Assembly (NCBI GenBank): GCA_963832375.1 | Contig: CAWHUA010000007.1 | Span: 37,069-101,068, forward strand | Direction of reading: 5' to 3' | Origin: Vicinamibacterales bacterium | Lineage (GTDB): Bacteria; Acidobacteriota; Vicinamibacteria; Vicinamibacterales; JAMQPK01 | Length of the DNA: 64,000 bases | The notes under the pieces: model-generated | Told to the model about the DNA's origin: nothing | The model's database searches: none | The model's input: only the letters and a program-made list of their open reading frames with translations | Position numbers and translations under genes: made by a program | Shown: one piece after another, positions 1-64,000 of the stretch | Position numbering within the stretch: the stretch's first letter is position 1 | Layout: each line of letters begins with the position of its first letter

Positions 1-1
1 C

Positions 2-646
2 GCCGGCGAGAGAGTGTTCGGGGGATGGCGGAAGTCTGCCGCTGGAGATGTGACGCTCGCGCGCGTGCCCTCGGATCGGCCCAGACAGGAGCGGGTCATC
101 CCGATGATGAACAAAGCGCAGGCCGACATCGCCTACGGCTTCACCACGATCGTCCGGAGCGATCCGCGCTACTACGCCTACACCCTGATGAACAACGCAC
201 TCGGGCAGTACGGCATCGGCGGACGGCTCGGCGACAGCATTCGCGAGCGGCAGGGGATGGCGTACTACGTTTTCAGCTCGTTCGACGCGAACGTCGTCGA
301 GGGGCCGCTCGTCGTGCGTGCGGGCGTGAACCCCTCGAACGTCGATCGCGCCGTCAGGTCGATCGACGAGGAAATGGCGCGCATGACGAAAGAGGGACTG
401 ACCCCCGAAGAGCTCGCCGACTGCAAGCAGTACCTGATCGGATCGATTCCACGGCTGCTCGAAACCAACGGGGCCATTGCGACCTTCCTGCAGACGGCCG
501 AATTCTTCGGCCTCGGCCTCGACCACGATGTCCGGCTGCCCGCGCTGCTCGATGCGGTGACGCTGGACGATGTGAATGCCGCGGCGCGGGATTCGCTCGA
601 CACGACCCGTGCGTCGCTCGTCGTGGCCGGGCCTTATCAGAAATGA
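2..646 (+). CDS. M16 (pitrilysin/insulinase) family peptidase, C-terminal part; the 5' end is outside the window
   Basis: The frame is open from the window edge to the TGA at 644-646. The sequence (YGFTTIVRSDPRYYAYTLMNNALGQYG, GMAYYVFS, LTPEELADCKQYLIGS) looks like the non-catalytic C-terminal half of M16 peptidases. The stop overlaps the next start (ATGA). Confidence 0.7.
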   Translation, partial: AGERVFGGWRKSAAGDVTLARVPSDRPRQERVIPMMNKAQADIAYGFTTIVRSDPRYYAYTLMNNALGQYGIGGRLGDSIRERQGMAYYVFSSFDANVVEGPLVVRAGVNPSNVDRAVRSIDEEMARMTKEGLTPEELADCKQYLIGSIPRLLETNGAIATFLQTAEFFGLGLDHDVRLPALLDAVTLDDVNAAARDSLDTTRASLVVAGPYQK

Positions 647-1332
647 ACCAGACCGCGGCGGTCTTCTTCGACGTGGATTTCACGCTCATCTACCCGGGCC
701 CCGCGTTCCAGGGTGAAGGGTACGAGGCGTTCTGCGCGCGGCATGGCGTGGCCGTCGATGCGGCGCGCTTTCCTGAAGCAGTGATCAGTGCGTCGCATAT
801 CCTCGATCGCGATCAGGATGCGGTCTACAACCCGCAGATCTTCATCGACTACACGTCGCACATCATCAAGGCGATGGGCGGATCGGGCGCTGGTGTGGAG
901 CCCTGCGCGACGGAGATCTACCGGGAATGGGCCGCCTGCCAGCACTTCCAGCTCTACGAAGAAGTCCCCGAGGCGCTCGAAGCGCTCGCTGCGCGCGACC
1001 TCGTGCTGGGCTTGATTTCGAACACGCACCGGTGCCTCGAGGCTTTCCAGGAGCACTTCGAGCTCGACGGGCTCATCGACGTGGCCGTCTCGTCGTCGCA
1101 GCACGGGTTCATGAAGCCGCACCCGAGCATCTTCGAGGCGGCGCTGAAGCTGGCGGGCGTGCGAGCCGCAGACGCGGTGATGGTGGGCGACAGCCTGACA
1201 CAGGACATCGAAGGGGCGAGGCGTATCGGGATGAGAGGCGTGCTGGTGAGGCGATCCGACGCAGGTGGCCATGCGCCAGACCCGGGCGTGCCGGTCATTC
1301 GGAGTCTAAGAGAGCTTCCTTCGTTGCTGTGA
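643..1332 (+). CDS. HAD superfamily hydrolase
   Basis: ATG 643 overlaps the upstream stop. It has the N-terminal DxDxT motif (FFDVDFTLI), then ISNT and VGDS..D blocks. The longer track ORF from 25 is a spurious 5' extension across the peptidase gene. Confidence 0.75.
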   Translation: MNQTAAVFFDVDFTLIYPGPAFQGEGYEAFCARHGVAVDAARFPEAVISASHILDRDQDAVYNPQIFIDYTSHIIKAMGGSGAGVEPCATEIYREWAACQHFQLYEEVPEALEALAARDLVLGLISNTHRCLEAFQEHFELDGLIDVAVSSSQHGFMKPHPSIFEAALKLAGVRAADAVMVGDSLTQDIEGARRIGMRGVLVRRSDAGGHAPDPGVPVIRSLRELPSLL

Positions 1333-1336
1333 GAGA

Positions 1337-1454
1337 GGGCACAGAGCGGATCTCAACACGGAGGCACGGAGGCACGGAGACTTTGAATTCTTTTTCAGAA
1401 AAGAAAAAAAGCTCCGTGTCTCTGTGCCTCCGTGTTGAGACCTGCTCCGTGCCC
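1337..1454. terminator. Large bidirectional hairpin between convergent genes
   Basis: Imperfect inverted repeat with arms of about 43 nt (GGGCACAGAGCGGATCTCAACACGGAGGCACGGAGGCACGGAG / CTCCGTGTCTCTGTGCCTCCGTGTTGAGACCTGCTCCGTGCCC). The loop is A/T-rich (TTTTTCAGAAAAGAAAAAAAG). Confidence 0.6.
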
Positions 1455-1459
1455 TCCTG

Positions 1460-1810
1460 CTAGCCGGGCGGCCAGTTCAGAGAACGTCCGCCGAGCACGT
1501 GCAGATGGATGTGGAACACGCTCTGTCCCGCCTGAGGACCTGTGTTGAACACGGTCCGGTAACCGAGATTCGACACGCCGCGCTCGCTGGCAAGCGCCGA
1601 CGCACGCCTGAACATGCGACCGACGAGCGCATCGTGCCCGGGCGTCAGGTCGTTCAGCGATGGAATGTGGGTTTTTGGAATGACGAGCGCGTGCAGCGGC
1701 GCCTGCGGGTTGATGTCCTGGATCGCAATCAGGTCCGCGTCTTCGTACAGCGGCTTTACCGGGATGATGCCCGCGATGATCTTGCAGAAGAGACAGTCCT
1801 CGTTCGTCAT
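1460..1810 (-). CDS. HIT (histidine triad) family protein
   Basis: 116 aa with the histidine triad HIHLHVLGG near the C-terminus. It overlaps the end of prmC by 4 nt. Confidence 0.85.
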   Translation of the reverse strand: MTNEDCLFCKIIAGIIPVKPLYEDADLIAIQDINPQAPLHALVIPKTHIPSLNDLTPGHDALVGRMFRRASALASERGVSNLGYRTVFNTGPQAGQSVFHIHLHVLGGRSLNWPPG

Positions 1811-2682
1811 CGTGCCGCTTCGTGCTTTTTGCGGCAGACAACCGTGCGCGGGATGTCCTGCAGGTCGTGCCGTATCGCCACCAGGTCGAGCGTGCTGACG
1901 ACGTCCACCAGGGCTGTGACGGCATCGTCCTGACCCAGGCCGAACTCCATGATGAGCAGGCCGCCAGCCGCCAATCGCGCGACCGCCGCTTCGAGCACAC
2001 TCCGGACGCCGTCGAGGCCGTCCTCGCCGCCAAACACAGCCACCGGCGGTTCGTAATCGCGTACTTCCGGCGTGAGCCCCGGCTGGGACACCGATGGCAC
2101 GTACGGCGGATTCGAGACGATCACGTCGGCGACATCCTCGATGCCGTCGAGAAAGCTCGTCTCGACAAAACGGATCCGATCGGCGACACCGTGCCGCCGG
2201 GCGTTCTGCCGCGCAACCTCGAGCGCGCTGCGGGACACATCTGTGGCGATCACACGGGCGCCGGGTATCTCGCGCGCCAGGGCGACAGCAATGCAGCCAC
2301 TGCCGGTGCCGATGTCCATGATGACGGGGCGCGTATCGCTGCCAATCCGCGCGAGCGTCTCTTCGATGATGAATTCCGTCTCGTGACGCGGGATCAGCAC
2401 ATCGGGGCCGACCTGGAACGCCATGCCCCAGAATTCCCGCGTGCCCAGGATGTACGACACGGGCTCGCGGCGCTCGCGCCGCGCGACCAGCGGCTCGTAG
2501 TTGAGGACGAACATGCTCGTCGCCCGCTCGTCGCGATCCGTGAGAAAGCGTGCGCGGTCCCAGCCAAGCACCTGCCGCGCGAGTACCTCGGCGTCGAGGG
2601 TGGCACTGTTGGCGCTGATGCCCGCCGTGACGAATCGATCACGGGCGCCGCGCACGAGGTCGTGAATGGTCATGACCATCAA
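1807..2682 (-). CDS. prmC: Release factor glutamine N5-methyltransferase
   Basis: 291 aa with an NPPY motif (VSNPPYVP) and a SAM-binding block (DIGTGSGCI). It lies directly downstream of prfA with a start/stop overlap, which is the classic prfA-prmC arrangement. Confidence 0.85.
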
Positions 2683-3752
2683 GTCGTTGTGGCTTCTTTC
2701 AACTTCTCCGACTGGTAGTACATCGTCACTTCATCGAGCAGCTCGGTCAGGTCGCCGGTGCTCAACACCTCGGCGAGCTGGTGAGTGGTGAAGTCTACTC
2801 GATGATCGGTGATGCGGTTTTCCTTGAAATTGTAGGTACGGATCTTTTCGGAGCGCTCGCCGGTGCCGACCTGGCTGCGGCGGTCTTTGGCGATGGCTTC
2901 CTGCTGTTTGCGCATCTCCATCTCGTAGAGCCGCGAGCGCAGGACGCGCATGGCTTTCGCCTTATTCTTGATTTGTGATTTCTCGTCCTGTTGCGAGACG
3001 ACCGTTCCAGTGGGAATGTGAGTGATGCGGACGGCCGAGTAGGTCGTGTTGACGCTCTGGCCGCCGGGGCCGCTCGAGCAGAAGGTATCGATCCGCAGGT
3101 CCTTGGCATCGATCTTCACGTCCACTTCCTCGGCTTCCGGCAGCACAGCGACCGTCACGGTCGACGTGTGAACCCGGCCGGCCGCCTCGGTCGCCGGGAC
3201 GCGCTGCACGCGGTGGACACCGCTCTCGTACTTGAGTTTGCTGTAAGCGCCGCGCCCCTCGATCGTCGCGATCACTTCCTTGACGCCGCCGACGTCGCCG
3301 AAGCTCGTCGACATCACGTCCACGCGCCAGCCCTGCTTGTCGGCGAACTTCGTGTACATCTTGAACAGCTCAGAGGCGAACAGCGCCGCTTCTTCACCGC
3401 CCGTGCCCGCGCGGATCTCGAGCACCACGTTCTTCTGGTCGTTCGGATCTTTCGGGATGAGCAGGATCTTGATTTCAGCGACCAGGGCCTCGTGCCTGGC
3501 GTCGAGGCTCTTCAACTCCTCTCTGGCCAGCTCGCGCATGTCCGCATCGTCGCCCTTGGCCAACTCCTGGTTGTCCTCGATTTCCTTGAGAACGCCCTTG
3601 TACTCGCGGTACTTTTCGACGAGCGGCTCGATCTCGGCGAGCGCTTTCGCGTGCTTGCGATACTCGTTGGAGTCCGACTGAACGGACGGGGTCGCCAGGA
3701 GCGCGGAGAGCTCCTCGTAGTTCGCTTCAACGGAGTTGAGTTTCTCGAGCAT
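2679..3752 (-). CDS. prfA: Peptide chain release factor 1
   Basis: 357 aa with the GGQ motif (SGPGGQSVN) and the RF1-type PAT tripeptide (RVPATE). Confidence 0.95.
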
Positions 3753-3787
3753 CCTTGTCTTCTTAACAGAAGGTCAGAAGAGTGTCT

Positions 3788-4033
3788 TTACCCCCCGGAA
3801 ACAGGCGGTAGAAACGCGACCTCGTCGCCATCGGCCACCATGGCCGTCATCCTGGAGTAATCGGCGTTCACCGCGGACGAAACGGACGACTCGTAGCGGG
3901 CCATCTCCGGAAATTCGGTCACCAGTCCCCGCCAGACGTCCGCAACGGTCGCGCCGGTCGGCACCTCTCGCGACAGATCGCCCGATCGGGCGATGTCGCG
4001 CAGCCGCGCAAAGAGCCGGACCGTTACGCGCAT
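3788..4033 (-). CDS. moaD: Molybdopterin synthase sulfur carrier subunit (MoaD/ThiS fold)
   Basis: 81 aa from ATG 4033 (MRVTVRLFARL...), ending in the diglycine LPPVSGG. The track ORF extends further 5' through moaE in another frame context. Confidence 0.75.
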   Translation of the reverse strand: MRVTVRLFARLRDIARSGDLSREVPTGATVADVWRGLVTEFPEMARYESSVSSAVNADYSRMTAMVADGDEVAFLPPVSGG

Positions 4034-4497
4034 GCGCGTCGCACCGCCTCCAGCCGTGCCGCCTCGTCGTCGGGGTTGGCGGTGGCCCCCTCGATCCAGA
4101 CCTCGCCACCCTCGAAAAACTCGTGCTTCCAGATCGGCACGATCTGCTTGACCCGCTCGATCACATATCGGCACGCCGCGAACGCCGCCGCACGGTGCGC
4201 ACTGGCCGCGGCTATCACGATGCTCGCCTCGCCGATGGCGAGCCGTCCTATACGGTGGTGCACAGCCACCCGGATACCCGGCCACTCGCGCCCGGCCTCG
4301 CGGCAAATCTGCTCGAGGGCCTTGACCGCCATCGGCTCGTACGCCTCGTATTCGAGATGCGTCACCCGCCGGTTCAGGTTGTTGTCACGCACGACACCGA
4401 TGAACGTGGCCACGGCGCCATGGCCTTCCCCGATCGACACCAGTCGAATCAGCGAATCCAGGTCGAGCACGCGGGAGGTCACGGCGATCGGGTTCAT
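4024..4497 (-). CDS. moaE: Molybdopterin synthase catalytic subunit
   Basis: 157 aa from ATG 4497 (MNPIAVTSRV...). It has MoaE-like blocks (ATFIGVVRD, HRIGRLAIGEASIVIAAASAHR, PIWKHEFF) and overlaps the moaD start by 10 nt. Confidence 0.8.
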   Translation of the reverse strand: MNPIAVTSRVLDLDSLIRLVSIGEGHGAVATFIGVVRDNNLNRRVTHLEYEAYEPMAVKALEQICREAGREWPGIRVAVHHRIGRLAIGEASIVIAAASAHRAAAFAACRYVIERVKQIVPIWKHEFFEGGEVWIEGATANPDDEAARLEAVRRACA

Positions 4498-4511
4498 GCG
4501 GAACCCTACGA

Positions 4512-5306
4512 TTATAAAGATAATTCCCAGAAGTGGTTGAGGAGGCGCGCGCCCCGCCCAATCTCGAACGAGTGCTCGATGGCGCCGGTGATGTACCGCT
4601 TCGCGTGCCCGACCGCCGACGGGACGTCGTCGCCCAATGCGAGCCGGGCGGCAATCGCCGACGCGAACGTGCACCCCGTACCGTGAACGCTGCCAACAGC
4701 CACGCGTGTGGCCTCGATTTCTGTGAACGTGCCGGCGTACAGCAGCACGTCCACCGCTTTCGACCCCTCCAGGTGTCCCCCCTTGACCACGACCGCCGCC
4801 GGGCCAAAGTCGAGGATGCGCCGGGCGGCATCCCGAGCCTGGTCGAGGGACTGGATTCGAACCCCCGACAGCGTTTCGGCTTCGGCGACATTGGGCGTCA
4901 CGACCGTCGCGGCCGGAAGCAGGTTCGTCTTCAATACTGAGACGGCGTCGGGGGCCAGCAGGGTCCGGCTTCGGGGGCCGCTCGCCACCAGCAGGGGATC
5001 GACGACGAGCTTCAGCCGGGGGATCCGGCGGACCCTCTCGGCGACTACCCGCACGATATCCGCGGTGGCGAGCATGCCGGTCTTTACCGCCGCAATGTCG
5101 ACGTCGGATGCGATCGCGTCGATTTGTGCCTGCACAAACTCCGGCGAGAGGGCGAGCACGTCGCGGACGCCATTGGTATCTTGCGCGGTGATGGCCGTCA
5201 ACGCGGAAACACCATACACGCCAAGAGCGGCAAACGTCTTCAGGTCGGCCTGGACGCCGGCGCCCGCAATGGAATCGCTGCCCGCGATGGTGAGCGTCGT
5301 TCGCAT
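4512..5306 (-). CDS. thiD: Hydroxymethylpyrimidine/phosphomethylpyrimidine kinase
   Basis: 264 aa. The N-terminus LTIAGSDSIAGAGVQADLKTF and the C-terminal GTGCTFASAIAA anion-hole block are typical of ThiD. Confidence 0.85.
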   Translation of the reverse strand: MRTTLTIAGSDSIAGAGVQADLKTFAALGVYGVSALTAITAQDTNGVRDVLALSPEFVQAQIDAIASDVDIAAVKTGMLATADIVRVVAERVRRIPRLKLVVDPLLVASGPRSRTLLAPDAVSVLKTNLLPAATVVTPNVAEAETLSGVRIQSLDQARDAARRILDFGPAAVVVKGGHLEGSKAVDVLLYAGTFTEIEATRVAVGSVHGTGCTFASAIAARLALGDDVPSAVGHAKRYITGAIEHSFEIGRGARLLNHFWELSL

Positions 5307-5315
5307 GGGCTGAAG

Positions 5316-5993
5316 CTACCGGCCGAAGATCAGGAAATACTGATACGGCAGGAACTTGTGTTGCTCCACGAGCCTCAGTCCGGCGGTCTGCGCCTGCGCG
5401 ATCACGACGCCCGGCGGCACTCGCTCTTCGGGCCCCGGCCCCGGCCCGCCTTCGCCCTCGCGGTAATCGATGATGCCGATGCGTCCCTGGGGCTTCAGCG
5501 TTCGTACGACGTTGCGGAGCAGGACGACGGGATGCTCCACTTCATGAAACGCATCGACCATGAGCACGGCATCGGGGTTGGCATTGGCCGGAAGACTCGG
5601 GTCGTCGTAACCGCCGAGCACCGGTGTGACGATATCGGTCAAGCCCTCACGTTGTATCCGGCGGACGATCGCTTGAATCATGAGACTCTGCACGTCGACG
5701 GCGTACACCCTGCCGTTCGGCCCGACGCGGCGCGCGAGCCGTGAAGTGAACCAGCCGCCGCCAGCCCCCAGGTCGAGGACCGTCGTGCCCTCGGCGATGT
5801 GCAGTGCATCCATCACCTGGTCGGGCTTCTGCCATGCCTCGCGATCGGGCGGTTCGAGCAGGCCCAGATCCTGCGGTGCGAAGAGTCGAGGCGTACGCGG
5901 GGGCTTTGGCGCAGCCGGCTTCTGCTGGGCGGACGGCATCCCGGAGCCTGCCACCGCGAGCGTGAGGACGAGGGCGATGACCCTGAGGTTCAT
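5316..5993 (-). CDS. Secreted class I SAM-dependent methyltransferase
   Basis: Start at ATG 5993 (MNLRVIALVLTLAVAGSG, signal-peptide-like). It has SAM motif I (VLDLGAGGGWFT). The track ORF to 6767 is a 5' extension antisense-independent of aspA. Confidence 0.7.
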   Translation of the reverse strand: MNLRVIALVLTLAVAGSGMPSAQQKPAAPKPPRTPRLFAPQDLGLLEPPDREAWQKPDQVMDALHIAEGTTVLDLGAGGGWFTSRLARRVGPNGRVYAVDVQSLMIQAIVRRIQREGLTDIVTPVLGGYDDPSLPANANPDAVLMVDAFHEVEHPVVLLRNVVRTLKPQGRIGIIDYREGEGGPGPGPEERVPPGVVIAQAQTAGLRLVEQHKFLPYQYFLIFGR

Positions 5994-7396
5994 TGGTCGG
6001 GTGCCGTCATGCGTTCGGGGGCGAGCAGGACGTCGAGCTCGCTGTCGGTCAGAATGCCTCGCTCCTTCGCGATCTGCCGGATCGATTTTCCCGTGCGCAC
6101 AGATTCTTTCGCAATCTCGGCGGTGGCCGCGTACCCGATGCGAGGGCTCAGCGCGGTGGCTACCGCTGTACTGCGGTCGAGCAGCTCGCGGTTCCGGTTG
6201 GCGTCGGCTGTCATGCCCTCGATCGTTCTCGTGGCGAGCGCCGTCATCGCCCCGCGGAGAATCCGGGACGCGTGCAGCGCGTTCCAGGCGATGACCGGCA
6301 TCATCACGTTCAGTTCGAGCTGTCCGGCCTCCGCGGCCATCGCCACGGTCAGATCGCAGCCCATCACCTGATAGCACACCTGGTTCACCATTTCGGGCAC
6401 CGAGGGGTTTACCTTGCCCGGCATGATCGACGAACCCGGCTGCACGGCCGGGAGTGTGATTTCGGACAAACCCGCGCGCGGCCCCATGCTCAGCAGGCGC
6501 AGGTCGCTTGCGATTTTGCCGAGCTCGATCGAGAGCCGCCGCATGGCGCCGGAATACGCCGCCACGTCGCCCATGCTCTGAGTGACGCGAAAAAGGTTGG
6601 TGGCGCGGCGAAGCGGAAGCTGCGTGTACGAGCGCAGGTGGTCGACCGCGGTTTTCGCATAGTCCGCGCTCGCGTTCAAACCTGTCCCCACCGCGGTGGC
6701 GCCAAGATTCAACTCGGTCAACTGTGCCGACGCCGCGTCGACGTCGTCGGCGCCCCGCTGAATGCACGCGGCATATCCGCCGAACACTTCTCCCAGCGTG
6801 ATGGGCACCGCGTCCTGCAGGTGCGTCCGCCCGACCTTCAGGATGCCCGCGAACTCGCGCGACTTGCGCTCGAGTGCGGCCTGCAGATTGCGCGCGCTCA
6901 GCACGAGCGGGCCATGATCGATCAGCAGCGCGAGGCGTGTGGCCGTCGGGAACACGTCGTTGGTGGATTGCGACATGTTTACGTGGTCGTTCGGATGGAC
7001 CCTGTCGTACGTGCCTTTCGGCGCGCCCAGTATTTCCGCGGCGCGGTTGGCCAGCACTTCGTTCGCGTTCATGTTGTGCGACGTGCCGGCGCCCGCCTGG
7101 TACACGTCGACGATGAACTGATCGCGGAGTTGGCCGGCGAGCACTTCGTCGGCCGCGGCCATGATGGCGCGACCGATGTCTCCGGGCAGATGATCCAGGG
7201 CCATGTTGGCCGCCGCCGCCGCTTTCTTGACGAGGATGGTGGCCGTCACGAGCTCGTCCGGTGCGCGGAGGCCGCTGATCGGAAAGTTCTCGGCGGCGCG
7301 CTGTGTCTGGATCCCGTAGTACGCGTCGGCCGGAACGTCGTGCTCGCCCAACGGATCGCGCTCGCGGCGAACGTGGCGCTTGGCGTCCGTTTTCAT
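5990..7396 (-). CDS. aspA: Aspartate ammonia-lyase (fumarate lyase superfamily)
   Basis: 468 aa with the superfamily signature GSSIMPGKVNP. The block that follows (SVPEMVNQVCYQVMG) resembles AspA more than class II fumarase. Confidence 0.75.
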   Translation of the reverse strand: MKTDAKRHVRRERDPLGEHDVPADAYYGIQTQRAAENFPISGLRAPDELVTATILVKKAAAAANMALDHLPGDIGRAIMAAADEVLAGQLRDQFIVDVYQAGAGTSHNMNANEVLANRAAEILGAPKGTYDRVHPNDHVNMSQSTNDVFPTATRLALLIDHGPLVLSARNLQAALERKSREFAGILKVGRTHLQDAVPITLGEVFGGYAACIQRGADDVDAASAQLTELNLGATAVGTGLNASADYAKTAVDHLRSYTQLPLRRATNLFRVTQSMGDVAAYSGAMRRLSIELGKIASDLRLLSMGPRAGLSEITLPAVQPGSSIMPGKVNPSVPEMVNQVCYQVMGCDLTVAMAAEAGQLELNVMMPVIAWNALHASRILRGAMTALATRTIEGMTADANRNRELLDRSTAVATALSPRIGYAATAEIAKESVRTGKSIRQIAKERGILTDSELDVLLAPERMTAPDQ

Positions 7397-7398
7397 CT

Positions 7399-7428
7399 CA
7401 GTACGTAGTCTCCGCCTTTAGGCAGACC
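7399..7428. repeat. Partial copy of the REP-like family GTACGTAGTGTCCG...
   Basis: AGTACGTAGTCTCCGCCTTTAGGCAGACC resembles the left half of the copies at 55283-55372 and 57150-57240. It lies just upstream of the aspA start. Confidence 0.45.
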
Positions 7429-7466
7429 TTGTCCACCGCCGGACGGACCTTGTCTATACTACCCGG

Positions 7467-8988
7467 ATGCTTCCACGGTTTTTCGACAGCGTGCTCGACC
7501 TGGTGGTCAGAACGTCGACCGATTTGCCTCCCGACGTTCGAGCGGCCATGAAGGGTGCGATGGGAGCCGAGCAACCTGGTACGAAATCGTCCCAGGCGCT
7601 GAAGATCATTGCGCTGAATATCGATCAGGCCGCCGAGGGCGAAGGGGCGATCTGCCAGGACACTGGAATGCCGACCTTCGAGGTGCACGTACCGCGCGGG
7701 ACGGATCAAATCTGGATGCGCCAGCAGATTCGCGAGGCCGTAGCGAAAGCGACCAGGCTCGGGAAGCTGCGGCCGAACTCCGTCGATTCGATCACGGGCG
7801 AAAACTCCGGCGACAACCTCGGCCCGGGCACGCCCATCATTCATTTCGATCAATGGGAAGAAGACGAGATCGAGGTGAAGCTCATTCTCAAGGGCGGCGG
7901 CTGCGAGAACATGAACATTCAGGTACTCGCTGCCGGCAGAGATCCCGAACCTCGGCCGGGCCGACCGCACACTCGAGGGCGTGCGCAAATGCATCCTGCA
8001 CGCGGTCTGGCAGGCGCAGGGCAAAGGGTGCGCGCCGGGCGCCGTCGGCGTATGCATCGGCGGAGATCGCACCTCCGGGTACGTACACGCCAAAGAGCAG
8101 CTCTTCCGAACGCTCGACGACGTCAATCCCGATCCGAGGCTGGCCGATCTCGAAGCGAACATCATGGGCACGGCGAACACGCTCGGCATCGGCACCATGG
8201 GATTCGGCGGCGAGGTCAGCCTGATCGGGTGCAAGGTCGGCGTCCTCAATCGACTACCCGCCAGCTTCTTCGTCTCGGTGGCCTACGACTGCTGGGCGTT
8301 CCGGCGTCTCGGCGTCAGGCTCGATGCCCGCGATGGCTCGATCCTGCGATGGCTCTATCGCGATCCCAGCAATCCGACCATTCCGATGATGGATCAGGAG
8401 GGCTTCGTTCGGTCCGGCCGCGAGCTGCGTCTCGAGGCGCCCCTCGACGAGGCGACCGTGCGGTCGCTGAAGGTCGGCGATGTCGTGCTCGTGTCGGGCC
8501 GGATGTATACCGGACGGGACGCCGTGCACGCGCACCTGATGAAGCACGACCCGCCCGTCGATCTACGGGGCTCGGTGCTCTATCACTGCGGTCCCGTCGT
8601 CAAGAAAGAGGGGGAGCGCTGGACGGTCACGGCGGCCGGCCCCACCACCAGCATCCGTGAAGAGCCATACCAGGCCGAGATTCTTCGCCGTTACGGCGTT
8701 CGTGCCGTCATGGGCAAGGGCGGCATGGGAGCGAAGACGCTGCAGGGACTGAAGGAAACGGGTGCGGTGTACCTCAATGCCGTCGGCGGCGCGGCCCAGT
8801 ACTACGCGCGCTGCATCGAGCGAACCGATGGCGTGTCGCTGACCGAGTTCGGCACGCCCGAGGCGATGTGGCACCTGTGGGTCAAGGACTTTCCGGCGAT
8901 TGTCACGATGGATGCCCACGGCAACAGCCTGCACAAGGATCTCGAAGCGCAGTCGGCCGGGAAACTCCAGTCGCTCAGTACCCCCTGA
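7467..8988 (+). CDS. Class I (Fe-S) fumarate hydratase / tartrate dehydratase family, fused alpha+beta domains; 1-nt frame break near 7921
   Basis: The N-terminal part (frame of 7467) reads ...GAICQDTGMPTFEV...KGGGCENMNIQ. The protein continues in the +1 frame as YSLPAEIPNLGRADRTLEGVRKCILHAVWQAQGKGCAPGAVGVCIGGDR..., then the beta domain (GRMYTGRDAVHAHL, GPTTS). An extra G at CAG-G-TAC separates the two frames. Confidence 0.75.
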
Positions 8989-9921
8989 TCAACACTTTGC
9001 GGCCCGCGGCTCGATCGCGTCGAGATTGACGAGCTCGGGGCGCCGATAGCCTCGCTCCATGGCTCCCCGATCGAGATGCATCGTGGCGAGATCCTCGATC
9101 GCGACGAGCGGGAACGGCGTGGGCTCGGCGGTCTCGATCACTTTGGTGTAGCCGCCGCACGCGCCGCACAGCTCGACGCGCTGCTGCGGCTCCTTGACGT
9201 CCGGAGCCGCCGCCACGAAGTTCTCGCCCGCGTGTCCACAGTAGATGCAGCGGTGCGATTGGAGCGACCATCCGAGCGCGCAGTACCAGCAGCGCAGCAC
9301 GCGCGCCGCATCCTGCGCTTCGATGTACGCCGGCCACGATCCGCAGAACGGGCAGTAGCCGCGATCCCATGCGGAAACGGGGTCGGGAGGGGTTTTCGCT
9401 GGATCGGTCCGAAAACCCCTCCCGACCCCGTTGTCGGCCAGATGATGCGCGAGCGGACTGCTGGCGAGCTCGCCAATCAGCCACAACAGGTCGGGTGAGA
9501 AGCCCATGTGCAGCGCGCTGGTCCGCACCGCCTCCTGATCACGTGCCAGCGAAACCCTCACCAGCGAAATGGCGTCTATAGAACGGGCCGCAACAGCCTC
9601 GCCGATGTGACGCGCGCTGTCGCCGGCCCCGCCCTCTGCCAATGCGGTGCATAAAGGCGGGATAAAACCGCCGAGCTGGAGTGGGATGTCGATTGTTTCA
9701 TTCCGCACAGCCGGCACGCCCCGTGTCCGCTTGTCCGCAATCACGAGCGGGCTCAGGTTCAGCGACACGACCCCTGCGAGGCTGGCCGAGGCGTCGACGA
9801 GGAGCCCGAGGAGGCGCTGCTGAAGCGCGACGGCAGGGGCAAGATCGGGCGATTTTGCTTCGATTTCGGCCCATTTTGCCGCTGCGAGGCGCCACAATGG
9901 GTCGTGATGACGGGGTGGCAC
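8989..9921 (-). CDS. FdhE-like protein (four CxxC motifs)
   Basis: 310 aa. The C-terminal half has CPFCGS, CWYCALGW, CIYCGH and CGACGGY with FdhE-like spacing. No formate dehydrogenase genes are nearby. It contains an in-frame REP palindrome. Confidence 0.55.
   Translation of the reverse strand: MPPRHHDPLWRLAAAKWAEIEAKSPDLAPAVALQQRLLGLLVDASASLAGVVSLNLSPLVIADKRTRGVPAVRNETIDIPLQLGGFIPPLCTALAEGGAGDSARHIGEAVAARSIDAISLVRVSLARDQEAVRTSALHMGFSPDLLWLIGELASSPLAHHLADNGVGRGFRTDPAKTPPDPVSAWDRGYCPFCGSWPAYIEAQDAARVLRCWYCALGWSLQSHRCIYCGHAGENFVAAAPDVKEPQQRVELCGACGGYTKVIETAEPTPFPLVAIEDLATMHLDRGAMERGYRRPELVNLDAIEPRAAKC
9378..9430. repeat. REP-like palindrome, family GGGGTCGGGAGGGGTTTTC (copy inside a CDS)
   Basis: Arms CGGGGTCGGGAGGGGTTTTC / GAAAACCCCTCCCGACCCCG with a 13-nt loop. 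The same palindrome is intergenic at 13386-13439 and 63939-63995. Confidence 0.85.
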
Positions 9922-9982
9922 AGCGGGCCAGTATTGTATAATTTCCTCAGTGGGTTCCGGTGTTTGACCCAGGAGAAATCAC

Positions 9983-10336
9983 ATGATTAATGTTTCGTCC
10001 GCGGCAGCCTCCAAGATCACGGAGCTTCTGGCCGAAGAGCAGAAGCACAACAGCGGCCTGCGGGTGTTCGTGCAGGGCGGAGGGTGCTCAGGCTTCCAGT
10101 ATGGGCTGATGATCGAGGAAAACGGCGGCGACGCCGACCAGGTCTTCGAGTCGAACGGCGTCAAGCTGTATGTCGATCCCATCAGCATCCGGTACCTCAA
10201 GGGCGCCGAGGTCGACTTTGTCGAGACGGTCACCGGCGGCGGCTTCACAATCAAGAATCCGATGGCCACGTCCACGTGTGGATGCGGCTCGTCGTTCACC
10301 ACCGAAGAAGGCGGCGGCGGCGGACACCATCACTAA
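9983..10336 (+). CDS. erpA: A-type iron-sulfur cluster carrier (ErpA/IscA, HesB family)
   Basis: 117 aa with GGGCSGFQY and the C-terminal CGCGSSF cysteine ligand motifs. It has an unusual EEGGGGGHHH tail. Confidence 0.85.
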   Translation: MINVSSAAASKITELLAEEQKHNSGLRVFVQGGGCSGFQYGLMIEENGGDADQVFESNGVKLYVDPISIRYLKGAEVDFVETVTGGGFTIKNPMATSTCGCGSSFTTEEGGGGGHHH

Positions 10337-10338
10337 TA

Positions 10339-10368
10339 GAGTGAAGGCGCGATCCTTCACTCCTTTTC
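10339..10368 (+). terminator. Rho-independent terminator after erpA
   Basis: A 9-bp stem GAGTGAAGG / CCTTCACTC with a 6-nt loop, followed by CTTTTCC. Confidence 0.5.
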
Positions 10369-10386
10369 CGGGTTCACCTGAAGCGC

Positions 10387-11367
10387 ATGCAGACTACTGA
10401 TGTCGATCGCGTGCGCCCGGCTGGCGGCAAACGGTCCAGCAAGCGCGATTTCATCATCAGTGCCTTCCTCCGCCAGGAGGGGCACCTGAGTGCTGACGAT
10501 CTCGTCGATCTCATCCGCAAGGACGATCGCGGCATCAGCCGGGCCACCGTCTACCGTACGCTGCAATGGATGATGGACGCGGGGATTGCCCGCAAGGTCG
10601 ATTTCGGCGAAGGCCGTTTCCGATTCGAGCATTCCTACCGGCATCCGCGGCACTTTCATCTGATTTGCAAGACCTGCAATCAGTCCTTCGAGTTCCTGAG
10701 CTCGGACATCGAGGCGCTGATTGAAGAAGTCGCGGCTGCCAGGAAGTTCGTCGGCAAGCAGAGCGTCGTGCAGATCTACGGTACGTGCGAGGCGTGTCAG
10801 ACCGGCCGGCCCGCCGAAGCCAAGGGCGGGACCACCGAGATGATCTTCGCCCGCGATGCCCTGCGCATCGCGATCGCGACCGAGCGCAGCGGTCTCGAGT
10901 TCTACACCCGCGCCGCGCGCATCACCCAGGACGCACGGGGACGAACGATCTTCCAGAAACTGGCCGAGGAGGAGAAAGAGCATCTCGGCACGCTCGAAGC
11001 GCGCTACGCGCAGCTGCTCAAGAACGACCCGCAGCTCGAGTCGCGTCCCGCCTTCCTGTTTTTCAAGGGCGCGGCAAACGGCCTGTTCGCCCAGGGGGCC
11101 GAGCGGCTCTCCAAGGGCGTCAACGATCAGCAGGCGCTGCTCATTGGCATCAAGTGCGAGCGCGGATCGCATCAGTTCTTCAAGAAGTACGGCGAACGGT
11201 TCGAAGACTCGGAAGGCAAACAGATCTTCATGGAGTTTGCCGCCGAGGAGAAGGAGCACTTCGACCTGCTCGTCCGCGAATACAAGAACCTCATCGCCCG
11301 CAAAGGACGCCGGCGTCCGGCCCGGCAGCCGAAACCCGTCAAGACGCGCCGGCGTGTCAACGCCTGA
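10387..11367 (+). CDS. Fur-family regulator fused to a rubrerythrin/ferritin-like diiron domain
   Basis: Residues 1 to about 150 form a Fur winged helix plus dimerisation domain (ATVYRTLQWM, HPRHFHLICKTCNQ, GTCEACQ). Residues from about 152 to 300 form a four-helix diiron pattern E...ExxH twice (ERSGLEFY, EEEKEHL, ERGSHQFF, AEEKEHF). A basic tail (KGRRRPARQPKPVKTRRR) follows. Confidence 0.75.
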   Translation: MQTTDVDRVRPAGGKRSSKRDFIISAFLRQEGHLSADDLVDLIRKDDRGISRATVYRTLQWMMDAGIARKVDFGEGRFRFEHSYRHPRHFHLICKTCNQSFEFLSSDIEALIEEVAAARKFVGKQSVVQIYGTCEACQTGRPAEAKGGTTEMIFARDALRIAIATERSGLEFYTRAARITQDARGRTIFQKLAEEEKEHLGTLEARYAQLLKNDPQLESRPAFLFFKGAANGLFAQGAERLSKGVNDQQALLIGIKCERGSHQFFKKYGERFEDSEGKQIFMEFAAEEKEHFDLLVREYKNLIARKGRRRPARQPKPVKTRRRVNA

Positions 11368-11370
11368 CGC

Positions 11371-12204
11371 GTGATTGATCTTCACCTCCACACAACCGCG
11401 TCCGATGGCCTGTACGATCCGGCGGCGCTCGTCGATCTCGCATGGCGCGCCGGCATCCGCACGATGAGCGTGACCGATCACGACACCGTGGCGGGGTTGC
11501 CGGAGGCCGCGCGTGCCGCGGCATCATCCGGCATCGCCTTCGTTCCCGGGATCGAAATTACGGCTGTTCACGAAGGCAGGGACGTACACGTGCTCGGGTA
11601 TTTCATCGAGGCTGATACTCCCGGATTCGACACGTTCCTCGAGGAGCAGCGGGCCGATCGTGTGCGGCGTCTGAGCGCGATGGTCGGCAGGCTTGCCGAG
11701 TTGGGGAAGCCCGTCAATCTCGACGAGGTGCTGGTCTCGCATCCTCCCGGCCAGGCACTCGGCCGGCCGCTGATTGCGAAGGCACTCGTCAAAGCCGGTC
11801 ATGCGGCCGACACGCGTGAGGCGTTCGATCGGTTAATCGGCGATCGCAAGCCGGCGTTCATCGCCCGCAGGGGCCCGACGCCCGCCGAGGTCATCGCCAT
11901 CATCGGCCGGGCGGGCGGCCTCGCGTCGCTTGCGCATCCGGGATTGTTGAAGCGCGACGACCTGATTCCCGGGATGATCGACGCGGGCCTGACGGCGATC
12001 GAGGCCTTTCACAGCGAGCACGACGCGCCGACGACAGAACGCTATCTGGACTTCGCCGCGCGCCATGGCATCCTCGTGTCGGGCGGTTCCGATTATCACG
12101 GCGAGAAAGAGCGGCGACGGACGGCGTTCGGCACGGTGGGTCTTCCGCACAACCACTTCGAAATGCTGAAGGCGCGGGTCGCGCGCGTCACGCGGGAAGG
12201 TTGA
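11371..12204 (+). CDS. PHP-domain phosphoesterase (TrpH/YciV-like)
   Basis: 277 aa. The N-terminus IDLHLHTTASDG, then VTDHDT, and the later AHP and GSDYHG metal-ligand blocks match the PHP family. Confidence 0.8.
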   Translation: MIDLHLHTTASDGLYDPAALVDLAWRAGIRTMSVTDHDTVAGLPEAARAAASSGIAFVPGIEITAVHEGRDVHVLGYFIEADTPGFDTFLEEQRADRVRRLSAMVGRLAELGKPVNLDEVLVSHPPGQALGRPLIAKALVKAGHAADTREAFDRLIGDRKPAFIARRGPTPAEVIAIIGRAGGLASLAHPGLLKRDDLIPGMIDAGLTAIEAFHSEHDAPTTERYLDFAARHGILVSGGSDYHGEKERRRTAFGTVGLPHNHFEMLKARVARVTREG

Positions 12205-12675
12205 ATGGCGGCAGGCCTGCTGACGGCAATTTTCGCTTCGATTACCGGCATCGTCGCCGCGATGTACCTCGGCTACCAGAGCGCAAGCACCGGCGAGCTC
12301 GCGCAGCACATCTCGATCGGCTTCTTCAGCACGATGATCACGCTGCTGGCCCATTCGATGATGATGTTCTACTTTCTCGGCAAGGGGAAGGCGGTGAGAG
12401 AGGCGGCGGCGGAAGGGGGCCTCTCGAAGGACTTCGAGCGCCGCATCGCGGTCGTGCGAGCCCCTGTGTTTTCCGCTGCGACCGTCGCCATGCTTGCGAC
12501 GATGACGACGGCGCTCCTGGGCGCGAGCGTCGATACGGGCGTCGTCCCGACGTGGGTGCACAGCGTGCTGGCGATCGCGACGCTCGTGGCCAACCTGCGC
12601 GCGCTTCAGCTCGAGATCAGGGCGCTGATGGAAAGCGGCCGTGTGGTCGCCGACGTCAATCGGCTACTGCAGTAA
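12205..12675 (+). CDS. Hypothetical membrane protein (about 4 TM segments)
   Basis: 156 aa with four hydrophobic stretches. It is tightly packed between the PHP gene (TGA then ATG) and the ABC-like gene (TAA then ATG). Confidence 0.55.
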   Translation: MAAGLLTAIFASITGIVAAMYLGYQSASTGELAQHISIGFFSTMITLLAHSMMMFYFLGKGKAVREAAAEGGLSKDFERRIAVVRAPVFSAATVAMLATMTTALLGASVDTGVVPTWVHSVLAIATLVANLRALQLEIRALMESGRVVADVNRLLQ

Positions 12676-13377
12676 ATGGGGCAGGACTCCTTCATCCTGA
12701 CGGATGTGGAGAAGCAGTACGGCGGCCTGAGACCGCTCCGGGTTCGCGACCTGCGCATCCCGGCCGGCACGGTCACGATGATCGTCGGCTTCGATCGCCC
12801 GTCCGCCGAGGTCTTCATCAATCTTGTAACGGGCGCCACGCTGCCGGACAAGGGCGAGGTCATCAGCCTCGGCCGCTCGACCGCCAGCATCGTCAATAGC
12901 GATGAATGGCTGACGTTTGTCGAGCGCTTCGGCATCACCAGCGACCGCATCGCACTGCTCGAAGGCATGACGGTGGCTCAGAACCTCGCCCTTGCCTTCG
13001 ACCTGCACCTCGAACCGGTGCCGCCCGAGACCATGACGCGCGTCACGGCGCTCGCTGCAGATGCCGGCATCACCGCGTCGACGCTCGACATGCGCGTGGC
13101 CGAGGCGCCGCCCCTCGTTCGCGCCCAGGTGTATCTGGCGCGCGCGCTCGCGCTCGATCCCGCCGTGCTCATCCTGGAACATCCCTCCGCCAGCTTGTCG
13201 CCCGAGGAGGGGAGCGCGTACGCAGGAATCTTGAAAGCCGCGGCCGGCCGGCGAGAGCTGACGACGATCGGTCTCTTGATGGACGAGAGGTTTGCGAAGG
13301 CGGCCGGCGGCCGGCTGCTCGTGTGGCAGCCGGCTACCGGTGAAGTGCGCGCGCGCTCTCCGCTGAAGTTCTGGTGA
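12676..13377 (+). CDS. Degenerate ABC-type ATPase-like protein
   Basis: It has an ABC NBD-like layout, but Walker A is GFDRPSAE (no GK[ST]), the LSGGQ position reads APPLVRAQ, and Walker B is VLILEHPSASL (no DE). Confidence 0.55.
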   Translation: MGQDSFILTDVEKQYGGLRPLRVRDLRIPAGTVTMIVGFDRPSAEVFINLVTGATLPDKGEVISLGRSTASIVNSDEWLTFVERFGITSDRIALLEGMTVAQNLALAFDLHLEPVPPETMTRVTALAADAGITASTLDMRVAEAPPLVRAQVYLARALALDPAVLILEHPSASLSPEEGSAYAGILKAAAGRRELTTIGLLMDERFAKAAGGRLLVWQPATGEVRARSPLKFW

Positions 13378-13385
13378 TGGCGAAA

Positions 13386-13439
13386 AAGGGGTCGGGAGGG
13401 TTTTTCGGACCGATCTGCGAAAAACCCTCCCGACCCCTT
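13386..13439. repeat. REP-like palindrome, family GGGGTCGGGAGGG(G)TTTT; probable terminator between convergent genes
   Basis: Arms AAGGGGTCGGGAGGGTTTTT / AAAAACCCTCCCGACCCCTT. Confidence 0.8.
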
Positions 13440-13445
13440 CCCGCC

Positions 13446-13961
13446 TTATTTCTCGACGTTCACCGTAATCGTCTGGCAGAAGCCTTCGATCGTGCGGTGC
13501 AGGTCGTCGCCGAGTTGCAGCGTGAGCTTGTGCTTGCCCGCCTCGAGCTGCACATCGATTTCAGTCGCGCCCGTGCCGAAGTGCACCCACGACGGCGTGC
13601 CCTTCACGATTTCCGTTCCTGCCGGCAGACAGTCCATGTCGATGCCGAGGTGGTGGTGGCCCATGCCCGCGCGAACCTGCTCGGCCGTGATGGTTTCCTT
13701 CGGAACCGGCGCGAGCTCGTATCCCTCGAGACCGAACCTCGCCTTCACAGGGCTCTTGACCGTCGCGCCATCCTGCGGTTCGACGAAGAAGACGCGGCGT
13801 GCCGGCGCCGCCGGTGCCGGCGCTGGAGCGGGTGCAGCCGCGGGAGCTTCAGCGGGCGGTTGCGCTGGCGGTTCAGATCCGCCGCATGCGCTGGCCGCAA
13901 TGACGAACGCGGCGAGGGGCATCGATTGGGCGAACGTGCGAAGACGTGACTTCTGCATCAT
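13446..13961 (-). CDS. DUF4399-like lipoprotein
   Basis: 171 aa with a lipobox (FVIAASAC), a Pro/Ala-rich linker, and the GMGHHHLGID block typical of DUF4399. Confidence 0.65.
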   Translation of the reverse strand: MMQKSRLRTFAQSMPLAAFVIAASACGGSEPPAQPPAEAPAAAPAPAPAPAAPARRVFFVEPQDGATVKSPVKARFGLEGYELAPVPKETITAEQVRAGMGHHHLGIDMDCLPAGTEIVKGTPSWVHFGTGATEIDVQLEAGKHKLTLQLGDDLHRTIEGFCQTITVNVEK

Positions 13962-14271
13962 TGACTCTCCTTCGAGTAGACAGAACTATCCGTGTGACCT
14001 TACTTCACGAGGATTCCGCAGGCAATCGCATTCCCGGTGTGATCGGCCCAGCGGCCCCCCACTTAAGATGTCCCGCGAGGCAGCCACGACGCGGTGGCCG
14101 TCACGCCGTCCATGCCGTGAATATGTACACCTTGGAACGGCGCCGGAATTGTACACCGCGAATGCACGCCCAGACACTCGTGGGATTGCGCAATTTTCGG
14201 CGCAAAGGTGCTGCCAAATAGCTGAAGATTGCTGGTATTGTAGAGCAAGACCGGCTACGAAGGAGTGTGCC

Positions 14272-14472
14272 ATGCCTAAGGGCACGATCAAACGACTTGT
14301 ACGAGATCGCGGCTTCGGATTTATCCGTGACGAAGGTGGACAGGAGTGGTTCTTCCATCGCAGTGGCGTCGAGGGAAGCTTCGATCAACTTGCCGAAGGC
14401 CAGCGCGTTTCCTTCGAGGAAGAATCGTCTCCGAAAGGCCCGCGCGCGGGCAACGTCCGTTCGGAATCGTGA
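14272..14472 (+). CDS. Cold-shock domain protein
   Basis: 66 aa with an RBS (AAGGAG) at 14260-14265. It has RNP-1-like GFGFI and an RNP-2-like FFH motif. The track ORF from 13492 is a spurious extension. Confidence 0.85.
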   Translation: MPKGTIKRLVRDRGFGFIRDEGGQEWFFHRSGVEGSFDQLAEGQRVSFEEESSPKGPRAGNVRSES

Positions 14473-14473
14473 T

Positions 14474-15163
14474 CTGACGATCGTTCTCTTCGACATCGAT
14501 GGGACGCTGATACGTACAGGTCGCGCGGGCAGCCGCGCGATGAATCGCGCGTTCGACGACCTCTTCGGTATTCCAGATGCCTTCGACGGCATCCAGATGG
14601 CGGGCCGCACGGATCGGTGGATTCTCGACGACGCTGCCGCCCGTGCCGGCGTCGATTTGAGCGGCGACACATTCGATCGTGTTCGCGAGCGGTACTTCGC
14701 GCGCCTCCTCGAAGCGCTGCCCGAACCCCGTCCCGACACAGGTGTGCTTCCCGGCGTGCGGACCCTGCTCGAAGCGATCGACGCGCGCGGCGACATTTTC
14801 CCGGGCCTCCTGACCGGCAACTGCGAAGAAGGCGCGCGCATCAAGCTCGAGCATTTCGATCTGTGGAAGTTCTTTCGCTGCGGCGGGTATGGCGACGCGG
14901 TCACGGATCGGAATCATCTGTTTGACGTGGCCGTCAAACGCGCCGAGGCGTGCGGCGCGCCGCGCGTGACGCCGGCCGACGTCATCGTCGTTGGCGACAC
15001 CGTGCTGGACGTGGCGTGCGCGCAGGCCGCCGGCGCCAGGTCTGTGGCCGTCGCGACCGGACCGGTCGATGCCGCGACGCTCAAGTCAGGTGGCGCAGAC
15101 CTGGTGCTGCACGACTTGAGCGACACGGACGCCTTCCTGCGATTCGTTTTTGTACAGACCTGA
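14474..15163 (+). CDS. HAD superfamily hydrolase (phosphoglycolate phosphatase-like); start codon uncertain
   Basis: It has the DxDGT motif (LFDIDGTLI), then LTGN and VGDTVLD blocks. There is no in-frame ATG or GTG close to the motif. Candidate starts are CTG 14474 or TTG 14390 (the latter inside csp). Confidence 0.6.
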   Translation: MTIVLFDIDGTLIRTGRAGSRAMNRAFDDLFGIPDAFDGIQMAGRTDRWILDDAAARAGVDLSGDTFDRVRERYFARLLEALPEPRPDTGVLPGVRTLLEAIDARGDIFPGLLTGNCEEGARIKLEHFDLWKFFRCGGYGDAVTDRNHLFDVAVKRAEACGAPRVTPADVIVVGDTVLDVACAQAAGARSVAVATGPVDAATLKSGGADLVLHDLSDTDAFLRFVFVQT

Positions 15164-15240
15164 AGTACGACGACGTTGTCGGAAGGCACGCCGACGAGGC
15201 CGATGGGGTCTGATGCCGGGTGGCACCGGCAGGAAAGAAA

Positions 15241-15447
15241 CTAACCTTCTACGAGACGAACATCTCCGGCGCGAGGTCCCTTCTGAGATTCCTCAGGAGT
15301 GAACTCCACGCGCTGACCTTCGCGCAGCAACTCAAAAACCGCGCCGCGGACGGAGCTGCGATGGAAGAAGTGTTCGATTCCTCCCTCATCGCGGATGAAC
15401 CCGAATCCCTTGTCGATCAAGAGCCGTGCGATCGTGCCGGTCGGCAT
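15241..15447 (-). CDS. Cold-shock domain protein (paralog of 14272..14472)
   Basis: 68 aa: MPTGTIARLLIDKGFGFIRDEGG.EHFFHRS, closely parallel to the other csp product. Confidence 0.85.
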   Translation of the reverse strand: MPTGTIARLLIDKGFGFIRDEGGIEHFFHRSSVRGAVFELLREGQRVEFTPEESQKGPRAGDVRLVEG

Positions 15448-15569
15448 ACCCCTGTCCTCCGAATGTTCCCCACCGTTCGCGTGAAAGCCGCGTAACTTCT
15501 TTGAGATGCGGCCTTTGGGAGCCTCTCCGGTCGAGAACGGGGCCAGTGTAGGTGCTTCAACCTACGAAG

Positions 15570-15719
15570 TCAAGATGCGACAACCTGCCACGTTTCGCCG
15601 TCCTCGTCGGCCTCGGGGTCCAAATCCTCGTCCCCCTCCTCGAGCTCGGCATTCTCGTCAAACTCTTCATCTTCAAGGATTTCGTCGTCTTCGTCGTCGA
15701 GGTCCGGACGGGTCTTCAT
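15570..15719 (-). CDS. Hypothetical hyper-acidic 49-aa protein
   Basis: MKTRPDLDDEDDEILEDEEFDENAELEEGDEDLDPEADEDGETWQVVAS. It starts 17 nt downstream of the zinc-ribbon ORF. No homology is recognised. Confidence 0.35.
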   Translation of the reverse strand: MKTRPDLDDEDDEILEDEEFDENAELEEGDEDLDPEADEDGETWQVVAS

Positions 15720-15736
15720 GGGGTGCCTTGGGGCGG

Positions 15737-15940
15737 CTATTCCGCCGGGGGTTTCGCAGCAGCTGGAGCTGGCGCCGCCGCCGCGCCGGGTTGAGAGGGG
15801 TATGTGGTCCAATAATGCCGGCCGCAGCGTTGACACACCCAGAACTGATTGGGCTGCCAGGGCGTTCCCGGGGGAGGGTCCCTGAGCTCCATCTGGTCGC
15901 CACAACGCTGGCAACGCACCTTTACGCCGACATCGCTCAT
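15737..15940 (-). CDS. Hypothetical zinc-ribbon protein
   Basis: 67 aa with two CxxC pairs (CQRCGDQ, CQRCGRH) and an Ala/Pro tail. It is divergent from the mocA-like gene. Confidence 0.4.
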   Translation of the reverse strand: MSDVGVKVRCQRCGDQMELRDPPPGTPWQPNQFWVCQRCGRHYWTTYPSQPGAAAAPAPAAAKPPAE

Positions 15941-15976
15941 GGAAGGGATTCTATAGTAGTTCCCAGTCGTCGAGTG

Positions 15977-16585
15977 ATGCCCGGAATTTCAGCCATCGTT
16001 CTTGCCGGCGGCAAGTCATCGCGGATGGGACGTCCGAAAGCCCTCCTTCCGATCGGAACGGCGCGCGAGACGTTTCTCGATCGCGTGACGCGCACGCTCG
16101 CCGAAGCCGGCGTCGAGGACATCGTGGTCGTCGTGGGCGCCGATGCCGCGATCATCCGCAACGCCTCACGACCGGCCGTGGGTGTTCGGTTTGTGGACAA
16201 TCCTGACCACGAACGCGGGCAACTGACGTCGCTCTTGGCGGGGCTGCGCGCCGTCGACACGGCACACGCGCCGGCTGTGCTCGTGACCCTCATCGACGTC
16301 CCGCTCGTCAGCGCCGATACGGTCCGAACGCTCATCGCCGTGCAACGGGAGCGCGGCGCCCCGATTGTGCGCCCCGTCTCGAACGGCCTGCACGGGCATC
16401 CGGTCATCTTCGGGCGCGCGCTCTTCGCGGAACTGCAGGACGCCGATCCCGCGTTCGGCGCAAAGCCGATCGTTCGCGCTCACCACGCCGAGATGATCGA
16501 AGTACCGGTGGACGACGAGGGCGCGTTCACGGACATCGACACGCCGGAAGACTACGAGCGCATCATCGGGCCGCTTCCGACATAG
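15977..16585 (+). CDS. MobA/MocA-like nucleotidyltransferase (molybdenum cofactor cytidylyl/guanylyltransferase family)
   Basis: 202 aa from ATG 15977. The N-terminus is AIVLAGGKSSRMGRPKALLP. Confidence 0.75.
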   Translation: MPGISAIVLAGGKSSRMGRPKALLPIGTARETFLDRVTRTLAEAGVEDIVVVVGADAAIIRNASRPAVGVRFVDNPDHERGQLTSLLAGLRAVDTAHAPAVLVTLIDVPLVSADTVRTLIAVQRERGAPIVRPVSNGLHGHPVIFGRALFAELQDADPAFGAKPIVRAHHAEMIEVPVDDEGAFTDIDTPEDYERIIGPLPT

Positions 16586-16697
16586 TCGAGAAACCAACCG
16601 CAGTGTTCCGGTGGCACAGGGCTTCAGCCCTGTCGAGAAACCAAACCGTAGTGCTCCGGTGGCACAGGGCTTCAGCCCTGTCTAGAAACCAAACCGG
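16586..16697. repeat. Tandem 47/48-nt repeat (2.3 units) containing a hairpin
   Basis: Units are at 16586-16632 and 16633-16680, with a partial third unit at 16681-16697. Each starts TC[G/T]AGAAACCAA(A)CCG and contains GGCACAGGGCTTCAGCCCTG. The partial unit is the actual 3' end of the receptor gene (..IRFGF stop). Confidence 0.85.
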
Positions 16698-18667
16698 ATT
16701 CCTCCGTTCACGATCCGTCCTTCGAGCGGCCCCCACACGTCGACGGTCCACACGCCAAGCGGCCCTCGCGTGGGCCTCACGAGCGGGTCGTGCGAGGTCT
16801 GGCGGAAGTCGGAGAGATTTTCCACGTTCGCGAACAAGCGGGCCGGGCCGACGCGCCATTCGGCAACCGCTCCCCACATCAGGTACGGCACGCTGTCGCG
16901 CCGATACGGCGACTCGTCGATCTGCTGCCGTCCGGTGTAGAAGAACTCGACTCCGAGACGAAGCCGTTCCGTGATGCTCCACAAGCCATCGATGCCCGCC
17001 GTGTGACGGGGATTCAGGGGCACCTCGCGGCGGCCCGGCTCGTCCGGATTTGCCTCTGACGACCACACGTACATATAGCTGGCGATGAGATCGAAGCCTT
17101 CCACGTGGTAGCGCCCGATCAGTTCCGAGCCCTGCGTACGAACGGGCCCCTGCGCGTTCTCGATGGCGTTCCCCTGCAGGTAGAGCGCGGAGTCGATCCG
17201 TGATTGAAAGAGCGTGGCGTTCAGCTCGAGCACCGAGTTCTTCCATCCGAGATCGAACGACGCGCTACGGCCACGTTCGGGATCGAGGTCGCCGAGCGGT
17301 TGCAGCTGTGAAAGCCCCGCGGCTTCGGTTTCCTCGATAAACGGCGTCGGCGCGACGAAGCCGGTACCAGTGGAGAGCCTCGCCGTCCAGCCCGAGGACG
17401 AGCGGAGTAGCGCCGAGATGCGCGGACTGAAGAAGTTGCCGTACACGTTGTGAAAGTCGCCGCGTGCGCTGGCCGACACCGCCAGCCAGCTCGTGACGGG
17501 GAAGTCGTCCTGCGCAAAGACGCCGGGCACGACGTGGTTGTAATCGAACAGCGGCAGATCGCGCGCCGCGTACTTGTCGCGCTGCAGGGCCGCGCCGACG
17601 ACCCACGTGTGCCGGCCGCTCTGTCCGGTGATCGCTCCTTCGCCGAACCACGTGTGATGGAAGTCGTGCTCGAGCGTTGGTCCGAACGTGTGATCGTGCC
17701 ACTGGCCCAGGCCCGAGCTGCGCAGGGTGAGCAACCTGGTCGATCCCATCGGCAGGCGCGCCACGACGCCGGCATCGAACCGGCGCGTCGTCAGGTTCTC
17801 GGGAAACGGCTGGCCGTCGGGCGCCACGCGTCCGGGCATGGTGCCCCCTTCACGCGCTTCGGCCATGCCGCCAACGGTGAAGAACACCGATCGTCCCGAT
17901 CGGTCTTCCCACATCACGCGCGGACGCGCCGTCACGCGCTCGTAGCTCGGAAGATCGGTCCAGCCGTCGGCGTCGATGTCGTTGCGACTTTGAAAGTGAC
18001 CGCCGCCGAGAAACGTGTAGCCCCACTTGCCTTCGCCGCGTGACGAGAGCCAGACCACGCCGTCGGTGCCGCCGCGCGATGTCCGGTTGACGAGCACTTC
18101 GCGTTCTGGACGATCGCGTTGCGGCTGGCGCGAAATGAGGTTGACGACGCCGCCGAGCGCCGATCCGCCGTACAGCGCCGACGCCACGCCCTTGATCACT
18201 TCAACCTGTCCGAGATCCATCGGAGGAATCTGCAGGATGCCGATGGTGCCCGCGGACCCGTAGAGCGGCAGGCCATCGGACAGCACTTGCGTGTATCGTC
18301 CGCGCAGGCCCTGCACGCGCACGCCCGCCGCGCCCAGCGAGGGTGACGTCACCTGCACGCGCAGGCCGTTGGTCTCGGTCAGCATCATCGAGACGTCGCC
18401 GGGTGTCATGAAGACTTTTTCGTCGATCTCTTCCTGTGGGACGACCTCGACGCGAATCGGCTCGTCCTCGACGCGCCGGCCCGTGCGGGTGCTCGCGACG
18501 ACCGTCACTTCGTCTTCGAACGACGGGTCCTGCTTCTCGTCGTTCTTCTGTTCGTCATCCGGCTTCGCGGGGGGTTGCGTTTCGGCAGGTGGTGGGTCCT
18601 GCTGTGCGGTGACGCCGGGGCTGCTCATTAGCAGGCCGATGAGGACCAGTTTGAGAAGAACACGCAC
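16682..18667 (-). CDS. TonB-dependent receptor
   Basis: 661 aa with a signal peptide, a plug-domain block (VEVIKGVASALYGGSALGGVVNLISR), and a beta-barrel ending in the aromatic IRFGF. The start is GTG. Confidence 0.85.
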   Translation of the reverse strand: MRVLLKLVLIGLLMSSPGVTAQQDPPPAETQPPAKPDDEQKNDEKQDPSFEDEVTVVASTRTGRRVEDEPIRVEVVPQEEIDEKVFMTPGDVSMMLTETNGLRVQVTSPSLGAAGVRVQGLRGRYTQVLSDGLPLYGSAGTIGILQIPPMDLGQVEVIKGVASALYGGSALGGVVNLISRQPQRDRPEREVLVNRTSRGGTDGVVWLSSRGEGKWGYTFLGGGHFQSRNDIDADGWTDLPSYERVTARPRVMWEDRSGRSVFFTVGGMAEAREGGTMPGRVAPDGQPFPENLTTRRFDAGVVARLPMGSTRLLTLRSSGLGQWHDHTFGPTLEHDFHHTWFGEGAITGQSGRHTWVVGAALQRDKYAARDLPLFDYNHVVPGVFAQDDFPVTSWLAVSASARGDFHNVYGNFFSPRISALLRSSSGWTARLSTGTGFVAPTPFIEETEAAGLSQLQPLGDLDPERGRSASFDLGWKNSVLELNATLFQSRIDSALYLQGNAIENAQGPVRTQGSELIGRYHVEGFDLIASYMYVWSSEANPDEPGRREVPLNPRHTAGIDGLWSITERLRLGVEFFYTGRQQIDESPYRRDSVPYLMWGAVAEWRVGPARLFANVENLSDFRQTSHDPLVRPTRGPLGVWTVDVWGPLEGRIVNGGIRFGF

Positions 18668-18723
18668 GACAGCGACAGTACCACGACGGCCGTGGCGGCG
18701 GCCGTCGTGTGACCAGGGGTGAA

Positions 18724-19560
18724 CTACGCGGCAGTATCGGCCGGCGGGCCTACGGGCACACCGCTGACGGCATAGGCGGGCATCGGCGCCGGGTAGCCGG
18801 CCTCGCCAAACGCTTCGCGCAGGATGCGATTGGTGTCGAAGTAGACCTGCCAGTAGTGCTGGTTATTGCAGTACGGCCGGACGCAGAGCAGCGGCCCGGC
18901 CGGTGTGAACTGCAGGACGTCCACGTCGGGCGCCGGCGACGCCAGCACGTTCGGGATCGTCGCGACCCGCTGCTTGATCATACCGATGGCGTGGCGGTGA
19001 TCGACCGAGTGGCTGATCAACGCCGTCAGATCCACGCGTCGATACGGATTTGCCGAAAAGTTCTGGATGTTATCCGAGAAGATCTTGGCGTTGCCGACGA
19101 TGGTATGGACGTTGTCCGGTGTATTGATGACCGTTGCGAACAGGCCGATCGCCTGCACCGTGCCGGTGACGCCTCCGGCGGTCACGAAGTCTCCTACCTT
19201 GAACGGCCGGAGGAAGACGAGGAAGGCGCCCGCTGCGAAGTTGGAGAGCAGCCCGCCCCACGCCACGCCAATGGCCACGCCACCGGCCGCAATCAGCGCG
19301 GCAAACGTGGTGGTTTCCACGCCGAAGTAGCCGAGAATGGCGACGATCAACGCCACGTTCAGCACCAGCCCCAGCGCGGTTTCCATGTAGCGCGTGAGCG
19401 TGACGTCCAGCTGCTGCGCCGCCATCGTCCGGGTGAACAGCCTCAGCGCCAGCGAAATCAGCCAGCGACCGACGAGCCAGAGCGCGAGGGCTCCGGCGAC
19501 CTTCCACGCGGCCGCGACGAGCACCACGCTCGCGCTTTGAACAAGCGCATTGACATTCAT
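18724..19560 (-). CDS. Mechanosensitive ion channel (MscS family)
   Basis: The start is placed at ATG 19560, preceded by GGAGGA. It has the MscS core (FLRPFKVGDFVTAGGVTGTVQAIGLFATVINTPDN). Confidence 0.8.
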   Translation of the reverse strand: MNVNALVQSASVVLVAAAWKVAGALALWLVGRWLISLALRLFTRTMAAQQLDVTLTRYMETALGLVLNVALIVAILGYFGVETTTFAALIAAGGVAIGVAWGGLLSNFAAGAFLVFLRPFKVGDFVTAGGVTGTVQAIGLFATVINTPDNVHTIVGNAKIFSDNIQNFSANPYRRVDLTALISHSVDHRHAIGMIKQRVATIPNVLASPAPDVDVLQFTPAGPLLCVRPYCNNQHYWQVYFDTNRILREAFGEAGYPAPMPAYAVSGVPVGPPADTAA

Positions 19561-19817
19561 GACAGTCCTCCGTAGCTGACGATCCCGTTTCAACCGCCTT
19601 CAGGGTGCTGAACGACGGTGCCCGGCCGCACGGGCATTGACGACGTGCGGTGACGCTCACAACCGGTCGTGAGTGCCTGGAGACGCATTCGTCCCCGAAT
19701 CGCACAATCCTGCGGGAAAATGCGGGTCAACGCCCGCCGTCGGTCGCGCGATGCACGAGATGTACCCGCGTCCGGTGATCTGCGATACTATTAAAAGTTC
19801 AGAACTCTCCCCGACGT

Positions 19818-19893
19818 GGGCCAGTAGCGCAGTTGGGAGCGCGCATGAATGGCATTCATGAGGTCACCGGTTCGATCCCGGTCTGGTCCACCA
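19818..19893 (+). tRNA. tRNA-Ala (anticodon GGC), CCA encoded
   Basis: Hand-folded cloverleaf. Acceptor is GGGCCAG/CTGGTCC (one G-U pair), D arm GCGC..GCGC, anticodon stem CATGA/TCATG with loop ATGGCAT, and T arm ACCGG TTCGATC CCGGT. Confidence 0.9.
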
Positions 19894-21426
19894 ACCTTTC
19901 ATTTCCATCCTCGATCGTCCGCAAGTAGCTGAAGGCCGGTGCGGTTACGCGGGTTCCAACAAAGCCTTTTCCGTCGAACGCTATTCCGTCCGGAAAGAAG
20001 AGTTGTTGGAACCGCTGACGCTGTTCGAGTGACGCCTGCACCCAGAGGTCGCTGGCGCGCGGCAGAACGCGTTCTGCGAACGCCAGGATGCCCTCTACGT
20101 CGAGTTCATCGAGCTGGCCGGAGTGACGGTCGATCCGGGCGAGCGTGAGTTCCTCGCGTAGTTTTTCGGCGTGACGGTCGTAGGTCTCGATGTCGATCGA
20201 GCGCTCGAAGAGGAACGCCTCGTCCAGACGGTCCAGTTTGTCTTGAATGGCCTTCGCGGCTCGCTCGGCGTTCGCGATCTCCTCACGCACGGCTGCTTTC
20301 CGTGCCTTCCAGATCCGCAGCACGGATTCCTTCAGTAGGCGCATGTAGCCTGGCGTCGGCTGCAGCAGGGCGAGTTCGTCTGCGAACAGTCCTTCGAGCT
20401 TTGCCTTGGTCACGTTCACGGCCTGGCAACCAGGGCGGCAGTGGTAGTAGGCGTAGTACTCGCTGCGGCCCTTGGACCAGCTGCCGGTGAGGCCTCGACC
20501 ACAGGACTCGCAGCGCACGAAGGCGCGCAGTGGGAAGTCCGGGTGCGCCCGCTGCTGTGGCGTCGTGCTGGGCAGACGGCCGGACAGCACCGCCTGCACG
20601 CGGTAGAACAAGTCCTCTGAAATCAGTGGCTCGAAATCACCACGCTTCGCGCGGACGCCGTACTCGGGTACGTTCACGATGCCGGCGTAAAGCCGATTTC
20701 TCAGCAGCGTCCCAATCGCTTGGGACGTCAGCGGACGATTGCGGCGGTTCGTCAGGCCCCAGGCACGGGCCTGCTCGAGCACCTGCTGCTTGGTGAAACG
20801 CCCTGTTGCGTACTCCTCGAATACGCGGCGCACAATGGGCGCGCGTTCCGGGTCGAGCATCAGGCTCTTGCCAATCGCTCGCGGTGCATTCAGATAGCCG
20901 AGAGGCGCTAGGAACACCCACCGCCGAGCTCCAGCGCGGCCTTCATGCCGGCGCGGGTCCGGTCTGAGCGACAGTCGTTGTCGAACTGCGCGAACGCAGC
21001 GAGGACGCCTTCCATCAACTTGCTGGTGGAGGTGTCGTCGATCGGCTCCGTTGCCGACCGCAGCGAGATGCCCAGCGACTGCAGGTGAGAGCGGAGCGCG
21101 AAGTGGTCGTACTTGTCCCGCGCGAAGCGCGTCAGGTTGAACACGACGACGAAGTGCACGCGGCCCTTATTCAGGCGGCAGAAGGTGAGCAGGTTCTGAA
21201 GCTGGCTGCGATCCGTCGTCTTGGCGCTCTCGCCTTCCTCGTGGAAGCGATCGAGCACTTCGTACCCCTGGCGGCGGCAGTACTCCTCGCAGGCGCGCAA
21301 TTGCGTCGGCAGACTCAGATTCTCGGTCTGCTCCTTCGTGCTGACGCGAACGTAGATCACCGCGCCGACCATGGCTGGCAGCGTAGATCCATTCGCAGGC
21401 TCCGACAAGTGTCGTTTCCGAGGCAC
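19856..21426 (-). CDS. Large serine recombinase (integrase), 1-nt frame break near 20920; the 3' end reads into tRNA-Ala
   Basis: The N-terminal resolvase domain is VIYVRVSTKEQ (catalytic Ser) ...FARD. The recombinase/zinc-ribbon domain lies in the second ORF (RCESCGRG...YYHC) followed by a coiled coil. The junction ELGG/WVFLAPLGY needs one extra nucleotide. The last residues TGIEPVTS are antisense of the tRNA T-arm. Confidence 0.8.
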
Positions 21427-21431
21427 GACTT

Positions 21432-21644
21432 CTACTCAGGAATCCGACAGCCTTCTTGGTAGATCTCGACCACGATGCACGCCATCGTCTCCGCGTGTCG
21501 GCGGATCAACGCGACCTCCTGATCGGTCATCGACTCCGCTTCCTCTCCGAGCAGTTCCCGACAGCGCGCGATCGTGATCGGCTCCGGCCCGTCATCCGTA
21601 CGCTCGATGAACTCCATAGGGCGCTCCCAGCGGACGCAAGTCAT
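21432..21644 (-). CDS. Hypothetical small protein upstream of the recombinase
   Basis: 70-aa ORF (possibly starting at the internal MEFIERT). Its stop is 5 nt before the recombinase start, on the same strand. No family is recognised. Confidence 0.4.
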   Translation of the reverse strand: MTCVRWERPMEFIERTDDGPEPITIARCRELLGEEAESMTDQEVALIRRHAETMACIVVEIYQEGCRIPE

Positions 21645-22231
21645 GACGATTCGTGTTGTGCTGGATTGGGCGCTCCAGCGCGCCGGGTGTGCCGGCGCGC
21701 TGATGCCATTGAGCGCAGGTGCGGGCGTAACGCCGACAGCAATACGCGTGACGTGAGGTCGACGCGCTCATCGCGCGAGTTGATTCGCGCTATCGATCAC
21801 GGTGTTGTAGGGGAAGCTGCAACGTTGCCCTGAGGGCGGCGGCTGAAGCGCTCCGTGTCGGGTGCGACTGCGGAGAGGGTGCGCGATGGCACCGACAAGA
21901 TCTTCACGATACGTCTGCCGGCTGTTCGGGTCAATACTGAAAACGGCAACGAGCTTCCTCGGTCATCACATAAGTGCTACCTTCGAGCTGCGCGCAGGCG
22001 TCGTCAAGGCCGAAGCCCGAAGGGTCGAGCGCAGCGAGAGCCTTGACGAGGCCGAGCACAGCTCGACGCTGATCATGTGATGGCCGACGCACTGTGGTTA
22101 CCGTCGCAGAATGTCTGATGAACCTGCAGCGCGATCCACGCGAGATCCGCAAGGTGAACGCAGTGTCAATGCACGTGCAAACCGCGCGCACGTTGCTCGA
22201 ACATTCGGCGAGTGATCGCGACACCGACACC

Positions 22232-22304
22232 GGGGCGTGAGCAACCCCCCGGTGCCGTCCTCGGGACAGGACCCGTCGTAAAAGCGGGGGGTTGCTCACG
22301 CCCC
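22232..22304. repeat. Perfect 20-bp inverted repeat (stem-loop 1)
   Basis: GGGGCGTGAGCAACCCCCCG ... CGGGGGGTTGCTCACGCCCC with a 33-nt spacer. The spacer itself contains GTCC..GGAC. Confidence 0.8.
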
Positions 22305-22663
22305 CGCTCCATCAGTGACGCTCGCTAAGTGCGTTCCGTGCGCGGCACAGAACGCCGCGCTTGGTGTTCCACTTCTCAGCTTGCAAGTCGTCGGTGTGGA
22401 GAGACTTGCGAAAGGCAGCCATCGCAGACACCGGTTCATCGAGCATCGGTTTCGACTGACAACTTGGCGTTCCCGAACTGCGCCAACCACCGCTCTTTGT
22501 CGCGGCCCCCCTCGCGGCGTCAGCCGTTCCGAGTCGGAGTCTGAAAACCAGGGTGGGAAGACGCTCCGGAAAACGCCCCGGTTCAACTCCGAAATGCCAT
22601 CAGGATCTGACCGTCTTGCGGTGCGGTCTGTGCGCGGCGGCGGAGGCGATGACACCCTGCTAG

Positions 22664-22740
22664 CGTGGCGTGAGCGACCTCGGCTGTAGCCGCGGGCATG
22701 ATCACAGACGCGGTCAAATCTCGAAGTCGCTCACGCCACG
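22664..22740. repeat. Perfect 15-bp inverted repeat (stem-loop 2), related to stem-loop 1
   Basis: CGTGGCGTGAGCGAC ... GTCGCTCACGCCACG with a 47-nt spacer. It shares the GGCGTGAGC motif with stem-loop 1. Confidence 0.8.
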
Positions 22741-23138
22741 GTCACCTCTCTGGCGCGGCGATGACCGTGGCGACGGCGAGCGGTCGGCAACACACGCCGA
22801 CCGCGTGCTCGGGACGAGAAGCCTCCATCGCACATCTGCTTGCAGCGGCCGACAGAAGAACGTGAAGGCCGGTTGGCTCCAATCAGATCGGCGCGGGACA
22901 GCTCGGGAGAGGGGGAACACCCCGCGTTGGGCCCTGTTCCCCTCGACGCATTCCCTCGCGGCGTCAGCCGTTCGCCACGGCTAGCGCAAGCCAGGGGAGA
23001 GAGATGACGGCTGCTCAGCTCGCTTCTCAGGGCCTTGTCTTCCACTCTCAGAACGTTCACCAAGCTCGTCGACCTCCCGGTCTTAGGACAGTCTTAGGAC
23101 GGGTAGCAGGTGCTACGATCGGCCTCGAAGACGCTGCC

Positions 23139-23396
23139 ATGCCGACGTTTCCTGAATGGTGGAGCTGGAACCTTTCGTTCACCAGCCATGCCGAGTTGAG
23201 GATGGAGCAACGTGGTGTGACCGAGGTCGAGGTCCGCGCTATGCTGGAGAAGGCGACTGGGTTCCAGCCCAACGTTGTTGAGGGCAGATTCATGATTCAC
23301 GTCCGCCACCTGCAGAGCCTGTGGATCGTGATCGTCGAGCCAGATGCCGACGCCAAGCTGCTTGTCGTCGTGACCGTCTACGAGGTGTCCGAATGA
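23139..23396 (+). CDS. DUF4258-like protein (putative toxin component)
   Basis: 85 aa from ATG 23139. It has the motif SHAELRMEQRGVTEVEV typical of DUF4258. Its stop overlaps the next start (ATGA). Confidence 0.6.
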   Translation: MPTFPEWWSWNLSFTSHAELRMEQRGVTEVEVRAMLEKATGFQPNVVEGRFMIHVRHLQSLWIVIVEPDADAKLLVVVTVYEVSE

Positions 23397-23665
23397 CCGA
23401 GCGGTCGCTACAAGTCACTTACAGGAAGGGCCGGGCCTTCGCGGCGTATTTGCATCTGTCCCACGCGACGGGTGAGAAGAGCGCGAAGACCGTGGCGTCG
23501 CCCGACGGACTTCTCATCGTCGACTACGGCGCGACTGGTCGCCCTGTCGGAGTCGAGATCACATCGCCCCAGGCTGTCCCGCTTGAGCGGCTGAATCAGC
23601 TGTTGGCCGAACTCGATGAGGCGCCTTTGGCCGAACAAGACTACAAGCCGGTCCTAGCCGCATGA
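23393..23665 (+). CDS. DUF2283-like protein (putative antitoxin component)
   Basis: 90 aa. AAYLHLS...GLLIVDYGATGRPVGVEI is the DUF2283 pattern. It is translationally coupled to the upstream ORF. Confidence 0.55.
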   Translation: MTERSLQVTYRKGRAFAAYLHLSHATGEKSAKTVASPDGLLIVDYGATGRPVGVEITSPQAVPLERLNQLLAELDEAPLAEQDYKPVLAA

Positions 23666-23709
23666 ATTTCTGGCACGGAGTACTTGCCGCAGTCAGGACA
23701 AGGTGAGTC

Positions 23710-24372
23710 ATGGCCACTGATCGTTGCGCAATCGCGGCCTTGGCTGTCAGCATGTTCCTGCTCGGATCGGTAAGGGCGCAGGATCAACTCGTACCGTTTC
23801 GAGATCCAAGCCAGGGACAGTGGGGTTACAAGCGACCAGATGGAAGCATCGCGATTACCCCGCGTTATCTGGGCGCTGGTGTCTTTCGCGAAGGGCAAGC
23901 ACCGGTTAGAGATGGTGACGGGTTTGCGATGATCGATGGCACAGGACGGGTCGTGCAACGGATCGTGGTCGACTCCGTGTCGGCATCCGCGGTGCCTATC
24001 CCGCCTCCCGCCGACGAGTGCGCCTGGTCCGCATCAGCGCCATTCCCAAGTACCGGACTCCAGTGTTATGTCCGCCAATTGCGTGGATCAGCGGCAGTGA
24101 TCGGAGGCGAGATCACTGTCAGGCCGTCCGGTGGGGAGTCGTCGCGCTCCGCGGTGATCCTGAAGTTTCCGAGCGGCGTTGTGGTAGTTGAAGACATCGG
24201 CTACGAAGGTTTCACGAGGCGTGTGCTCCTTCCCGGTGTGAGCCCCAACCAGGCGCACCAGTGGCGACTGAAGCTTTATCCAGATCGAGCGGCAAAGGTT
24301 GGATGCTCGGAATCGTGGAAGGCCGGTGTCGTTCCGGGCGGTGCATTAATCGAGCAAGTTGCTGGGTGCTAG
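23710..24372 (+). CDS. Secreted WG-repeat protein
   Basis: 220 aa with a signal peptide (AIAALAVSMFLLGSVRAQ). It has WG-type repeats (GQWGYKRPDGSIAITPRY, GFAMIDGTGRVV). Confidence 0.6.
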   Translation: MATDRCAIAALAVSMFLLGSVRAQDQLVPFRDPSQGQWGYKRPDGSIAITPRYLGAGVFREGQAPVRDGDGFAMIDGTGRVVQRIVVDSVSASAVPIPPPADECAWSASAPFPSTGLQCYVRQLRGSAAVIGGEITVRPSGGESSRSAVILKFPSGVVVVEDIGYEGFTRRVLLPGVSPNQAHQWRLKLYPDRAAKVGCSESWKAGVVPGGALIEQVAGC

Positions 24373-24378
24373 CTGAGT

Positions 24379-24700
24379 TCACGCCCAACTCTGTCCGACT
24401 TGGAGCGTCTCAACCCGTCTGAGCCATTTGTCGATCAGGTTCCAACTGGCGAAAATCTGGTCCACCAACTCCAAGTCGTTGATTCTACACGACTGAAATC
24501 GCCTACCCACGCCGTAGATCGAACCGCTGTGACCAGGTCGTGAGGCTGCTGAAGTGCGTCAACTGTGCAGCAGTCTTCGAGCCGTTGCGTTCCATACCGA
24601 GTTCGGACTTTTGAGCCCCGGCTGCACGTCTTCGAACGACGCCCTCGGATGCGCGTCGAACAAACCGCCGCCTTCAGCCTCTCGGCCACCTCACCGCGCG
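24379..24700 (-). pseudogene. Serine recombinase 3' relic (several frame breaks)
   Basis: The tail INDLELVDQIFASWNLIDKWLRRVETLQVGQSWA-stop is at 24379-24480. Upstream fragments in other frames (AERLKAA, SQRF) parallel AERAAKA and RQRFQQL of the full-length copy. Confidence 0.55.
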
Positions 24701-24859
24701 CCTGTAAGTATGCGCCGCACCAACACTTGCGGATCTTGCGAATTTTCTTGGCTAAGGCGACTTCTCGATGATGCCGGTTTGAGAGCGCGGTGCTCGCAGA
24801 CAGTCACCCCCCGGAAATATTTTCTATCGTCGACGAGCATCTAGCAGAAGTGCCTTCGC

Positions 24860-26807
24860 TCAGCGGTAGAAAGGTTGCCAGGTGAGCCACCTGGGACCGT
24901 AATGGGGAACCGGAGCCCCCACTTCCAGGGCACCGAAGTCCGGGGCCTTTCCCGTGAAGACTTCGCTCACGGTTGGAATGACGACGCCGGCATCAACGAC
25001 TTTGCTCGTCGGCTTCAGTGTGAAGTTCAGATCCATCGCGTGATAGACGGCGTGACGCTGATCGGGGTTGGGAGGAGCGAGTCTCTCGAAGATGTCGAAA
25101 TCCACTTCCAGGCTGTGCGCCTCCTGGTCAGTGGCCGCCGCGAAATCCGAGAGCGTCTGGAACGTCTGCCAGTCATCGTCCGACGGTTCGTAGCGACGCT
25201 GCCCTTTCTTCGGGCCGAGAAACGCGTACTGATCCTTCACGCCTTTGTTCGGGCGATACCCGTTGTAGTCCGTGCTGAAATCGTCGGTCGCATTCGCGAG
25301 GCGGAGAACGCCGCGGCCGGGCGTGTCGCGGCCGAGGTACAGGTTGTTCCGGAAGTGCATATTGGCTGAAGGATCCCCGACGATGTGCTCTCCGATGATG
25401 GTGTTGTGGTAGACGAACAGCCCGGCTGGTTTCGCGCTGAACTTGAACGCCACTCCGCTCGGGACGTGATAGAGGATGTTGCGAATGAAATAGACGGGGC
25501 CGCCGAACGCGGGCTGTGCGCTATAGCCGCCGTGCGCCGCATTGACGCCGCGGTTGTTGAAGACGCGGACGTTATGGACGGCGCCGTCTGTCTCGACGAA
25601 ATCGTCGCCCATCATATGAATGTCGTTGTTGTAGATGTCGATGGACGAGGCGCGGCGTTCGGGATCCTGTTCGGGCGTGCCGTACGTGGAAATACCGATC
25701 CCATCGTGGAAATAGGCAATCGCATTGTGAGCAATGACGTGGCCGGGCCCGTACACCTTCACCGCGTAGTAGCTCTTGAGTAAATGGGAGCCGTATGGAC
25801 CCGCGCTGGCCCACAGCGGTCCGGTCCAGCCGACGAGACGAAAGCGATCGTCGCGCCCGAGGAACAGGTTGTCGGCGATGTAGAAATCGCTGGAGCCGGC
25901 GTACTCGGTCCACACACCCGCGCCCACATTTTCGAACCGACAATTCTTCACCGCGAGACCGACTGCGCCGAGAACCTCTTTCTGACCGGCGAAAATGGCG
26001 ACGTCGGTGTTGCGGAACGTGAGGCCCTCGAAAATGTGATGGCTCGAGGCCATGACGTCGAACAAACGCGCATTGCCGTCGCCATCGAAGATGACTTCAC
26101 CGTCGCCGCCCCCTTTGATGGTGATGGGCTTCTCTTTGGTGCCCTTGAGCGTCAGCGACATTGAACCGTCGAACGGCGTCATCATCGGATCGACGTAGTT
26201 GAACCGTTCTGGTTTGTAGAGGCCGACGTGGACGACGATGGTGTCGCCGGGTCTGGCGCGGCGCTCCCACACGACGCTCCAATCGCCGAGACCCGCGCCG
26301 TAGTACGCCTGGAGGACGCTGGTGAAGCTGGGCTCGAGTCTCTCGCCCTTGTGGTCTGGCGGGTAGACGTGGAGGATGCGCCCTTCGTTGGACGGCATGG
26401 GTTCGGTACGCGTGGTGACCCTGGCGACGTGGGTCGTCTGACCGGTGGCGCCGTCGGGGTCTGTGAGCTGGAACCGGCACTCGGTACTCGGTTCCGGGTA
26501 AGAGATTCAGGATGGAGCCGGCGAAGCCGTCGGGAACGGTGTAGTCGAGATTCTCGCGGCGGCGGTAGACGTTCTCGCCGCCAATCCGAACCAGCGGGAG
26601 CGCATTGCGCCACGCTGTTTCGCCAACCGCCCGGAATTGCACGCTGACGCTCGCATTGCGGTTGGCGTCGCCGTTGATCGCCCATTCGAACCCGGCGTTC
26701 AGCAGCGTCGGGTGCTCGACATGGAAACGGCCGGCCTCGGTCGAGTTCTGGACCTGAAGAGCGGCGGCCAGAAGCAGCGTCGATGTAAAGAGGCTCATGG
26801 CCGGCAT
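24860..26807 (-). CDS. Secreted FN3-like + right-handed parallel beta-helix protein; 1-nt frame break at 26483
   Basis: It has a signal peptide (MPAMSLFTSTLLLAAALQ) and an N-terminal domain ending LLPGTEY. The next frame continues ECRFQLTDPDG...MPSNEGRILHVY, then beta-helix-like repeats (NNDIH, FNNRGVN, YHNTIIG, FRNNLYLG). There is an RBS before ATG 26807. Confidence 0.65.
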
Positions 26808-26938
26808 CTTACACCTTCCATCGACTGTGCCCTGGCGCGAGGGCTCAGGCGTCCAGAGTTGATCCGCGATGGCCATCGGTTGCTCTCTCAGGGAATCGGA
26901 CATACGCGACAGTCCGCTGTGGGACGCGCCGACAATCG

Positions 26939-26952
26939 GTTGGTGGTCCAGA
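26939..26952. repeat. Inverted near-copy (13/14) of the att core
   Basis: GTTGGTGGTCCAGA compared with the reverse complement of the core, GTTGGTGGACCAGA. It lies in the divergent intergenic region. Confidence 0.3.
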
Positions 26953-27063
26953 TTGGTCCCAGCATGCACCAGGCTTGTGGTATACAGTGTGCCCGGCAAT
27001 GCTAGTGCAGTGGAATTCAAGGGCTGCGCCACGAAAGTGATCGCGCAACAAGGAGTGTCACGT

Positions 27064-30000
27064 ATGCGCCGCGATTCGCTGTTGGTTGTGCTGTGCTGCA
27101 TCGGTGTCTGGACGCTGTCGACCATGGTGGCTACCGCTCAGATCGCCGCGACGTCCACGGTTCGTGGCGAAGTTGCGGACTCCAGTGGAGCTGCTCTGCC
27201 GGGGGTCTCCGTGACGGCGACGCTCGTGAGCACGAAGGGTGACTACCGCACGGTCACGAATCGCGAGGGCTCATATGTCCTGACCGGGCTCAGGCCAGGC
27301 GAGTACATCGTCACATTCGAGCTGGCCGGTTTTTCCAGGCTCGATCGCGCGGGAGTCCGCCTCGAAGTCAACGAGCAGGGCCGCGTCGACGTGGTCATGC
27401 AGGTCGGTGCCCTCAGCGACGCGGTGACGGTCGTGGGCAACTCATCGGTTGTGCAGACCTCCAACGCGACGCTCCAGACGGTCGTGGACTCGCGACGCCT
27501 CGTGGATCTACCTCTGAATGGCCGCCAGGCGCTGCAGTTGCAGGCGCTGACGCCCGGGGTGGTGCAGGTCAACGAGGGGCAGGCGGCCAGTGGGATTGCG
27601 GTGAACACCCGCTTGAGCTTTTCGATCAACGGATCCCGCCCCAATGGCTCGAGCTACTACCTCGACGGCGGCATCAACATGGACATGTATAACAACCTGT
27701 CCACTTCGTTCCCGAATCCAGATGCGCTGCAGGAGTTCAGCGTGCTGGCCAACAGCTATGGCGCAAACTATGGCCGCAGCGCCGGCGGTGTGATCAACAT
27801 GGTGACGAAGTCCGGAGCCAACAACTTCGGCGGTTCGGCCTATTACTTCCGCCGCGACGATGCCCTCAACGCCAAAAACTACTTTTCGCTGACGAAGCCA
27901 GAGTTGAGCCGGAATCAGTACGGCGGCACGATCGGAGGCCCGGTGCTGCGCAACCGGACGTTCTTCTTCACCTCATATGAAGGCATGCGGGAGAAGAATG
28001 CGCGCACGCGCTCGGATATCGTGGTGCCGACCGAGGCGGAGCGTCGCGGAGATTTCTCCCAATCGCCGCTCACCTCTCCGGTGGTGGATCCGGCGACGGG
28101 CACGCCGTTTCCCGGCAACCAGGTACCCGCTAACCGGCTCGACCCGGTCGCTCTACGCTTCGCCACCGCGTTTCTGCCGCTGCCGAACGGTCCTGGCAAC
28201 ACCTACATCTACAACCGGTTAATCCCGACCACTAACGACCAGTTCGTTGTCAGGGTCGACCATACCCTGTTCGAAGGCAACCGCCTCACCGCCCGGTACT
28301 TCTACGACAACTTCGCGCGCGAGAACAACGCCGCGCTGTTGGCCTTCAACAGCGAGAATCGCTGGAGAACCAAGAACTTCACGGTCTCCGACTCGCACAC
28401 CTTCGGTTCCCGCGTCGTCAACACCGCCACGGTGACCTACGCGAAGAACCCGTTCGTCCGTTCGCCGCTGTCGACCCCGGACGCCAAGGACTGGGCGGCG
28501 CTCGGGTGTGTGTCGTGCAACCCCACGTCGCCCCCCGGCGAGCCAACCGACTGGAATGTGAACATCGCCCGAGGCCTCAACGTGCGGGTCGACACGGCGT
28601 TCCAGAGCTACATGACGAATCTGCATGTCGTCGACACCCTGAGCTGGGCCACCGCAGACCACCTGGTCTCCGTCGGTGGTGAATTCGGCCGCTTCGAACG
28701 CGAGGGTCACGAATACTTCTCGGCCGCGCCCACGTTCGCATTCGACGGATTGCGCAGCGGCTCGGGATGGGGCTACGCCGATTTCTTCCTGGGCGTGCCC
28801 CGCAGCGTCACTCAAAACAGCCCTCTCAATAGCGTCACCAGCCGCCTCAACGTGGCCGCCTACGTGCAGGACGACTGGAAGGTCGCCGACCGTCTGACGG
28901 TGAATCTCGGCTTGCGTTACGAGCCGTTCCTGCCCATCAAAGAAAAAGACAACAAGCTCAGCGCCTTCCGCGAAGGCCAGCAGTCGACGATCTATCCGCT
29001 TGCGCCGAAGGGCGTGCTGTTTCCAGGCGACGCCGGAATCGGTCGAGGGATCGTCTCGTCGCAGCAGAAGGTCGCCCCTCGAGTCGGCGTGGCGTACGAT
29101 CCGCGCGGGGACGGCAAGGCCAGCGTCCGCGCCGCCTACGGCGTGTTCTACGACACCATTCGGCTGGTTGCCCTCAACACGAACAACCTCAACCAGCCCT
29201 TCACCCTGGGCGTCACGTCATTCGATCCGTTCAGCCTCACCAATCCCTACCTCGGCAAGGAAGCCACGCTTGCGCTGCTCCAGGGGTACACGTCGCCCAG
29301 CCCTGGCTCAGAGGCTACACGGAGCTTCTTCCTGCCCGTCCGGGCCAATTCGATCGACCCGAACTTCGAGCCCCCGTTGACCCATCAGTGGAATGTCAGC
29401 GTGCAGCGGGAACTGCCGCTGCAGTTGACGGCGACGATCGCCTACGTTGGGACGCGCGGCCGCCATCTCCTTGTCGGGCAGGAGATCAACCCGGCCGTTT
29501 ACATTCCGGGGGCCTCGACCGCCGGCAACGTGGACGCACGGCGGATTCACCAGGGCTTCCAGTCTATCCAGAACACCCAATCCACGGGCCGTTCCGACTA
29601 CGACGCGCTGCAGTTCAGCTGGAACAAGCGTTTCTCGCGTGGATGGTCCGTGCTCGGCTCCTATGTGTTCTCCTCGTCGAAGGACATCACCTCGAACGAT
29701 GGCAACAGCGGAACCGGCAACAGTTCCTCGAACCCTCGCGATCCAGAGGCAGACTACGGGCCATCGGACTTCGACGTACCGCACCGCGTCGTCGCGTCCT
29801 TCATCTGGGAGCTGCCGTTCTTCAATAGTGGCAACGGGGCAGCCCGCGCTTTGCTGGGCGGGTGGCAGGTGAACGGCATCGTGACGATGCAGTCGGGCAC
29901 GCCGTTCTCGCCGATGGCCGGCCAAAACCGCAGCCTGGTCGGCGGTGGGGGAGACCGGGCGGACCTCATCGGCAACGCGCAGGTGTTCAGCGACCGATCG

Positions 30001-30321
30001 CAGAGCGACCAGGTCAATGATTACTTCGACACGACGGCCTTCGGCCTGCCGGCGCTCGGCACGTTCGGCACTGCCGGGAGAAATTCCCTTCGCGGTCCTG
30101 GCTACTCGAATACGGACATGACCATCCAGAAGCTGTTCCGGATGGCGGACGAGCGCGCCCTCGAGGTGCGGTTCGAGGTCTTCAACCTGTTCAATAATCC
30201 CAACTTCGCCAGTCCGAACAACCAGTTCTGTTCGAGAACCGTGGCCTCCTGCAATTTCGGCCGGCTCACCTCGGCCCGAGATCCTCGGATCATGCAGGTC
30301 GGCGCCCGATTCCGGTTCTAA
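27064..30321 (+). CDS. TonB-dependent receptor with N-terminal carboxypeptidase-regulatory-like domain
   Basis: 1085 aa from ATG 27064 (RBS AAGGAG). It has a signal peptide and the block VRGEVADSSGAALPGVSVTA..TNREGSYVLTGLRPGEY, then plug blocks (FSINGSRPNGSSYYLDG), and it ends in GARFRF. Confidence 0.85.
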   Translation: MRRDSLLVVLCCIGVWTLSTMVATAQIAATSTVRGEVADSSGAALPGVSVTATLVSTKGDYRTVTNREGSYVLTGLRPGEYIVTFELAGFSRLDRAGVRLEVNEQGRVDVVMQVGALSDAVTVVGNSSVVQTSNATLQTVVDSRRLVDLPLNGRQALQLQALTPGVVQVNEGQAASGIAVNTRLSFSINGSRPNGSSYYLDGGINMDMYNNLSTSFPNPDALQEFSVLANSYGANYGRSAGGVINMVTKSGANNFGGSAYYFRRDDALNAKNYFSLTKPELSRNQYGGTIGGPVLRNRTFFFTSYEGMREKNARTRSDIVVPTEAERRGDFSQSPLTSPVVDPATGTPFPGNQVPANRLDPVALRFATAFLPLPNGPGNTYIYNRLIPTTNDQFVVRVDHTLFEGNRLTARYFYDNFARENNAALLAFNSENRWRTKNFTVSDSHTFGSRVVNTATVTYAKNPFVRSPLSTPDAKDWAALGCVSCNPTSPPGEPTDWNVNIARGLNVRVDTAFQSYMTNLHVVDTLSWATADHLVSVGGEFGRFEREGHEYFSAAPTFAFDGLRSGSGWGYADFFLGVPRSVTQNSPLNSVTSRLNVAAYVQDDWKVADRLTVNLGLRYEPFLPIKEKDNKLSAFREGQQSTIYPLAPKGVLFPGDAGIGRGIVSSQQKVAPRVGVAYDPRGDGKASVRAAYGVFYDTIRLVALNTNNLNQPFTLGVTSFDPFSLTNPYLGKEATLALLQGYTSPSPGSEATRSFFLPVRANSIDPNFEPPLTHQWNVSVQRELPLQLTATIAYVGTRGRHLLVGQEINPAVYIPGASTAGNVDARRIHQGFQSIQNTQSTGRSDYDALQFSWNKRFSRGWSVLGSYVFSSSKDITSNDGNSGTGNSSSNPRDPEADYGPSDFDVPHRVVASFIWELPFFNSGNGAARALLGGWQVNGIVTMQSGTPFSPMAGQNRSLVGGGGDRADLIGNAQVFSDRSQSDQVNDYFDTTAFGLPALGTFGTAGRNSLRGPGYSNTDMTIQKLFRMADERALEVRFEVFNLFNNPNFASPNNQFCSRTVASCNFGRLTSARDPRIMQVGARFRF

Positions 30322-30344
30322 GAGCGTATGCTCGACGCGACGGC

Positions 30345-30626
30345 ATCGGGGCCGCGAGCTGTTCTATCTCGACGCGTCGAATGTGCTCACCGCTGTGCCG
30401 GTCAGCACATCCGAACCGACGATCAGCATCGGCAGTCCGGCGAAGGTGTTCGACACCAAATATGCTGAGCCAAATCCCTCGCCGCCATTACGACGTGTCG
30501 GCCGACGGCCAGCGATTCCTCGTGCTCAAAGCCAGCGCAACCGGCGATCCGAACGCGACGCCAGTCAGCATGGTCCTCGTCGAGCACTGGTTTGAGGAGT
30601 TGAAGCAGCGTGTGAATGGAAAGTGA
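30345..30626 (+). pseudogene. 3' fragment of a TolB-like beta-propeller (kinase-family C-terminus), frameshifted
   Basis: GRELFYLDASNVLTAVPVS...KVFDTKYAEPNPS is followed, in another frame, by RHYDVSADGQRFLVLKASATGDPNATPVSMVLVEHWFEELKQRV. This parallels the ends of the kinase paralogs (YDVSADGQRFLMMK...VVQNWLAELRRLV). Confidence 0.7.
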
Positions 30627-30649
30627 AACGAAGCCATTCTTCCGCGGGT

Positions 30650-31228
30650 TCATTGGAGCCCATCGATCTGCCGTAGCCAAGACGCGATCCGGTTCCAACT
30701 CGCGAACATCTGGTCCACCAACCTCCGCTCGCCCTTCGGGCAAGCTTCGGATGGCAAGCCAAGCGAGCTTTCCAGTAAGCGAAGGATATCCACCATAGCG
30801 GCGAAGCCGCGAAGGCGGACCGTTGGCAAGCCAACCGTCGCCACAGCCAGCCGGACGTGACTCCCAAGTGCATCGTCTACGTTCTAAAGAGTGAGAAGGA
30901 TCCGCGCCGCTACTACGCTGGGCTGACGTCGAATCTAGGTGACGAGGTCAAGGTGCGCATTCCGGTGGAGCCACCTCCGCAGGATTCGCACGGGCGAAGG
31001 CGCGCAAACGCCGCACTCCGGCACGTCCACGATCCCGAAGTAGAGCTGATTGCGCAGCATCACCCCAATCGCTTGCGACGTAAGCGGACGATGCCGGCGG
31101 TCGTCAGGCCCCACGCGTGTGCCTGATCGAGCACTTGTTGCTTGGTGAACGCCCCCGGTGGCGTACTCCTCGAATACGCGGCGCAGAAGCGGGGCCAGAC
31201 CCGCTACAATCTGCCTCGTCAGTAACCG
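30650..31228 (-). pseudogene. Serine recombinase relic (tail + core + decayed body)
   Basis: The tail ERRLVDQMFASWNRIASWLRQIDGLQ-stop is at 30650-30733. At 30950-31200, RRVFEEYATG...RPLTSQAIGVMLRNQLYFGIVDVPE matches RRVFEEYATG...RPLTSQAIGTLLRNRLYAGIVNVPE of the full-length copy. The resolvase domain is absent. Confidence 0.7.
30857..30934 (+). pseudogene. GIY-YIG nuclease N-terminal fragment
   Basis: KCIVYVLKSEKDPRRYYAGLTSNL matches the GIY...YIG N-terminal motif. The frame then runs antisense into recombinase relic sequence. Confidence 0.45.
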
Positions 31229-33967
31229 ATGGCTCTTTTCCCGGGGACGCGCCTCGGCCCATACGAGATTCTCTCCGCCCTCGGCGCCGGCGGGATGGGC
31301 GAGGTGTACCGAGCGCACGATACGTCGCTTGGGCGCGACGTCGCGATCAAGATCCTTCCCGACACCTTCGCGCACGATCCTGAGCGACTGGCCCGCTTCG
31401 AGCGCGAGGCCAAGACCCTCGCTGCGCTAAACCATCCCAACATCGGGCATATCTACGGTCTGGAGGCATCCGACGGGACCAAGGCGCTGGTGCTTGAGCT
31501 GGTCGAAGGACCGACACTCGCGGATCGGATTGCGCAGGGTCCGGTCCCGCTCGACGAGGCGCTGCCCATCGCGCGCCAGATCGCCGAGGCTCTCGAAGCC
31601 GCGCACGAACAAGGCATCATCCACCGCGACCTGAAGCCGGCCAACGTGAAAGTGCGCGACGACGGCACGGTGAAGGTGCTGGACTTCGGCCTCGCGAAGG
31701 CGCTCAGCGGAGACGGGAGCGGATCCGTCGCAACACCGCTATCGCACTCGCCCACGATCACGAACCTGGCTGGGATGACTGGCGTTGGCGTTTTGCTCGG
31801 CACGGCGGCGTACATGTCGCCTGAACAAGCAAAGGGCAGACAGGCGGACAAACGCAGCGACGTCTGGGCGTTCGGCTGCGTGCTCTACGAGACGCTGACC
31901 TGCAGGCGCGCGTTCGAAGGCGAGGATATCAGCGACACGCTTGCGGCGGTGCTGCGCGGGGAGCCGGATTGGACGGCGCTGCCCGCCGACGTCCCGCGTT
32001 CCATCCGTACGCTGCTCACGGGATGTCTCGCCAAAGACCGGCGACACCGCATCGCAGATCTGTCGACGGCGCTCTTCGCGATCGATCATCACGCGGATCT
32101 GTCGGCGTCCACTCCTGCAGTTCCGCTTGCGCCGCATGTTCCAGTCTGGCGCAAGGTGATGCTTGTCGCCATTCTGATTTTCGTCGCGATGGCCGCTGCC
32201 TATGGCGGCTGGAGGCTGAAGCGCGTGGCTCCGCCCGCGGTCGCGCGCTTCGAGATCGCGCTGGGCGCCGGTGACACGCTGACTGGTCCGTTCGCGTGGT
32301 CCCCGGACGGCACACGACTGGCCTATTCAGTCAACGACCGTCTCTATTTGCGCTCATTCGATCAACTCAACGCGACGCAAGTCGCGGGCGGCGATAGTCC
32401 TTCCCTCGCGAGCCCGAGATCGCCGTTTTTCTCACCCGACGGGCAGTGGCTCGGGTTCTGGGAAGCGGGACAACTGAAGAAAGTGTCAGTCAGCGGTGGT
32501 GCGCCGGTCACGCTGTGTACCGTACGTCCGCCGCCGTCCGGCGTGACGTGGGCCGACGACAACACGATCTTTTTCGGACACGGCGTCGGGGGAATCTGGC
32601 GGGTGTCCGGAAATGGCGGAACGCCTGAACGCATCATCGCGCTCGAGGCAGGCCAGCGTGCTCATCGGCCGCAGCTGTTGCCCGACGGCCGAACAGTGTT
32701 ATTCACGCTTGCGGCGACCGCGAATTGGGATGAGGCGCAGATTGTCGTCCAATCACTCGACAATGGAACGCGGCAGACACTCGTCGCTGGAGGCACCGAG
32801 GGCCGCTATCTGACCACGGGGCATCTCGTCTATGCGTTCGGCAACAGCCTGCTGGCGGTGCCGTTCGATGCGGCTTCCCGCTCTGTCAGCGGAGGACCGG
32901 TGCCGGTGATCGAAGGCCTGCTGCGATCGGGCCCGTACGCGTTCTTTGCGGTGCCCTCGCGTGCGGCGACGCTGGCGTACTTGCCTGCTGCAAGCCGCAC
33001 ACAGGCGCGCCGGACGCTCGTGTGGGTCGATCGCGGCGGGCGCGAAGAGACCATCCCGGCGGAGCCGCAATCGTACGTGCATCCGCGACTCTCACCAGAC
33101 GGGACACGACTCGCGCTGACCTTTCCGGACGAGAAACAGAACGTGGACATCAGGGTCTGGGAGTTTGCAACCCGAACGTGGACACGTGTCACTTCTGAAC
33201 CCGCCAACGACGGCGAGCCTGTGTGGACGCCGGACGGGCAGCGACTCATATTCACTTCGCTCCGCACTGGCGTCATTGGTCTGTTTCGCCAGGCGGCGAA
33301 CGGAACCGGCACAGCCGAACAGTTGATCGATCTCAATCGGCAAAACTCCCCGCAGCCCGCGATATCGCCGGATGGCAGACAGGTCCTTTTGCGCGACTCG
33401 GAATCGGGCAGCTCCTACGTGTTGATCGCGGACCTGGAGCCTGTGCAGCGCGGGGGCCAGACGTCTTCAAGTGGCGAGGGTAAGCCGAGGCCACTCGTGA
33501 AGACGGAGTTCGAAGAGTACAACGCCGAGATCTCGTCCGATAGCCGATGGCTGGCGTACCAGTCGAACAGGTCCGGTGCCTTCGAGGTGTACGTGCAGCC
33601 GTTTCCGGATGTGGAGAATGGTCGCTGGACCGTTTCCACGGCCGGCGGCGCCGAGCCGCTCTGGTCGCGCGACGGCCGCGAGCTCTTCTATCGCGCTCCC
33701 AGCGGCGCCGTGATGAGCGTTTCAATTGCTCCGGGATCGACGTGGAAAGCGAGCGCGCCGACACAGCTCTTCATAGCGACGTCGTACGCGCTCAGCGGGA
33801 GCGGCGACCTCAGAGGCCTGTCGCGTACATACGATGTTTCTCCTGACGGCAAGCGATTTCTCATGCTCAAAAACGCCGATGCGCCGGCCCAGACCTCCGT
33901 CGCCCCGCGGATCGTCATCGTGCAGAACTGGCATGAAGAGCTGAGGCGGCTGGTGCCGGTGAACTGA
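31229..33967 (+). CDS. Ser/Thr protein kinase - TM - TolB-like (PD40) beta-propeller, paralog K1 (intact)
   Basis: 912 aa with [23 protein letters not shown] and SPEQ. It has one TM segment (VMLVAILIFVAMAAAYGGW), then repeated xSPDG blocks (FSPDGQWLGF, LSPDGTRLAL, WTPDGQRLIF). Confidence 0.9.
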   Translation: MALFPGTRLGPYEILSALGAGGMGEVYRAHDTSLGRDVAIKILPDTFAHDPERLARFEREAKTLAALNHPNIGHIYGLEASDGTKALVLELVEGPTLADRIAQGPVPLDEALPIARQIAEALEAAHEQGIIHRDLKPANVKVRDDGTVKVLDFGLAKALSGDGSGSVATPLSHSPTITNLAGMTGVGVLLGTAAYMSPEQAKGRQADKRSDVWAFGCVLYETLTCRRAFEGEDISDTLAAVLRGEPDWTALPADVPRSIRTLLTGCLAKDRRHRIADLSTALFAIDHHADLSASTPAVPLAPHVPVWRKVMLVAILIFVAMAAAYGGWRLKRVAPPAVARFEIALGAGDTLTGPFAWSPDGTRLAYSVNDRLYLRSFDQLNATQVAGGDSPSLASPRSPFFSPDGQWLGFWEAGQLKKVSVSGGAPVTLCTVRPPPSGVTWADDNTIFFGHGVGGIWRVSGNGGTPERIIALEAGQRAHRPQLLPDGRTVLFTLAATANWDEAQIVVQSLDNGTRQTLVAGGTEGRYLTTGHLVYAFGNSLLAVPFDAASRSVSGGPVPVIEGLLRSGPYAFFAVPSRAATLAYLPAASRTQARRTLVWVDRGGREETIPAEPQSYVHPRLSPDGTRLALTFPDEKQNVDIRVWEFATRTWTRVTSEPANDGEPVWTPDGQRLIFTSLRTGVIGLFRQAANGTGTAEQLIDLNRQNSPQPAISPDGRQVLLRDSESGSSYVLIADLEPVQRGGQTSSSGEGKPRPLVKTEFEEYNAEISSDSRWLAYQSNRSGAFEVYVQPFPDVENGRWTVSTAGGAEPLWSRDGRELFYRAPSGAVMSVSIAPGSTWKASAPTQLFIATSYALSGSGDLRGLSRTYDVSPDGKRFLMLKNADAPAQTSVAPRIVIVQNWHEELRRLVPVN

Positions 33968-36667
33968 TGACGCTGATTCCGGGTACGCGCCTCGGCCCGT
34001 ACGAGATTGTCGCCGCTCTCGGCGCCGGCGGGATGGGTGAGGTGTACCGCGCCCGCGACACGAAACTCGATCGCGCGGTCGCGATCAAGATCCTCCCCGA
34101 ATCCTTCGCGCACGATCCGGAGCGGCTCGCCCGCTTCGAGCGGGAAGCGAAGACGCTCGCCGCGCTGAATCACCCCAACATCGGCGGCATCCACGGCCTT
34201 GAAGAATGCGAGCGGCGTGCACCGCCCTCGTGATGGAGTTGGTCGAGGGCGAGGATCTGGCGCAGCGCATCGCGCGAGGCGCGATCCCGCTCGACGAGGC
34301 GCTCGCCCATCGCGCGGCAGATCGCGGACGCGTTCGAGGCCGCGCACGAGCAAGGGATTATCCACCGCGATCTCAAGCCAGCCAACGTCAAGGTGCGGCC
34401 CGATGGCACGGTGAAGGTGCTGGATTTCGGCCTGGCCAAGTCGCTGGAGCCGGCTGGCGTCGTCGTCGAGCGTCTCGCAGTCACCGACGATCACGACGCC
34501 CGCGATGACTCAGGTAGGGTCATTCTGGGCACCGCCGCCTACATGGCCCCGGAGCAGGCGAAGGGAAAGCCGGCGGACAAACGCAGCGACATCTGGGCGT
34601 TCGGCTGCGTGCTCTACGAGATGCTGACCGGCGCGCGCGCCTTTGCCGGCGAGGATGTCAGCGACACGCTGGCGGCCGTGCTGCGGGGTGAGCCCGATTG
34701 GCGCTCGTTGCCGGCCGAGACACCCGCGTCGATTCGGCGATTGCTGCGGCGCTGTCTCGAGAAGGATCGGAAGCGCCGGCTCTCGGATCTCGCCGATGCG
34801 CGGCTGGAGATCGAGGACGCCTTGACGCCGCCGGCGTCCGACACACCGCCGATGCCAACAGCCGGTACGCGCGAACGCATGGCGGCGCGCGGCAATGATT
34901 GCTGCCGCCGCTCTTGTCGTCGGCGGCGCGGCGCGGGCATCGCCGTCTGGATCGCGATCCGCCCTGCTCCGGCGCGGATGGTGCGAACGTCGATCCAGAC
35001 GTCGGGCGCAACGGCGCTCGTGACGAACCCGGGAGCGGCAGGCAGTCTCGCCATCACGCCCGACGGCTCACGGATCGTGTACACCGCGGCCGGCCAGCTC
35101 GTCGTGCGTCGCCTGGATCAATTCGAGCCGGACGCGCTCACTGGTCTGGGCTCGCCCACGCAACCGTTCATCTCCCCCGACGGTCAGTGGGTGGGATTTT
35201 TCGACGGGATGGTTCTCAAGAAGGTGGCGATTACCGGCGGGCCGCCGGTGACGGTGGTCCAGGACAATACCCCCAGCGGCGGGCCCTTGGGCGCCACCTG
35301 GAGTGCCGATGGCACGATCGTGTACGCAGGGGCCATCGGTGGTGGATTGAGACGGGTCGCGGCCGCGGGCGGTCAGGCCGAAACGCTGACGACGCCCGAC
35401 CGAGCGCAAGGTGAGGTCAGACACGTCTGACCCGAGTTTCTGCCGGACGGGCGGGCGTTGCTCTTCACGATTTTTTACGCGATTCCGGGGCCCGAGGGCG
35501 CCCGGATTGCGCTGTTGGACTTGGCGACCGGCGCAACGATCGTGCTGCTCACTGGGACCCACGCGCGGTATCTGCCATCGGGCCACCTTGTGTATGGAAC
35601 GGAGGGCACGCTCCGCGCGGTCGCGTTCGACCTCGAGCGGCGGGCCGTGGTCGGAGCCCCAGTGCCGCGTTCTCGCCCCGGTAGCCAGGCACCAGAGCCA
35701 GGCACGTATGAGTACGACGTAGCCGACAATGGGACGATCGTGTACCTGGCGGAGAACATCGCGTCGCCGGCCACACGCACGCTGGTGTGGGTCGATCGGC
35801 AAGGCGGTGAGACGCCGCTCGGCGCCGAGGCCCAGCCTTACGTCCACCCCCGGCTGGCGCCCGACGGCACGCGCGTGGCCGTCCTCAATGCCGGAAATAT
35901 CTGGATCTGGGATCTCGCGCGCGCGAGGCTGACCGCCGGAACGCTCGACGGTGGCGACCATTTCGATCTGGACACCCGACAGTGCGCGTCTCATCTTCAG
36001 CTCGATCCGCGGCGGCGGCGGCGCGAATCTCTACCTGCAGGCGGCCGACGGCACCGGGACGGTCACGCGGCTGACCGACAGCCCGAATACCCAGCACCCG
36101 ACCGGCTTCACATCTGATGGCACGCAGGTCGTCCTCAACGAATCGACGCCCACCCAGCAGGGAGACATCCGGCTGCTGACGCTGACCCCGACGCCGCAGG
36201 TGACGCCGCTCGTCGAGACGCGCTTCGACGAGCGGGGCGGCGTCGTGTCCCCGAACGGCCGCTGGCTGGCGTACGAGTCCAACAGGTCAGGTGCGTACGA
36301 AATCTACGTGCAGCCCTTTCCCGTCGTGGATGGCGGTCTGTGGCCGGTCTCGACCGCCGGCGGATCGCAACCGCTCTGGGCGCGGAGCGGGCAGGAACTG
36401 TTCTATGTGGCGCCCGACGACGCGTTGATGACGGTGGCGGTGGAGGCGCGGGGATCAGTCTGGTCGGCCGCCGCGCCGGCCCGACTGCTCGAGGGACGGT
36501 ACTTCAGCGGTGGGCGGGGGACCACGGTGCGCCAGTATGATGTCAGCGCGGACGGGCAGCGATTCCTGATGATGAAGGAAGAAGCGAGAGACAACGACGC
36601 GGCTCCGACGATCAACGTCGTGCAGAACTGGCTAGCGGAGCTGAGGCGGCTGGTGCCGGTGAACTGA
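33967..36667 (+). pseudogene. Kinase-propeller paralog K2, multiply disrupted
   Basis: It has the same architecture as K1. Frame breaks lie near 34222, 34306, about 34450, 34517 and 35961, and there is an in-frame TGA at 35428-35430 (GEVRHV-stop-PEFLPDG). It shares start/stop overlaps with K1 and K3. Confidence 0.75.
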
Positions 36668-39351
36668 TGATGCTGATGCCGGGTACGCGCCTCGGCCCGT
36701 ACGAGATCGTCGCGGCTCTCGGCGCCGGCGGGATGGGCGAGGTCTATCGCGCGCGCGATCCGCGGCTCGGACGCGACGTGGCGGTCAAGGTTCTCCCGCC
36801 TGCTTTTTCAGCCGATCCTGAACGCCTCACGCGGTTCGAACAGGAAGCTCGAGCGGCCGCGGCGCTGAACCACCCCAACATCCTCGCCGTCTACGACGTC
36901 GGCCAGCATGACGGCTCGCCCTACATCGTCTCGGAACTGCTCGAGGGGGAGACACTTCGGGAGCGACTCGCCGCTGGGGCGCTCCCTGTGCGTAAAGCGC
37001 TGGAGTACGCCGTCCAGATCGCGCAGGGCCTCGCGGCAGCTCATGAGAAGGGGATCGTCCATCGGGATCTGAAACCCGAGAATGTCGTTGTCACTGGCGA
37101 TGGGCGCGTGAAGATTCTCGACTTCGGGCTTGCCAAGCTGACGCAGGCCGAGCCAGTAGAGGCGGGGATTAGCGCTCTGCCGACGACGCCCCCGCACACG
37201 CAGGCCGGCATCGTGCTCGGCACGTTCGGGTACATGTCGCCGGAGCAAGTGCGTGGACTTGTGGCAGACCATCGCGCGGACATCTTCGCGCTTGGTACGC
37301 TGCTTTACGAGATGTTGTCGGGCCAGCGGGCGTTTCGAGGCGACACCGCAGCCGATTCGATGACGGCGATCCTCAAGGAGGACCCGCCCGACCTCCCGGT
37401 CGCAGAGCGGCGGATCCCGCCCGCGCTCGATCGCATCGTGAATCGATGCCTGGAAAAAAATCCCGCGAACCGCTTCCAGACGGCTGTCGATCTGACGTTC
37501 GCCATCGAAGGGATTTCGTCGCAGTCTGATGCGTTTCGGGCGCGCGACGGACGATTCAGCGGCCGCCCGGCCAGGCGCGAGCTCGCCGCGTGGTCGGGCG
37601 TCGCGATCGTGTCGGTGTTCGCCGCGGCACTCGGCTGGAATGCGCTCGACCGCGCGACTCCGGACGCCGAGCGCTCCGTGCACGCGACCTTGTTGCCGCC
37701 CGAAAACTGGACTCTGACCGGTACCAACCCTGCGGCACGGTTGGCCGTGTCGCCCGACGGCTTGCGCCTGGCCTTCGTGGCCAACGGGCCGGACCGGCGA
37801 TCAATGCTATGGGTCCGGCGTTTCGATTCGCTCGCGCCACAGCCCCTGCAGGGCACCGAGGGCGCGACGAGCCCGTTCTGGTCGCCCGACAGCCGGTTTC
37901 TGGGCTTCTTCGCGTCCGGCAAGCTCAAAAGGATCGACGCGTCGGGCGGGCCGGCCGTGACCTTGTGCGATGCACCCTATACGAGAGGGGGCGCAGTTCC
38001 GGGCGGAGCGTGGAATCGGGACGGCGTCATTCTCTTCGGCAGTTCTGGTGCAAGTCTTCAACATGTGTCCGCTTCCGGTGGAATACCGGCAAGAGTAACG
38101 ACTCTTCAAGGTCAGGAGACCAGTCATCAGCTGCCGTTCTTCCTGCCGGATGGCCAACACTTTCTCTTTCAGGTCGCGATCGGGAGCAGCGCCAGCGCGG
38201 GAGCGGTGGGGTCCGAGATCCGAATCGGGTCTCTGGACTCCCCCGAGGTCCGCCCGCTGATGAAGGGTACTTCCCAGGCGATGTACGCGGGTCACCTGCT
38301 CTTCGTGCGCGACCAGACGCTCATGGTCCAGGCGTTTGATGCCCAGCGTCTCGAGCTCTCTGACGAGCCTGTCCCGCTGGCCGAACAGATTGTGAGCAGT
38401 CCGAGCGGGGGCAGCACCTTTTCAGTGTCGCAGAACGGGGTCCTCGTCTACCAGGCCGGGCCTTCGGCACTTTCTCCCTCCAGGCTCGTCTGGATCGATC
38501 GCGAGGGGAAAGAGGTCGCCACGCTCGGTGACGTAGCCGCCTACGGCGACGTTCAGCTGTCCTCGGATGGCAGGCGGGCGGCGGTGAGCCTGCTTCAGGC
38601 TGAGAGCAACACGCGTGACGTGTGGATCTTCGATCTGGCGCGTGGGGTTCCGGCGCGATTCACGTTCGACGCCGCCAACGATCTGGCCGCCATCTGGTCA
38701 CCTGGCGATGATCGTGTGGTCTTCAGCTCAGCCCGCGCAGGGCGTCTGGACCTCTACGAGAAGGCGTCGACGATGGTGGGCGATGAAACGATCCTTCTGG
38801 CCGACAGCGCAGACAAGTATCCCCTGAGTTGGTCTCGCGACGGACGCTTCATCCTGTACTCCGTCATTGAAGGTCGGAACCAGGATCTTTGGGCGCTGCC
38901 TCTCTTCGGAGATAGGAAGCCATTTCCTTTTGCGCGGTCGACATTCTCCGAGACCGCGGGGCAGTTCTCCCCCAATGGAAAGTGGATCGCGTACCGCTCC
39001 GACGAGTCGGGACGGCCCGAAATCTGGGCCGGGCCGTTTCCGGGACCAGGAAGGCGAACGCAGATCTCGACCGAGGGAGCGGGAGCCGGATATCCACGAT
39101 GGGACCGCGACGGCAAGGAGCTCTACTATCTGGATGCCGCTTCCAGGCTGATGGCTGTTCAGGTGAGCGCCGATGGCTCAGAACTTCAGATCGGTACTAT
39201 CCGACCACTCTTCGAAACCCGAGCATCGTTTCGACTCCGCTCTTCGTACGACATCTCCCCCGACGGGCAGCGCTTCCTGATCAATAGCAACGTTGGCGAG
39301 GCGGCGCCAATTACGCTGGTGGTCAACTGGGCGGCCATGTTGAAGAAATGA
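36667..39351 (+). CDS. Ser/Thr protein kinase - TM - beta-propeller, paralog K3 (intact)
   Basis: 894 aa with kinase motifs ([27 protein letters not shown]), a TM segment (WSGVAIVSVFAAALGW) and PD40-like blocks. Confidence 0.9.
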   Translation: MMLMPGTRLGPYEIVAALGAGGMGEVYRARDPRLGRDVAVKVLPPAFSADPERLTRFEQEARAAAALNHPNILAVYDVGQHDGSPYIVSELLEGETLRERLAAGALPVRKALEYAVQIAQGLAAAHEKGIVHRDLKPENVVVTGDGRVKILDFGLAKLTQAEPVEAGISALPTTPPHTQAGIVLGTFGYMSPEQVRGLVADHRADIFALGTLLYEMLSGQRAFRGDTAADSMTAILKEDPPDLPVAERRIPPALDRIVNRCLEKNPANRFQTAVDLTFAIEGISSQSDAFRARDGRFSGRPARRELAAWSGVAIVSVFAAALGWNALDRATPDAERSVHATLLPPENWTLTGTNPAARLAVSPDGLRLAFVANGPDRRSMLWVRRFDSLAPQPLQGTEGATSPFWSPDSRFLGFFASGKLKRIDASGGPAVTLCDAPYTRGGAVPGGAWNRDGVILFGSSGASLQHVSASGGIPARVTTLQGQETSHQLPFFLPDGQHFLFQVAIGSSASAGAVGSEIRIGSLDSPEVRPLMKGTSQAMYAGHLLFVRDQTLMVQAFDAQRLELSDEPVPLAEQIVSSPSGGSTFSVSQNGVLVYQAGPSALSPSRLVWIDREGKEVATLGDVAAYGDVQLSSDGRRAAVSLLQAESNTRDVWIFDLARGVPARFTFDAANDLAAIWSPGDDRVVFSSARAGRLDLYEKASTMVGDETILLADSADKYPLSWSRDGRFILYSVIEGRNQDLWALPLFGDRKPFPFARSTFSETAGQFSPNGKWIAYRSDESGRPEIWAGPFPGPGRRTQISTEGAGAGYPRWDRDGKELYYLDAASRLMAVQVSADGSELQIGTIRPLFETRASFRLRSSYDISPDGQRFLINSNVGEAAPITLVVNWAAMLKK

Positions 39352-39397
39352 CACGTGCAGGCCAGGTAAGGCGGGTAGGTCAAGTAGGTCGAAGCCG

Positions 39398-39857
39398 ATG
39401 TCGCTGACAATGGGAACTCGCCTCGGGCCGTACCGGAATCGTCAGCGCCATTGGCGCCGGCGGGATGGGCGAGGTGTACCGCGCGAGCAAGATCCTGACC
39501 GATACCTTCGCGCACGAGACTGGACGAAGCGAGTTTTACCTGGCGCCGTTTCAGCGGCACGGCGCAAAGGTGCCGATTTCGAGCGCAGGTGGCGGGTCAC
39601 CGAGATGGCGGCAGGACAACAACCAGATCTTCTATCTTGATGAGAACACGCTGATGGTTGCTGCGGTCCGTGGCGGCGACTCGGAGATCGACGTCGGCGA
39701 CGCCCGGCTCCTGTTCCAGACGCGAATGAGCAACAGATCCTTTTCTTATGCGGTGACGGAAAACGGTCAGCGCTTCTTGATGAACAAGCCGTCGGAAGAG
39801 ACCTCACCGAAACGCATCACGCTCGTCGTGAACTGGCCCGCGATGTTAAAGGAATGA
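39398..39857 (+). pseudogene. Internally deleted kinase-propeller remnant
   Basis: The first ~30 codons of a kinase ([25 protein letters not shown], frame break near 39437) are joined to the last propeller blade ([13 protein letters not shown]...[13 protein letters not shown]...[13 protein letters not shown]). Confidence 0.75.
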
Positions 39858-42623
39858 GCCTCACAGCCGGCGCCAGGCTCGGTCCGTACGAAGTCTTGGG
39901 CCCTCTCGGCGCAGGGGGCATGGGCGAAGTCTACCGGGCGCGCGACACGAGGCTTGATCGCCGCGTGGCCATCAAGGTCCTGCCGTCGGCCCTGGCCGCC
40001 GACCCGCAGTTGCGCGACCGCTTCGAACGCGAGGCGCGCGCGATCTCGTCGCTCAATCATCCGCACATCTGCACACTGTTCGACGTCGGACATCAGAGAC
40101 GGCGTCGACTTCCTCGTGCTGGAGTATCTCGAAGGGGAGACAGTCGCCGAACGCCTGGCCCATCGCGGCGCGCTGGATCCGAACGAGGCTCTGAAGATCG
40201 CCATCGACATCTGCGACGCGCTCGACAAGGCGCACCGCTCGGGCATCGTCCATCGCGATCTCAAGCCTGCGAACGTCATGCTGACCAAGGCGGGCGCGAA
40301 ACTGCTCGACTTCGGCCTCGCGAAAAAGGCCGCGCCGGCCGTCGCGACGACGGCGTCGTCGATGTTGCCGACCACGCCGCCGAACCTGACGGCGCAGGGC
40401 ACCATCCTCGGGACCTTTCAGTACATGGCGCCCGAACAGGTCGAAGGGCTCGAAGCGGACGCGCGCACCGACATCTTCGCGTTTGGTGCGGTCCTCTTCG
40501 AAATGCTCACCGGCAAGAAAGCGTTCGAGGGGAGAAGCCAGGCGAGCCTGATTGCCGCCATTCTCAAGCACGAGCCACCTTCGATTGTGAGTGTGCAACC
40601 GCTCACCCCGCTGGCGCTGGATCGCGTCGTCAGGAAATGTCTCGCCAAGGACCCTGATGCGCGCTGGCAGAGCGCGAGAGATCTCGAAGACGAACTGAAG
40701 TGGATTGCGGAAGCGCCTTCGGAGACGCGAGCGTCGGCGCCTTCGAGTCCTCGCCGACTGGCTCCCGCGCGCTCGGCGTTGATAGTGGCCGGACTGCTGA
40801 TTGCCGCTGTCGCCGTTGCTCTCGGCCTGTGGCGCGTGACGCGTGCGCAAACGGCCTCGCCGGTCGCGCGCTTCCTTATCAGCGTGACGCCCGCCGACCG
40901 GTTATCGAGCATCAGCCCGGACGAGCGCAGGTTCATCCCTCATCGTCCGAGCCGAACGGCCATGGCCTGGTCGCCCGACGGGCAGCGGCTTGTTTTCAGC
41001 GCCATTCGCGGCGATAAGCAGTAACTGTACATGCGCGCGATTGATCGGCTCGAGGCCGAGCCGATAGCCGGTACTGAAGACAGCGACAGCCCCTTCTTTT
41101 CGTCAGACGGCCAGTGGGTCGGCTTCTGGAAGGGTGGGGAGTTGAAGAAGGTGCCCGCTGGCGGCGGGCCCGCGGTCACGATTTGCGAAACTGCTCCAGT
41201 CTCCGGCGCGAGCTGGGGATCGAACAACCTCGTGGTGTTTGCACGCGGAGGAGGAGGGCTGTGGCAAGTGTCGGGCGACGGGGGCACGCCACAACCGTTG
41301 ACAACTCTCGATGCAAATAACGGAGAAAGGAACCACGTCTTACCGCACGTTCTGCCGGGTGGCAAGGCCGTGCTTTTCACCATTCGGAAGGCCGCAGGAA
41401 CTCGCCCGACGGCCTGGGACGATGCGCAGATCGTGGTGCGGTCTCTGGTGAGCGGCGACCAAACGACTCTCATTGAGGGAGGCGCCGACGCTCGCTACGT
41501 GTCCACGGGACACCTGGTCTATGTACGGCAGGGAACGTTGATGGCGGTGCCGTTCGACCTCGACCGCCTCGCGCTTACGGGCGCTGCGGTCGGGATCGTG
41601 AACAGCGTGATGCAGGCGGTCAATACGCCGAGCGGCGCCATCGAAACTGGTGCGGCGCAGTTCAGCGTCTCTGCTTCAGGGACGCTCGTCTACGTCTCAG
41701 GAGGTATGTTCCCGGAAGGCGAGCGATCGCTGATCTGGGTGGACAGGGCGGGCGTGATCCAGTTGCTTCCCGCCCCGCCAAAACCGTACTTAGGGCCGCG
41801 GTTATCACCGGACGGACAGCGAGTCGCGGTCTTTACACAGGGGAGGGACGCAGAGGTCTGGATATACGATCTCGTTCGCGAAGACTTAACAATGTTCACG
41901 ACCACCCGGCCCAGGCGAGGTACCCGCCCGGTGTGGACGCCAGATGGGAAGCGGTTGACATTTGGCGCTGGGAATCTGTTGTGGAAACCCGCAGATGGAT
42001 CGGGTGTAGCGGAGCCGCTGACCACGAGTGAGGATGTTCAACTGCCTGAATCCTGGTCACCTGATGGAAAGACATTGGCGTTCTTTCAGGGCGGAACACT
42101 CGGCCGGGGAGACATCTGGATGCTTTCCCTCGCGGATTCTGATCGGACGGCGCGGCCCTTTGTGCAGACAGCGGCCAACGAGCGATGGCCGGACTTCTCG
42201 CCGGACGGCCGCTGGCTCGCCTACGCTTCGGACGAATCGGGTCGCGACGAGGTCTATGTGCAGCCGTATCCCGGTCCTGGAAGCCGACACCAGATCTCAG
42301 CGCGAGGCGGGACCCAGCCGGTCTGGGCGCGGAATGGTCGAGAGTTGTTCTATACCGTTCCGGATTCCACAGCGACGGTTGACTTCAGCAGAATGATGGT
42401 GGTGGACGTCACGACGGCTCCGACCTTCACCGCCGGAATCCCGAAGCCGCTGGAGAGCGTCGTCCGTCTCACCAATCCCATCAGAGGCTATGACGTCACC
42501 GCCGATGGCAAGCGGTTCATCACCGTTCGTGACAACGAACGATCGCCCGAACCTCCGCCGGCCCACATGATCGTCGTCCAAAATTGGCTAGAGGAGCTGA
42601 AACTCCTCGTGCCGACGAAATAA
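39854..42623 (+). pseudogene. Kinase-propeller paralog K4, frame break at 40097 and in-frame TAA at 41022-41024 (possibly a functional split)
   Basis: The kinase reads ...DVGHQ then, in the next frame, [11 protein letters not shown]...HRDLKPANV. After the TM segment the ORF ends GDKQ-TAA. An ATG 6 nt later (41031) opens the 530-aa propeller ORF. Confidence 0.7.
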
Positions 42624-42738
42624 GATGGCACTATTCGACCAGCTGCCTGTGAGACCTCGACCGGAACAGACTGCCTGGTCCGGTATCTGGAGGCTTGCAA
42701 TGAGACGCGCGCGACGTAACGCGAGACGCACGGGCTTG

Positions 42739-42767
42739 CTTAGCTAAGCTAAGCGCGCCTAGCTAAG
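42739..42767. promoter_or_regulatory. Candidate vapBC operator
   Basis: The palindrome CTTAGCTAAG is followed by CTAAG and a second TAGCTAAG, 12-40 nt upstream of the antitoxin ATG. Confidence 0.35.
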
Positions 42768-42779
42768 ATCGTAGAGACC

Positions 42780-43013
42780 ATGGCGAAGCCTCATTCCATC
42801 CATGCCGCCAAGACCCAGCTCTCGCGCCTGGTCGAACGCGCGGAACGCGGCGAGGAAGTCGTCATCGCGCGTGGATCGACACCCGTCGTGCGTTTGACCC
42901 GCCTGCGGGTAGAACGGCCCGCCCGCCGTTTCGGCGCCATCCGCGGCCGCGTCCGCGTCACGCGGGCCTTCTTCGAGCCGCTCCCAGAATCCGAGATCAA
43001 GCGCTGGGAGTAG
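42780..43013 (+). CDS. Type II antitoxin (Phd/YefM-like, PIN-associated)
   Basis: 77 aa. AKTQLSRLVERAERGEEVVIARGSTPVVRL is the typical N-terminal antitoxin pattern. It lies directly upstream of the PIN toxin. Confidence 0.75.
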   Translation: MAKPHSIHAAKTQLSRLVERAERGEEVVIARGSTPVVRLTRLRVERPARRFGAIRGRVRVTRAFFEPLPESEIKRWE

Positions 43014-43016
43014 TCG

Positions 43017-43403
43017 GTGCGACTGCTGCTGGACACTCTTGCACTTCTCTGGTGGCTGGATGACGACCGCCGGTTGTCACTGAAGGCACGCCGTGCGATA
43101 GCCAATCAGTCGAACACGATCCTCGTCAGCGCCGCCTCCGCGTGGGAGATCGCCACAAAGGCGCGCCTCGGCAAGCTGCCCGGTGCGACAGATGTGGCGG
43201 CGGACGTTGCGGCGTGCGTCGCTGGCCAGGGTTTTCTGCCGCTCGACATCACGATGCTCCACGCACAGAAGGCGGGCCGACTGCCTGGCGAACACAGAGA
43301 CCCGTTCGACCGAATGCTCATCGCGCAGAGCCAGATGGAGGACATCGCGCTCCTCAGCGACGACGAGGCTTTCGACAACTTCGACGTCCGCCGATTCTGG
43401 TAG
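43017..43403 (+). CDS. vapC: PIN-domain toxin
   Basis: 128 aa with acidic PIN residues in LLLDT, SAASAWEI, DPFDRMLIAQS and LLSDD. The start is GTG. Confidence 0.8.
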   Translation: MRLLLDTLALLWWLDDDRRLSLKARRAIANQSNTILVSAASAWEIATKARLGKLPGATDVAADVAACVAGQGFLPLDITMLHAQKAGRLPGEHRDPFDRMLIAQSQMEDIALLSDDEAFDNFDVRRFW

Positions 43404-43404
43404 C

Positions 43405-43746
43405 TCACTCGACCGGCCCAGTCTCCTGCCGCAGGGCTTCCAGGCAGCGCATCCACCGGTGGATCCGGTTCCAACTCGCGAACATCTGGTCCACCAACCT
43501 CCGCTCATGATCCAGGCGGAGGTTGCCCACCATAGCGCCGACCTGTCCGCCGAAGCGCAACGCGCGAAGGTGGAAGGCGCGACGGTGGGCCCCCTCCTTG
43601 ATGAACGAGCTACGGTTGGCAGGCCAACCTTCGCCCTGTTTGAAGGCGAAGGTTCGTGCCACAAACAACAGGCGAAGTTCCACACGCGAAGGGTGTCCAC
43701 ACAGCGCCCCGAACGAAGGCGAGGTGAGCCAATACATGTCGCGCAT
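43405..43746 (-). pseudogene. Serine recombinase 3' relic
   Basis: 113-aa ORF ending ERRLVDQMFASWNRIHRWMRCLEALRQETGPVE. The upstream part weakly parallels the recombinase C-terminal region (LLFVARTFA vs ILAFAERVL; RRAFHLRALRFGG vs RQRFQQLFFPDGIAFDG). Confidence 0.55.
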
Positions 43747-43920
43747 GGCGTTCCGAACTCATCGAGGTTCTCGGTAATGGGGGACTCATGGCTTAGACAC
43801 CGCAGGCGGACGTCTGGCGCGCTTCTTCGTTGTCGATGAAGGTGTTCGTGTTGACGCTCGGCAATTCGGTGACTTGATGGCGAGGTGACGTGCCCGGGAG
43901 CAGGGCTCGCCTGACGACCG

Positions 43921-44745
43921 CTAGTCGGATTGGCGTCGGCCCGACTGCGCCGACTCCTTCTGTATCAGCATCACCAGTTCCTCCACCCAGTAGCGCGCGG
44001 CATCCCATCGGTCGACAAACGATCCAATCCCCGTCGAACCGTCCGCAAGATCGACGAACGTCGCGGCGTGGGCAAGCTGATCACGGAGATTGCGTAACCC
44101 GTCCATCTCCTGGTCGAACCGCCTCCGCCCTGTCGCGAGCACGCGCTTGCACAGGTCGCGCTTGTCAGCGAACTCGGTCAGCTCAATGCGAGGAGGATTC
44201 ATGCCGCGCTGGCGCAGCGCCGTTTCCTTCTCGAGAAGCTTGGCGCGGCGACCGGGACCGAGGACGGTGATCCATTCGTCGCCGGGCCAGCGAGTCGAGA
44301 CCAGATCTGCCATCACCGTTTCGAGATGCGTCAGTAGCCCAAATACAACGATGCGGACCGGCAGCTTGAGCAGGTCGCTTTCCGTGACCAGGCCATCGAT
44401 ACGGTCGCCACGCAGGATCAGCCGAAAGGGGAGCGTCTTCATTCGCGGGATCAGCTCCGCGATCGCCATGTCCGCTGACACGATGAGCTCTTCGCTCAAG
44501 GGCAGCATGGCGTCGCGCACGAGCCGGCTCGGATAGTCGCCGCGCACGAGCAGGCCAATGGTCCGATCGGCATTCCGGACCGGGAAACGATCGAAGTCCG
44601 GCTGGGCGGTGGCGAGCCACGCGTCAGCGATCGCGTCGGCCGGCGCGCACACGAGATCAGGCTCGAAAGTTCCGATGAGCCGAACGTGGAAGGCAGCCTT
44701 TGTGGCCTCGCGCGCCGCTTCGAAGGATCGGGTGAGAGCCGACAT
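43921..44745 (-). CDS. CBS-pair protein with C-terminal HEPN-like (Rx4H) domain
   Basis: 274 aa with two CBS-like units (DRFPVRNADRTIGLLVRGD; FRLILRGDRIDGLVTESDLLK). A helical C-terminal domain carries LRNLRDQLAHA. Confidence 0.55.
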   Translation of the reverse strand: MSALTRSFEAAREATKAAFHVRLIGTFEPDLVCAPADAIADAWLATAQPDFDRFPVRNADRTIGLLVRGDYPSRLVRDAMLPLSEELIVSADMAIAELIPRMKTLPFRLILRGDRIDGLVTESDLLKLPVRIVVFGLLTHLETVMADLVSTRWPGDEWITVLGPGRRAKLLEKETALRQRGMNPPRIELTEFADKRDLCKRVLATGRRRFDQEMDGLRNLRDQLAHAATFVDLADGSTGIGSFVDRWDAARYWVEELVMLIQKESAQSGRRQSD

Positions 44746-44835
44746 CGCTATCGCTTCGTCAACGCGAGCAATTTTACACCGCGTACCAACCCACCCGGAT
44801 GCTGCGCCGACCAGGACGGCCGACGACCTCGGCTC

Positions 44836-45240
44836 CTAGCCTTGCTGTATCTCGCGCAGCGTGCGCGTTCCAGGGATGTAACGCTTGCCCCACTGCACGT
44901 AGGCTTTCAGCACCTCCCCTAGAGCTTTCCCCTTGTCGGTCAGCACGTAGGCGTAGCGGACCGGACGCTGTTGATAGGCCGACCTGCTGATGAGCCCCGC
45001 GCGCTCCAGGCGCTCCAGTCGCTCGGCGAGCAAATTGGTGGGAATGCGCTCGGGCGATCCCAGCAGCTCGTTGTAGGTTTGCTTGCCGCGGAGCATGTCG
45101 CGAACGACCAGGAGTGACCACTTGTCACCCACCACATCGAGCGCGCTCGCGATGGGACACGGCGAGCGGGCAAATCCGTGCGCGCGTTTAACCGGGGCCT
45201 TCACAGTCCATCTCCTGTCCGAGTCACTTGCAACTTGCAA
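44836..45240 (-). CDS. HxlR-family transcriptional regulator
   Basis: CPIASALDVVGDKWSLLVVRDML...TYNELL...IPTNLLAERLERLERAGLI is the HxlR wHTH pattern. The start is TTG 45240 or GTG 45204. Confidence 0.8.
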   Translation of the reverse strand: MQVASDSDRRWTVKAPVKRAHGFARSPCPIASALDVVGDKWSLLVVRDMLRGKQTYNELLGSPERIPTNLLAERLERLERAGLISRSAYQQRPVRYAYVLTDKGKALGEVLKAYVQWGKRYIPGTRTLREIQQG

Positions 45241-45282
45241 GTTAATATATTACGCTCTGGTGTGACTTGCATATTGCAAGTC
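45226..45282. promoter_or_regulatory. Two operator-like palindromes in the HxlR divergent region
   Basis: ACTTGCAA-C-TTGCAAGT is at 45226-45242 and GACTTGCA-TAT-TGCAAGTC is at 45264-45282. Both share the half-site ACTTGCA. Confidence 0.55.
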
Positions 45283-45301
45283 ACCATTTGCAGGAGGAAC
45301 C

Positions 45302-45964
45302 ATGTCACACGCAGCCACGTTCCCAGGAGACCAGCCCGCATCGCGTACGGGCGTTTCGCCGCTCGTCCCCGCCATCCTGGTCGTCTGGGTGGGTCTCATC
45401 TTCGGGTTCGGCGCGACCGGGGCGTTCGTCGTGGCGGCTGGTACGCCGCCGCTGCGCCTGTTCGCGGCCGTGGCGGGACCCGTCATCGCTTTTCTGATCG
45501 CCTACCGGTGGTCCGCAGCCGTCCGCGAGTTTGCCTTGATGGCCGACCTCCGCTTCGTCGCGGCGACACAGGCCTGGCGATTCGGCGGGTTCGCGTTCCT
45601 GGCGCTCTATGCCTACGGGGTGTTGCCGGGCTACTTCGCCTGGCCGGCAGGACTGGGGGACATGGCCATCGGCGCCGCCGCGCCGTGGATGCTCGTGGCC
45701 CTTGCGCGTGAGCCTGGGTTCGTCGCGAGCCGAAAATTTGTCACCTGGAACGTGCTGGGGATCCTGGATCTCATCGTCGCCGTCACCGTCGCGGCAGCCG
45801 TGCCGCTGCTCTTTCCCAACGGGGTCGGTGCGATCTCGACGGCCGCGATGGCGCGTCTCCCGCTGGTACTGATCCCCGGGTTCTTTGTGCCGGGCTATCT
45901 CATCCTGCACGTGATTGCGCTGGCGCAGGCGCGTCGTGCGGCGTGGGCGCCGCCCTCGCGATGA
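45302..45964 (+). CDS. Hypothetical integral membrane protein
   Basis: 220 aa with about 6 hydrophobic segments. The RBS AGGAGGA is at 45292-45298. It is divergent from the HxlR gene. Confidence 0.6.
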   Translation: MSHAATFPGDQPASRTGVSPLVPAILVVWVGLIFGFGATGAFVVAAGTPPLRLFAAVAGPVIAFLIAYRWSAAVREFALMADLRFVAATQAWRFGGFAFLALYAYGVLPGYFAWPAGLGDMAIGAAAPWMLVALAREPGFVASRKFVTWNVLGILDLIVAVTVAAAVPLLFPNGVGAISTAAMARLPLVLIPGFFVPGYLILHVIALAQARRAAWAPPSR

Positions 45965-46054
45965 AGAGCGCCGGACGGATCCGGCCCGTCGATTTCGAAT
46001 AGCCAAAACGATTCGAAGGATCTATCGTTCACCGGAACGACCGTCCCAACCTCC

Positions 46055-47215
46055 ATGCCTGAACCCGCTCCCGATTTTTCGCCGCTCACCGTTGAAGGCC
46101 AGATCGTCGAAAGCGCTGCAAAGGGCGATGTCGAGGTACTGAGAAGGCTCCTCGAGGATCATCCAGACAAGCTGGATCTCAAAGTTCCCCCGTATGAGGC
46201 GTCGCTGCTCTTTCCGGCTGCGCAGAGCGGCAGCATCGAGTCAGTCGACTTCCTGCTCGCGCGAGGGCTCGACGTGAACTATCGCGAACGTGGCGACAAC
46301 ACGTACGCGATGCACTGGGTCGCGGCGCAGGGAAACCTCGAGATGGTCCGCAAGCTGGCCGATGCCGGTGGGGACGTGATCGGAGAGGGCGACGACCATG
46401 CCGGGGGTGTGATCGGCTGGGCTTCCTGTTGGGAAGGCTGCAACGACGCTCGGCACCGCGCCGTCGTCGATTTTCTGATCAGCCGCGGGGCGCGCCATCA
46501 CATCTTTTCAGCCGTGGCGCTGGACCTCGCGGACGAGGTGCGACGGATCGTGACGGCCGATCCATCGGCGCTGAACCGGCGCCAGAGCCGCAATGAGAAC
46601 CACCGCACGCCGTTGCAGTTCGCCGTCGCCATGAACCTTTCGCGAATGGTCGAGCTGCTGGTGACGTTGGGTGCCGACCCATTGGCCGTGGACGGCGGCG
46701 GAATGCCCGTGGCCGTTTATGCCGCCGATCCCGAAATCGATCTGCCGGTCATGAAACGCATCCATGAGATGACGCTCGCAGAGATGGACAGCGCCACGCG
46801 TGGGCGCCGGCAACTGAGCGCAGGAATGTTGGATTTGGTCGCCGCGGCGGCGATTCGCGATTGGAATACCGCTTCGACGCTCGCCACGGCACACCCTCAG
46901 TTGATCGACAAGGGTGCGCTTCACCTGTCGGCGAAACGCGGCGACGCGACCGCGGTGAAGTGGTTGCTGGAACAGGGGGCGAACGCGAACGCGCTATGGG
47001 CGCATTGGGACGCGGATGTGACTCCCTTGCACCTCGCGGCCGCGCAGGGGCACACAGAGGTCGTACGACTGCTGCTACACGCCGGGGCCGATCGGCGTAT
47101 CCGCGATACGAAACATGAGGCCGATGCGCTCGGTTGGGCGGAGTACTTCAAGAAACCCGAGATTGTCCAGATGTTAAAAGAGCAAGCGGAAGGGGCGCAG
47201 GGTAGGGTTCGTTAA
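46055..47215 (+). CDS. Ankyrin-repeat protein
   Basis: 386 aa with several ankyrin consensus units (AMHWVAAQGNLEMVRKLADAGGDV; TPLHLAAAQGHTEVVRLLLHAGAD). Confidence 0.75.
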   Translation: MPEPAPDFSPLTVEGQIVESAAKGDVEVLRRLLEDHPDKLDLKVPPYEASLLFPAAQSGSIESVDFLLARGLDVNYRERGDNTYAMHWVAAQGNLEMVRKLADAGGDVIGEGDDHAGGVIGWASCWEGCNDARHRAVVDFLISRGARHHIFSAVALDLADEVRRIVTADPSALNRRQSRNENHRTPLQFAVAMNLSRMVELLVTLGADPLAVDGGGMPVAVYAADPEIDLPVMKRIHEMTLAEMDSATRGRRQLSAGMLDLVAAAAIRDWNTASTLATAHPQLIDKGALHLSAKRGDATAVKWLLEQGANANALWAHWDADVTPLHLAAAQGHTEVVRLLLHAGADRRIRDTKHEADALGWAEYFKKPEIVQMLKEQAEGAQGRVR

Positions 47216-47408
47216 GTTCGTTAAGTTCGTTAAGTTCGTCGGGTTCGTGGGTTCGTCAGGTTCGTGAGGTTCGAGCGCGCTCCGCATTCGTCGCGCGCCG
47301 TGAAACTCGGGCCGTACGAACCCCGAACCGCACGAACCGCGCGAACCCCGCGAACCGCACGAACCGCACGAACCCACGAACCCGACGAACCCCACGTTCG
47401 TGAACCGT
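47207..47408. repeat. Inverted arrays of 9-bp-periodic repeats (GTTCGTNNN)x8 ... (NNNACGAAC)x~9
   Basis: The left array is at 47207-47277 (GTTCGTTAA x3, GTTCGTCGG, GTTCGTGG, GTTCGTCAG, GTTCGTGAG, GTTCGAGCG). The right array is at about 47314-47408 with CGAACC units. It lies between convergent genes and overlaps both stop codons. Confidence 0.85.
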
Positions 47409-48379
47409 CAAGCCGCCCGGCTTTTGTCGTGCGCGATCCTCCATCGACGGCACAGGTCGCCGGCAGCGTCCCGCCAGTGTGGATACGCGAACGTGAAGCC
47501 TTGCTCGAGCAGGCGTGCAGGAACGACCCGCCGGCTCTTCAAGATCAACTCCGTTTCGGTGCGCATGAAGACCGCGCCGATTTCGAGCATCCATCTCGAA
47601 GCGGGCAGGCCGAAGGAAGCCCCCCAGGTGTCGCGCAGCATGCGCATGAACTCGGCGTTCGGCAGGGGATGTGGCGCCGCAACGTTCACGATGCCGTGTA
47701 TGTCGTTCCGATCGATCAGCCATCGGACAGCTGCGACGAAGTCCTCCTCGTGGACCCAGGATACGAACTGATCGCCACGACCGGCAGGTCCCCCAAGGCC
47801 CCGACGAACAAGACCCAGCAGCGTATCGAAGATCCCACCCGGATCCGGGCTCAACGTCAGTGCCGATCGCAGCGCGATCTTGCGCGTGCGGGGTGTCACC
47901 GCCGCGTCGAACTCGCGCTCCCAAGCCCTGGCGACGTCGATGCTGAATCGCCACGTGCCGGGCGCGCGAGGTTCACCGCCCCCGAGTACGCCCGAGTACT
48001 CGTCGTTCGGCGCGTCGAAGCGATGCGCGTAAATTGTGGCGGTGCTGGCTTGAAGCCAGACGGCGGGGGGACGCGCGGCGTCGGCAATCGCTTTCCCCAC
48101 CAGGCGTGTCGCCACGACGCGCGACTGCAGGATCTCCCGTCGATTGGCGGCTGTGTAACGGCAGTTGACGCTGCGGCCCGCAAGATTGATGACGGCATCG
48201 CACCCGTCGAGCTCGCGTTGCCAGTCCCCGCGGCTCGACCCGTCCCACTTGACGACACGCCACGGCCGGGTCTCAGGACGGCGGCTCAATACAACGACGT
48301 CGTCACCGAGGCGATGGAACGCGCGGGCGAGGATCGTTCCCACCTGGCCGGAACCGCCGGGAATGACGACCTTCATCAC
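47408..48379 (-). CDS. YfcH-like (TIGR01777-type) NAD-dependent epimerase/dehydratase family protein
   Basis: 323 aa with the N-terminal Rossmann motif VIPGGSGQVG and a C-terminal DUF1731-like region (ILKSRRVVPARLLEQGFTFAYP). Confidence 0.75.
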   Translation of the reverse strand: MMKVVIPGGSGQVGTILARAFHRLGDDVVVLSRRPETRPWRVVKWDGSSRGDWQRELDGCDAVINLAGRSVNCRYTAANRREILQSRVVATRLVGKAIADAARPPAVWLQASTATIYAHRFDAPNDEYSGVLGGGEPRAPGTWRFSIDVARAWEREFDAAVTPRTRKIALRSALTLSPDPGGIFDTLLGLVRRGLGGPAGRGDQFVSWVHEEDFVAAVRWLIDRNDIHGIVNVAAPHPLPNAEFMRMLRDTWGASFGLPASRWMLEIGAVFMRTETELILKSRRVVPARLLEQGFTFAYPHWRDAAGDLCRRWRIAHDKSRAA

Positions 48380-48387
48380 ACCCTCCT

Positions 48388-48837
48388 TCAGTCAATGAAC
48401 CGGTCACGGTGTTCCGGCCGCGGCAGCACGCAGTGATCGTACCGGCCGAACACACGATACCGGGAGCGCGCGACGATGTCGTACACCCGGTCCCTGATCG
48501 CGCGAGGACAGATTCTGGCGATCAGCAGGGCCTTCCAGGGCCACCCGAGCTCGTGGAGTACGAACAGCGCGGCGTCGCCCTTCGCGTAAAAGTGCGCGCC
48601 TGAGGTCCTGAAGTTCGCGACGACATAGAACGTTGTCAGGTCTTCAGGACTGCCTCCATACCGCGCCACCATCGCCTGCCCGGTGGCGCTTTGCAGCGAG
48701 GCGAACTGGAACCGGGCGCGTCGATCCCGTTCGAGCACGAACTGCACCGACCGATTGCAGAGCCTGCAAACGCCGTCGTACAGGACGAGGTGCGCTGCCT
48801 GATGTTCCGATGGCCCTTGCGCGGGCACCTGAGTCAT
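48388..48837 (-). CDS. DCC-family thiol-disulfide oxidoreductase (DUF393)
   Basis: 149 aa with the motif VLYDGVCRLCN. Confidence 0.75.
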   Translation of the reverse strand: MTQVPAQGPSEHQAAHLVLYDGVCRLCNRSVQFVLERDRRARFQFASLQSATGQAMVARYGGSPEDLTTFYVVANFRTSGAHFYAKGDAALFVLHELGWPWKALLIARICPRAIRDRVYDIVARSRYRVFGRYDHCVLPRPEHRDRFID

Positions 48838-48849
48838 GCTCTAATATTA

Positions 48850-49563
48850 ATGAACATGTTTACTGAAAATGTCAAGCGACGAAAGCGGGGCCGGCCGCCA
48901 GGCCAGACCGCACAGGGAGCAGCGGCGAAAGAGCGTTTGTATGCCATCGCCCTGCGCCTTGTCGCCGAACGCGGCTACGACGCCACGACCTTGCGCGATA
49001 TCGCTCGAGAGGCAGATGTCAGTGTTGGACTGCTGTACCGCTACTTCCCAAGCAAGCAGGCCGTCGTTCTCGCGCTGTACGACGAGTTGTCGATGGAGTA
49101 CGGCCGCAGGGCAGAACAGATGCCTCGAGGGAAATGGCGCGACCGGTTCCTGTTTGCGCTGAAGACGAGCCTGTCGGTGCTCGAGCCGCACCAGATGGCG
49201 TTGCGTGCGTTGACGCCCGTTCTGGTTGGCGATCCCGAAGAGGGAATCTTCGCTCCCGGTACGGCATTCTCGCGTCTTCGCGTCCAGCACGTGTTCGAGC
49301 GCGCCGTCAACGAGGCTACCGATGCGCCGAGGCAGCCGCTCGCGCAGGCGCTCGGACGGCTGCTCTACCTCGTACATCTGGCGGTGCTGCTGTGGTGGTT
49401 GCTGGACAAGAGCGCTCACCAGCGCGCCACGTCATCACTTGTTTCGCTTACCCAGCAACTGCTGCCGTCCGCGGCCTTGGCGCTTCGCGTTCCGCCGGTG
49501 CGAGGGTTTGTCATCTCGTTCGATGGGCTGATCCGTCAAGCGCTGTTCTCTAACCCACTGTGA
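48850..49563 (+). CDS. TetR/AcrR-family transcriptional regulator
   Basis: Starts at ATG 48850 with the HTH block YDATTLRDIAREADVSVGLLYRYFPSKQ. Confidence 0.8.
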   Translation: MNMFTENVKRRKRGRPPGQTAQGAAAKERLYAIALRLVAERGYDATTLRDIAREADVSVGLLYRYFPSKQAVVLALYDELSMEYGRRAEQMPRGKWRDRFLFALKTSLSVLEPHQMALRALTPVLVGDPEEGIFAPGTAFSRLRVQHVFERAVNEATDAPRQPLAQALGRLLYLVHLAVLLWWLLDKSAHQRATSSLVSLTQQLLPSAALALRVPPVRGFVISFDGLIRQALFSNPL

Positions 49564-49570
49564 GGGACTC

Positions 49571-50161
49571 ATGTTTCTGGCCCGCCGTCCATCGCCGCTG
49601 GCCATCGATCGTTTCCTGCAGGATTCGCACGATCTCCCAATGTCATATGGGCCGGTCGGGCTCCTCAAGGACGTCTGCCCGGACCGCCGCGTAGACGAGG
49701 AGGTGGTGGCGATTGGTCACGGCCGCGAAGACTTCGAGCGGGCGCGGGCGGCCCTCATGGCGTGGAAGCAATGCGACATCGGCTGGCTGCAGGTGTTTCC
49801 GCAGCGCACGCCGGTCGCCGTCGGGACGATCGTGGCCGTGCTCATCCGGCACCTCGGTTTCTGGTCGCTGAATGGCTGCCGGGTCGTCTACGAACTGGAC
49901 GGTGCTCGCGACACTCGATTCGGTTACGCCCATGGCACGCTCATCAACCACGCCGAGGCAGGTGAGGAGATTTTTGAGGTCTTCGTTGATGCCGGGACCG
50001 GCAACGTGATGTATCGCATTCGCGCGGTATCGTGGGGGCGGGCGACCCTCGCCAGGCTCGGCCTGCCGGTCGTGCGTCTGCTCCAGGCGCGGTTTCGGCG
50101 CGACTCCGTCGAGGCGATGAGGCGTGCGGTGCGCCTCCGGAACCGACACGAGACTCCGTAG
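49571..50161 (+). CDS. DUF1990-like protein
   Basis: 196 aa. The pattern FGYAHGTLINHAEAGEEIFEV resembles the DUF1990 core. It lies 7 nt after the TetR gene. Confidence 0.55.
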   Translation: MFLARRPSPLAIDRFLQDSHDLPMSYGPVGLLKDVCPDRRVDEEVVAIGHGREDFERARAALMAWKQCDIGWLQVFPQRTPVAVGTIVAVLIRHLGFWSLNGCRVVYELDGARDTRFGYAHGTLINHAEAGEEIFEVFVDAGTGNVMYRIRAVSWGRATLARLGLPVVRLLQARFRRDSVEAMRRAVRLRNRHETP

Positions 50162-50305
50162 GGATGGAGTCAGGGCCGACCCCTCCATTTCTCACACTCT
50201 CGGCTGAATCGCGCCGAAGTCTTTGAATCCCAACACTTCCAGCACGACGCCCTGTCGCAGGCCGGCAAGGTACGCGGTCTGCTTGCGTGTGCGGGAAACG
50301 GACCC

Positions 50306-50734
50306 ATGCTCATCCGCCTCCTCGTCGCCTGCTCGCTCATGGCGCTGTGCGTCATCATCCACGCCGCCGGTGTCACCTGGGCGCTCCGGAAACTACGCGG
50401 GACCGCCATGCGGGCCCAGGGGTTCTGGCCCAGCACGAGGCTGTTCATTCTCGTCGCGGTGTGGATGGTGCTGCTGCACATCGTTGAGGTCGCCGTCTGG
50501 GCGGTGGCCTATGTCTGGCAGGGCGCGATGCCCGATATGAGCACGGCGCTGTATTTCAGCGCCGTCACCTACACGACCACCGGCTACGGTGATGTCGTGC
50601 TGCCCGAGCCATGGCGGCTCGACGGGGGAGTCGAGGCGCTGACCGGCATCCTCATGTGTGGATGGTCGACCGGATTCTTTTTTGCGATCGTCAACCGCCT
50701 CTACGCCTCGCAGAGCGCGAGAACGGACTCCTGA
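50306..50734 (+). CDS. Minimal 2-TM potassium channel
   Basis: 142 aa with the selectivity filter TTTGYGD between two TM helices. Confidence 0.8.
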   Translation: MLIRLLVACSLMALCVIIHAAGVTWALRKLRGTAMRAQGFWPSTRLFILVAVWMVLLHIVEVAVWAVAYVWQGAMPDMSTALYFSAVTYTTTGYGDVVLPEPWRLDGGVEALTGILMCGWSTGFFFAIVNRLYASQSARTDS

Positions 50735-50735
50735 C

Positions 50736-51830
50736 ATGCCTGCGTCCTTCAAGCCGTCGATGAACTGGCTGCTGGCATTTGTGCCGATCTCGATCGCGCT
50801 CGAACGGGCGCATGCGCCGGCACCTGTGCTGTTTTTCTCGGCGGCGGTGGCGATTCTGCCGATTGCGCGGCTCATCGTGCTCTCGACCGAACAGATCGCC
50901 ACGCGTACGGGTGACGCGATTGGTGGTCTGCTCAACGCCACTTTTGGTAATGCGCCCGAGCTCATCATCGCGATGGTGGCGCTCAGGGCCGGATACTTCG
51001 ACATGGTTCGCGCCTCGATCATCGGCGCGATTCTCGCCAACCTGATGCTGGCCACGGGCGTGGCGTTTTTTCTCGGCGGGCTGCGCTATCACACGCAGGA
51101 TTACAACGCAGCCGCAGCACGCCTCTACAGCTCGATGATGTTGATCTCGGCGGTGTGCCTTGGCGTGCCGAGCGCGTTCAATCGCTTCTTCTCGCCGGAA
51201 GGCACCATTCAGGTGGAAAAGCTCGTGAACCTCGGCACGGCATTCGTGCTGCTCGCCGCCTACGGTTTGTATCTCGTGTTCCTCCTCAAGACGCACCCGG
51301 ACTACTTCGAGAGCGCCACGGTGACCGAAGCGGAGCACGGCCACCACGGGCCGCAGTGGAGCGTCGGCCGGGCCGTCGGCAGCCTGATCGGCGCGTCCGT
51401 GCTGGCGGCGTTCGTGAGCGAAATTCTCGTCGGCGCCGCCGAGGGCACGGGTACGGCGCTCGGCATGTCCGAGGTATTCATCGGGATCGTCTTTCTGGCG
51501 GTCATCGGCGGCGCCGCCGAGAGCGGGTCGGCGATCGCGATGGCCCGCAAGAACAGGCTGGATCTCACCATCGGCATTGCGATGGGCAGCAGTATTCAGA
51601 TTGCCTTGTTCGTGGCGCCGGTCCTGGTGCTCGTCAGCGGGTTCGTCGCTCCGCAGCCGTTGGAGCTCTCGTTCAGCCGGGCGGAGCTTGGAACGCTCTT
51701 CCTCAGCGTGCTGGTTGGGGCCTTTGTGGCCGGCGACGGCCGCTCGAACTGGTACAAGGGTGTTCAGCTCATGCTCGTGTACGTGATGATCGCCATCCTC
51801 TTTTACTTCCTTCCGGACGCCCCGCGCTAG
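50736..51830 (+). CDS. cax: Ca2+/H+ antiporter (CaCA/CAX family)
   Basis: Starts at ATG 50736. The alpha-repeat GNAPE (LNATFGNAPELII) is followed by a second repeat (GGAAESGSAI). The protein is multi-TM. Confidence 0.8.
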   Translation: MPASFKPSMNWLLAFVPISIALERAHAPAPVLFFSAAVAILPIARLIVLSTEQIATRTGDAIGGLLNATFGNAPELIIAMVALRAGYFDMVRASIIGAILANLMLATGVAFFLGGLRYHTQDYNAAAARLYSSMMLISAVCLGVPSAFNRFFSPEGTIQVEKLVNLGTAFVLLAAYGLYLVFLLKTHPDYFESATVTEAEHGHHGPQWSVGRAVGSLIGASVLAAFVSEILVGAAEGTGTALGMSEVFIGIVFLAVIGGAAESGSAIAMARKNRLDLTIGIAMGSSIQIALFVAPVLVLVSGFVAPQPLELSFSRAELGTLFLSVLVGAFVAGDGRSNWYKGVQLMLVYVMIAILFYFLPDAPR

Positions 51831-52009
51831 TCAAAAGACCGTGCAACTGTCCTGTCCAATTTGTTGGAGTTTTCCAGAGTTCTCGACTGCACAATTCAGT
51901 TGCTTTCCGGAACAGTTGTTCTAGGATGCTCGGCACACCATAAGCGGCGGTCGCACCCCCACGCGAGACTAGAACTTCCATTGGCGCTTCGGTATTCAAG
52001 GAGGCGAGT

Positions 52010-55000
52010 ATGGTCTATCTCCGATTTCTGGGCATCTCACTCACAATCCTTCTCACTCTCAGTACGGTCGCATTCGCGCAGGGCACGGCCGATATCGTCG
52101 GCCGCGTCACCGACGCGAGTGGCGCCGTGCTGCCAGCGGTGACGGTGACCGCGGAGAACATCGCGACCAAGAACGTCCGCACGACCATCACCAGCGACAC
52201 GGGTGACTACGTGTTCACCCTGCTGCCGATCGGCGCCTACACGGTGAAGATCGAGTTGTCGGGGTTCCAGACGGTCAACGTCCGAAGTCGAGCTGGCGAC
52301 CGGCGACCGCGCGCGCGTCGATGCCCGGATGGAGCTCGGGACGGTCTCGGAGAACCTGATCGTCACCGGCGAGTCGCCGCTGCTGCAGACCGACTCGGCG
52401 ACGGTCAGCACGCTGATCGATCAGAAAACGGTGCAGGATGCGCCGATTCCCGGGCGCAACATCATCCGCATGGTGCAGCTGGTCCCGGGGCCAACGAAGG
52501 CGCGCTCAGCTCCCTGGCCAACGGCACGCGTCCTGACGAGCGCCGGCAGACCTCGTCGGTGTCGATCAACGGCGTCAACGACGTGCTGAACAATCAGCTC
52601 GTCGATGGCATGGACAACAACGAACGCTCGATCGGGACGGTCGCGATCAAGCCGTCGATTGACGCGATTGCGGAAGTGCGCGTCCAGACCAACATGTACA
52701 CGGCCGAGACCGGCCGCACGCTGGGCGGCGTGATCAACATCATCACGAAGTCGGGCGGCAACCAGTTTCACGGATCCGGGTTCGAGTTCGCCCGCCACGA
52801 AAAATTCGACTCCCGCCAGTTCTTTGCGCAGGGCAAGCCGGAGAATCGGCAGAACCAGTTTGGCGGCAGCCTGGGCGGACCGCTGCGCCGGGATCGGACG
52901 TTCTTCTTCGTCGACTACGAGGGGTACCGGATCAAGCAGGGTGTGCCGACCGTGGTGACCGTGCCCACGGCCAGGATGCGCGACCGGCGACTTCTCGGAG
53001 CTGTCCACGCAGATTTATGACGCGCAGAACGGGCGGACGCCCTTTGCGGGCAACGTGATCCCGGCCGGCCGCTTCGACCCGATCGCGGTCAAGTACATGC
53101 AGCTCTATCCGGCGCCGAACGGCCCCGGGCTGGCGAACAACTTCTCGTATACGAACAACCGCACGCAGGACAACGATGCGACCGACGTCCGCATCGACCA
53201 CCAGTTCGACGAACAGAACACCGTGTTCGCCCGGTATTCGTACAACAAGACCGACACGCTGACGCCGAGCCTGTGCCCGCCGACCCTGGTCGGGGGCAAG
53301 AGCGTCGACCCGACGTGTATTGTCGGCGGCGCGGCCACGGGCAACTATGCCGGCCCGAACTACACGACGGCGCACAACGTGATCGGCAACTACGTCCGCG
53401 TCCTGAACGCCACGACGATCATGGAAGTGAAGGGCAGCTACTCGAAGCCCGACATCCTGTCGCTGGGGCCGAACAACAACTCGAACTACGGCGATTTGTT
53501 CGGCGTGCCCAATGCGAACACGGGCGCTCAGGAAACCAGCGGCTTGCCGTTGATGGAAATGCGGCCGACGACGATTGCCGCGCTGGGCGAGACGCAGTGG
53601 GTGCCGCTGCAGATTTACAACCGGACGAAACAGTTTGCCGGCTCCTTCAGCAACACGCGCGGCGCCCACAACCTGCGCGTCGGCGCCGGCGTCGTGATGC
53701 GGAGCTTCGGCGTGCTGCAGTCGAATTCGGCCCAGGGTCTCTGGGGCTTCGACTCGACGCCGACCAACAGCGGCGCCACGGGCCTCGGGGGCAACGCGTT
53801 TGCGTCGTTCCTGCTCGGCTTCCCGACCGACGTGCGCCGGCTGTACACGCCGGGCATGCCCCATTACCACACCAATGAGCCCAGCGTGTTCTTCCAGGAC
53901 GACTGGCGCGCGAAATCGTGGCTGACGGTCAATCTGGGGCTCCGCTACGACGTCTTTACGCCGCTCACCGAAGAGGATAACCACCTGTCGAACTTCGTGC
54001 CCTCGCTGGGCAAACTGCTCGTCGCCGGCGAGAACGGCGTGGGCCGGACCGCTGGCGTCAACACGGACTATTCGAACATCGGACCCCGGATCGGATTTTC
54101 GGCGTCGCTGCCGCACCAGATGGTCCTGCGCGGCGGGTATGGGCCTCGCCTACTATCCGAACAACAAGAACGCCGGCGCGTTCATGAAGAACCCGCCGTT
54201 CACGGCGAACTACGGCCCGAACACGAGCCTGGCCGCAGTCGGGAGGCGTGCCCAACCTCTTGCTCAAGGACGGGCTGCCGACGGTCGTGTTTGCGAATCC
54301 CAGTCAGCCGACCGGAAACGTCATCGGCACCGACATCAACTTCAAGTCCGATCGCGCGCAGCAGTTCAACCTGATGCTCGAGAAAGAGTTCTCGGGCAAC
54401 GTCGTCACGGTCGGTTACGTGGGCTCACGCGGCGATCGGCTGCAGCTCGGCGTGGCGATGAACTACAACCTCGCGCCGGCCGGGGCCGGCGGGGTGAATC
54501 AACGGCGGCCGTATTTCTCTCAGTACCCGCAGATGGCGAATGTGAACATCCTGTCGAACGTCGGCAAGTCGACGTACAACGCCTGGCAGTTCGTCTTCAA
54601 CCGCCGCTACCGCGACGGCCTGACGATGACCACTCACTACACCTGGTCGCATTCGCAGCAGTACACGCCGGTCCCCTGGGACTTCAGCAAGTTCGAGTGG
54701 GGCGACACGCAGCAGTTCGACGTCCGGCACCGCTTTGTGGCGACCGCGAGCTATGAGTTGCCGTGGGGCAAGTCGCTGACAGGTGTCGCGCACGGATTCC
54801 TGTCGGCCTGGCAGGTCAACCTCACCGGCTACCTGCAATCGGGCGTCGCGTACACCGTCGTCAATGCGACGTCGCGGACCAACACCGGCAACAACGCCGG
54901 GACGCTGAACGGGGGCGACCGTCCGAACGTCAACGGCAACCCGAACCTGCCCTCGAGCGAGCGGACGGTGCAGCGCTGGTTCGACACGAGCGTCTTCTCG

Positions 55001-55267
55001 GCGGCGGATAACTTTACGTCGGGCAACGTGGGGCTGTCGCTGATGCATGGACCCTCGCAGCGACGGCTGGACTTCTCGATCTTCAAGGATCTGTCGCTGG
55101 GCGCGAACCGCCGGCTGCAGCTCCGAATCGAGACCTACAACATCACGAATACACCGAGCTTCTATCTGCCCGACTTCAACTTCGGGAGCGCCGGGTTCGG
55201 CAGTATTTCGAGCACCGGAAACTCAATCCCGCGACAGATGCAGTTTGGTGTGAAGTACCTCTTCTAG
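52010..55267 (+). pseudogene. TonB-dependent receptor with CarboxypepD_reg-like domain, five frame breaks
   Basis: A continuous protein is recoverable only by switching frames near 52283, 52490, 52982, 54141 and 54241 (..GFQTVNV / EVELATGDRARVD..LVPG / ANEGALSSL..PTARMR / TGDFSEL..RGGYG / LAYYPNN..SLAAV / GGVPNLLLKDG..). It ends in the aromatic KYLF. Confidence 0.75.
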
Positions 55268-55282
55268 CATCCGGGGGCGTTA

Positions 55283-55372
55283 GAGCGTTTTCAGCGGTAC
55301 GTAGTGTCCGTTCAGGCGGACCGTGAGGGTCCGGCTGAAGCCGGACACTGACGTACTACACGAAGCGTGATT
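55283..55372. repeat. REP-like nested palindrome, family GTACGTAGTGTCCG...CGGACACTGACGTAC
   Basis: GTACGTAGTGTCCG (55297-55310) pairs with CGGACACTGACGTAC (55342-55356), and an inner CGGACC/GGTCCG pair is present. It lies between convergent genes. Confidence 0.8.
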
Positions 55373-55373
55373 C

Positions 55374-56276
55374 TCAGAAGGTGTAGCTGGCGACAACCAC
55401 CGTCACGTTGTCCCTGCCGCCTGCCGCCAGCGCGAGATCGACGAGTCGGCGGCACGCTTCGGCCGATTCACGGGACTCGGTCAGCACCTGGCAAATTTCC
55501 CCATCATCGACCATATCCGTGAGGCCGTCGCTGCACAGGAGCAGCCGATCCCCGGTTGTCAACCTCAGCCGATCGACGTCGACCTCCACGTCCTCGTTGG
55601 AGCCTCCAAGCGCATTGACGAGGAGATGACGCGCCCCGAAGCTCGCCGCCTCTTCCTCAGAAAGCTGACCGTTGTCGACGAGCAGCTGCACGTAGGTGTG
55701 GTCTCGCGTCAGGCGATAGAGGCGGGCGTCGCGAAACAGGTAGGCCCGTGTGTCGCCCACGTGGACGATCTGAAGCTGGCGGCCCATGCTGCGGGCCGCC
55801 GTCAGCGTGGTTCCCATGCCACGGACACTCGGATCCTGACGTCCATGTTCGATGAGCAGCGTGTTGAGGTGTCGAAACCGCTGCTTCGATCGCTTCTTCG
55901 CCTGGCTGGAGACGGTTTCGTCCAGGCGGAAGATCCAGTCCGGCATGGCGAGCGCCAGCTTCACGAGCCCGCTGATCGCCATTCGGCTCGCGAGCTCGCC
56001 GCCTGCGTGGCCGCCCATGCCGTCGGCGACGATCATGGCGTAGCCGGCTTCCTCGGCCCGGTCCGGTACTTCCCCGGGTGGGAGCGTCGTGAGGACTGTT
56101 TCGAGGAAGCGCCCGATCCGGTTGACGATGAAGTGGTCTTCATTGCGGGCGCGGACCTTGCCCGGGTGAGACAGCCCGCTCACATCGACGTGCCCGCACG
56201 AGCCGAACGGCGGAGCGGTGTCGTCCAGGATAGCCGTCGTGTTTTGGAGAACGTGACGCCGGTCTTGAGTGACCAT
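55374..56276 (-). CDS. PP2C-family Ser/Thr phosphatase
   Basis: 300 aa with RARNEDHF, VADGMGGHAGGE, LLCSDGLTD and GGRDNVTVVV. Confidence 0.85.
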   Translation of the reverse strand: MVTQDRRHVLQNTTAILDDTAPPFGSCGHVDVSGLSHPGKVRARNEDHFIVNRIGRFLETVLTTLPPGEVPDRAEEAGYAMIVADGMGGHAGGELASRMAISGLVKLALAMPDWIFRLDETVSSQAKKRSKQRFRHLNTLLIEHGRQDPSVRGMGTTLTAARSMGRQLQIVHVGDTRAYLFRDARLYRLTRDHTYVQLLVDNGQLSEEEAASFGARHLLVNALGGSNEDVEVDVDRLRLTTGDRLLLCSDGLTDMVDDGEICQVLTESRESAEACRRLVDLALAAGGRDNVTVVVASYTF

Positions 56277-56320
56277 ATTTGAGATCTCGCGATGGCGGTT
56301 AATCTGGCAATACTAGCACC

Positions 56321-57160
56321 ATGAAATGGAATGGCAGCGCATCCGTCGCCAGGCGGATCGAACACGCCGAAGCCACCATGATTGGCGAGTTCGGCCGGCT
56401 TGCCGCCCGTCAATTCGGTAATCAGAAGGTGTTCATCGGCAATTGTGCAGGTGGCATCGCGGTGGCTGCTGGGCCCGGTGCGCCGTACAGCAAGGTTGCC
56501 GGCCTGGGTTTCGAGCCGATCGACGAATCTGCGCTTGCCGTGGTGGAGAGCGCGTACGTCGAGCGAGCGACGCCTGTGCGCGTGGAGCTCTCGTCCCTCG
56601 GAGATCGGGAAGCGGGTACGTTGCTCACGCGGCGCGGGTACATGCTCCAGGGATTCGAGAACGTCCTGGCGATATCGCTGCCAGCGCCGCATCGCGAGAT
56701 CGCCGGCGCAGCCGTGGCGCGGACTGCGGAAACCGAAACCGCGCAGTGGATCGATGTGCTGGCCTCGTCGTTTGCCGCGCCCGATACCTACGACGGCCCG
56801 ATCGTCGAGGAGCACGTCGATCGCGGCGCCATTGACGCGCTCCTCGAACAGACCAGCGAGATCGACGGCTTCATCGCATACCTCGTGCGGCGAAACGGGG
56901 AGGTCGCCGGCGCGGGTGGGATGCGCATCGCGAACGGCATCGCGCAGCTATGCGGCGCCGGAACGCTGCCCGCTCATCGGCGCCGCGGAGTGCAGACGGC
57001 TCTGCTGCAGCAACGTCTCGCCGATGCCGCGCGTGCGGGGTGCGACATCGCCGTCGTCACGACACAGCCAGGGTCCGTGTCGCAGCAGAACGTTCAGCGT
57101 CAGGGGTTCGAGCTGTTGTATGCGCGAGCGATCCTGGTGAAGGCCGATAGTAGTACGTAG
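56321..57160 (+). CDS. GNAT-family N-acetyltransferase
   Basis: 279 aa with the acetyl-CoA motif in the C-terminal domain (HRRRGVQTALLQQRLADAARAGC). The last codons run into a REP element. Confidence 0.7.
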   Translation: MKWNGSASVARRIEHAEATMIGEFGRLAARQFGNQKVFIGNCAGGIAVAAGPGAPYSKVAGLGFEPIDESALAVVESAYVERATPVRVELSSLGDREAGTLLTRRGYMLQGFENVLAISLPAPHREIAGAAVARTAETETAQWIDVLASSFAAPDTYDGPIVEEHVDRGAIDALLEQTSEIDGFIAYLVRRNGEVAGAGGMRIANGIAQLCGAGTLPAHRRRGVQTALLQQRLADAARAGCDIAVVTTQPGSVSQQNVQRQGFELLYARAILVKADSST

Positions 57161-57240
57161 TGTCCGGCTTTAGACGGACTTCACGAGGTCCGCCTAAAGG
57201 CGGACACTGACGTACTATCGAAGATTCGGTGGAAACGCTC
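57150..57240. repeat. REP-like nested palindrome, same family as 55283-55372
   Basis: AGTACGTAGTGTCCGGCTTTAGACGGAC...GTCCGCCTAAAGGCGGACACTGACGTACT. It overlaps the 3' ends of both convergent ORFs. Confidence 0.8.
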
Positions 57241-57966
57241 CAGCAGTGCGGAGGACTCGTTATCCAGAAATACCGTCGCCGCCGGGTGTGTCTGTAAGAT
57301 CGATGCGGGCGCCAGGGGAGAGATCGCCCCCTCGATGCAGGCCTTCACGGCTCTGGCTTTTCGCGAGTCGGGCACGACACAGATGAGTTCCCGCGACGTG
57401 AGAATCTGTCGAATCGACATCGAAATCGCCTGAACAGGCACCTCCTCGATCGCCGCAAACCAGCCTTCGCCAACCTGCTGCCTTCTGCATGCGTCGTCGA
57501 GCGTGACGATGACGTAGGGCTCTTCGGTCTCGAAATCGGCCGGCGGGTCGTTGAATGCCAGATGGCCGTTTTCGCCGATGCCGACAAAGGCAATATCGAC
57601 CGGCGCCGATGCCAGCTCGCGTCCGACCGCGACGGCCACGCGCGTGGCGTCGCGCTCCGCGTCCAGCAGGTAATAGCGCGTGATGCCGGTCTTGCTGATG
57701 AAGCGCTCGAGCAAATACCGCCGGAAGCTCGCCGGATGGTCGAGCGCGATGCCGACATATTCGTCGAGGTGGAACATCTCCACGCGTGGCCACTCGATGC
57801 CCGGCTGCGACACGAGGGCTTCGAGGAAATCGAATTGGGAGGTGCCGGTGGCTGCGACGATGCGCGCGCGGCCCGTGGCGTCGATGGCGTCGCGGATGGC
57901 GCGGCCGGCGTGATCGGCGGCGGCATGGCCCAGCGAGCGACGGTCACTGCAGATGCGGACGTGCAT
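57181..57966 (-). CDS. nagB: Glucosamine-6-phosphate deaminase / 6-phosphogluconolactonase family protein
   Basis: 261 aa with [14 protein letters not shown] and [13 protein letters not shown] blocks. Confidence 0.75.
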
Positions 57967-57989
57967 GCAGCCGGCGACTGACGTCCGCG

Positions 57990-58994
57990 TCAGTACTCGG
58001 TGAACATCCGCTGGATATCGCCTGGCGACTGGGTCTTCGTCAGCGCCAGCATGAGAAGGATGCGGGCTTTCAATGGCGTGAGGTCTTCGCCGCCGATCAT
58101 ACCGTCGCGCACGCGCGTGGCCGACTGTGCCGCGATGCGCCCGCTGCCGGTTCGAGTCGCGGCAACCACGACCACGCCCTGACGTTCGGCGTAGCTGATG
58201 CCCGGCGCGAGCGATCCGCCCGTGAGATCGGCCCCCGCGACCGCGATCACGATGCCCCTGGCCCCGGCATCGACGGCGGCGCGCAGCAGGTCGCTCGACG
58301 CGCCCTGGTAGAACATCATGATGTCGACGCGCGGCAGGCTGGCGAGTGCCGACACGTCGAATTCGGCCTTCTGCGTGTGCCGTCTGAGCGGCTCGCGATA
58401 ATACACGACGCGGTCCGGATCGACGACGCCGAGGATGCCGTACGGACGGCTCTGGAACGTCTGCACGCGCAGCGCGTCGGTTTTTGTGACTTCGCGCGCC
58501 GAGTTGATTTCGTCGTTCAACACGACGAGCACACCCTTGCCACGCGAGTCTGGAGATGACGCCACCCGGAACGCATCGAGCAGATTGGCGGGTCCTTCAT
58601 ACCCCAGCGCTCCCGCGTTGCGCATGGCGCCGACGAGCACGACGGGCTTGTTGGCCTTGACGGTGAGGTGAAGGAAATACGCCAGTTCCTCGAGCGAGTC
58701 TGTTCCAGACGTGATGACCGCGCCGGTGAGTCCGGGATCCTGGTCGAACGCCTCGTTGACGCGCCGGGCCAGCTGCACCCATTGGTCGAGCGTCATGGCC
58801 GTGCTGGCGACGTTTGCGAACTGTTCCGGCTCTGGTCGCGCGATACGGTGGAGGCCGGGCACGAGCTGCAGCACCTCTTCGGCGCTCATTCGCGTGCCGC
58901 CGCGGGTGGCGATGGTCCCGCCAGTCGCGATGAAACGGATCCGTGGAAGCTCGTTCTCGGCCCAGGTGTTGATGCCGCCTGCGGCACCGAGCAC
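57990..58994 (-). CDS. L-asparaginase (type II family); true start probably further upstream
   Basis: It has the TGGTIA catalytic motif ([12 protein letters not shown]) and [10 protein letters not shown]. The open frame upstream of GTG 58994 encodes a signal-peptide-like KTPYVAAIVVTAL, but there is no canonical start before the stop at 59133-59135. Confidence 0.75.
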
Positions 58995-59056
58995 CAGGGC
59001 TGTGACGACGATCGCGGCAACGTAGGGTGTCTTGAGGAGGCTCGGCGTGAAATCTA

Positions 59057-59359
59057 CTATACCGTATTCGCCCGATGCTGGTGCGCGCGGTTCAGCCAGT
59101 CGCTCAGATGCGTCGCGGCTTCGTCGGGTGTCTCACCATAGAACGGCATCATAGCCGTCGGTACGCCCGGAATCCGCGCGATATGGGCTCGCCAGCGTTT
59201 CTCGGATATCCACGTCACTTCAATGACGAACGGACGCCCGGCAATGATTTTTTCAAAGCAATGTTGCACGACGATTGTGCCGATAAGTCGACAGGTTGAT
59301 CCGGAACCGGATTGCTTGGGGAGCAGCAACGATTCTACGTACCCGGAGACGTGAAACAA
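59057..59359 (-). CDS. Hypothetical protein, possibly HicB-like (UPF0150) fold
   Basis: 100-aa ORF in a lower-GC patch. RAHIARIPGVPTAMMPFYGETPDEAATHLSDWL resembles the xPGxxxxGxTxEEA pattern of HicB-like domains. The start is uncertain. Confidence 0.35.
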   Translation of the reverse strand: MFHVSGYVESLLLPKQSGSGSTCRLIGTIVVQHCFEKIIAGRPFVIEVTWISEKRWRAHIARIPGVPTAMMPFYGETPDEAATHLSDWLNRAHQHRANTV

Positions 59360-59606
59360 GCGAAACGAAGTACGAAGGCCGGCCTGGATCGCGGAGCTGC
59401 CATGATTCGCTCAGAATCTGACGAAAAAAATATTTTGCTGTCGCTTGCTCAACAGGAAATTCACCATTCGTCCACAGGTTTTCCACACGCCTTCGCCTCA
59501 AAATGCTCGAAGGCTACGTCGTGCGGGCATGCCTGGGAAACAATGTTGCGCAGTTCGGCACTCTGCTTGACTGACTGCGTACGCCCCATTACTCTGAACT
59601 CCATCC

Positions 59607-61004
59607 ATGCACGCTAGACAACGCATGATGCTGGCCGCCGTGATGGCCGTCGTGGCCGTGGTGCCGGCATTCGCCGAGTCGGTCACGCTGCTGCGGGTCT
59701 TTCTGAACGACGGCACCGCCATCGTCAGTTATGGCGAATACGCGCGTGTGGGCGATCGCGTGGTCTTTTCGATGCCGGTCGGCGACGTCAACTCCGGTCC
59801 GGCGGGCGATCCCAGTCTGCATGTGGTGAACCTGCCCGTTTCGGTCGTCAACTGGGTTGCTACGGAGAAGTACGCCGCATCGGCGCGCTACTCGCACTAC
59901 ATGGCGACGAGCGCCGAGTCCGATTACGCCGTGCTGGCGGGCGACGTGGCTGCGGTCCTGAACAGGATTGTCCTGACAAAGGAACCGAAGGCGCGACTCG
60001 ACATGGCCGTGGATGCCCGCAAGCGGCTGGCCTCGTGGCCCCGCGATCACTACGGATACCGCGCCGATGACGTCCGCGAAATGCTGGGCATGCTCGACGA
60101 GGCCATCTCCGAGCTGCGGGTGGCCGCCGGCGAGACCAGCTTCGCGATCGATCTGGTGGCGACGCCGCAGGCGCCGCCCCCGGAACAGCTGCCATTGCTC
60201 AGGGCGCCGACGCCGGCCGAGACGATTGCGCAGGCGATTGCCGTGGCCAAGGTCTCGGATGTGGCATCCGATCGGCTCTCGATTCTCCGGACGGTCGTTG
60301 CCGCGATTGACAACCCGATGAACGCGCTCCCGGCCTCATGGGCGCGGCCGACCCGCCGATGGGCCGTTCACACGATGGGCGACGAGGCGCGCGCGGGTAA
60401 GGCCTACGCCGAGCTGAGCTCGACGATGCTGAAGCGCGCGACCGTGGCGGCGTCGCGCGCCGACGTGCGCGCTGTACAAGGCGTCCTCGAGGCCGTCATC
60501 CGCAAGGACGTCGACCTGGGCCGCAAGCGGCCCGACGAGATCAACGCGTTGATCGAACAGGTGCGAATCCAGCTCGATGCCGCGCGCCGCCTTCGACTGG
60601 CGCGCGACCAATGGGCCGAACGCGCGGGCAGCTTTGCGGCGTATCAAAGGAATGTGGCCCCGATCGTCGACGTGCTGAAGCGGGTGCAGGGGACGCTCGA
60701 CGATGTCAAGCATCTCGCCGGTTCGGATGCGGCGGTGCTGGTGGCTTGGGGCGAGCGGCTTGCGGCCAATGGCAAGGTGCTGAACGGGCTGTCGGTCCCG
60801 GACGAACTGAAGCCGTCGCATGCGCTGCTGGTGAGCACCATCAACCTTGCGGAAACCGCGGTCAAGAAGCGCAGGCAGGCGGCCGTGACGGGCGATCTTC
60901 AGCTCGCCTGGGATGCGTCTTCGGCCGCGTCAGGATCAATAATGTTGTTGAGCAAGGCAGAGGAGGATTTGGAGGCGGCTGTTCGCCTTCCCGACATAAG
61001 GTGA
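59607..61004 (+). CDS. Hypothetical secreted protein
   Basis: 465 aa with a signal peptide (MMLAAVMAVVAVVPAFAES). It is largely helical and Ala/Arg-rich. Its stop overlaps the GTG of the next gene (GTGA). Confidence 0.6.
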   Translation: MHARQRMMLAAVMAVVAVVPAFAESVTLLRVFLNDGTAIVSYGEYARVGDRVVFSMPVGDVNSGPAGDPSLHVVNLPVSVVNWVATEKYAASARYSHYMATSAESDYAVLAGDVAAVLNRIVLTKEPKARLDMAVDARKRLASWPRDHYGYRADDVREMLGMLDEAISELRVAAGETSFAIDLVATPQAPPPEQLPLLRAPTPAETIAQAIAVAKVSDVASDRLSILRTVVAAIDNPMNALPASWARPTRRWAVHTMGDEARAGKAYAELSSTMLKRATVAASRADVRAVQGVLEAVIRKDVDLGRKRPDEINALIEQVRIQLDAARRLRLARDQWAERAGSFAAYQRNVAPIVDVLKRVQGTLDDVKHLAGSDAAVLVAWGERLAANGKVLNGLSVPDELKPSHALLVSTINLAETAVKKRRQAAVTGDLQLAWDASSAASGSIMLLSKAEEDLEAAVRLPDIR

Positions 61005-63922
61005 TAACGCCCCGCCAGACTCGTCTATACAGGGTCCCCGACCTTCGGAGCTTTCAGCGCACCATCCGTCGTCTCCTCTCCCATTCCGATGTTCGCCGTG
61101 TGCGCCGTTCGGCGGCCATTGTGCCCAGCGCGGCGGCCGCGGACCAGCTTCGGCGCACGCTCGAAAATCACCGGCTGCAATCGACATCGTCCGCCGACCG
61201 TGCGCTCTGGCTGCCGCAGATCCTCACCCGATCGGGCTGGTACGACGCGATGCATGCCGGTTTGCCGGTTCCGCCCCGGCGCCTCAGCGCGCTCGAGCGG
61301 GAGGTGCTAATCAATGCGGCGGCGCGCGATGCCTCGAACGACATCGCGCCGCCATTCCGCCTGCGTCCCGGCCTGCTCGTCGAAATGCTGGGGCTCTACG
61401 ACGATCTTCGACGGCGCGACGTGGCGATCGATACGTTCGAGCGCCGGCTGACGCGCGAGCTCGAGCGCGACGCGGATGCCGATCGCGGCGCCGATCGCCT
61501 GCTGAAACAGACGACGTTTCTCGCAGCGGCCTTTCGGGGATACGAGTCGCGCCGGGACGCAACCGGTGCGGTCGACGAGTACGCGTTGAGGACGGCGCTC
61601 ATCGAGACCGTTCCCGCCCGTCCGCTTCGTCAGGTCGTGCTCACAATCGGCGAGCGGAGCGTCGACGCGGCGGGGTTATGGCCGGCCGACTTCGATCTGC
61701 TGACACGTGTGCCCCAGCTCGAACAGATCGACATCGTGGCGACGCACGCGACCATCGCCGCCGGCTTGCTCGATCGGCTCGAAAAATTCATGCCCGGTTT
61801 CGAGGAAGCCGAGCTTCCGCCGGATCCTGAAGAGGTCGTCGACGATTCAACCCGGCCGGTGCTCGCGATCCCATCCCGGGAGCGGCAGGTGACGATGAGC
61901 CGCGACCGGGAGGACGAGCTCACATCCATTGCCGCGACGATCAAGACCGGAAGAAACCTGGATCTCGATCGGAGGGCGGTCGTGTTCAAGCGCCCTCTGC
62001 CGTACGTGTATCTGGCGCGTCACGTCTTTGCCGATGCCGGCATTCCATACCAGACATTCGATGCGCTGCCGCTTGCCGCCGAGCCCTATGCCGCCGCGCT
62101 GGATCTCGTATTCGAATTCGTGACGTCGAACTTCACGCGCGCGCCCGTCGTCGCGCTGCTCGGCTCGCCCCACTTTTCGTTCGAGGTCGATGGCGTGCCG
62201 CTTCGTCGAGCCGACGTTGCCGCTTTCAACCGGGGTCTGAGCGACGAAGGGTACTTCGGGGGTGCCGATCGATTGCGTGCGTTTGCCGATGTGGGACGGT
62301 GGAAGGCCGCGAAGGCGGCCTCGCGAGCGACGGAGGAGCTGCGCCCTCTCATGGAGGAAGAACGCCCCTCCCTGCAGCTCGATGCGCTGCTGTCGTTCCT
62401 CGACGCACACGACCGGATTCCGCCGGCTGGCGATCCGCTGCGCGAGCGGCATCTGCGCGCGCGCAGCGCGGTGCTGTCGGCCCTGCATGGCTTGCGGCGG
62501 GCTCATCACGAGCTGGACGATTCGCCGGTCGCGATTGCGAGCCTGGCCGCGATGATCCGTCGATGGATCGAGGGGCAGACCTTCGCACCTCGTGCCGGCA
62601 CCACCGGCGTCCAGCTTCTCGACGCACAGGCCGCTCGATATGGGGAGTTCGACGAGGTGTTCCTGGTCGGTCTCGTCGAAGGGGAGTGGCCGGAACGGTC
62701 GGCCACGAACATCTTCTATCCGTCGTGGCTTCTCAGCCAGCTCGACTGGCCGGATTCCCGCGTCGCGCTCGCGGGCCAACGGGCGGCATTCCAGGATCTG
62801 ACGCGGCTCGCGCGCCGTCACACGCATCTGTCCACCTTCGAGCTCGAGCATGAGGCGATTGTCGGGCCGAGCGTCTTTCTCGAAGACGTCGAGCGGCTGG
62901 GGCTCGAGACGCGTGTCGGCGAGCCGCGAGCGGCGTCCGGGCTGTTCGTGCACGAGGCGCTGACGAGCGATCCCGTCATGCCTGCGGCCGTTGCGGGCGA
63001 GACCGCCGATTGGTTGAGCCTTCGGCTTGGACGCTCCGATGCGGCGGCCGATCGGTTTCACGGCACGGCGGCGTCATACCGGCCGGCGACCTACAGCGTC
63101 AGCGGGCTCGAGCGGTATCTGCAATGCCCGTTCAGATTTTTCTCGGAGCGTGTCTTGAAGCTTCAGGAAGATCCCGAGGATGAAGCCACGCTGAATCCGA
63201 AGGAGCTGGGGATCTTCGTCCACGAGGTGTTCCAGAAATTCTTCGAAGAGTGGAATCGTCAGGGACATCGCGGGATCACGCCGGAGAATCTGCCGCAGGC
63301 GCGCACGCTCTTCGGCAGCGTCATCGAACCCCTGCTCGCCACGCTTCCGGACGACGAAGCCGCGGTGCAGCGCACACGCCTGCTGGGTTCGGCCGTCGAC
63401 GAAGGGCTGGCCGAGGCTGTGTTCCAGACCGAAGCCGAATGGGAGACCCCGGTCGTCGAACGGCTGCTCGAGCATTCGCTCGAGGGCGAGTTCGACATCC
63501 AGACCGACACGGAAACGCGGCGCGTCGCGCTGCGCGGGAAAGCCGACCGGATCGATCTCCTCGCGGACGGGACGTTCCGCATCATCGACTACAAGTTGAG
63601 CCGCGCGCCCGATCGAAAACAGGCGCTGCAGCTGCCGATCTACTCGGTCTGCACGGTGCAGCACCTGCGCCGGGCACGAGCCGAGGAGTGGGAGCTGGGG
63701 CAGGCGGGCTACATCGCCTTTGGCCAGGAGCGCCAGTTCGTGCCGATGCTCGCGCGCGGAAAGAGCCGGGACGAGGCCCTTCTTCAGGCGCAGACGCGCC
63801 TGCTCGCTGCGGTCGATCGAATCGAGCGGGGCGAGTTTCCGCCGACGCCCGCGGACACCATCATGTGCATGCGCTGCCCCCACGCCGCGGTGTGCCGCAA
63901 GGATTACGTCGGTGACGTCTGA
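61001..63922 (+). CDS. addB: AddB-like helicase-nuclease subunit (PD-(D/E)XK nuclease with Fe-S cysteines)
   Basis: About 973 aa from GTG 61001. There is no Walker A near the N-terminus. The C-terminal nuclease motif is RGKADRIDLL...IIDYK, with cysteines at LQCPFRFF and CMRCPHAAVC. The track ORF start at 60611 is an overlap artefact. Confidence 0.7.
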   Translation: MITPRQTRLYRVPDLRSFQRTIRRLLSHSDVRRVRRSAAIVPSAAAADQLRRTLENHRLQSTSSADRALWLPQILTRSGWYDAMHAGLPVPPRRLSALEREVLINAAARDASNDIAPPFRLRPGLLVEMLGLYDDLRRRDVAIDTFERRLTRELERDADADRGADRLLKQTTFLAAAFRGYESRRDATGAVDEYALRTALIETVPARPLRQVVLTIGERSVDAAGLWPADFDLLTRVPQLEQIDIVATHATIAAGLLDRLEKFMPGFEEAELPPDPEEVVDDSTRPVLAIPSRERQVTMSRDREDELTSIAATIKTGRNLDLDRRAVVFKRPLPYVYLARHVFADAGIPYQTFDALPLAAEPYAAALDLVFEFVTSNFTRAPVVALLGSPHFSFEVDGVPLRRADVAAFNRGLSDEGYFGGADRLRAFADVGRWKAAKAASRATEELRPLMEEERPSLQLDALLSFLDAHDRIPPAGDPLRERHLRARSAVLSALHGLRRAHHELDDSPVAIASLAAMIRRWIEGQTFAPRAGTTGVQLLDAQAARYGEFDEVFLVGLVEGEWPERSATNIFYPSWLLSQLDWPDSRVALAGQRAAFQDLTRLARRHTHLSTFELEHEAIVGPSVFLEDVERLGLETRVGEPRAASGLFVHEALTSDPVMPAAVAGETADWLSLRLGRSDAAADRFHGTAASYRPATYSVSGLERYLQCPFRFFSERVLKLQEDPEDEATLNPKELGIFVHEVFQKFFEEWNRQGHRGITPENLPQARTLFGSVIEPLLATLPDDEAAVQRTRLLGSAVDEGLAEAVFQTEAEWETPVVERLLEHSLEGEFDIQTDTETRRVALRGKADRIDLLADGTFRIIDYKLSRAPDRKQALQLPIYSVCTVQHLRRARAEEWELGQAGYIAFGQERQFVPMLARGKSRDEALLQAQTRLLAAVDRIERGEFPPTPADTIMCMRCPHAAVCRKDYVGDV

Positions 63923-63938
63923 CTGGCTGCCGTTCGGG

Positions 63939-63995
63939 GAGGGGTCGGGAGGGGTTTTCCCAGGCGACGCAGGGGAAAACCCCTCCCGACCCCTC
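63939..63995. repeat. REP-like palindrome, family GGGGTCGGGAGGGGTTTTC
   Basis: Arms GAGGGGTCGGGAGGGGTTTTCC / GGAAAACCCCTCCCGACCCCTC, directly after the addB-like stop. Confidence 0.85.
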
Positions 63996-64000
63996 GCGGA

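Follow-up and report, generated by a model that had tools for sequence, protein, structure and literature searches.

The window analysed here is a 64,000-nt stretch of DNA from a Vicinamibacterales bacterium (GCA_963832375.1, contig CAWHUA010000007.1, positions 37,069 to 101,068 of the forward strand), in which a tRNA-Ala(GGC) gene is followed by three units, referred to as E1, E2 and E3, delimited by copies of the tRNA 3′ end. A 14-mer, TCTGGTCCACCAAC, made up of the tRNA-Ala 3′ end plus 2 nt, occurs in four exact direct copies at 19882, 24456, 30709 and 43485, which bears out the claim of an earlier note on this DNA that the core recurs in the same orientation at three further sites. Copies 1, 3 and 4 extend to a 16-mer ending in CT, and the identity between copies 3 and 4 covers ~45 nt in all. 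Searching with the 14-mer and allowing up to two mismatches returned six matches against 0.33 expected from shuffles, a number reached in 0 of 100 shuffles. With one mismatch allowed, the only other same-strand match to the 11-mer lies near 6380, left of the tRNA; a fifth core copy, inverted and with one mismatch, is present at 26939-26952. On the minus strand, left of each internal core, the conserved tail LVDQ.FASWN....W.R... is followed by a stop, and the claim of such a tail was upheld at all three positions, where the peptides LVDQIFASWNLIDKWLRRVETLQVGQSWA, LVDQMFASWNRIASWLRQIDGLQ and LVDQMFASWNRIHRWMRCLEALRQETGPVE, each with its stop, could be read. The features are as follows.

19818-19893, plus strand: tRNA-Ala(GGC), putative integration target (B arm plus core), regenerated intact (ARAGORN; Rfam RF00005, 62 bits)
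19882..19897, plus: core copy 1 (putative attL), the tRNA's final 12 nt plus ACCT, predicted central dinucleotide CA at 19889-19890
19856..21426, minus: E1 large serine recombinase (LSR), 1-nt frameshift near 20915; 3′ end crosses the core into tRNA antisense (...NERLVDQTGIEPVTS, stop)
21432..21644, minus: orf70, short conserved ORF directly upstream of the recombinase (tblastn)
21645..22943, minus: conserved element backbone, 72-84% nt identity in many elements
23004..23665, plus: DUF4258 protein and partner ORF, toxin-antitoxin-like pair (PF14076, 4.6e-6), E1 cargo
23710..24372, plus: 220-aa protein, weak WG-repeat match below the Pfam cutoff, E1 cargo
24379..24455, minus: tail 1, putative displaced 3′ end of a recombinase ORF (IFASWNLIDKWLRRVETLQVGQSWA, stop), P arm of attR
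24456..24469, plus: core copy 2, E1/E2 junction
24470..24662, plus: type B trailer module, E2 left end; 7-bp hairpin with loop GATTCTA, then GATCGAACC
24860..30321: E2 cargo, right-handed beta-helix protein (minus) and TonB-dependent receptor (plus) (Pfam); 96.7% identical to the block in locus L102
30650..30708, minus: tail 2 (MFASWNRIASWLRQIDGLQ, stop)
30709..30724, plus: core copy 3, E2/E3 junction
30725..30856, plus: first type C trailer module, palindromic units with core-like motifs
30857..30940, plus: N-terminal GIY-YIG gene fragment, 48% identity over 27 aa to the GIY-YIG of L035
31001-31195, minus: recombinase relic, aa 196-260 of the LSR family, putative remnant of E3's own integrase
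31229..42623, plus: E3 cargo, Ser/Thr-kinase and PD40 beta-propeller gene array, several genes fragmented (Pfam)
42780..43403, plus: E3 cargo, Phd/YefM antitoxin and PIN-domain toxin
43405..43484, minus: tail 3 (MFASWNRIHRWMRCLEALRQETGPVE, stop)
43485..43500, plus: core copy 4, putative distal attR, end of the array
43501..43640, plus: second type C trailer, hairpin AACCTCCGC...GCGGAGGTT, then GGTTGGCAGGCCAACC

Content and boundaries of the units

E1 (19882-24469, 4.6 kb) carries the only near-complete LSR, together with orf70, a conserved hairpin and the toxin-antitoxin-like pair. The recombinase contains the Pfam domains Resolvase (7e-34), Recombinase (2e-12) and Zn_ribbon_recom (6e-7), and its reading frame, which abuts the tRNA and runs across the core into its antisense strand, ends in ...LVDQTGIEPVTS and a stop. 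Its intact relatives are 92-93% identical; the frameshift may mark a pseudogene or stem from an error in the assembly, and apparent frameshifts are also seen in other genes of the region. A tblastn search of 95 loci placed orf70 at the corresponding position upstream of the recombinase in most of them; the ORF has no Pfam or PHROG match and is a candidate directionality factor or regulator. No stable, consistent reading frame was found in the backbone, which includes a hairpin of about 150 nt (21950-22100) with 12/28 covarying pairs. The DUF4258 pair recurs in other elements, and the 220-aa protein has no homologue in the other loci searched.

E2 (24470-30722, 6.3 kb) lacks an LSR and opens with the type B trailer, which is 97.6% identical to sequences lying directly 3′ of tRNA-Ala in L102 and L170, conservation across contexts being confined to its first ~60-70 nt. 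As read from the sequence, the beta-helix gene likely starts at 26798, with an apparent frameshift near 26487, and the TonB-dependent receptor gene at 27064. E3 (30723-43498, 12.8 kb) starts with a type C trailer, the GIY-YIG fragment, whose counterpart in L035 is intact (84 aa, PF01541 1e-10), and the 65-aa LSR relic (58% identity over 65 aa, E 1.6e-16 by tblastn; 1e-16 with the family HMM). Neither E2 nor E3 holds a working integrase, so they must have moved in trans or at some earlier time. A Pfam scan of all the array's main ORFs found no tyrosine integrase.

Recombinase-body homology had been claimed right of all three internal cores; it holds at 31001-31195 but not at 24470-24700 and 43501-43746, where neither tblastn nor the family profile (E > 0.2, just 24 translated frames) detected recombinase similarity, and which proved instead to be conserved non-coding tRNA-trailer modules of types B and C. 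Likewise, of the four units proposed, the three described here could be delimited but a fourth could not, as no further tail and no convincing core copy occur right of 43500, where CBS-like, HxlR, ankyrin, epimerase and DCC1-like genes lie. The trailer at 43501..43640 is 93% identical to a core-trailer junction in L194 (a tail-core site, not a tRNA) and probably represents native chromosomal sequence 3′ of the tRNA (B′). The occurrence of type C trailers twice in the window (30725 and 43501) is not predicted by simple serial integration.

The recombinase family and its attachment site

The 120 best database relatives of the E1 recombinase, mostly from Vicinamibacterales MAGs, have tRNA-antisense C-termini in about 95 cases and SWN tails in 3, the antisense ends reading LVD[QL]TG[IVF]EPVTS or variants that match other tRNAs. 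Examination of 80 genome loci (mostly Vicinamibacterales/Acidobacteriota MAGs) revealed an LSR 3′ end overlapping a convergent tRNA in 54, the targets being Ala-GGC (35), Lys-CTT (14), Glu-TTC (3), Lys-TTT (1) and Val-CAC (1). Tail-core copies 3.9-11.3 kb away form second ends in 18 loci, and the tRNA-Lys elements show the same architecture. Where the recombinase belongs to an array or a viral contig, its C-terminus is the SWN tail and not tRNA antisense. The viral contigs L085 and L087 (LSRs 47% identical) carry full tails and are candidates for the free form; no tRNA lies within the retrieved stretch (up to 10 kb per side), and the core motif searched has no second, att-like recurrence there. 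L086, a relative of both, is fused to tRNA-Ala. Because most relatives end in tRNA antisense and the array and viral copies in the SWN tail, attP appears, from these sequence comparisons, to lie inside the recombinase ORF, so that integration would exchange its last 19-26 codons for tRNA-antisense codons.

Across 67 distinct tails the SWN codons are nearly invariant (Ser is AGT in 58/58, Asn is AAC in 66/67), against a backdrop of GC3 values of about 0.72-0.94 in the window's predicted genes. This codon usage suggests constraint at the DNA level and was counted in favour of an attachment site within the gene. The tail motif GTTCCAACT resembles the T-loop GTTCGATCC, and its distance to the core exceeds that of the T-loop in the tRNA by exactly 5 bp, an offset corresponding to the shift of the zinc-ribbon-domain motif between attP and attB described for LI integrase (PMC3783163). 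The core centre predicted from GTTC motif spacing, following the rule in PMC3783163, falls at 19889-19890, the midpoint of the 16-bp identity block. We propose that the SWN codons, with the motif AGTTGGAAC, may mimic the T-loop. AlphaFold models the tail with low confidence (pLDDT 41-51), and therefore no structural role can be argued for it.

Occupancy of the tRNA site in relatives

In 94 metagenomic contigs, tRNA-Ala genes are directly followed by a type B or type C trailer, type C accounting for 84. L165, whose left flank matches the window at 92% identity over 6.5 kb, continues past the tRNA with a type C trailer and not an LSR. No same-strain empty site was found, the exact flank protein not being on record and the L165 contig ending 218 nt past the tRNA. 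L102 bears the type B trailer with the beta-helix and TonB genes, 97% identical to E2, directly at tRNA-Ala, in a chromosomal flank only about 71% identical to the window; E2 has spread horizontally. Occupancy differs between the relatives L165, L102, L178 and L186, and the spacer separating the tRNA from the conserved csp block measures between 0.12 and 9 kb. L030/L038 are true arrays of three recombinase genes; there, and in L008, L009, L015, L060 and the window, the best-preserved LSR is the one adjoining the tRNA, and those farther out have suffered truncation or frameshifts. A look for direct signs of excision turned up no circular tail-core-body contig (L001-L003 lack terminal overlaps). 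The proposal that tRNA-Ala(GGC) is a serial integration hotspot gains from the family-wide tail-core-body logic, the other arrays and this varying occupancy, which support serial integration by related serine-recombinase elements with a common tRNA-derived core.

Proposed route of integration and competing explanations

We consider it probable that region 19882-43500 is a three-unit integrative array at the 3′ end of tRNA-Ala(GGC), built by LSRs with attP inside their own coding sequence. Briefly, the free-form ORF would end ...ERLVDQ-x3-SWN-x4-W-LR...AA and a stop, its R-L-V-D-Q codons being the same DNA as the 3′ strand of the tRNA acceptor together with the CCA and some 4 nt of trailer. The LSR would catalyse a crossover within the shared 16-bp block TCTGGTCCACCAACCT, presumably at C72-A73 of the tRNA (19889-19890), joining the LSR body to the tRNA so that the ORF now ends TGIEPVTS and a stop, and leaving the 19-26-codon tail with a second core copy at the element's far end. 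E1, adjoining the tRNA, would be the newest unit, and new elements would enter on the array's tRNA side. Such entry, at tRNA-core-P′, would use an attL-like target, unlike canonical LSRs, which refuse attL-like targets (PMC3783163). Trailers beside LSR relics may derive from one-sided replacement of an old attL, an event that would inactivate the resident integrase and recreate an attB-like site, and the C-terminal swap may itself alter LSR activity. Comparison of the right half-sites (LSR body, type B and type C) revealed only a common (A/T)C and a few pyrimidines, and no mirror image of the left-arm motif.

An unlikely competitor holds that only E1 integrated, E2 and E3 being chromosomal or patchwork DNA caught between tail-core scars of mostly deleted elements, with cargo such as the TonB receptor and kinases placed by deletions, tRNA-anchored one-sided homologous replacement or inversions. 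This would fit the trailers that open E2 and E3, which directly follow real tRNA-Ala genes in the 94 contigs, the L102 version of E2, which lacks tail 2 and abuts a GIY-YIG fragment and LSR relics, the cargo-free mini-units of 0.8-1.3 kb in L023, L026 and L017, and the kinase-PD40 genes found elsewhere both in and out of elements; moreover, the region rearranges, as genomes differ by an inversion of the tRNA segment between conserved blocks. However, each unit lies between direct cores and has a tail at its distal end, which is formally the mark of integration, E2 recurs at this tRNA at 97% identity in a host with a flank 71% identical to the window, and the E3 LSR relic is kept in the expected position and orientation. 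Less likely still is arrival of the whole 23.6 kb as one composite island whose internal tail-core junctions were inherited from arrays of earlier hosts. Excision between non-adjacent cores would give composite circles, tails are shuffled among LSRs about 90% identical as such circles would predict, and none of the relatives sampled combines these flanks with an intermediate arrangement; yet L102 has E2 without E1, L165 has neither beside the tRNA, and the most intact LSR adjoins the tRNA in several arrays, as stepwise entry would have it.

Origin of the repeats as tRNA-derived repetitive elements or local tandem duplications, with the recombinase a mere neighbour such as a domesticated invertase, is highly improbable. 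The core-like palindromes GTCCACC(G/A)TAGC in type C trailers do indicate that tRNA-end-like sequence proliferates locally, and in L017 four tails follow one another at intervals of about 0.9 kb, but cargo differs from unit to unit, the core is always in frame and always occupies the same codons of a conserved tail, the family is fused likewise at five tRNA species with matching cores, the unsplit gene exists in viral contigs, and the core occurs within the window only at these sites.

According to a 2014 survey, serine integrases are not known to target tRNA genes. Against that description, an array built by tRNA-targeting serine integrases that appear to carry the attachment site in their own gene would be unusual.

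The tRNA-Ala repeat and the recombinase beside it

Only one tRNA gene, tRNA-Ala(GGC) at 19818-19893, was detected in the window by ARAGORN and Rfam, and its last 12 nt together with AC (TCTGGTCCACCAAC) recur as exact same-strand copies at 24456, 30709, and 43485. When up to two mismatches are allowed, the window holds six core matches against 0.33 expected from shuffles, none of which gave six. The identity extends to 16 nt in core copies 1 (the tRNA end itself), 3, and 4, and copies 3 and 4 have ~45 nt in common. On the minus strand, the DNA left of each internal core reads LVDQ[IM]FASWN.I..W[LM]R... and then a stop, giving the peptides referred to as tails 1-3. Both the recurrence of the core and the conserved peptides to its left, as claimed in the earlier note, were thus borne out by the mismatch/shuffle search and by minus-strand translation. 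As Islander asks of such islands, the island lies between an intact tRNA gene and a displaced, directly oriented copy of the tRNA 3′ end.

The same note had placed recombinase-body homology to the right of every internal core and counted four units. Searches by tblastn with the large serine recombinase (LSR) and by an HMM built from 25 family members, both run against six-frame translations, recovered a genuine relic right of core copy 3, where 31001-31195 corresponds to aa 196-260 (E ~1e-16). They ruled out the relics proposed right of copies 2 and 4 (24470-24860 and 43501-43920), for which E exceeded 0.2 in a search space of only 24 translated frames. Right of 43500 the window contains CBS-like, HxlR, ankyrin, epimerase, and DCC1-like genes, with neither another tail nor a convincing core copy. 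With no further tail or core and no recombinase similarity in two flanks, the array is therefore one of three units, E1 (adjoining the tRNA), E2, and E3, and not of four. E1 carries the following features next to the tRNA:

20908-21426 and 19856-20917, minus strand: two ORFs that together make up one large serine recombinase
21432-21644, minus strand: orf70, 70 aa, no Pfam or PHROG match

By domain content the E1 enzyme is a bona fide LSR, with Resolvase (PF00239, 7e-34), Recombinase (PF07508, 2e-12), and Zn_ribbon_recom (PF13408, 6e-7) domains, a catalytic-serine motif AVIYVRVSTKEQ, and the catalytic motif YVRVSTKEQ. Its sequence matches PDB entries 3guv and 3bvp over the catalytic domain and the A118 integrase (4kis/6dnw) at 3e-7, and the best relatives from cultured phages are ~25% identical and leave the C-terminal region (~75 aa plus tail) uncovered. 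The reading frame is not intact, a 1-nt deletion near 20915 splitting the gene in ...ELG|RWVFLAPLGY; this frameshift may be an assembly error, a possibility raised by the beta-helix gene and some kinase genes of the window, which also look frameshifted. The protein reads L-V-D-Q across the core and terminates within sequence antisense to the tRNA T-arm (...NERLVDQTGIEPVTS and stop). AlphaFold2 gave block-mean pLDDT values mostly of 72-93 for the Recombinase and zinc-ribbon domains, and model P0048 has long predicted helices at residues 357-406 and 411-436, which may represent the coiled-coil insertion of the zinc-ribbon domain. The LSR tail is predicted to be helical at a pLDDT of 41-51, values that make AlphaFold uninformative on whether the tail docks.

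Upstream of the recombinase start, orf70 was found by tblastn at the same position in most loci searched, and this conservation of position makes it a candidate recombination directionality factor or regulator. Further upstream lies an imperfect ~150-nt hairpin (21950-22100, minus strand) that lacks an Rfam match and has homologues in 38 other loci, ~520-830 nt upstream of the recombinase. Its nucleotide conservation (91-97%) exceeds that of the recombinase gene, and RNAalifold folds it with 28 pairs, 12 of which show compensatory double changes. Conservation of three U-G wobble pairs is confined to the recombinase-sense strand, a hint at an RNA or single-stranded-DNA structure. In the backbone as a whole (21645-22943), neither coding frames nor domains were detected by Pfam, PHROGs, or cross-locus tblastn.

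tRNA targets of the family and the probable place of attP

With the reconstructed LSR as query, 2,198 proteins scored E ≤ 1e-10 among 8,000 candidates. About 95 of the best 120 homologues have as their C-terminus ...LVD[QL]TG[IVF]EPVTS or another peptide antisense to a tRNA (ASPTGFEPVF, VSPEGIEPSTNRLRVCCSA...), while SWN tails terminate 3 of the 120. One genome per species was then scanned (270 relatives) and the best 80 of the 270 loci, mostly from Vicinamibacterales/Acidobacteriota MAGs, were analyzed. In 54 of these 80 the 3′ end of the LSR gene overlaps a convergent tRNA by ~35 nt, the targets being Ala-GGC (35), Lys-CTT (14), Glu-TTC (3), Lys-TTT (1), and Val-CAC (1). For 66 of the 80 LSRs, one alignment segment covers nearly the whole protein. 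In 18 loci there are tail and core copies at a distance of 3.9-11.3 kb from the tRNA, and the tRNA-Lys elements have an 11-nt core of their own followed by the same tail. A variant core TGGTGGCCCAG, with VAQ for VDQ, is always accompanied by a distinct tail IFPRWNPLTSWMRQIE.F..AA and stop (L035 at 11530, L030 at 18106, L038 at 1830, L026 at 5038); as it differs at tRNA position 70, part of the alanine identity pair G3:U70, it may mark a sublineage attP or a different target.

Across the family the LSR C-terminus has two alternatives, ...LVDQ followed by the SWN tail and ...LVDQTGIEPVTS, and sequence comparison finds both a body-core-tail and a body-core-tRNA form. The LSRs of two viral contigs, L085 and L087, are 47% identical to the query and carry full tails (...GLVDLLTPSWNPTLAWLRHL...AA and stop); the stretches retrieved around them (up to 10 kb each side) contain no tRNA, and a search with the core motif shows no second att-like site there, while in a relative of both, L086, the LSR is fused to tRNA-Ala. 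Locus L084 has an LSR 94% identical arranged as body-core-tail and followed by a tail-fibre gene. Body-core-tail junctions occur within arrays too: L030 and L038, parts of one contig, hold three successive LSR elements, the last of which adjoins tRNA-Ala. The simplest reading of these comparisons is that the tail is the native LSR C-terminus and that attP lies within the last LSR codons, in which case integration would exchange the 19-26-codon tail for eight tRNA-antisense codons.

Among 67 distinct tails, all 58 that have serine in SWN use AGT for it (the remainder have Arg, AGA or AGG), and the asparagine codon is AAC in 66 of 67; in a window whose predicted genes have a GC3 of ~0.72-0.94, this near-invariance suggests that the DNA itself is under selection. 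Written in tRNA sense, the tail motif is GTTCCAACT, which resembles the T-loop GTTCGATCC. The distance to the predicted site centre is 10 nt for GTTCGATCC in the tRNA and 15 nt for GTTCCAACT in the tails; measured from the core, the tail motif is exactly 5 bp more distant than the T-loop. In attB the left-arm motif would thus be closer to the centre by 5 bp than it is in attP, in agreement with the model of the LI integrase, whose zinc-ribbon-domain motif occupies bp 16-24 of the attP half-site and bp 11-19 of attB (Rutherford et al., PMC3783163). By the LI rule, position 1 would be 19888 and the central dinucleotide, at which strands would exchange, would be the CA at 19889-19890 (tRNA C72-A73), exactly the midpoint of the 16-bp identity block 19882-19897. 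A mirror-image zinc-ribbon-domain motif was absent from the right half-sites (LSR body or the trailer modules termed type B and type C), so the centre is put forward as a hypothesis.

These features can be combined, tentatively and at rather less than even chances, into a self-editing integrase. The last codons of the enzyme (SWN, AGT-TGG-AAC) would double as an attP arm that copies the universal tRNA T-loop, and on integration the C-terminal helix would be covalently replaced by eight tRNA-antisense residues. The swap would convert the integration-form enzyme into a prophage form that behaves differently, a built-in switch of directionality or copy control. Invariant T-loop reading would in addition let the family change its tRNA (Ala, Lys, Glu, Val) through the 11-16-bp core only.

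Trailer modules, turnover, and a proposed order of insertion

Across loci, three kinds of sequence follow the core on its right: the LSR body, type B, and type C. Type B is a ~60-nt module with a 7-bp hairpin, loop GATTCTA, and inverted GATCGAACC, of which ~60-70 nt alone is conserved across contexts. Considered as a tRNA-like or otherwise known RNA, it had no credible Rfam match, and its hairpin loop is unfit as an anticodon loop. Type C consists of palindromic units, e.g., AACCTCCGC...GCGGAGGTT, with core-like GTCCACC(G/A)TAGC motifs, and in many cases an 84-aa GIY-YIG gene comes after it, transcribed in the direction leading away from the tRNA; the type C palindromes were rejected as a genome-wide REP element, being confined in the window to two trailer sites. 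A metagenome scan with the tRNA T-stem, acceptor, and CCA joined to the start of type B or C returned at least 120 contigs; among the 120 listed, 94 have a true tRNA-Ala with type C (84) or type B (10) directly behind it. Type C also opens the emptiest sites (in L178 only 124 nt separate the CCA from the cold-shock protein gene csp, in L186 0.95 kb), and the best interpretation of type C is therefore that of the native tRNA trailer (B′). In L216, tRNA-Ala and a type C/GIY-YIG flank enclose just one element, of 5.7 kb.

Comparison of synteny around tRNA-Ala, as the earlier note had advised, did find differently filled sites among relatives (L165, L102, L178, L186 versus the window), and, depending on the contig, the tRNA is between 0.12 and 9 kb away from the conserved csp block. 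The contig of L165 is 92% identical to 13242-19898 and has a type C trailer, not an LSR, after the tRNA, though the contig itself stops at +218. In L102 E2 directly follows tRNA-Ala, with 24456-24662 at 97.6% and 24851-30355 at 96.7% identity, despite a chromosomal flank that shares only ~71% identity with the window; E2 can therefore spread horizontally, and can do so apart from E1. As to circular forms, L001-L003 lack terminal overlaps, L001 being an array with two cores, and no excision product was observed. An exact-protein look-up of the MscS neighbour, made for a strain-level empty site, returned no record.

In the arrays of L030/L038, L008, L009, and L060 the tRNA-adjacent LSR is the most intact and distal copies are truncated or frameshifted, which agrees with new elements arriving next to the tRNA. 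For the window the order E3, E2, E1 is inferred. E3 (30723-43498) would have come in first, with a trailer, a GIY-YIG fragment, the LSR relic, a kinase-PD40 array, a Phd/PIN pair, and tail 3; E2 (24470-30722) next, with a type B end, the beta-helix gene, a TonB-dependent receptor, and tail 2; and E1 (19882-24469) last, with the LSR, orf70, the hairpin backbone, a DUF4258 pair, a protein with a weak WG-repeat match, and tail 1. Core copy 4 and its type C trailer would form the distal end of the array. Other routes to this final arrangement would be insertion at the distal attR or a single composite transfer.

Trailer modules repeatedly abut LSR relics cut at aa 260 in the window, 106 in L015, 275 in L143, and 314-315 in L159 and L102, and at aa 297 in L168, there just 46 nt from the CCA. 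This pattern looks like repeated replacement of the LSR 3′ end by native tRNA-trailer DNA. An old attL would be replaced one-sidedly by native tRNA and trailer DNA, anchored by tRNA homology and joined illegitimately inside the LSR, an event that would inactivate the resident integrase and re-create a site resembling attB. Such a replacement would explain the double occurrence of type C in the window; LSR-body junctions exist in arrays, so the step is not obligatory. What abuts the relics is a small GIY-YIG gene or the type C hairpin alone (window 30857-31195, L015 2586-3020, L159, L143, L102, L168).

Several further observations concern the cargo and surroundings. Tail and core copies may lie only ~0.9 kb apart (L017 328-3015, where two tails are identical, and L071 1983-2875), and are either cargo-free mini-units or local tandem duplications of attR. 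An inverted core copy, 14 nt with one mismatch (TCTGGACCACCAAC; 26939-26952, minus strand), sits between the divergent beta-helix and TonB-dependent receptor genes of E2, with a chance expectation, by rough estimate only, of ~0.02-0.05. By eye, the beta-helix gene (minus strand) has its apparent start at 26798, with a signal-peptide-like N-terminus, and shifts frame near 26487 (...GTEY|ECRFQLTDPDG...; 26400-26798 versus 24860-26398), a sign either that the gene is a pseudogene or that the assembly is wrong by 1 nt, as in the recombinase. The full-length kinase-PD40 genes of E3 (31229-33967 and 36667-39351) are interleaved with kinase and propeller fragments (33967-36667 and 39954-42623), suggesting decaying tandem paralogues or assembly frameshift errors. 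When 15241-19817 and 43500-63900 were compared with L016, L017, L023, L026, L126, L177, L178, L186, L199, and L205, tRNA-Ala and its hotspot proved to point one way in some genomes and the other way in others with respect to two conserved blocks, the csp/NTP-transferase block (2.8-16.5 kb) and that starting at 57990. The gene at 55374-56276 is the 5′ neighbour of the tRNA in some genomes, and inversion of the tRNA-containing segment between genomes is suggested. A conserved 220-nt block at 15241-15462 proved to be nothing special, simply the cold-shock protein gene.

Known systems and significance

Canonical LSRs (A118/LI, TP901-1, Bxb1, phiC31, SPbeta SprA) share the order of Resolvase, Recombinase, and zinc-ribbon domains with the E1 enzyme, which matches the N-terminal domain of TP901-1 and the C-terminal domains of A118 in the PDB by sequence. 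Unlike them, it has a 16-bp identity block and an extra ~75-aa C-terminal region plus tail, and it appears to target a tRNA gene 3′ end that is regenerated by the element's own sequence and to have its attP inside the integrase ORF; its arrays imply tolerance of varied right half-sites. Site-specific IMEs with serine recombinases have been described as integrating within and disrupting protein-coding genes (2017 review, PMC5704250), the tRNA-island class has been limited to tyrosine integrases (PMC4383910), and the word tRNA is absent from the main text of a large LSR survey (PMC10083194). A full-text literature search, whose incomplete coverage gives no proof of novelty, found no description of tRNA genes as targets of serine integrases or of a serine integrase gene that contains attP, and large island databases may list such elements already.

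The closest functional analogues are tyrosine systems with attP in the integrase gene, namely Mx8 IntP/IntX and the SSV1 type. Mx8, as reportedly described by Magrini et al. in J Bacteriol in 1999, has a tyrosine integrase with arm-type sites and the excisionase Uoi, and its attP lies within the IntP coding sequence, so that integration at a tRNA gene gives a prophage form, IntX, with another tail. Judged from sequence, the LSR family resembles it in the attP within the integrase ORF, the tRNA target, and the replacement of the C-terminus on integration. It differs in having serine recombinase domains only, not tyrosine, and in trading just ~19-26 residues for eight tRNA-antisense residues, a change of activity being a proposal only. 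Archaeal integrases of the SSV1 type are tyrosine recombinases with attP inside the gene and a tRNA target, and the split is usually inactivating. Here too a tRNA gene is the target and the ORF is partitioned between element ends; unlike the SSV1 type, the LSR body keeps all recognizable domains and gains a new stop codon in the tRNA, and 66/80 integrated copies are close to full length. In mycobacteriophage BPs, integration-dependent immunity is said to rest on an attP in a phage ORF, where integration changes the C-terminus and the behaviour of the protein; there the repressor is split and the integrase is of the tyrosine type, whereas here the serine integrase itself is split. Like the tRNA islands of Islander/TIGER, the array has an intact tRNA at one end, direct 3′ fragments at unit boundaries, and stacked islands with different cargo whose occupancy varies between relatives; unlike them, its only recombinase is a serine and not a tyrosine integrase, and each displaced fragment sits in a conserved coding tail.

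Serine integrases are prized genome-engineering tools. A large, mostly intact LSR family that appears to target several tRNA 3′ ends, regenerating the tRNA and keeping attP in its own ORF, would fill a gap between two integrase superfamilies and be the serine equivalent of Mx8 IntP/IntX. Its targets are conserved across Vicinamibacterales, which are soil-dominant and hard to manipulate, and natural attB/attP pairs are therefore on offer. A common annotation oddity, recombinase ORFs ending in ...GIEPVTS, is explained, and the idea that a recombinase might control its own activity through changes to its own gene becomes directly testable. Taken as a whole, the locus shows small islands accumulating and decaying at one tRNA.

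Follow-up and report, generated by a model that had tools for sequence, protein, structure and literature searches.

The window, a 64,000-nt stretch of DNA, carries a large serine recombinase (LSR) gene whose reading frame terminates inside a tRNA gene on the opposite strand. This arrangement raises the question of whether integration of the element rewrites the C-terminus of its own recombinase. The original prediction was that the attP core lies within the coding 3′ end of the recombinase gene, so that integration would replace a native tail with eight tRNA-encoded residues and excision would restore it. The features on which our analysis relies are the following.

19818–19893, + strand: tRNA-Ala(GGC), the sole tRNA called by ARAGORN, providing the B arm and core of the attachment site.
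19882–19896, unstranded: 15-nt core TCTGGTCCACCAACC, common to attL and the three relics (alignment).
19856–21426, − strand: LSR gene with the P′ arm at its 3′ end (Pfam Resolvase, Recombinase and Zn_ribbon_recom).
19856–19893, − strand: final 38 nt of the recombinase reading frame with its stop codon, running antisense to the tRNA T-arm and anticodon stem and giving the replacement tail (DQ)TGIEPVTS-stop.
21435–21620, − strand: conserved 61-residue helical-hairpin ORF directly upstream of the recombinase.
24379–24471, − strand: relic 1, P arm (orphan tail LVDQIFASWNLIDKWLRRVETLQVGQSWA-stop) and core (alignment and repeat family D12).
30650–30724, − strand: relic 2, P arm (LVDQMFASWNRIASWLRQIDGLQ-stop) and core (alignment and repeat family D12).
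31001–31195, − strand: decayed recombinase remnant in the third unit, approximately LSR residues 196–260 (direct repeat D15; tblastn 60% identity, E = 5e-17).
43405–43500, − strand: relic 3, P arm (LVDQMFASWNRIHRWMRCLEALRQETGPVE-stop) and core (alignment and repeat family D12).

The − strand ORF 19856–20917 (353 residues; Pfam Recombinase and Zn_ribbon_recom) ends in …NERLVDQTGIEPVTS and a stop codon. ORF calls and ARAGORN confirmed that it passes through the core into the antisense of the T-arm and stops at 19856–19858, inside the tRNA-Ala(GGC) gene, which is still intact after the insertion. The LVDQ codons (19883–19894) are the antisense of the tRNA 3′ acceptor end, and the terminus of the enzyme reads LVDQ-TGIEPVTS-stop. 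The N-terminal catalytic domain is present (PF00239 Resolvase, E = 7e-34, 20911–21426), as are the Recombinase and zinc-ribbon domains (PF07508 and PF13408). The gene is broken by a 1-nt deletion, the base in square brackets being missing from GAGCTCGGC[C]GGTGGGTG at 20915–20931. The part coding for the resolvase domain (20908–21426, 172 residues) is consequently out of frame with the rest, and tblastn with the query P0003 returned two HSPs, in frames −2 and −1. An AF2 model of the homologue P0100 features long helices (357–406 and 411–434) beyond the zinc ribbon, and the top Foldseek matches of the homologue model are LSR–DNA complexes (9dxh, 9iu2, 9rah and 4kis), at only 15–17% identity to these solved LSRs. 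The domain composition and the Foldseek matches of the homologue model identify the window enzyme as an LSR.

The 61-residue ORF was matched by tblastn in 87 loci, in all of them just upstream of the LSR, and has 599 homologues. Its AF2 model consists of two helices (pLDDT 85), and searches of Pfam, PHROGs and, with Foldseek, the PDB returned no match. We consider its product a candidate accessory factor, either a directionality factor or a regulator.

The 15-nt core is found at four sites in the window, namely the tRNA-side copy and the relics at 24.4, 30.7 and 43.5 kb, and the 25-nt 3′ part of the tRNA occurs a single time (0 matches expected). Alignment showed that in each relic the core with its LVDQ is followed by an alternative tail beginning [I/M]FASWN, exactly as claimed, and approximately 70 nt are common to all three (alignment; repeat family D12). 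Relic 1, with its tail ORF at 24379–24468, is the attR-type end of a 4.6-kb unit (19894–24456); relic 2 (tail ORF 30650–30721) closes a 6.2-kb unit (24469–30709); and relic 3 (tail ORF 43405–43497) is the outermost junction of the array, closing the unit 30722–43485. A recombinase remnant accompanies the relic at 30.7 kb only, the other two having none beside them. The relics are element-end junctions, not three decayed recombinase genes, and the window probably holds three tandemly arrayed, decayed units at tRNA-Ala(GGC). The three relic tails are off-consensus and do not have the canonical LRxAA-stop end; with its frameshifted recombinase and these tails, the tail-swap system in the window is a fossil. 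An empty site matching the flanks of the window was sought among the fetched loci, and only partial, rearranged synteny was recovered.

The best explanation of this locus and its relatives, which we hold with good though incomplete confidence, is an attP situated inside the recombinase 3′ end, a reversible exchange of tails at the tRNA, and a tail that is functional. Sequence comparison shows that the attP of the element consists of a P arm, the core and a P′ arm. The P′ arm is formed by the terminal codons of the recombinase gene and the core by the ~12 nt at the tRNA 3′ end, read as L-V-D-Q, and the P arm codes for a native 22-residue C-terminal tail, xxxSWNxxxxWLxxxxxLRxAA-stop. Recombination at the tRNA 3′ end preserves the tRNA and joins the recombinase ORF to the T-arm antisense, giving the tail TGIEPVTS-stop, and the native tail is left behind at the distal element end (attR). 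Gene and tail would be rejoined in frame by excision or by another element arriving alongside.

We surveyed 83 LSR C-termini in 80 related genome loci and the window, with tRNAs called by ARAGORN. The stop codon lies inside an opposite-strand tRNA gene in 55 of the 83; the targets are 37 Ala-GGC, 13 Lys-CTT, 1 Lys-TTT, 3 Glu-TTC and 1 Val-CAC, and approximately 13 further LSRs in the genome loci carry tRNA-type tails at contig ends. The core residues track the target tRNA (LVDQ for Ala, VTLN for Lys, LASP for Glu and LVAL for Val). Most of the 120 closest database homologues end LVD[QL]TG[IVF]EPVTS, and a minority end [SR]WN...W[LMF]...AA. Orphan tails, made up of the core and xxxSWNxxxxWLxxxxxLRxAA-stop, are located 4–9 kb upstream of the LSR in identical orientation. 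The integrated form differs at its LSR C-terminus, TGIEPVTS-stop versus the SWN tail. The elements of the window probably belong to a widespread family of small (~5–8 kb) integrative elements of Vicinamibacterales (Acidobacteriota) mobilised by LSRs.

A pair of occupied and empty arrangements locates the switch between the two termini. L129 and L152/L124 are 98.8% identical over 1385 nt up to …ATGGTGGACCAGA; beyond this point L152 runs into tRNA-Ala and L129 into a P arm encoding NSASWNQIAPWLKRLDALRIAA-stop, the divergence falling at the core, just past …TGGTGGACCAGA. Together with the 55 C-termini that stop in a tRNA, this pair supports the placement of the crossover core inside the recombinase 3′ coding end. 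The proposed replacement of the native tail by eight tRNA-encoded residues is likewise borne out by the orphan SWN tails, which remain open under purifying selection.

The principal alternative is that the overlap is incidental, attP chancing on the last recombinase codons as it often does in tRNA-targeting elements, with a tail that is dispensable, neutral and devoid of regulatory significance. In the AF2 model of the SWN-tailed P0100 the tail forms a helix (residues 517–534) of moderate confidence (pLDDT ~65) behind a low-confidence linker (491–519) and outside any folded domain, as expected of a neutral appendage. The LSR is also uninterrupted in 45 of the 55 tRNA-tailed cases and, because these enzymes look intact, loss of the tail is evidently tolerated by the core enzyme. 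The composition of the tail argues otherwise. Its length from core to stop is exactly 26 codons in 32 of 45 distinct tails, 24 end AA-stop, and a stop would fall at precisely that codon by chance with a probability of ~0.015. The W/N/W and hydrophobic positions are invariant, and the tail has a dN/dS of 0.30, compared with 1.5 and 1.2 when it is read in the two shifted frames. The tail is, moreover, kept across subfamilies with four different target tRNAs whose enzymes are only ~66–70% identical. An in-frame stop lies just upstream of the core in 13 of 37 orphans, so that only the tail is kept open in these copies. By these measures of sequence, the tail frame is maintained open at a fixed length and is under purifying selection, and we regard an incidental overlap as improbable.

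The attachment sites show a register feature of serine integrases. The P arm and the tRNA arm match best at a shift of +5 nt (8.66 of 14 matches; other shifts tested ≤ 6.2), and MAFFT independently set a 5-nt gap between them. In the phiC31 cryo-EM structure the zinc-ribbon domain is 5 bp nearer the centre on attB than on attP, and the attP and attB half-sites analysed here carry one motif in registers 5 bp apart. The SWN codons (AGT TGG AAC) coincide with a T-loop-like DNA motif, which sits 5 bp farther out from the centre than its tRNA-arm counterpart, GATCGAACC. The attL/attR identity blocks measure 9–12 nt and begin at the tRNA 3′ end, and tails with the VAQ core variant mismatch the tRNA at core position 7. 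Judging from these blocks and mismatches and from the divergence of the occupied/empty pair, crossover probably occurs within the final ~6 nt of the tRNA (− strand TGGTGG, ~19888–19893). The core palindrome TGGT-CC-ACCA of the Ala type was considered as a sign of the central dinucleotide and dropped, because the Lys core TGGTGAGCC does not share it. A mirror image of the P-arm motif was sought in the P′ arm as dyad symmetry, and none that was clear or convincing was identified.

The T-loop-like motif is also what lends some weight to the proposal that the tail segment is conserved as DNA, serving as a lengthened P arm to which the recombinase, or else an accessory or directionality factor, would bind. 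AGT TGG AAC is invariant even at third positions where it meets this motif in the +5 register, and the conserved small protein encoded beside the recombinase could bind DNA. This pattern does not extend outward: beyond ~25 bp from the centre, codon position 3 is the most variable and position 2 the least (entropy of 1.13, 0.86 and 1.54 bits for positions 1, 2 and 3 over codons 12–26). The hydrophobic residues retain T at codon position 2 with a variable position 3, which, with the fixed stop, is the pattern of a coding segment and not of a binding site. Furthermore, LSR att sites span ~40–50 bp, whereas the SWN tail reaches ~70 bp from the att centre. Apart from the SWN codons, the tail falls outside a normal att site and its evolution is that of a protein; conservation as DNA is somewhat less probable still than an incidental overlap.

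It could also be that orphan tails are made alone from attR as ~25-residue micropeptides, initiating at TTG or GTG in the core, and act in trans as part of a split protein. The frame is indeed kept open in orphans, possible starts are present in the core (TTG/GTG in the Ala type; GTG, ATG or CTG in other subfamilies) and some orphans have GGAGG directly upstream. This GGAGG, however, abuts the candidate start at a spacing of 0–3 nt, and the sequences that precede orphan cores belong to several unrelated classes and have no common promoter or ribosome-binding context. The identical tail type is, in addition, fused in frame to recombinase genes at array junctions, and we find independent micropeptides very unlikely. 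Ordinary dispersed repeats or chance similarity unrelated to recombination would be suggested by the short length of the relics and by nothing else, and can be dismissed given that the architecture recurs, in matching orientation and at matching spacing, across dozens of independent loci, that the core co-varies with the tRNA and that there is an occupied/empty polymorphism. On tail length, dN/dS, recurrent architecture and upstream-context comparison, we rejected the objection that the tails are independent small genes or chance repeats sharing the core.

Returning to the exchange of tails at the tRNA, in-frame rejoining of the tail to the recombinase is seen at internal array junctions (L013, L034/L036 and L039). 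The expectation that excision restores the tail is supported to this extent, but a circular form was not found. A degenerate attP-junction pattern, used to seek an excised circle, matched 89 metagenome stretches and had no matches in viral contigs. Terminal repeats were identified in 0 of 80 metagenome contigs with an LSR–SWN junction, and the contigs with full-length SWN-tailed forms (L001, L002, L111, L119/L127 and L143) were not demonstrably circular. The original prediction had further confined SWN-tailed forms to plasmids or circles. This does not hold as worded, as SWN-tailed LSRs are also chromosomal, but every genome case is a broken copy at an internal tandem-array junction of attP-like structure (P-core-P′). 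Chromosomal SWN-tailed LSRs at such junctions are not the refutation that had been intended. Of the SWN-tailed genes, 0 of 5 in genome loci and 9 of 48 in metagenome loci are uninterrupted, so that intact copies of the tailed enzyme are seldom encountered. On one metagenome contig (L127) the LSR–SWN junction is enclosed in another island, bounded by tRNA-Asn repeats of 52 bp. Tandem arrays imply insertion beside an occupied tRNA (attP × attL-like), which, to our knowledge, is not expected of canonical LSRs.

We propose that the tail would act as an amphipathic helix on a flexible linker, borne only by the enzyme made from the free or attP-form element. Integration would then be the reaction open to the tailed enzyme alone, with excision left to the tRNA-tailed enzyme, and the tail would therefore most likely serve or license integration. 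By the same reading of the two termini, its loss most likely alters the activity or directionality of the resident enzyme. By analogy with IntP/IntX of Mx8, the tail may constitute a reversible covalent record of the integration state, in keeping with the suggestion that it marks the enzyme as integrated or free. In serine integrases, directionality normally depends on a separate directionality factor that acts on the coiled-coil. A more tentative possibility is that the tail is a built-in directionality switch, in which the helix would hold the coiled-coil and zinc ribbon in an integration-competent state or block the directionality factor, and the tRNA-encoded stub would yield an excision-competent or quiescent enzyme. 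In phiC31 the extreme C-terminus touches the directionality factor. Were such a switch to operate, the element would write its integration state into its own recombinase without a separate sensor.

If the reaction rewrites the C-terminus of the very enzyme that catalyses it, that enzyme would have a second, self-contained way to tell the free from the integrated state. Hundreds of loci in an abundant soil phylum (Acidobacteria) show the arrangement, which is conserved and under selection, and it is unusual in itself for an LSR family to aim at tRNA 3′ ends via the universal T-loop. Elements, att sites and the two forms of the enzyme are defined well enough for synthesis and testing. If the tail controls direction or activity, it would lend itself, as a compact module, to the engineering of one-way or state-reporting integrases; if its role is minor, the system is still a clean serine-recombinase counterpart of Mx8 IntP/IntX.

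The window enzyme shares with phiC31, Bxb1 and LI/A118 integrases the resolvase, recombinase and zinc-ribbon domains, the long coiled-coil and an att motif displaced by 5 bp. In those systems attP lies outside the int gene and the enzyme is identical before and after integration, and canonical large serine integrases usually target protein-coding genes rather than tRNA 3′ ends. The att identity block of 9–12 bp described here also contrasts with their bare dinucleotide. In SSV1-type archaeal integrases, which are tyrosine recombinases, attP likewise resides in the integrase gene, but integration splits that gene into two large parts and inactivates it. No such disruption is seen here: the exchange is confined to the terminal ~22 residues, and a single ORF still encodes every catalytic and DNA-binding domain. 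Integration-dependent immunity of mycobacteriophages, which relies on a tyrosine integrase, also features a coding-region attP, in the repressor gene; integration alters the repressor C-terminus and thereby its activity or stability, whereas here it is the recombinase that is affected. Like tRNA islands and tycheposons, the elements described here insert at tRNA 3′ ends, show direct repeats of the tRNA end and accumulate in tandem arrays. Those islands and tycheposons overwhelmingly use tyrosine recombinases, with a minority of tycheposons carrying a large serine recombinase, and the tycheposon text consulted does not report exchange of a recombinase tail.

The original prediction knew of no comparable LSR arrangement, and we found no serine-integrase precedent for tail exchange in the literature searched; a tyrosine-integrase precedent does exist. 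The closest is IntP/IntX of Mx8, where, according to a review, attP is situated in the integrase coding sequence and integration yields a recombinant gene whose 3′ end is new and whose product has an altered C-terminus (PMC6070905). The behaviour of that integrase is altered and not destroyed, in what its authors term a "reversible, covalent modification" (PMC6070905). Both systems place the attP core inside the integrase coding sequence and give the integrated form a different C-terminus. The Mx8 enzyme is a phage tyrosine recombinase, whereas ours is the LSR of small non-phage elements, in which a short conserved helix is exchanged for antisense tRNA sequence in subfamilies targeting at least four tRNAs. 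As a serine recombinase, the window LSR is an analogue of the Mx8 type and not a member of it.

The window holds a single tRNA gene, tRNA-Ala(GGC) (19818–19893, + strand; ARAGORN), and the gene of a large serine recombinase (LSR) on the - strand converges on it from the right. The features that bear on this arrangement are as follows.

19856–20917, - strand, remainder of the LSR, 353 codons with Recombinase and zinc-ribbon domains (ORF and domain search)
20908–21426, - strand, resolvase catalytic domain of the LSR (PF00239, E = 7e-34)
21435–21620, - strand, conserved 61-aa helical-hairpin ORF immediately upstream of the LSR
24379–24468, - strand, relic, LVDQ plus [I/M]FASWN tail (six-frame scan)
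30650–30721, - strand, relic, LVDQ plus [I/M]FASWN tail (six-frame scan)
43405–43497, - strand, relic, LVDQ plus [I/M]FASWN tail (six-frame scan)

The C-terminus encoded by the 353-codon ORF reads ...NERLVDQTGIEPVTS*. LVDQ (19883–19894) corresponds to the antisense of the tRNA 3' acceptor strand and CCA, TGIEPVTS to that of the T-arm, and the stop codon (19856–19858) falls inside the anticodon stem; the ORF and ARAGORN coordinates agree with the original prediction of an LVDQ-TGIEPVTS end that stops within the tRNA. In the six-frame scan of the window, three further - strand copies of LVDQ turned up, all running into an [I/M]FASWN... tail, which confirms the predicted relics with a different, shared tail. 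The relics have ~70 nt in common, and TCTGGTCCACCAACC is common to all four sites. A recombinase remnant (31001–31195) lies beside the 30.7-kb relic only. The tRNA-adjacent LSR carries a 1-nt deletion in GAGCTCGGC[C]GGTGGGTG (20915–20931) that leaves the resolvase domain and the rest in two frames, so that this copy would be either a pseudogene or the product of an assembly error. The relic tails comprise 23, 29 and 30 codons and do not have the canonical ...LRxAA* ending, and judging from these features the system in the window looks like a fossil.

The 353-aa ORF has >2000 database relatives, chiefly from soil metagenomes and Vicinamibacterales/Luteitalea MAGs. Among the best 120 of these, most end in LVD[QL]TG[IVF]EPVTS and a minority in LV[DA]Q followed by xxx[SR]WNxxxxW[LM]xxxxxx[RQ]xAA, the SWN tail. 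The window and 80 genome loci, each taken with 10-kb flanks, were searched by ARAGORN, tblastn and six-frame motif scans. For 55 of the 83 LSR C-termini in this set, the stop codon falls within a tRNA gene called on the other strand (37 Ala-GGC, 13 Lys-CTT, 1 Lys-TTT, 3 Glu-TTC and 1 Val-CAC), and the ORF is uninterrupted in 45 of the 55. Approximately 13 others have a T-arm-type tail (…G[IF]EP…) at a contig end or beside an uncalled tRNA remnant, and five (four distinct) carry the SWN tail. Orphan tails, which are SWN tails with no recombinase attached, lie upstream of tRNA-fused LSRs in the same orientation, typically 4–9 kb off (loci L003, L005, L006, L007, L010, L017, L037 and others). The four core-encoded residues vary with the target, being LVDQ at tRNA-Ala, VTLN at tRNA-Lys, LASP at tRNA-Glu and LVAL at tRNA-Val, and the tail behind the core is unchanged across the four target classes. 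This layout is that expected for attL (tRNA-core-P') and attR (P-core-B') if the attP core lies inside the last codons of the LSR, with the P arm encoding the SWN tail.

One site is seen both with and without the tRNA beside it in three metagenome contigs. Over 1385 nt, up to …GGAGATGGTGGACCAGA, L129 shares 98.8% identity with L152 and L124; past this point the latter two run on into tRNA-Ala (CCGGGATCGAACC…), whereas in L129 a P arm that encodes NSASWNQIAPWLKRLDALRIAA* follows. The contigs split at the core, as the model would predict. The proposal that the crossover core sits inside the LSR coding 3' end, so that integration would swap the tail for tRNA-encoded residues, is thus well supported by many independent loci: the 55 tRNA stops, the orphan tails and the L129 comparison.

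In the genome loci every SWN-tailed LSR sits at a junction inside a tandem array. The order is SWN-tailed LSR then tRNA-fused LSR in L013; two SWN-tailed LSRs then a tRNA-fused LSR on the same contig in L034/L036; and SWN-tailed LSR, a 5.8-kb LSR-less unit, then the tRNA in L039. At these junctions the P arm of the adjacent unit supplies the tail again, in frame, and all the internal SWN-tailed copies are N-terminally broken. The expectation of tRNA-fused enzymes in chromosomes and tailed ones on plasmids or circles stood in its first part, with tRNA-proximal copies always bearing the tRNA tail; the second part did not, as chromosomal SWN tails exist at array junctions and no circle was found. 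Retention of the tail in integrated elements was seen only in a trivial sense, through these attP-like junctions within arrays. A degenerate LSR-core-SWN junction pattern matched no viral contigs and 89 metagenome stretches; 9 of 48 LSR-linked SWN junctions in the metagenome loci are uninterrupted. Terminal repeats were present in none of the 80 metagenome contigs examined with such a junction, and neither these nor the viral contigs provided a direct observation of the free form. Locus L127 contains an intact SWN-tailed recombinase inside a 12.9-kb island bounded by a direct repeat, 52 bp long, of the 3' part of tRNA-Asn (25–76 and 12897–12948). The island also holds an orphan tail, which indicates one element nested in another island.

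Two tail classes were observed, NSASWN...LRxAA with mostly the LVDQ core, and IFPRWNPLTSWMRQIEDFQRAA with a VAQ core variant, the latter near-identical over many contigs. Recombinase-less units of 0.9–6 kb bounded by cores and SWN tails were also identified (L018 330–3100; L124/L152, 1.1 kb; L123/L132, 2.3 kb; L039 11607–17389), some in tandem runs, such as the four tails within 3 kb of L018. These are possibly non-autonomous elements mobilised in trans.

The tail has the properties of a coding sequence. From first core codon to stop it spans exactly 26 codons in 32 of 45 non-identical tails, and 24 of the 45 end in AA*; a stop at precisely codon 26 has a chance of ~0.015 in a random frame at 64% G+C. 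Codons 12–26 lie >25 bp from the site centre, beyond an LSR att site of the usual 40–50 bp. Across the 32 gap-free tails, entropy in these codons at positions 1/2/3 is 1.13/0.86/1.54 bits, hydrophobic positions keep a constant T at position 2 with position 3 variable, W15 is invariant, and pooled Nei-Gojobori dN/dS is 0.30 in frame versus 1.5 and 1.2 in the shifted frames. An in-frame stop occurs ≤30 codons upstream of the core in 13 of 37 orphans, indicating that the tail alone is kept open. The S-W-N codons AGT TGG AAC are nucleotide-invariant in the same 32 tails, which points to a second, DNA-level constraint there.

The register of the two arms is consistent with such a site. In the MAFFT alignment the tRNA and relic arms are offset by a 5-nt gap. 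When all shifts from -2 to +10 were compared for 29 Ala-type P arms, the best register between the tRNA arm (…ACCAGACCGGGATCGAACC) and the P arm (…ACCAGAACAGCGCCAGTTGGAACC) was +5 nt, with 8.66 of 14 matches versus 6.2 or fewer at the others. In phiC31 cryo-EM structures the zinc-ribbon domain sits 5 bp nearer the centre on attB than on attP; by this rule, the T-loop region of the tRNA acts like a B half-site, and the DNA encoding SWN like the matching P half-site. The sequence recognised by the family appears to be the near-universal GTTCGA of the T-loop; this would account for the moves of sister lineages among tRNA-Ala, -Lys, -Glu and -Val. Because attL and attR within one locus are identical over 9–12 nt from the last base of the tRNA, and VAQ-core tails mismatch the tRNA at core position 7, the crossover most likely falls within TGGTGG, the last six tRNA bases.

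Read outward from the tRNA, the array in the window consists of three units.

19894–24456, unit 1, 4.6 kb, frameshifted LSR, 61-aa ORF directly upstream, DUF4258 gene overlapped by a 114-aa ORF
24469–30709, unit 2, TonB-dependent receptor and beta-helix protein
24860–26398, - strand, beta-helix protein of unit 2
26869–30321, + strand, TonB-dependent receptor-like outer-membrane barrel of unit 2, 1150 aa
30722–43485, unit 3, LSR remnant; run of Ser/Thr-kinase-PD40 propeller paralogues

The DUF4258 gene and the overlapping 114-aa ORF (23004–23665, + strand) are kept together in ~10 related elements; as a guess, they form a candidate toxin-antitoxin pair. The genes of unit 2 may be either cargo or captured chromosome. 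The paralogous Ser/Thr protein kinase and PD40 beta-propeller genes of unit 3 (31229–42623) repeat with a period of ~2.7 kb, and one long gene is replaced in places by several overlapping shorter ORFs, suggesting that some copies may be interrupted. A ~65-nt conserved flank, ...RF.S.RI[NK]DLE in the recombinase frame, occurs on the non-tail side of some cores (window 24469–24535, L015 2125–2219, L124/L152, L126, L027, L005 and L020) and directly adjoins the tRNA in L124/L152; it could be either the P' end of units that lack a recombinase or the native B' arm. Some cores (L001, L017 and, in the window, the relics at 30.7 and 43.5 kb) adjoin a flank of another class, ...AMVGNLRL.HERR. Beyond the array, 47444–49515 and 55376–56231 are homologous to the far (tRNA) side of L019 and L039 in opposite relative orientation, which could reflect rearrangement round the tRNA-Ala locus or merely different synteny of distant genomes.

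The 61-aa ORF occupies the same position directly upstream of the LSR in 87 loci. Its product has 599 homologues, an AF2 model with pLDDT 85 and no match in Pfam, PHROG or PDB. If the element has a conventional directionality factor or regulator, this protein is the obvious candidate.

The AF2 model of P0100, a full-length SWN-tailed homologue (58-sequence alignment, mean pLDDT 72), contains the expected LSR domains and a long coiled-coil, followed by a low-confidence linker (491–519) and a terminal helix (517–534, pLDDT ~65). Foldseek matched it to the LSR-DNA complexes 9dxh, 9iu2 (Bxb1), 9rah (phiC31) and 4kis. The conserved tail residues W9, I12, W15-L16, L19, L22 and A25-A26 are spaced three to four positions apart, as expected for one face of an amphipathic helix. 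Under the proposed mechanism, the free element would produce the tailed enzyme, which must integrate, and the integrated element an enzyme with a tRNA stub, which must excise. Since the tailed enzyme would arise from the free form only, selection on the tail would act only through that form; on this view of the life cycle, the likeliest role of the tail is to serve or license integration, and losing it would alter the behaviour of the resident enzyme. The extreme C-terminus of phiC31 integrase forms part of the RDF interface, and by this likeness an effect of the tail on directionality is conceivable. A functional reading of the tail swap is plausible, with indirect support from purifying selection on a stretch of coding sequence that spends most of the life of the element cut off from its gene.

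The domain content, the fold and the 5-bp register rule place the window enzyme in the LSR family. Integration splits and inactivates SSV-type integrases. In integration-dependent immunity it is a repressor that is rewritten, not the recombinase. Our full-text literature search returned neither a serine integrase whose own gene contains attP nor an LSR family specialised on tRNA 3' ends; LSRs are encoded by a minority of Prochlorococcus tycheposons. The principle has a precedent in phage Mx8: as summarised in PMC6070905 (citing Tojo 1996; Magrini 1999), attP lies within the int coding sequence, and integration creates a new int 3' end and an altered Int protein with changed recombination properties. 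Rewriting by integration is therefore already known from Mx8, and the serine-integrase case is without precedent in the literature searched. The Mx8 enzyme is a tyrosine recombinase, whereas the present enzyme is a serine recombinase; the present system is an analogue of the Mx8 system, not a member of it.

Follow-up and report, generated by a model that had tools for sequence, protein, structure and literature searches.

A tandem array of receptor Ser/Thr kinase genes with probable traces of short-tract gene conversion in a tRNA-Ala island of a soil acidobacterium

In the present study, we analyzed a 64-kb window (the whole stretch of DNA examined, 64,000 nt) from one assembly, a MAG contig of a soil acidobacterium. 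Five co-directional genes at 31229-42623 each correspond to a Hanks-type Ser/Thr kinase followed by one transmembrane (TM) helix and a TolB/Tricorn-like propeller. We interpret them as ordinary members of a birth-and-death gene family in which short tracts have undergone gene conversion. They are probably a tandem array, shaped by birth and death, from a single very large and anciently diversified acidobacterial receptor-kinase family, which has undergone short-tract conversion and is located in a tRNA-Ala island. The array clearly illustrates an evolutionary process that is already known; it is neither a new mechanism nor a new type of system. The copies are as follows.

30345-30626, + strand: orphan 3' fragment, a sixth family member (homology at 30242-30614 in two frames; tblastn E 1e-5 to 3e-7)
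31229-33967, + strand: K1, intact receptor Ser/Thr kinase, 912 aa (ORF)
33967-36667, + strand: K2, pseudogene (frameshift-aware alignment to the homolog P0121, 81% identity)
36667-39351, + strand: K3, intact receptor kinase, 894 aa
39398-39857, + strand: remnant with an internal deletion, in which ~130 nt of a kinase 5' end is joined to ~340 nt of a K3-like 3' end
39854-42623, + strand: K4, pseudogene with one extra nucleotide (frameshift) at 40097 and TAA at 41022-41024

An anatomy of five head-to-tail copies plus an orphan was proposed in an earlier sequence-only reading, and all of its coordinates were verified. The state assigned to each copy (K1 and K3 intact, K2 and K4 broken, and one deletion remnant) was also borne out, with the damage to K2 being worse than previously noted. 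However, the "graded decay" described in that reading does not match the actual order, which is intact, dead, intact, remnant, and dead. Against an intact homolog (78% identical), K2 carried an in-frame TGA at 35428 and 10 single-nucleotide indels (34207, 34223, 34305, 34459, 34511, 34876, 34931, 35668, 35705, and 35956), which were directly visible in DNA alignments to homologs at two other loci (L082 and L085). Selection for an open frame that maintains translational coupling was considered as the cause of the compensated indels in K2, and was unsupported because the raw reading frame ends at 34231. The kinase 5' end of the remnant is K1/K2-like (54% identity to K1 residues 14-59) and its propeller 3' end is K3-like (45% identity to K3 residues 780-894, tblastn E 8e-21); the remnant has retained an ATGA overlap with K4.

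K1 comprises a kinase domain (residues 1-292), a TM helix (307-330), an all-beta ectodomain (339-899), and a C-terminal helix (901-908). It matched Pfam Pkinase (1.8e-47) and PD40 (4.8e-29). K1 and K3 alike scored 162 bits for PF00069, thereby exceeding the curated Pfam cutoff of 31.7 for a protein kinase domain. The GxGxxG loop, VAIK lysine, HRDLKPxN, DFG, and SPEQ (APE-like) motifs were all present in K1, with equivalents in K3, and the catalytic motif residues were invariant across a 44-sequence alignment. In the AF2 model of K1 (mean pLDDT 84), residues 339-899 were all-beta with high confidence, and the best Foldseek matches of the kinase fold were PknA, PknB, and Stk1 (E 1e-19 to 1e-16), with TM-scores to the target PknA/PknB of 0.85-0.90. 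By domain, motifs, and fold, K1 and K3 are Hanks-type Ser/Thr kinases, and phosphotransfer activity is predicted.

The ectodomain of ~560 residues contains PD40/TolB- and Tricorn-like propeller repeats and terminates in a short conserved helix (NWxEELKRLVP); the C-terminal motif of K3 differs (LVVNWAAMLKK). It matched TolB chains with E values of 1e-16 to 1e-12, the best of which (1.5e-16) covered part of the ectodomain, and Tricorn_N and Tricorn_2nd annotations are on record for the kinase-propeller family. The ectodomain may comprise one propeller or, more probably, two, possibly Tricorn-like with 6+7 blades. A ligand bound by this periplasmic ectodomain may activate the cytoplasmic kinase. 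PD40 repeats and TolB-chain matches are shared with the propellers of TolB and Tricorn protease (PD40, Tricorn_N, and Tricorn_2nd). However, the array proteins are without the TolB N-terminal domain and a Tol-Pal context, and their propeller is fused to a kinase via the TM helix and ends in a family-specific C-terminal helix. PknD of Mycobacterium tuberculosis is a receptor Hanks kinase with an extracytoplasmic beta-propeller (PMC1847690), and has the same order of an N-terminal cytoplasmic kinase, a single TM helix, and an extracellular propeller sensor. In contrast to the ~560-residue PD40/TolB/Tricorn-type propeller of the array, the propeller of PknD is a six-bladed NHL propeller; moreover, the array family is hugely expanded and often arrayed. 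With the PknD equivalog model (NCBIfam NF009651), scores of 126-158 bits were obtained against a cutoff of 839, and the matches covered the kinase domain only. We also considered an anti-phage defense kinase (PD-T4-6 / MADS6) and rejected it, with all PADLOC matches being limited to the kinase domain (residues ~4-300). The neighboring genes did not match PADLOC defense models.

The array members were 36-53% identical to each other. The closest external homologs of K1, K2, and K3 were more similar (74, 78, and 59% identity, respectively; 55-59% for the best homologs of K3), and, thus, the array is not a recent duplication. K1, K2, and K3 are old, separately conserved subfamilies, an outcome that the sequence-only reading had itself named as one that would refute its interpretation. 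The array is not a recently duplicated set evolving in concert. A recent tandem duplication may nevertheless be envisioned if the interiors, particularly the propellers, then diverged very rapidly under diversifying selection while the ends stayed similar, and the propeller halves are indeed far more diverged than the kinase halves (45 vs 70% amino acid identity between K1 and K2). However, interior synonymous sites are saturated (0.39-0.51 codon identity), full-length homologs in other genomes are far closer than array neighbors, close homologs of K1 are single genes in other contexts, and the homologs of K2 are flanked by different neighbors. We regard this explanation as extremely improbable. 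The best relatives in a genome-contig collection were only about 50% identical, and a look-up of the exact K1 protein gave no match.

At least two same-strand copies were present in 20 of 48 family loci, each 15 kb or longer and from a different species, and stop and start codons overlapped at 6 of the 12 intact tandem junctions in the family. Tandem kinase-propeller arrays are common in Acidobacteriota. Acidobacterial Ser/Thr kinases are described as a large set of old paralogs, mostly less than 50% identical and under purifying selection (PMC3174227). The kinase expansion of Ca. Solibacter usitatus reported there resembles the present family in its size, in identities generally below 50%, and in purifying selection; the passages of that study consulted here contain no description of a propeller domain layout, tandem arrays, overlapping gene junctions, or tracts of conversion.

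The segments that bear on recombination between the copies are as follows.

33917-34062, + strand: junction tract copy A, comprising the K1 3' end, TGATG overlap, and K2 5' end
36617-36762, + strand: junction tract copy B, comprising the K2 3' end, TGATG overlap, and K3 5' end
31844-31909 (K2 copy at 34573-34638), + strand: K1/K2 C-lobe tract, encoding ADKRSDVWAFGCVLYE
33967-34700 (3' limit approximate), + strand: K2 5' segment of differing history, codons 1 to about 212-243

Stop and start codons overlap as TGATG at 33965 and 36665 and as ATGA at 39854. A 33-nt block (33938-33970) and a 29-nt block (33979-34007) recur exactly at +2700. These overlaps, blocks, and the offset had been reported previously and were all exact; the offset of 2700 nt is explained by the length of K2 alone. 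The two tract copies were identical at 131 of 146 nt, whereas the following 146 nt were 64% identical and the 50 aligned codons before the tract were 53% identical. In a synonymous test that compared only codons encoding the same amino acid, the K1/K2 and K2/K3 junctions had 31 of 33 codons in common, compared with a background identity of 0.39-0.51 (about 0.45). No other segment in the whole comparison scored as high as the tract, and its score was not reached in any of 20,000 permutations (p <= 5e-5). Identity was not uniform along the genes, and the junction-focused homogenization proposed in the earlier reading is real at synonymous sites. Since the tract copies are ~10% diverged and not identical, the conversion event was old or patchy. 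Codon bias was rejected as the cause of the perfect blocks: K4 has nearly the same N-terminal peptide, and its synonymous identity was at the background level only (0.36-0.43).

Over their final 33 nt, K1 and K2 did not differ and shared a derived AGG codon, whereas the nearest homologs of K2 (L082 and L085; 76-78% amino acid identity) and of K1 (L001 and L086) differed there. Therefore, within the 3'-end tract, paralogs of the same genome were closer than orthologs of different genomes, which is the pattern by which gene conversion is recognized. Judged from these alignments, the shared 3' end of K1 and K2 is a signature of within-genome conversion. At the K3 5' end, the sole support for conversion is synonymous identity to K2. 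Spikes of identity limited to gene ends were also found in other genomes (31/31 in L068 and 25/27 in L050). An exact-match scan of metagenome contigs with the 33-nt junction yielded no match, and a scan for promoters and terminators did not exceed the shuffled expectation.

The junction may instead not have been copied by recombination, but kept by selection at the nucleotide level; an element for translational coupling or ribosome binding, or a structure in the mRNA, would be required for the downstream start. The tract is placed exactly on the overlap, the ATG is preceded by GGTG at a distance of 8-11 nt, and overlaps are frequent in the family, as described above. However, a length of 146 nt far exceeds the requirements of a ribosome-binding site, and the start served by one of the tract copies belongs to the dead K2. 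Furthermore, the third overlapping junction of the array (remnant/K4) is unrelated in sequence, overlapping junctions in other genomes have no common nucleotide motif beyond the demands of the protein motif, and synonymous identity at gene ends in other arrays was mostly near the background. Selection of this type is an unlikely explanation for the tract.

We also weighed an assembly artifact, in which paralogs were joined or collapsed at their conserved ends, thereby generating false junctions and frameshifts. The source is a MAG contig, with a single NCBI/ENA record of 168,149 bp containing both K1 and K3, and the indels of K2 show an odd, locally compensating pattern. However, these indels are outside homopolymer runs, in-frame stop substitutions are also present in K2 and K4, and K1, K3, and a neighboring gene for 1150 aa are free of frameshifts. 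The longest exact repeats (33 and 29 nt) are shorter than usual assembly k-mers, and 15 mismatches separate the two 146-nt tract copies. We consider an artifact to be very unlikely. Conversion between copies remains the preferred reading of the tract. In general, a few tens of bp of identity are sufficient for RecA-dependent gene conversion.

The C-lobe tract was identical at 61 of 66 nt between K1 and K2, whereas its flanks were 47% and 67% identical, and all 17 synonymous comparisons within it matched (permutation p = 0.002-0.003). Mosaicism, which the sequence-only reading had proposed to detect from identity profiles and separate kinase and propeller trees, was present on a larger scale. 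The synonymous identity of K2 to both of its closest homologs was 0.55 to the left of a change-point and 0.78 to the right (permutation p <= 0.001); no change-point was detected when sought in the pair of K2 homologs themselves. The K2 N-lobe separated from the homologs of the K2 propeller in 172 of 200 bootstraps. These comparisons mark K2 as chimeric with respect to its closest homologs; a donor of its 5' segment is not present in the window. In the wider family, a kinase C-lobe of the K2 type is joined to a propeller of the K1 type in the recombinants P0005 and P0006 (200/200 bootstraps each way). Breakpoints of kinase/propeller re-pairing fell within the kinase domain, at approximately codons 120-240 and 290. 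The earlier suggestion that recombination at the junctions reshuffles sensor propellers did not hold: a crossover at a gene junction shifts whole genes, and, thus, kinases are not re-paired with propellers.

We propose the following course of events for the array. The five units would derive from different old subfamilies and not from a recent duplication, and their co-directional, often stop/start-overlapping genes are likely to be co-transcribed and translationally coupled. The members share near-identical short stretches of DNA, namely, the 5' end coding for the glycine loop, a kinase C-lobe segment, and the 3' end coding for the C-terminal helix; because of these stretches, homologous recombination has probably occurred repeatedly between misaligned or neighboring copies. 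Copying from one of the K1/K2 and K2/K3 junctions to the other would account for the patch of ~146 nt, a patch of ~66 nt in the kinase C-lobe would have become common to K1 and K2, and the first ~215-240 codons of K2 appear to have been replaced by the sequence of another paralog. The internal-deletion remnant may represent a further trace of recombination, and copies no longer under selection (K2, K4, the remnant, and the orphan) would decay.

Gene conversion and partial concerted evolution are known in bacterial multigene families, as surveyed previously (PMC6053082) and as described for a PE_PGRS gene pair (PMC1762029). The present array resembles these cases in its short tracts bounded by diverged flanks, in within-genome paralogs that are more alike than between-genome orthologs, and in the deletions and chimeras found alongside. 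However, its paralogs are very old (36-53% amino acid identity), homogenization is limited to patches of ~66-146 nt located at conserved motifs, one of these patches spans a gene junction, and nothing points to a programmed system of variation.

A broader proposal is that the short conserved stretches are recurrent recombination joints by which arrays keep re-pairing kinases with different periplasmic propellers and move whole cassettes, that recombination, more than point mutation, mainly generates the new sensor-kinase combinations of Acidobacteriota, and that dead copies like K2 and K4 are sequence reservoirs. We regard this proposal as doubtful. Acidobacteriota are among the most abundant soil bacteria and have very many receptor Ser/Thr kinases. 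The present locus provides a concrete, statistically supported case of how this repertoire changes: tandem old paralogs within a tRNA-gene island trade both short patches and longer stretches of kinase sequence, undergo internal deletion, and fall into decay. The kinase and sensor halves of such proteins may have separate histories, which is relevant to trees, the definition of orthologs, and the prediction of specificity.

The surroundings of the array contain the following features.

19818-19893, + strand: tRNA-Ala(GGC), the island anchor (19818-21426)
20908-21426 and 19856-20917, - strand: large serine recombinase, split by one frameshift
24456-24469, + strand: one more, internal copy of the att-like core of 14 nt, flanked on the left by diverged sequence coding for a recombinase tail
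30686-30730, + strand: left 45-nt perfect direct repeat, containing the 14-nt core TCTGGTCCACCAAC, which equals the tRNA-Ala 3' end
30961-31195, - strand: serine-recombinase relic (residues 26-145; frameshift and internal deletions)
42636-42668, - strand: 29-nt fragment coding for a recombinase zinc ribbon (GRGLTGSWS), 12 nt past the K4 stop codon
42780-43013, + strand: PhdYefM antitoxin (PhdYeFM_antitox 1.5e-6; 28.3 bits, just under the gathering cutoff of 29.8)
43017-43403, + strand: PIN toxin (Pfam PIN 3.1e-14)
43462-43506, + strand: right 45-nt direct repeat, followed by a hairpin

The 14-nt core occurs four times in the 64 kb, and the perfect 45-nt pair brackets the array, with the PhdYefM/PIN pair at the right end of the repeat-bounded unit. 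The relic was 58% identical to the recombinase at 19856-20917 (tblastn E 5e-17). The sequence-only reading had placed the array in a putative mobile unit behind a recombinase relic, which is supported by the 45-nt repeats, the tRNA-Ala 3' end, and the relic at 30961-31195. These features support a degraded serine-recombinase island at tRNA-Ala that holds the array; the attachment core and mobility are putative. We envision a composite island built by the large serine recombinase at the tRNA-Ala 3' end, with the array as cargo in its distal repeat-bounded segment. The insertion of the array into a single recombinase gene was rejected, as the recombinase pieces on its two sides correspond to parts of the protein that overlap.

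The recombinase is similar to CcrB/XisF and, as in other large-serine-recombinase islands, has a Resolvase-like N-terminus and Recombinase and zinc-ribbon (Zn_ribbon_recom) domains, together with a defined attachment site with flanking direct repeats. However, its reading frame extends into the tRNA 3' end, and the putative attachment core is inside the 3' coding end of the recombinase itself; in addition, the recombinases here are frameshifted or relics. Among 86 loci (1.4 Mb), an association between recombinases and kinase arrays was represented by one weak recombinase-like match (L004; 29% identity, E 3e-9), and none was general. The repeated LVDQMFASWNRI was considered as an ECF-sigma or PadR motif and rejected; it corresponds to the last part of the serine-recombinase frame joined to the 3' end of tRNA-Ala. 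The tRNA was the sole match in an Rfam search. The combination of tail, core, and hairpin was also found on two metagenome contigs, with no recombinase within reach, and the hairpin after the right repeat was kept with compensatory changes in another metagenome (L088).

The ORF map, translations, and tblastn searches with K1 and K3 identified exactly six homologous pieces in the window, all on the forward strand:

30242-30614, +, orphan 3' fragment of a sixth family member (homology by tblastn)
31229-33967, +, K1, intact, 912 aa
33967-36667, +, K2, broken
36667-39351, +, K3, intact, 894 aa
39398-39857, +, short remnant (homology)
39854-42623, +, K4, broken by a single additional base at 40097 and by a TAA codon at 41022-41024

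This anatomy is that described in the sequence-only reading. However, the decay of K2 goes far beyond what could be seen there because a frameshift-aware alignment with an intact 78%-identical homolog revealed an in-frame TGA and ten single-nucleotide indels. The indels (34207-35956) form locally compensating clusters: a stretch of 98 nt holds three +1 indels, and three pairs combine a +1 with a -1 at a spacing of 37-55 nt. Only 14% of their span is out of frame, a degree of compensation far above chance (random placement, p about 5e-4). Despite this local compensation, the raw frame of K2 ends at 34231.

The genes were correctly described as Ser/Thr kinases linked by a TM helix to a TolB-like propeller. 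In K1 and K3, Pfam detected PD40 repeats as well as a protein kinase domain; in K4, it assigned PD40 repeats to the ORF of the propeller half. The AlphaFold model of K1 (mean pLDDT 84; input alignment of 44 homologs) comprises a kinase (1-292), a TM helix (307-330), an all-beta ectodomain (339-899), and a short C-terminal helix (901-908) bearing the conserved NWxEELRRLVP motif. The kinase model superposes on M. tuberculosis PknA and PknB and S. aureus Stk1, and the ectodomain matched TolB chains at the sequence level. None of the curated NCBIfam equivalogs searched was reached by the kinase-propeller proteins. The ectodomain family is very large (18,849 cluster-50 representatives at E <= 1e-30). 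In the comparison locus L085 (2120-4324), the same ectodomain type is joined to a winged-helix DNA-binding domain (Trans_reg_C) without a kinase. Many matches in the representative search were 550-760 aa, shorter than the full-length kinases; the N-terminal module was examined in L085 only.

Protein identity among the array members was 36-53%, whereas full-length external proteins reached 74% with K1, 78% with K2, and 59% with K3. The closest homologs of K1 are single genes in other contexts, and homologs of K2 lie in arrays with other neighbors and non-overlapping junctions. Since the external homologs are closer than the array neighbors and occur in different contexts, the copies are old, separately conserved subfamilies. 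This speaks against a recently homogenizing array and is an outcome that the sequence-only reading had itself named as refuting. Old paralog families of Ser/Thr kinases in Acidobacteria have already been described (PMC3174227).

Stop and start codons overlap at the junctions (TGATG at 33965 and 36665; ATGA at 39854), and perfect 33-nt and 29-nt blocks recur 2700 nt downstream, as previously noted; this spacing is merely the length of K2. Synonymous sites were compared in codon alignments with frameshifts corrected, counting only codons whose amino acid is unchanged between the two genes. The identical fraction over whole genes was 0.39-0.51 in every pair; therefore, synonymous sites are saturated. 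The array was also aligned to itself with an offset of one gene (K1 vs. K2, then K2 vs. K3). The top-scoring segment began in the last codons of K1/K2, crossed the stop/start, and reached 22 alignment columns into K2/K3, with 31 of 33 codons identical and a score matched by none of 20,000 permutations. At the nucleotide level, 33917-34062 and 36617-36762 share 131 of 146 nt; identity drops to 64% over the next 146 nt and is 53% over the 50 aligned codons before the tract. These results confirmed that homogenization is focused on the junctions. Codon bias was rejected as its source because the N-terminal peptide of K4 is nearly the same as in the other copies, yet its synonymous identity is at background. 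Two observations speak against a conserved functional element: no nucleotide motif common to junctions across genomes was found, and the sequence of the remnant/K4 junction differs from the other junctions in the window. A second tract was detected in the kinase C-lobe (K1 31844-31909 vs. K2 34573-34638; synonymous matches 17/17, p about 0.002). K1 and K2 also have their last 33 nt in common, including a derived AGG codon, and K1-like and K2-like homologs of other genomes differ over these 33 nt. The local sequence evidence for conversion within the array thus stands, despite the age of the copies.

Mosaicism was assessed using identities per segment and bootstrapped distances (200 replicates). 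The external proteins P0005 and P0006 clustered with the K2 type over the kinase C-lobe (residues 216-290) and with the K1 type over the propeller, each in 200/200 replicates. The K2 N-lobe clustered apart from the homologs of its own propeller in 172/200. Against either of its closest homologs, K2 showed a synonymous change-point at codon ~212-243 (permutation p <= 0.001), with synonymous identities of 0.55 to the left and 0.78 to the right. No change-point at synonymous sites was found between these two homologs themselves, which indicates that the first two-thirds of the K2 kinase domain derived from another paralog. This donor was not K1 because K1-K2 synonymous identity in the segment is only about 0.56. 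Reshuffling of sensor propellers by exchange at gene ends had been proposed. The re-pairing of kinase and sensor halves by recombination is borne out by P0005/P0006 and K2; however, instead of lying at gene ends, the breakpoints map within the kinase domain.

The array lies in a setting with the following features:

19818-19893, tRNA-Ala(GGC)
19856-20917 and 20908-21426, strand opposite tRNA-Ala, large serine recombinase split by one frameshift
30961-31195 and 42636-42668, -, recombinase fragments flanking the array, with overlapping protein coverage (zinc-ribbon region)

The recombinase reading frame enters the 3' end of tRNA-Ala. The 14-nt tRNA end (TCTGGTCCACCAAC), an att-like core, has further copies at 24456, 30709, and 43485, each with a coding-like recombinase tail, LVDQ[MI]FASWN..W[LM]R, upstream. 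A perfect 45-nt direct repeat (30686-30730 and 43462-43506) contains the cores at 30709 and 43485. It brackets the recombinase relic at 30961-31195 (E 5e-17), directly behind which the array lies as reported, together with the whole array, a Phd/PIN toxin-antitoxin pair, and a 29-nt recombinase fragment directly 3' of K4. Location of the array within a putative mobile unit is plausible. Simple insertion into one recombinase gene was rejected because the flanking fragments cover overlapping protein parts; they may have been left by a deletion between two elements in tandem. A hairpin (CCTCCGC...GCGGAGG, 43499-43524) immediately follows the last core and recurs with compensatory changes (CCTTCGC...GCGAAGG) in unrelated metagenome contigs (L088 about 13300-13385, minus strand; L087 527-600). 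These contigs have the same tail-core arrangement and no recombinase within reach. This conservation suggests that the hairpin is the native terminator flanking tRNA-Ala downstream and, hence, that the actual right boundary of the island lies here. The region 19818-43506 looks like a composite island at tRNA-Ala(GGC), with a pattern resembling successive integrations at one tRNA. A general association of recombinases with such arrays was not found in other loci (86 loci).

Across species-representative genomes, the scan detected 595 or more related stretches, the majority from Acidobacteriota. Loci of 15 kb or longer numbered 48; 20 of these carry at least two copies on the same strand, and 13 carry at least three. 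Stop and start overlap at 6 of 12 intact tandem junctions. End-limited spikes of synonymous identity also occur in other genomes (L068, 31/31; L050, 25/27), whereas most other-genome pairs are near background at the ends. Broken copies and kinase-5' remnants are also present in L001 and L082. A 52-aa ORF in L082 (12749-12907) encodes the kinase 5' end alone between two full genes. Two upstream junction segments in L050 (about 12700-12760 and 15410-15465) are near-identical (50/54) and look like kinase 5' fragments. Toxin-antitoxin genes (PemK, PIN/DUF6364, and ParD and Phd antitoxins) repeatedly adjoin these kinase genes in different metagenomes (L001 5853-6194 and 9294-9937; the contig of P0003, an external homolog; window 42780-43403).

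The locus is best explained by ancient tandem paralogs that have undergone short-tract gene conversion as well as larger exchanges, within a family of the birth-and-death type whose carrier here is a decayed island. Both the process and the kind of gene family are already known; the locus illustrates them well and is not a new system.

Other repeats were noted in the window. G+C-rich palindromic repeats with the motif GGGGTCGGGAGGGGTTTTC and its complement recur at 1335-1456, 9390-9436 with 13381-13427, and 63934-64000, resembling REP-type intergenic elements. A 48-nt unit at 16591-16686 is present between convergent ORFs in two tandem copies (90% identical), each holding a small hairpin (CACAGGGCTTCAGCCCTGT). 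An inverted repeat at 47234-47390 has 40-nt arms built of runs of GGTTCGT-like heptamers; the arms are separated by 77 nt and show 93% complementarity. A 31-nt repeat (90% identical) occupies two intergenic sites 1.9 kb apart (55328-55358 and 57187-57217) and has a hairpin (GGTCCGGCTGAAGCCGGAC) followed by ACTGACGTACTA.
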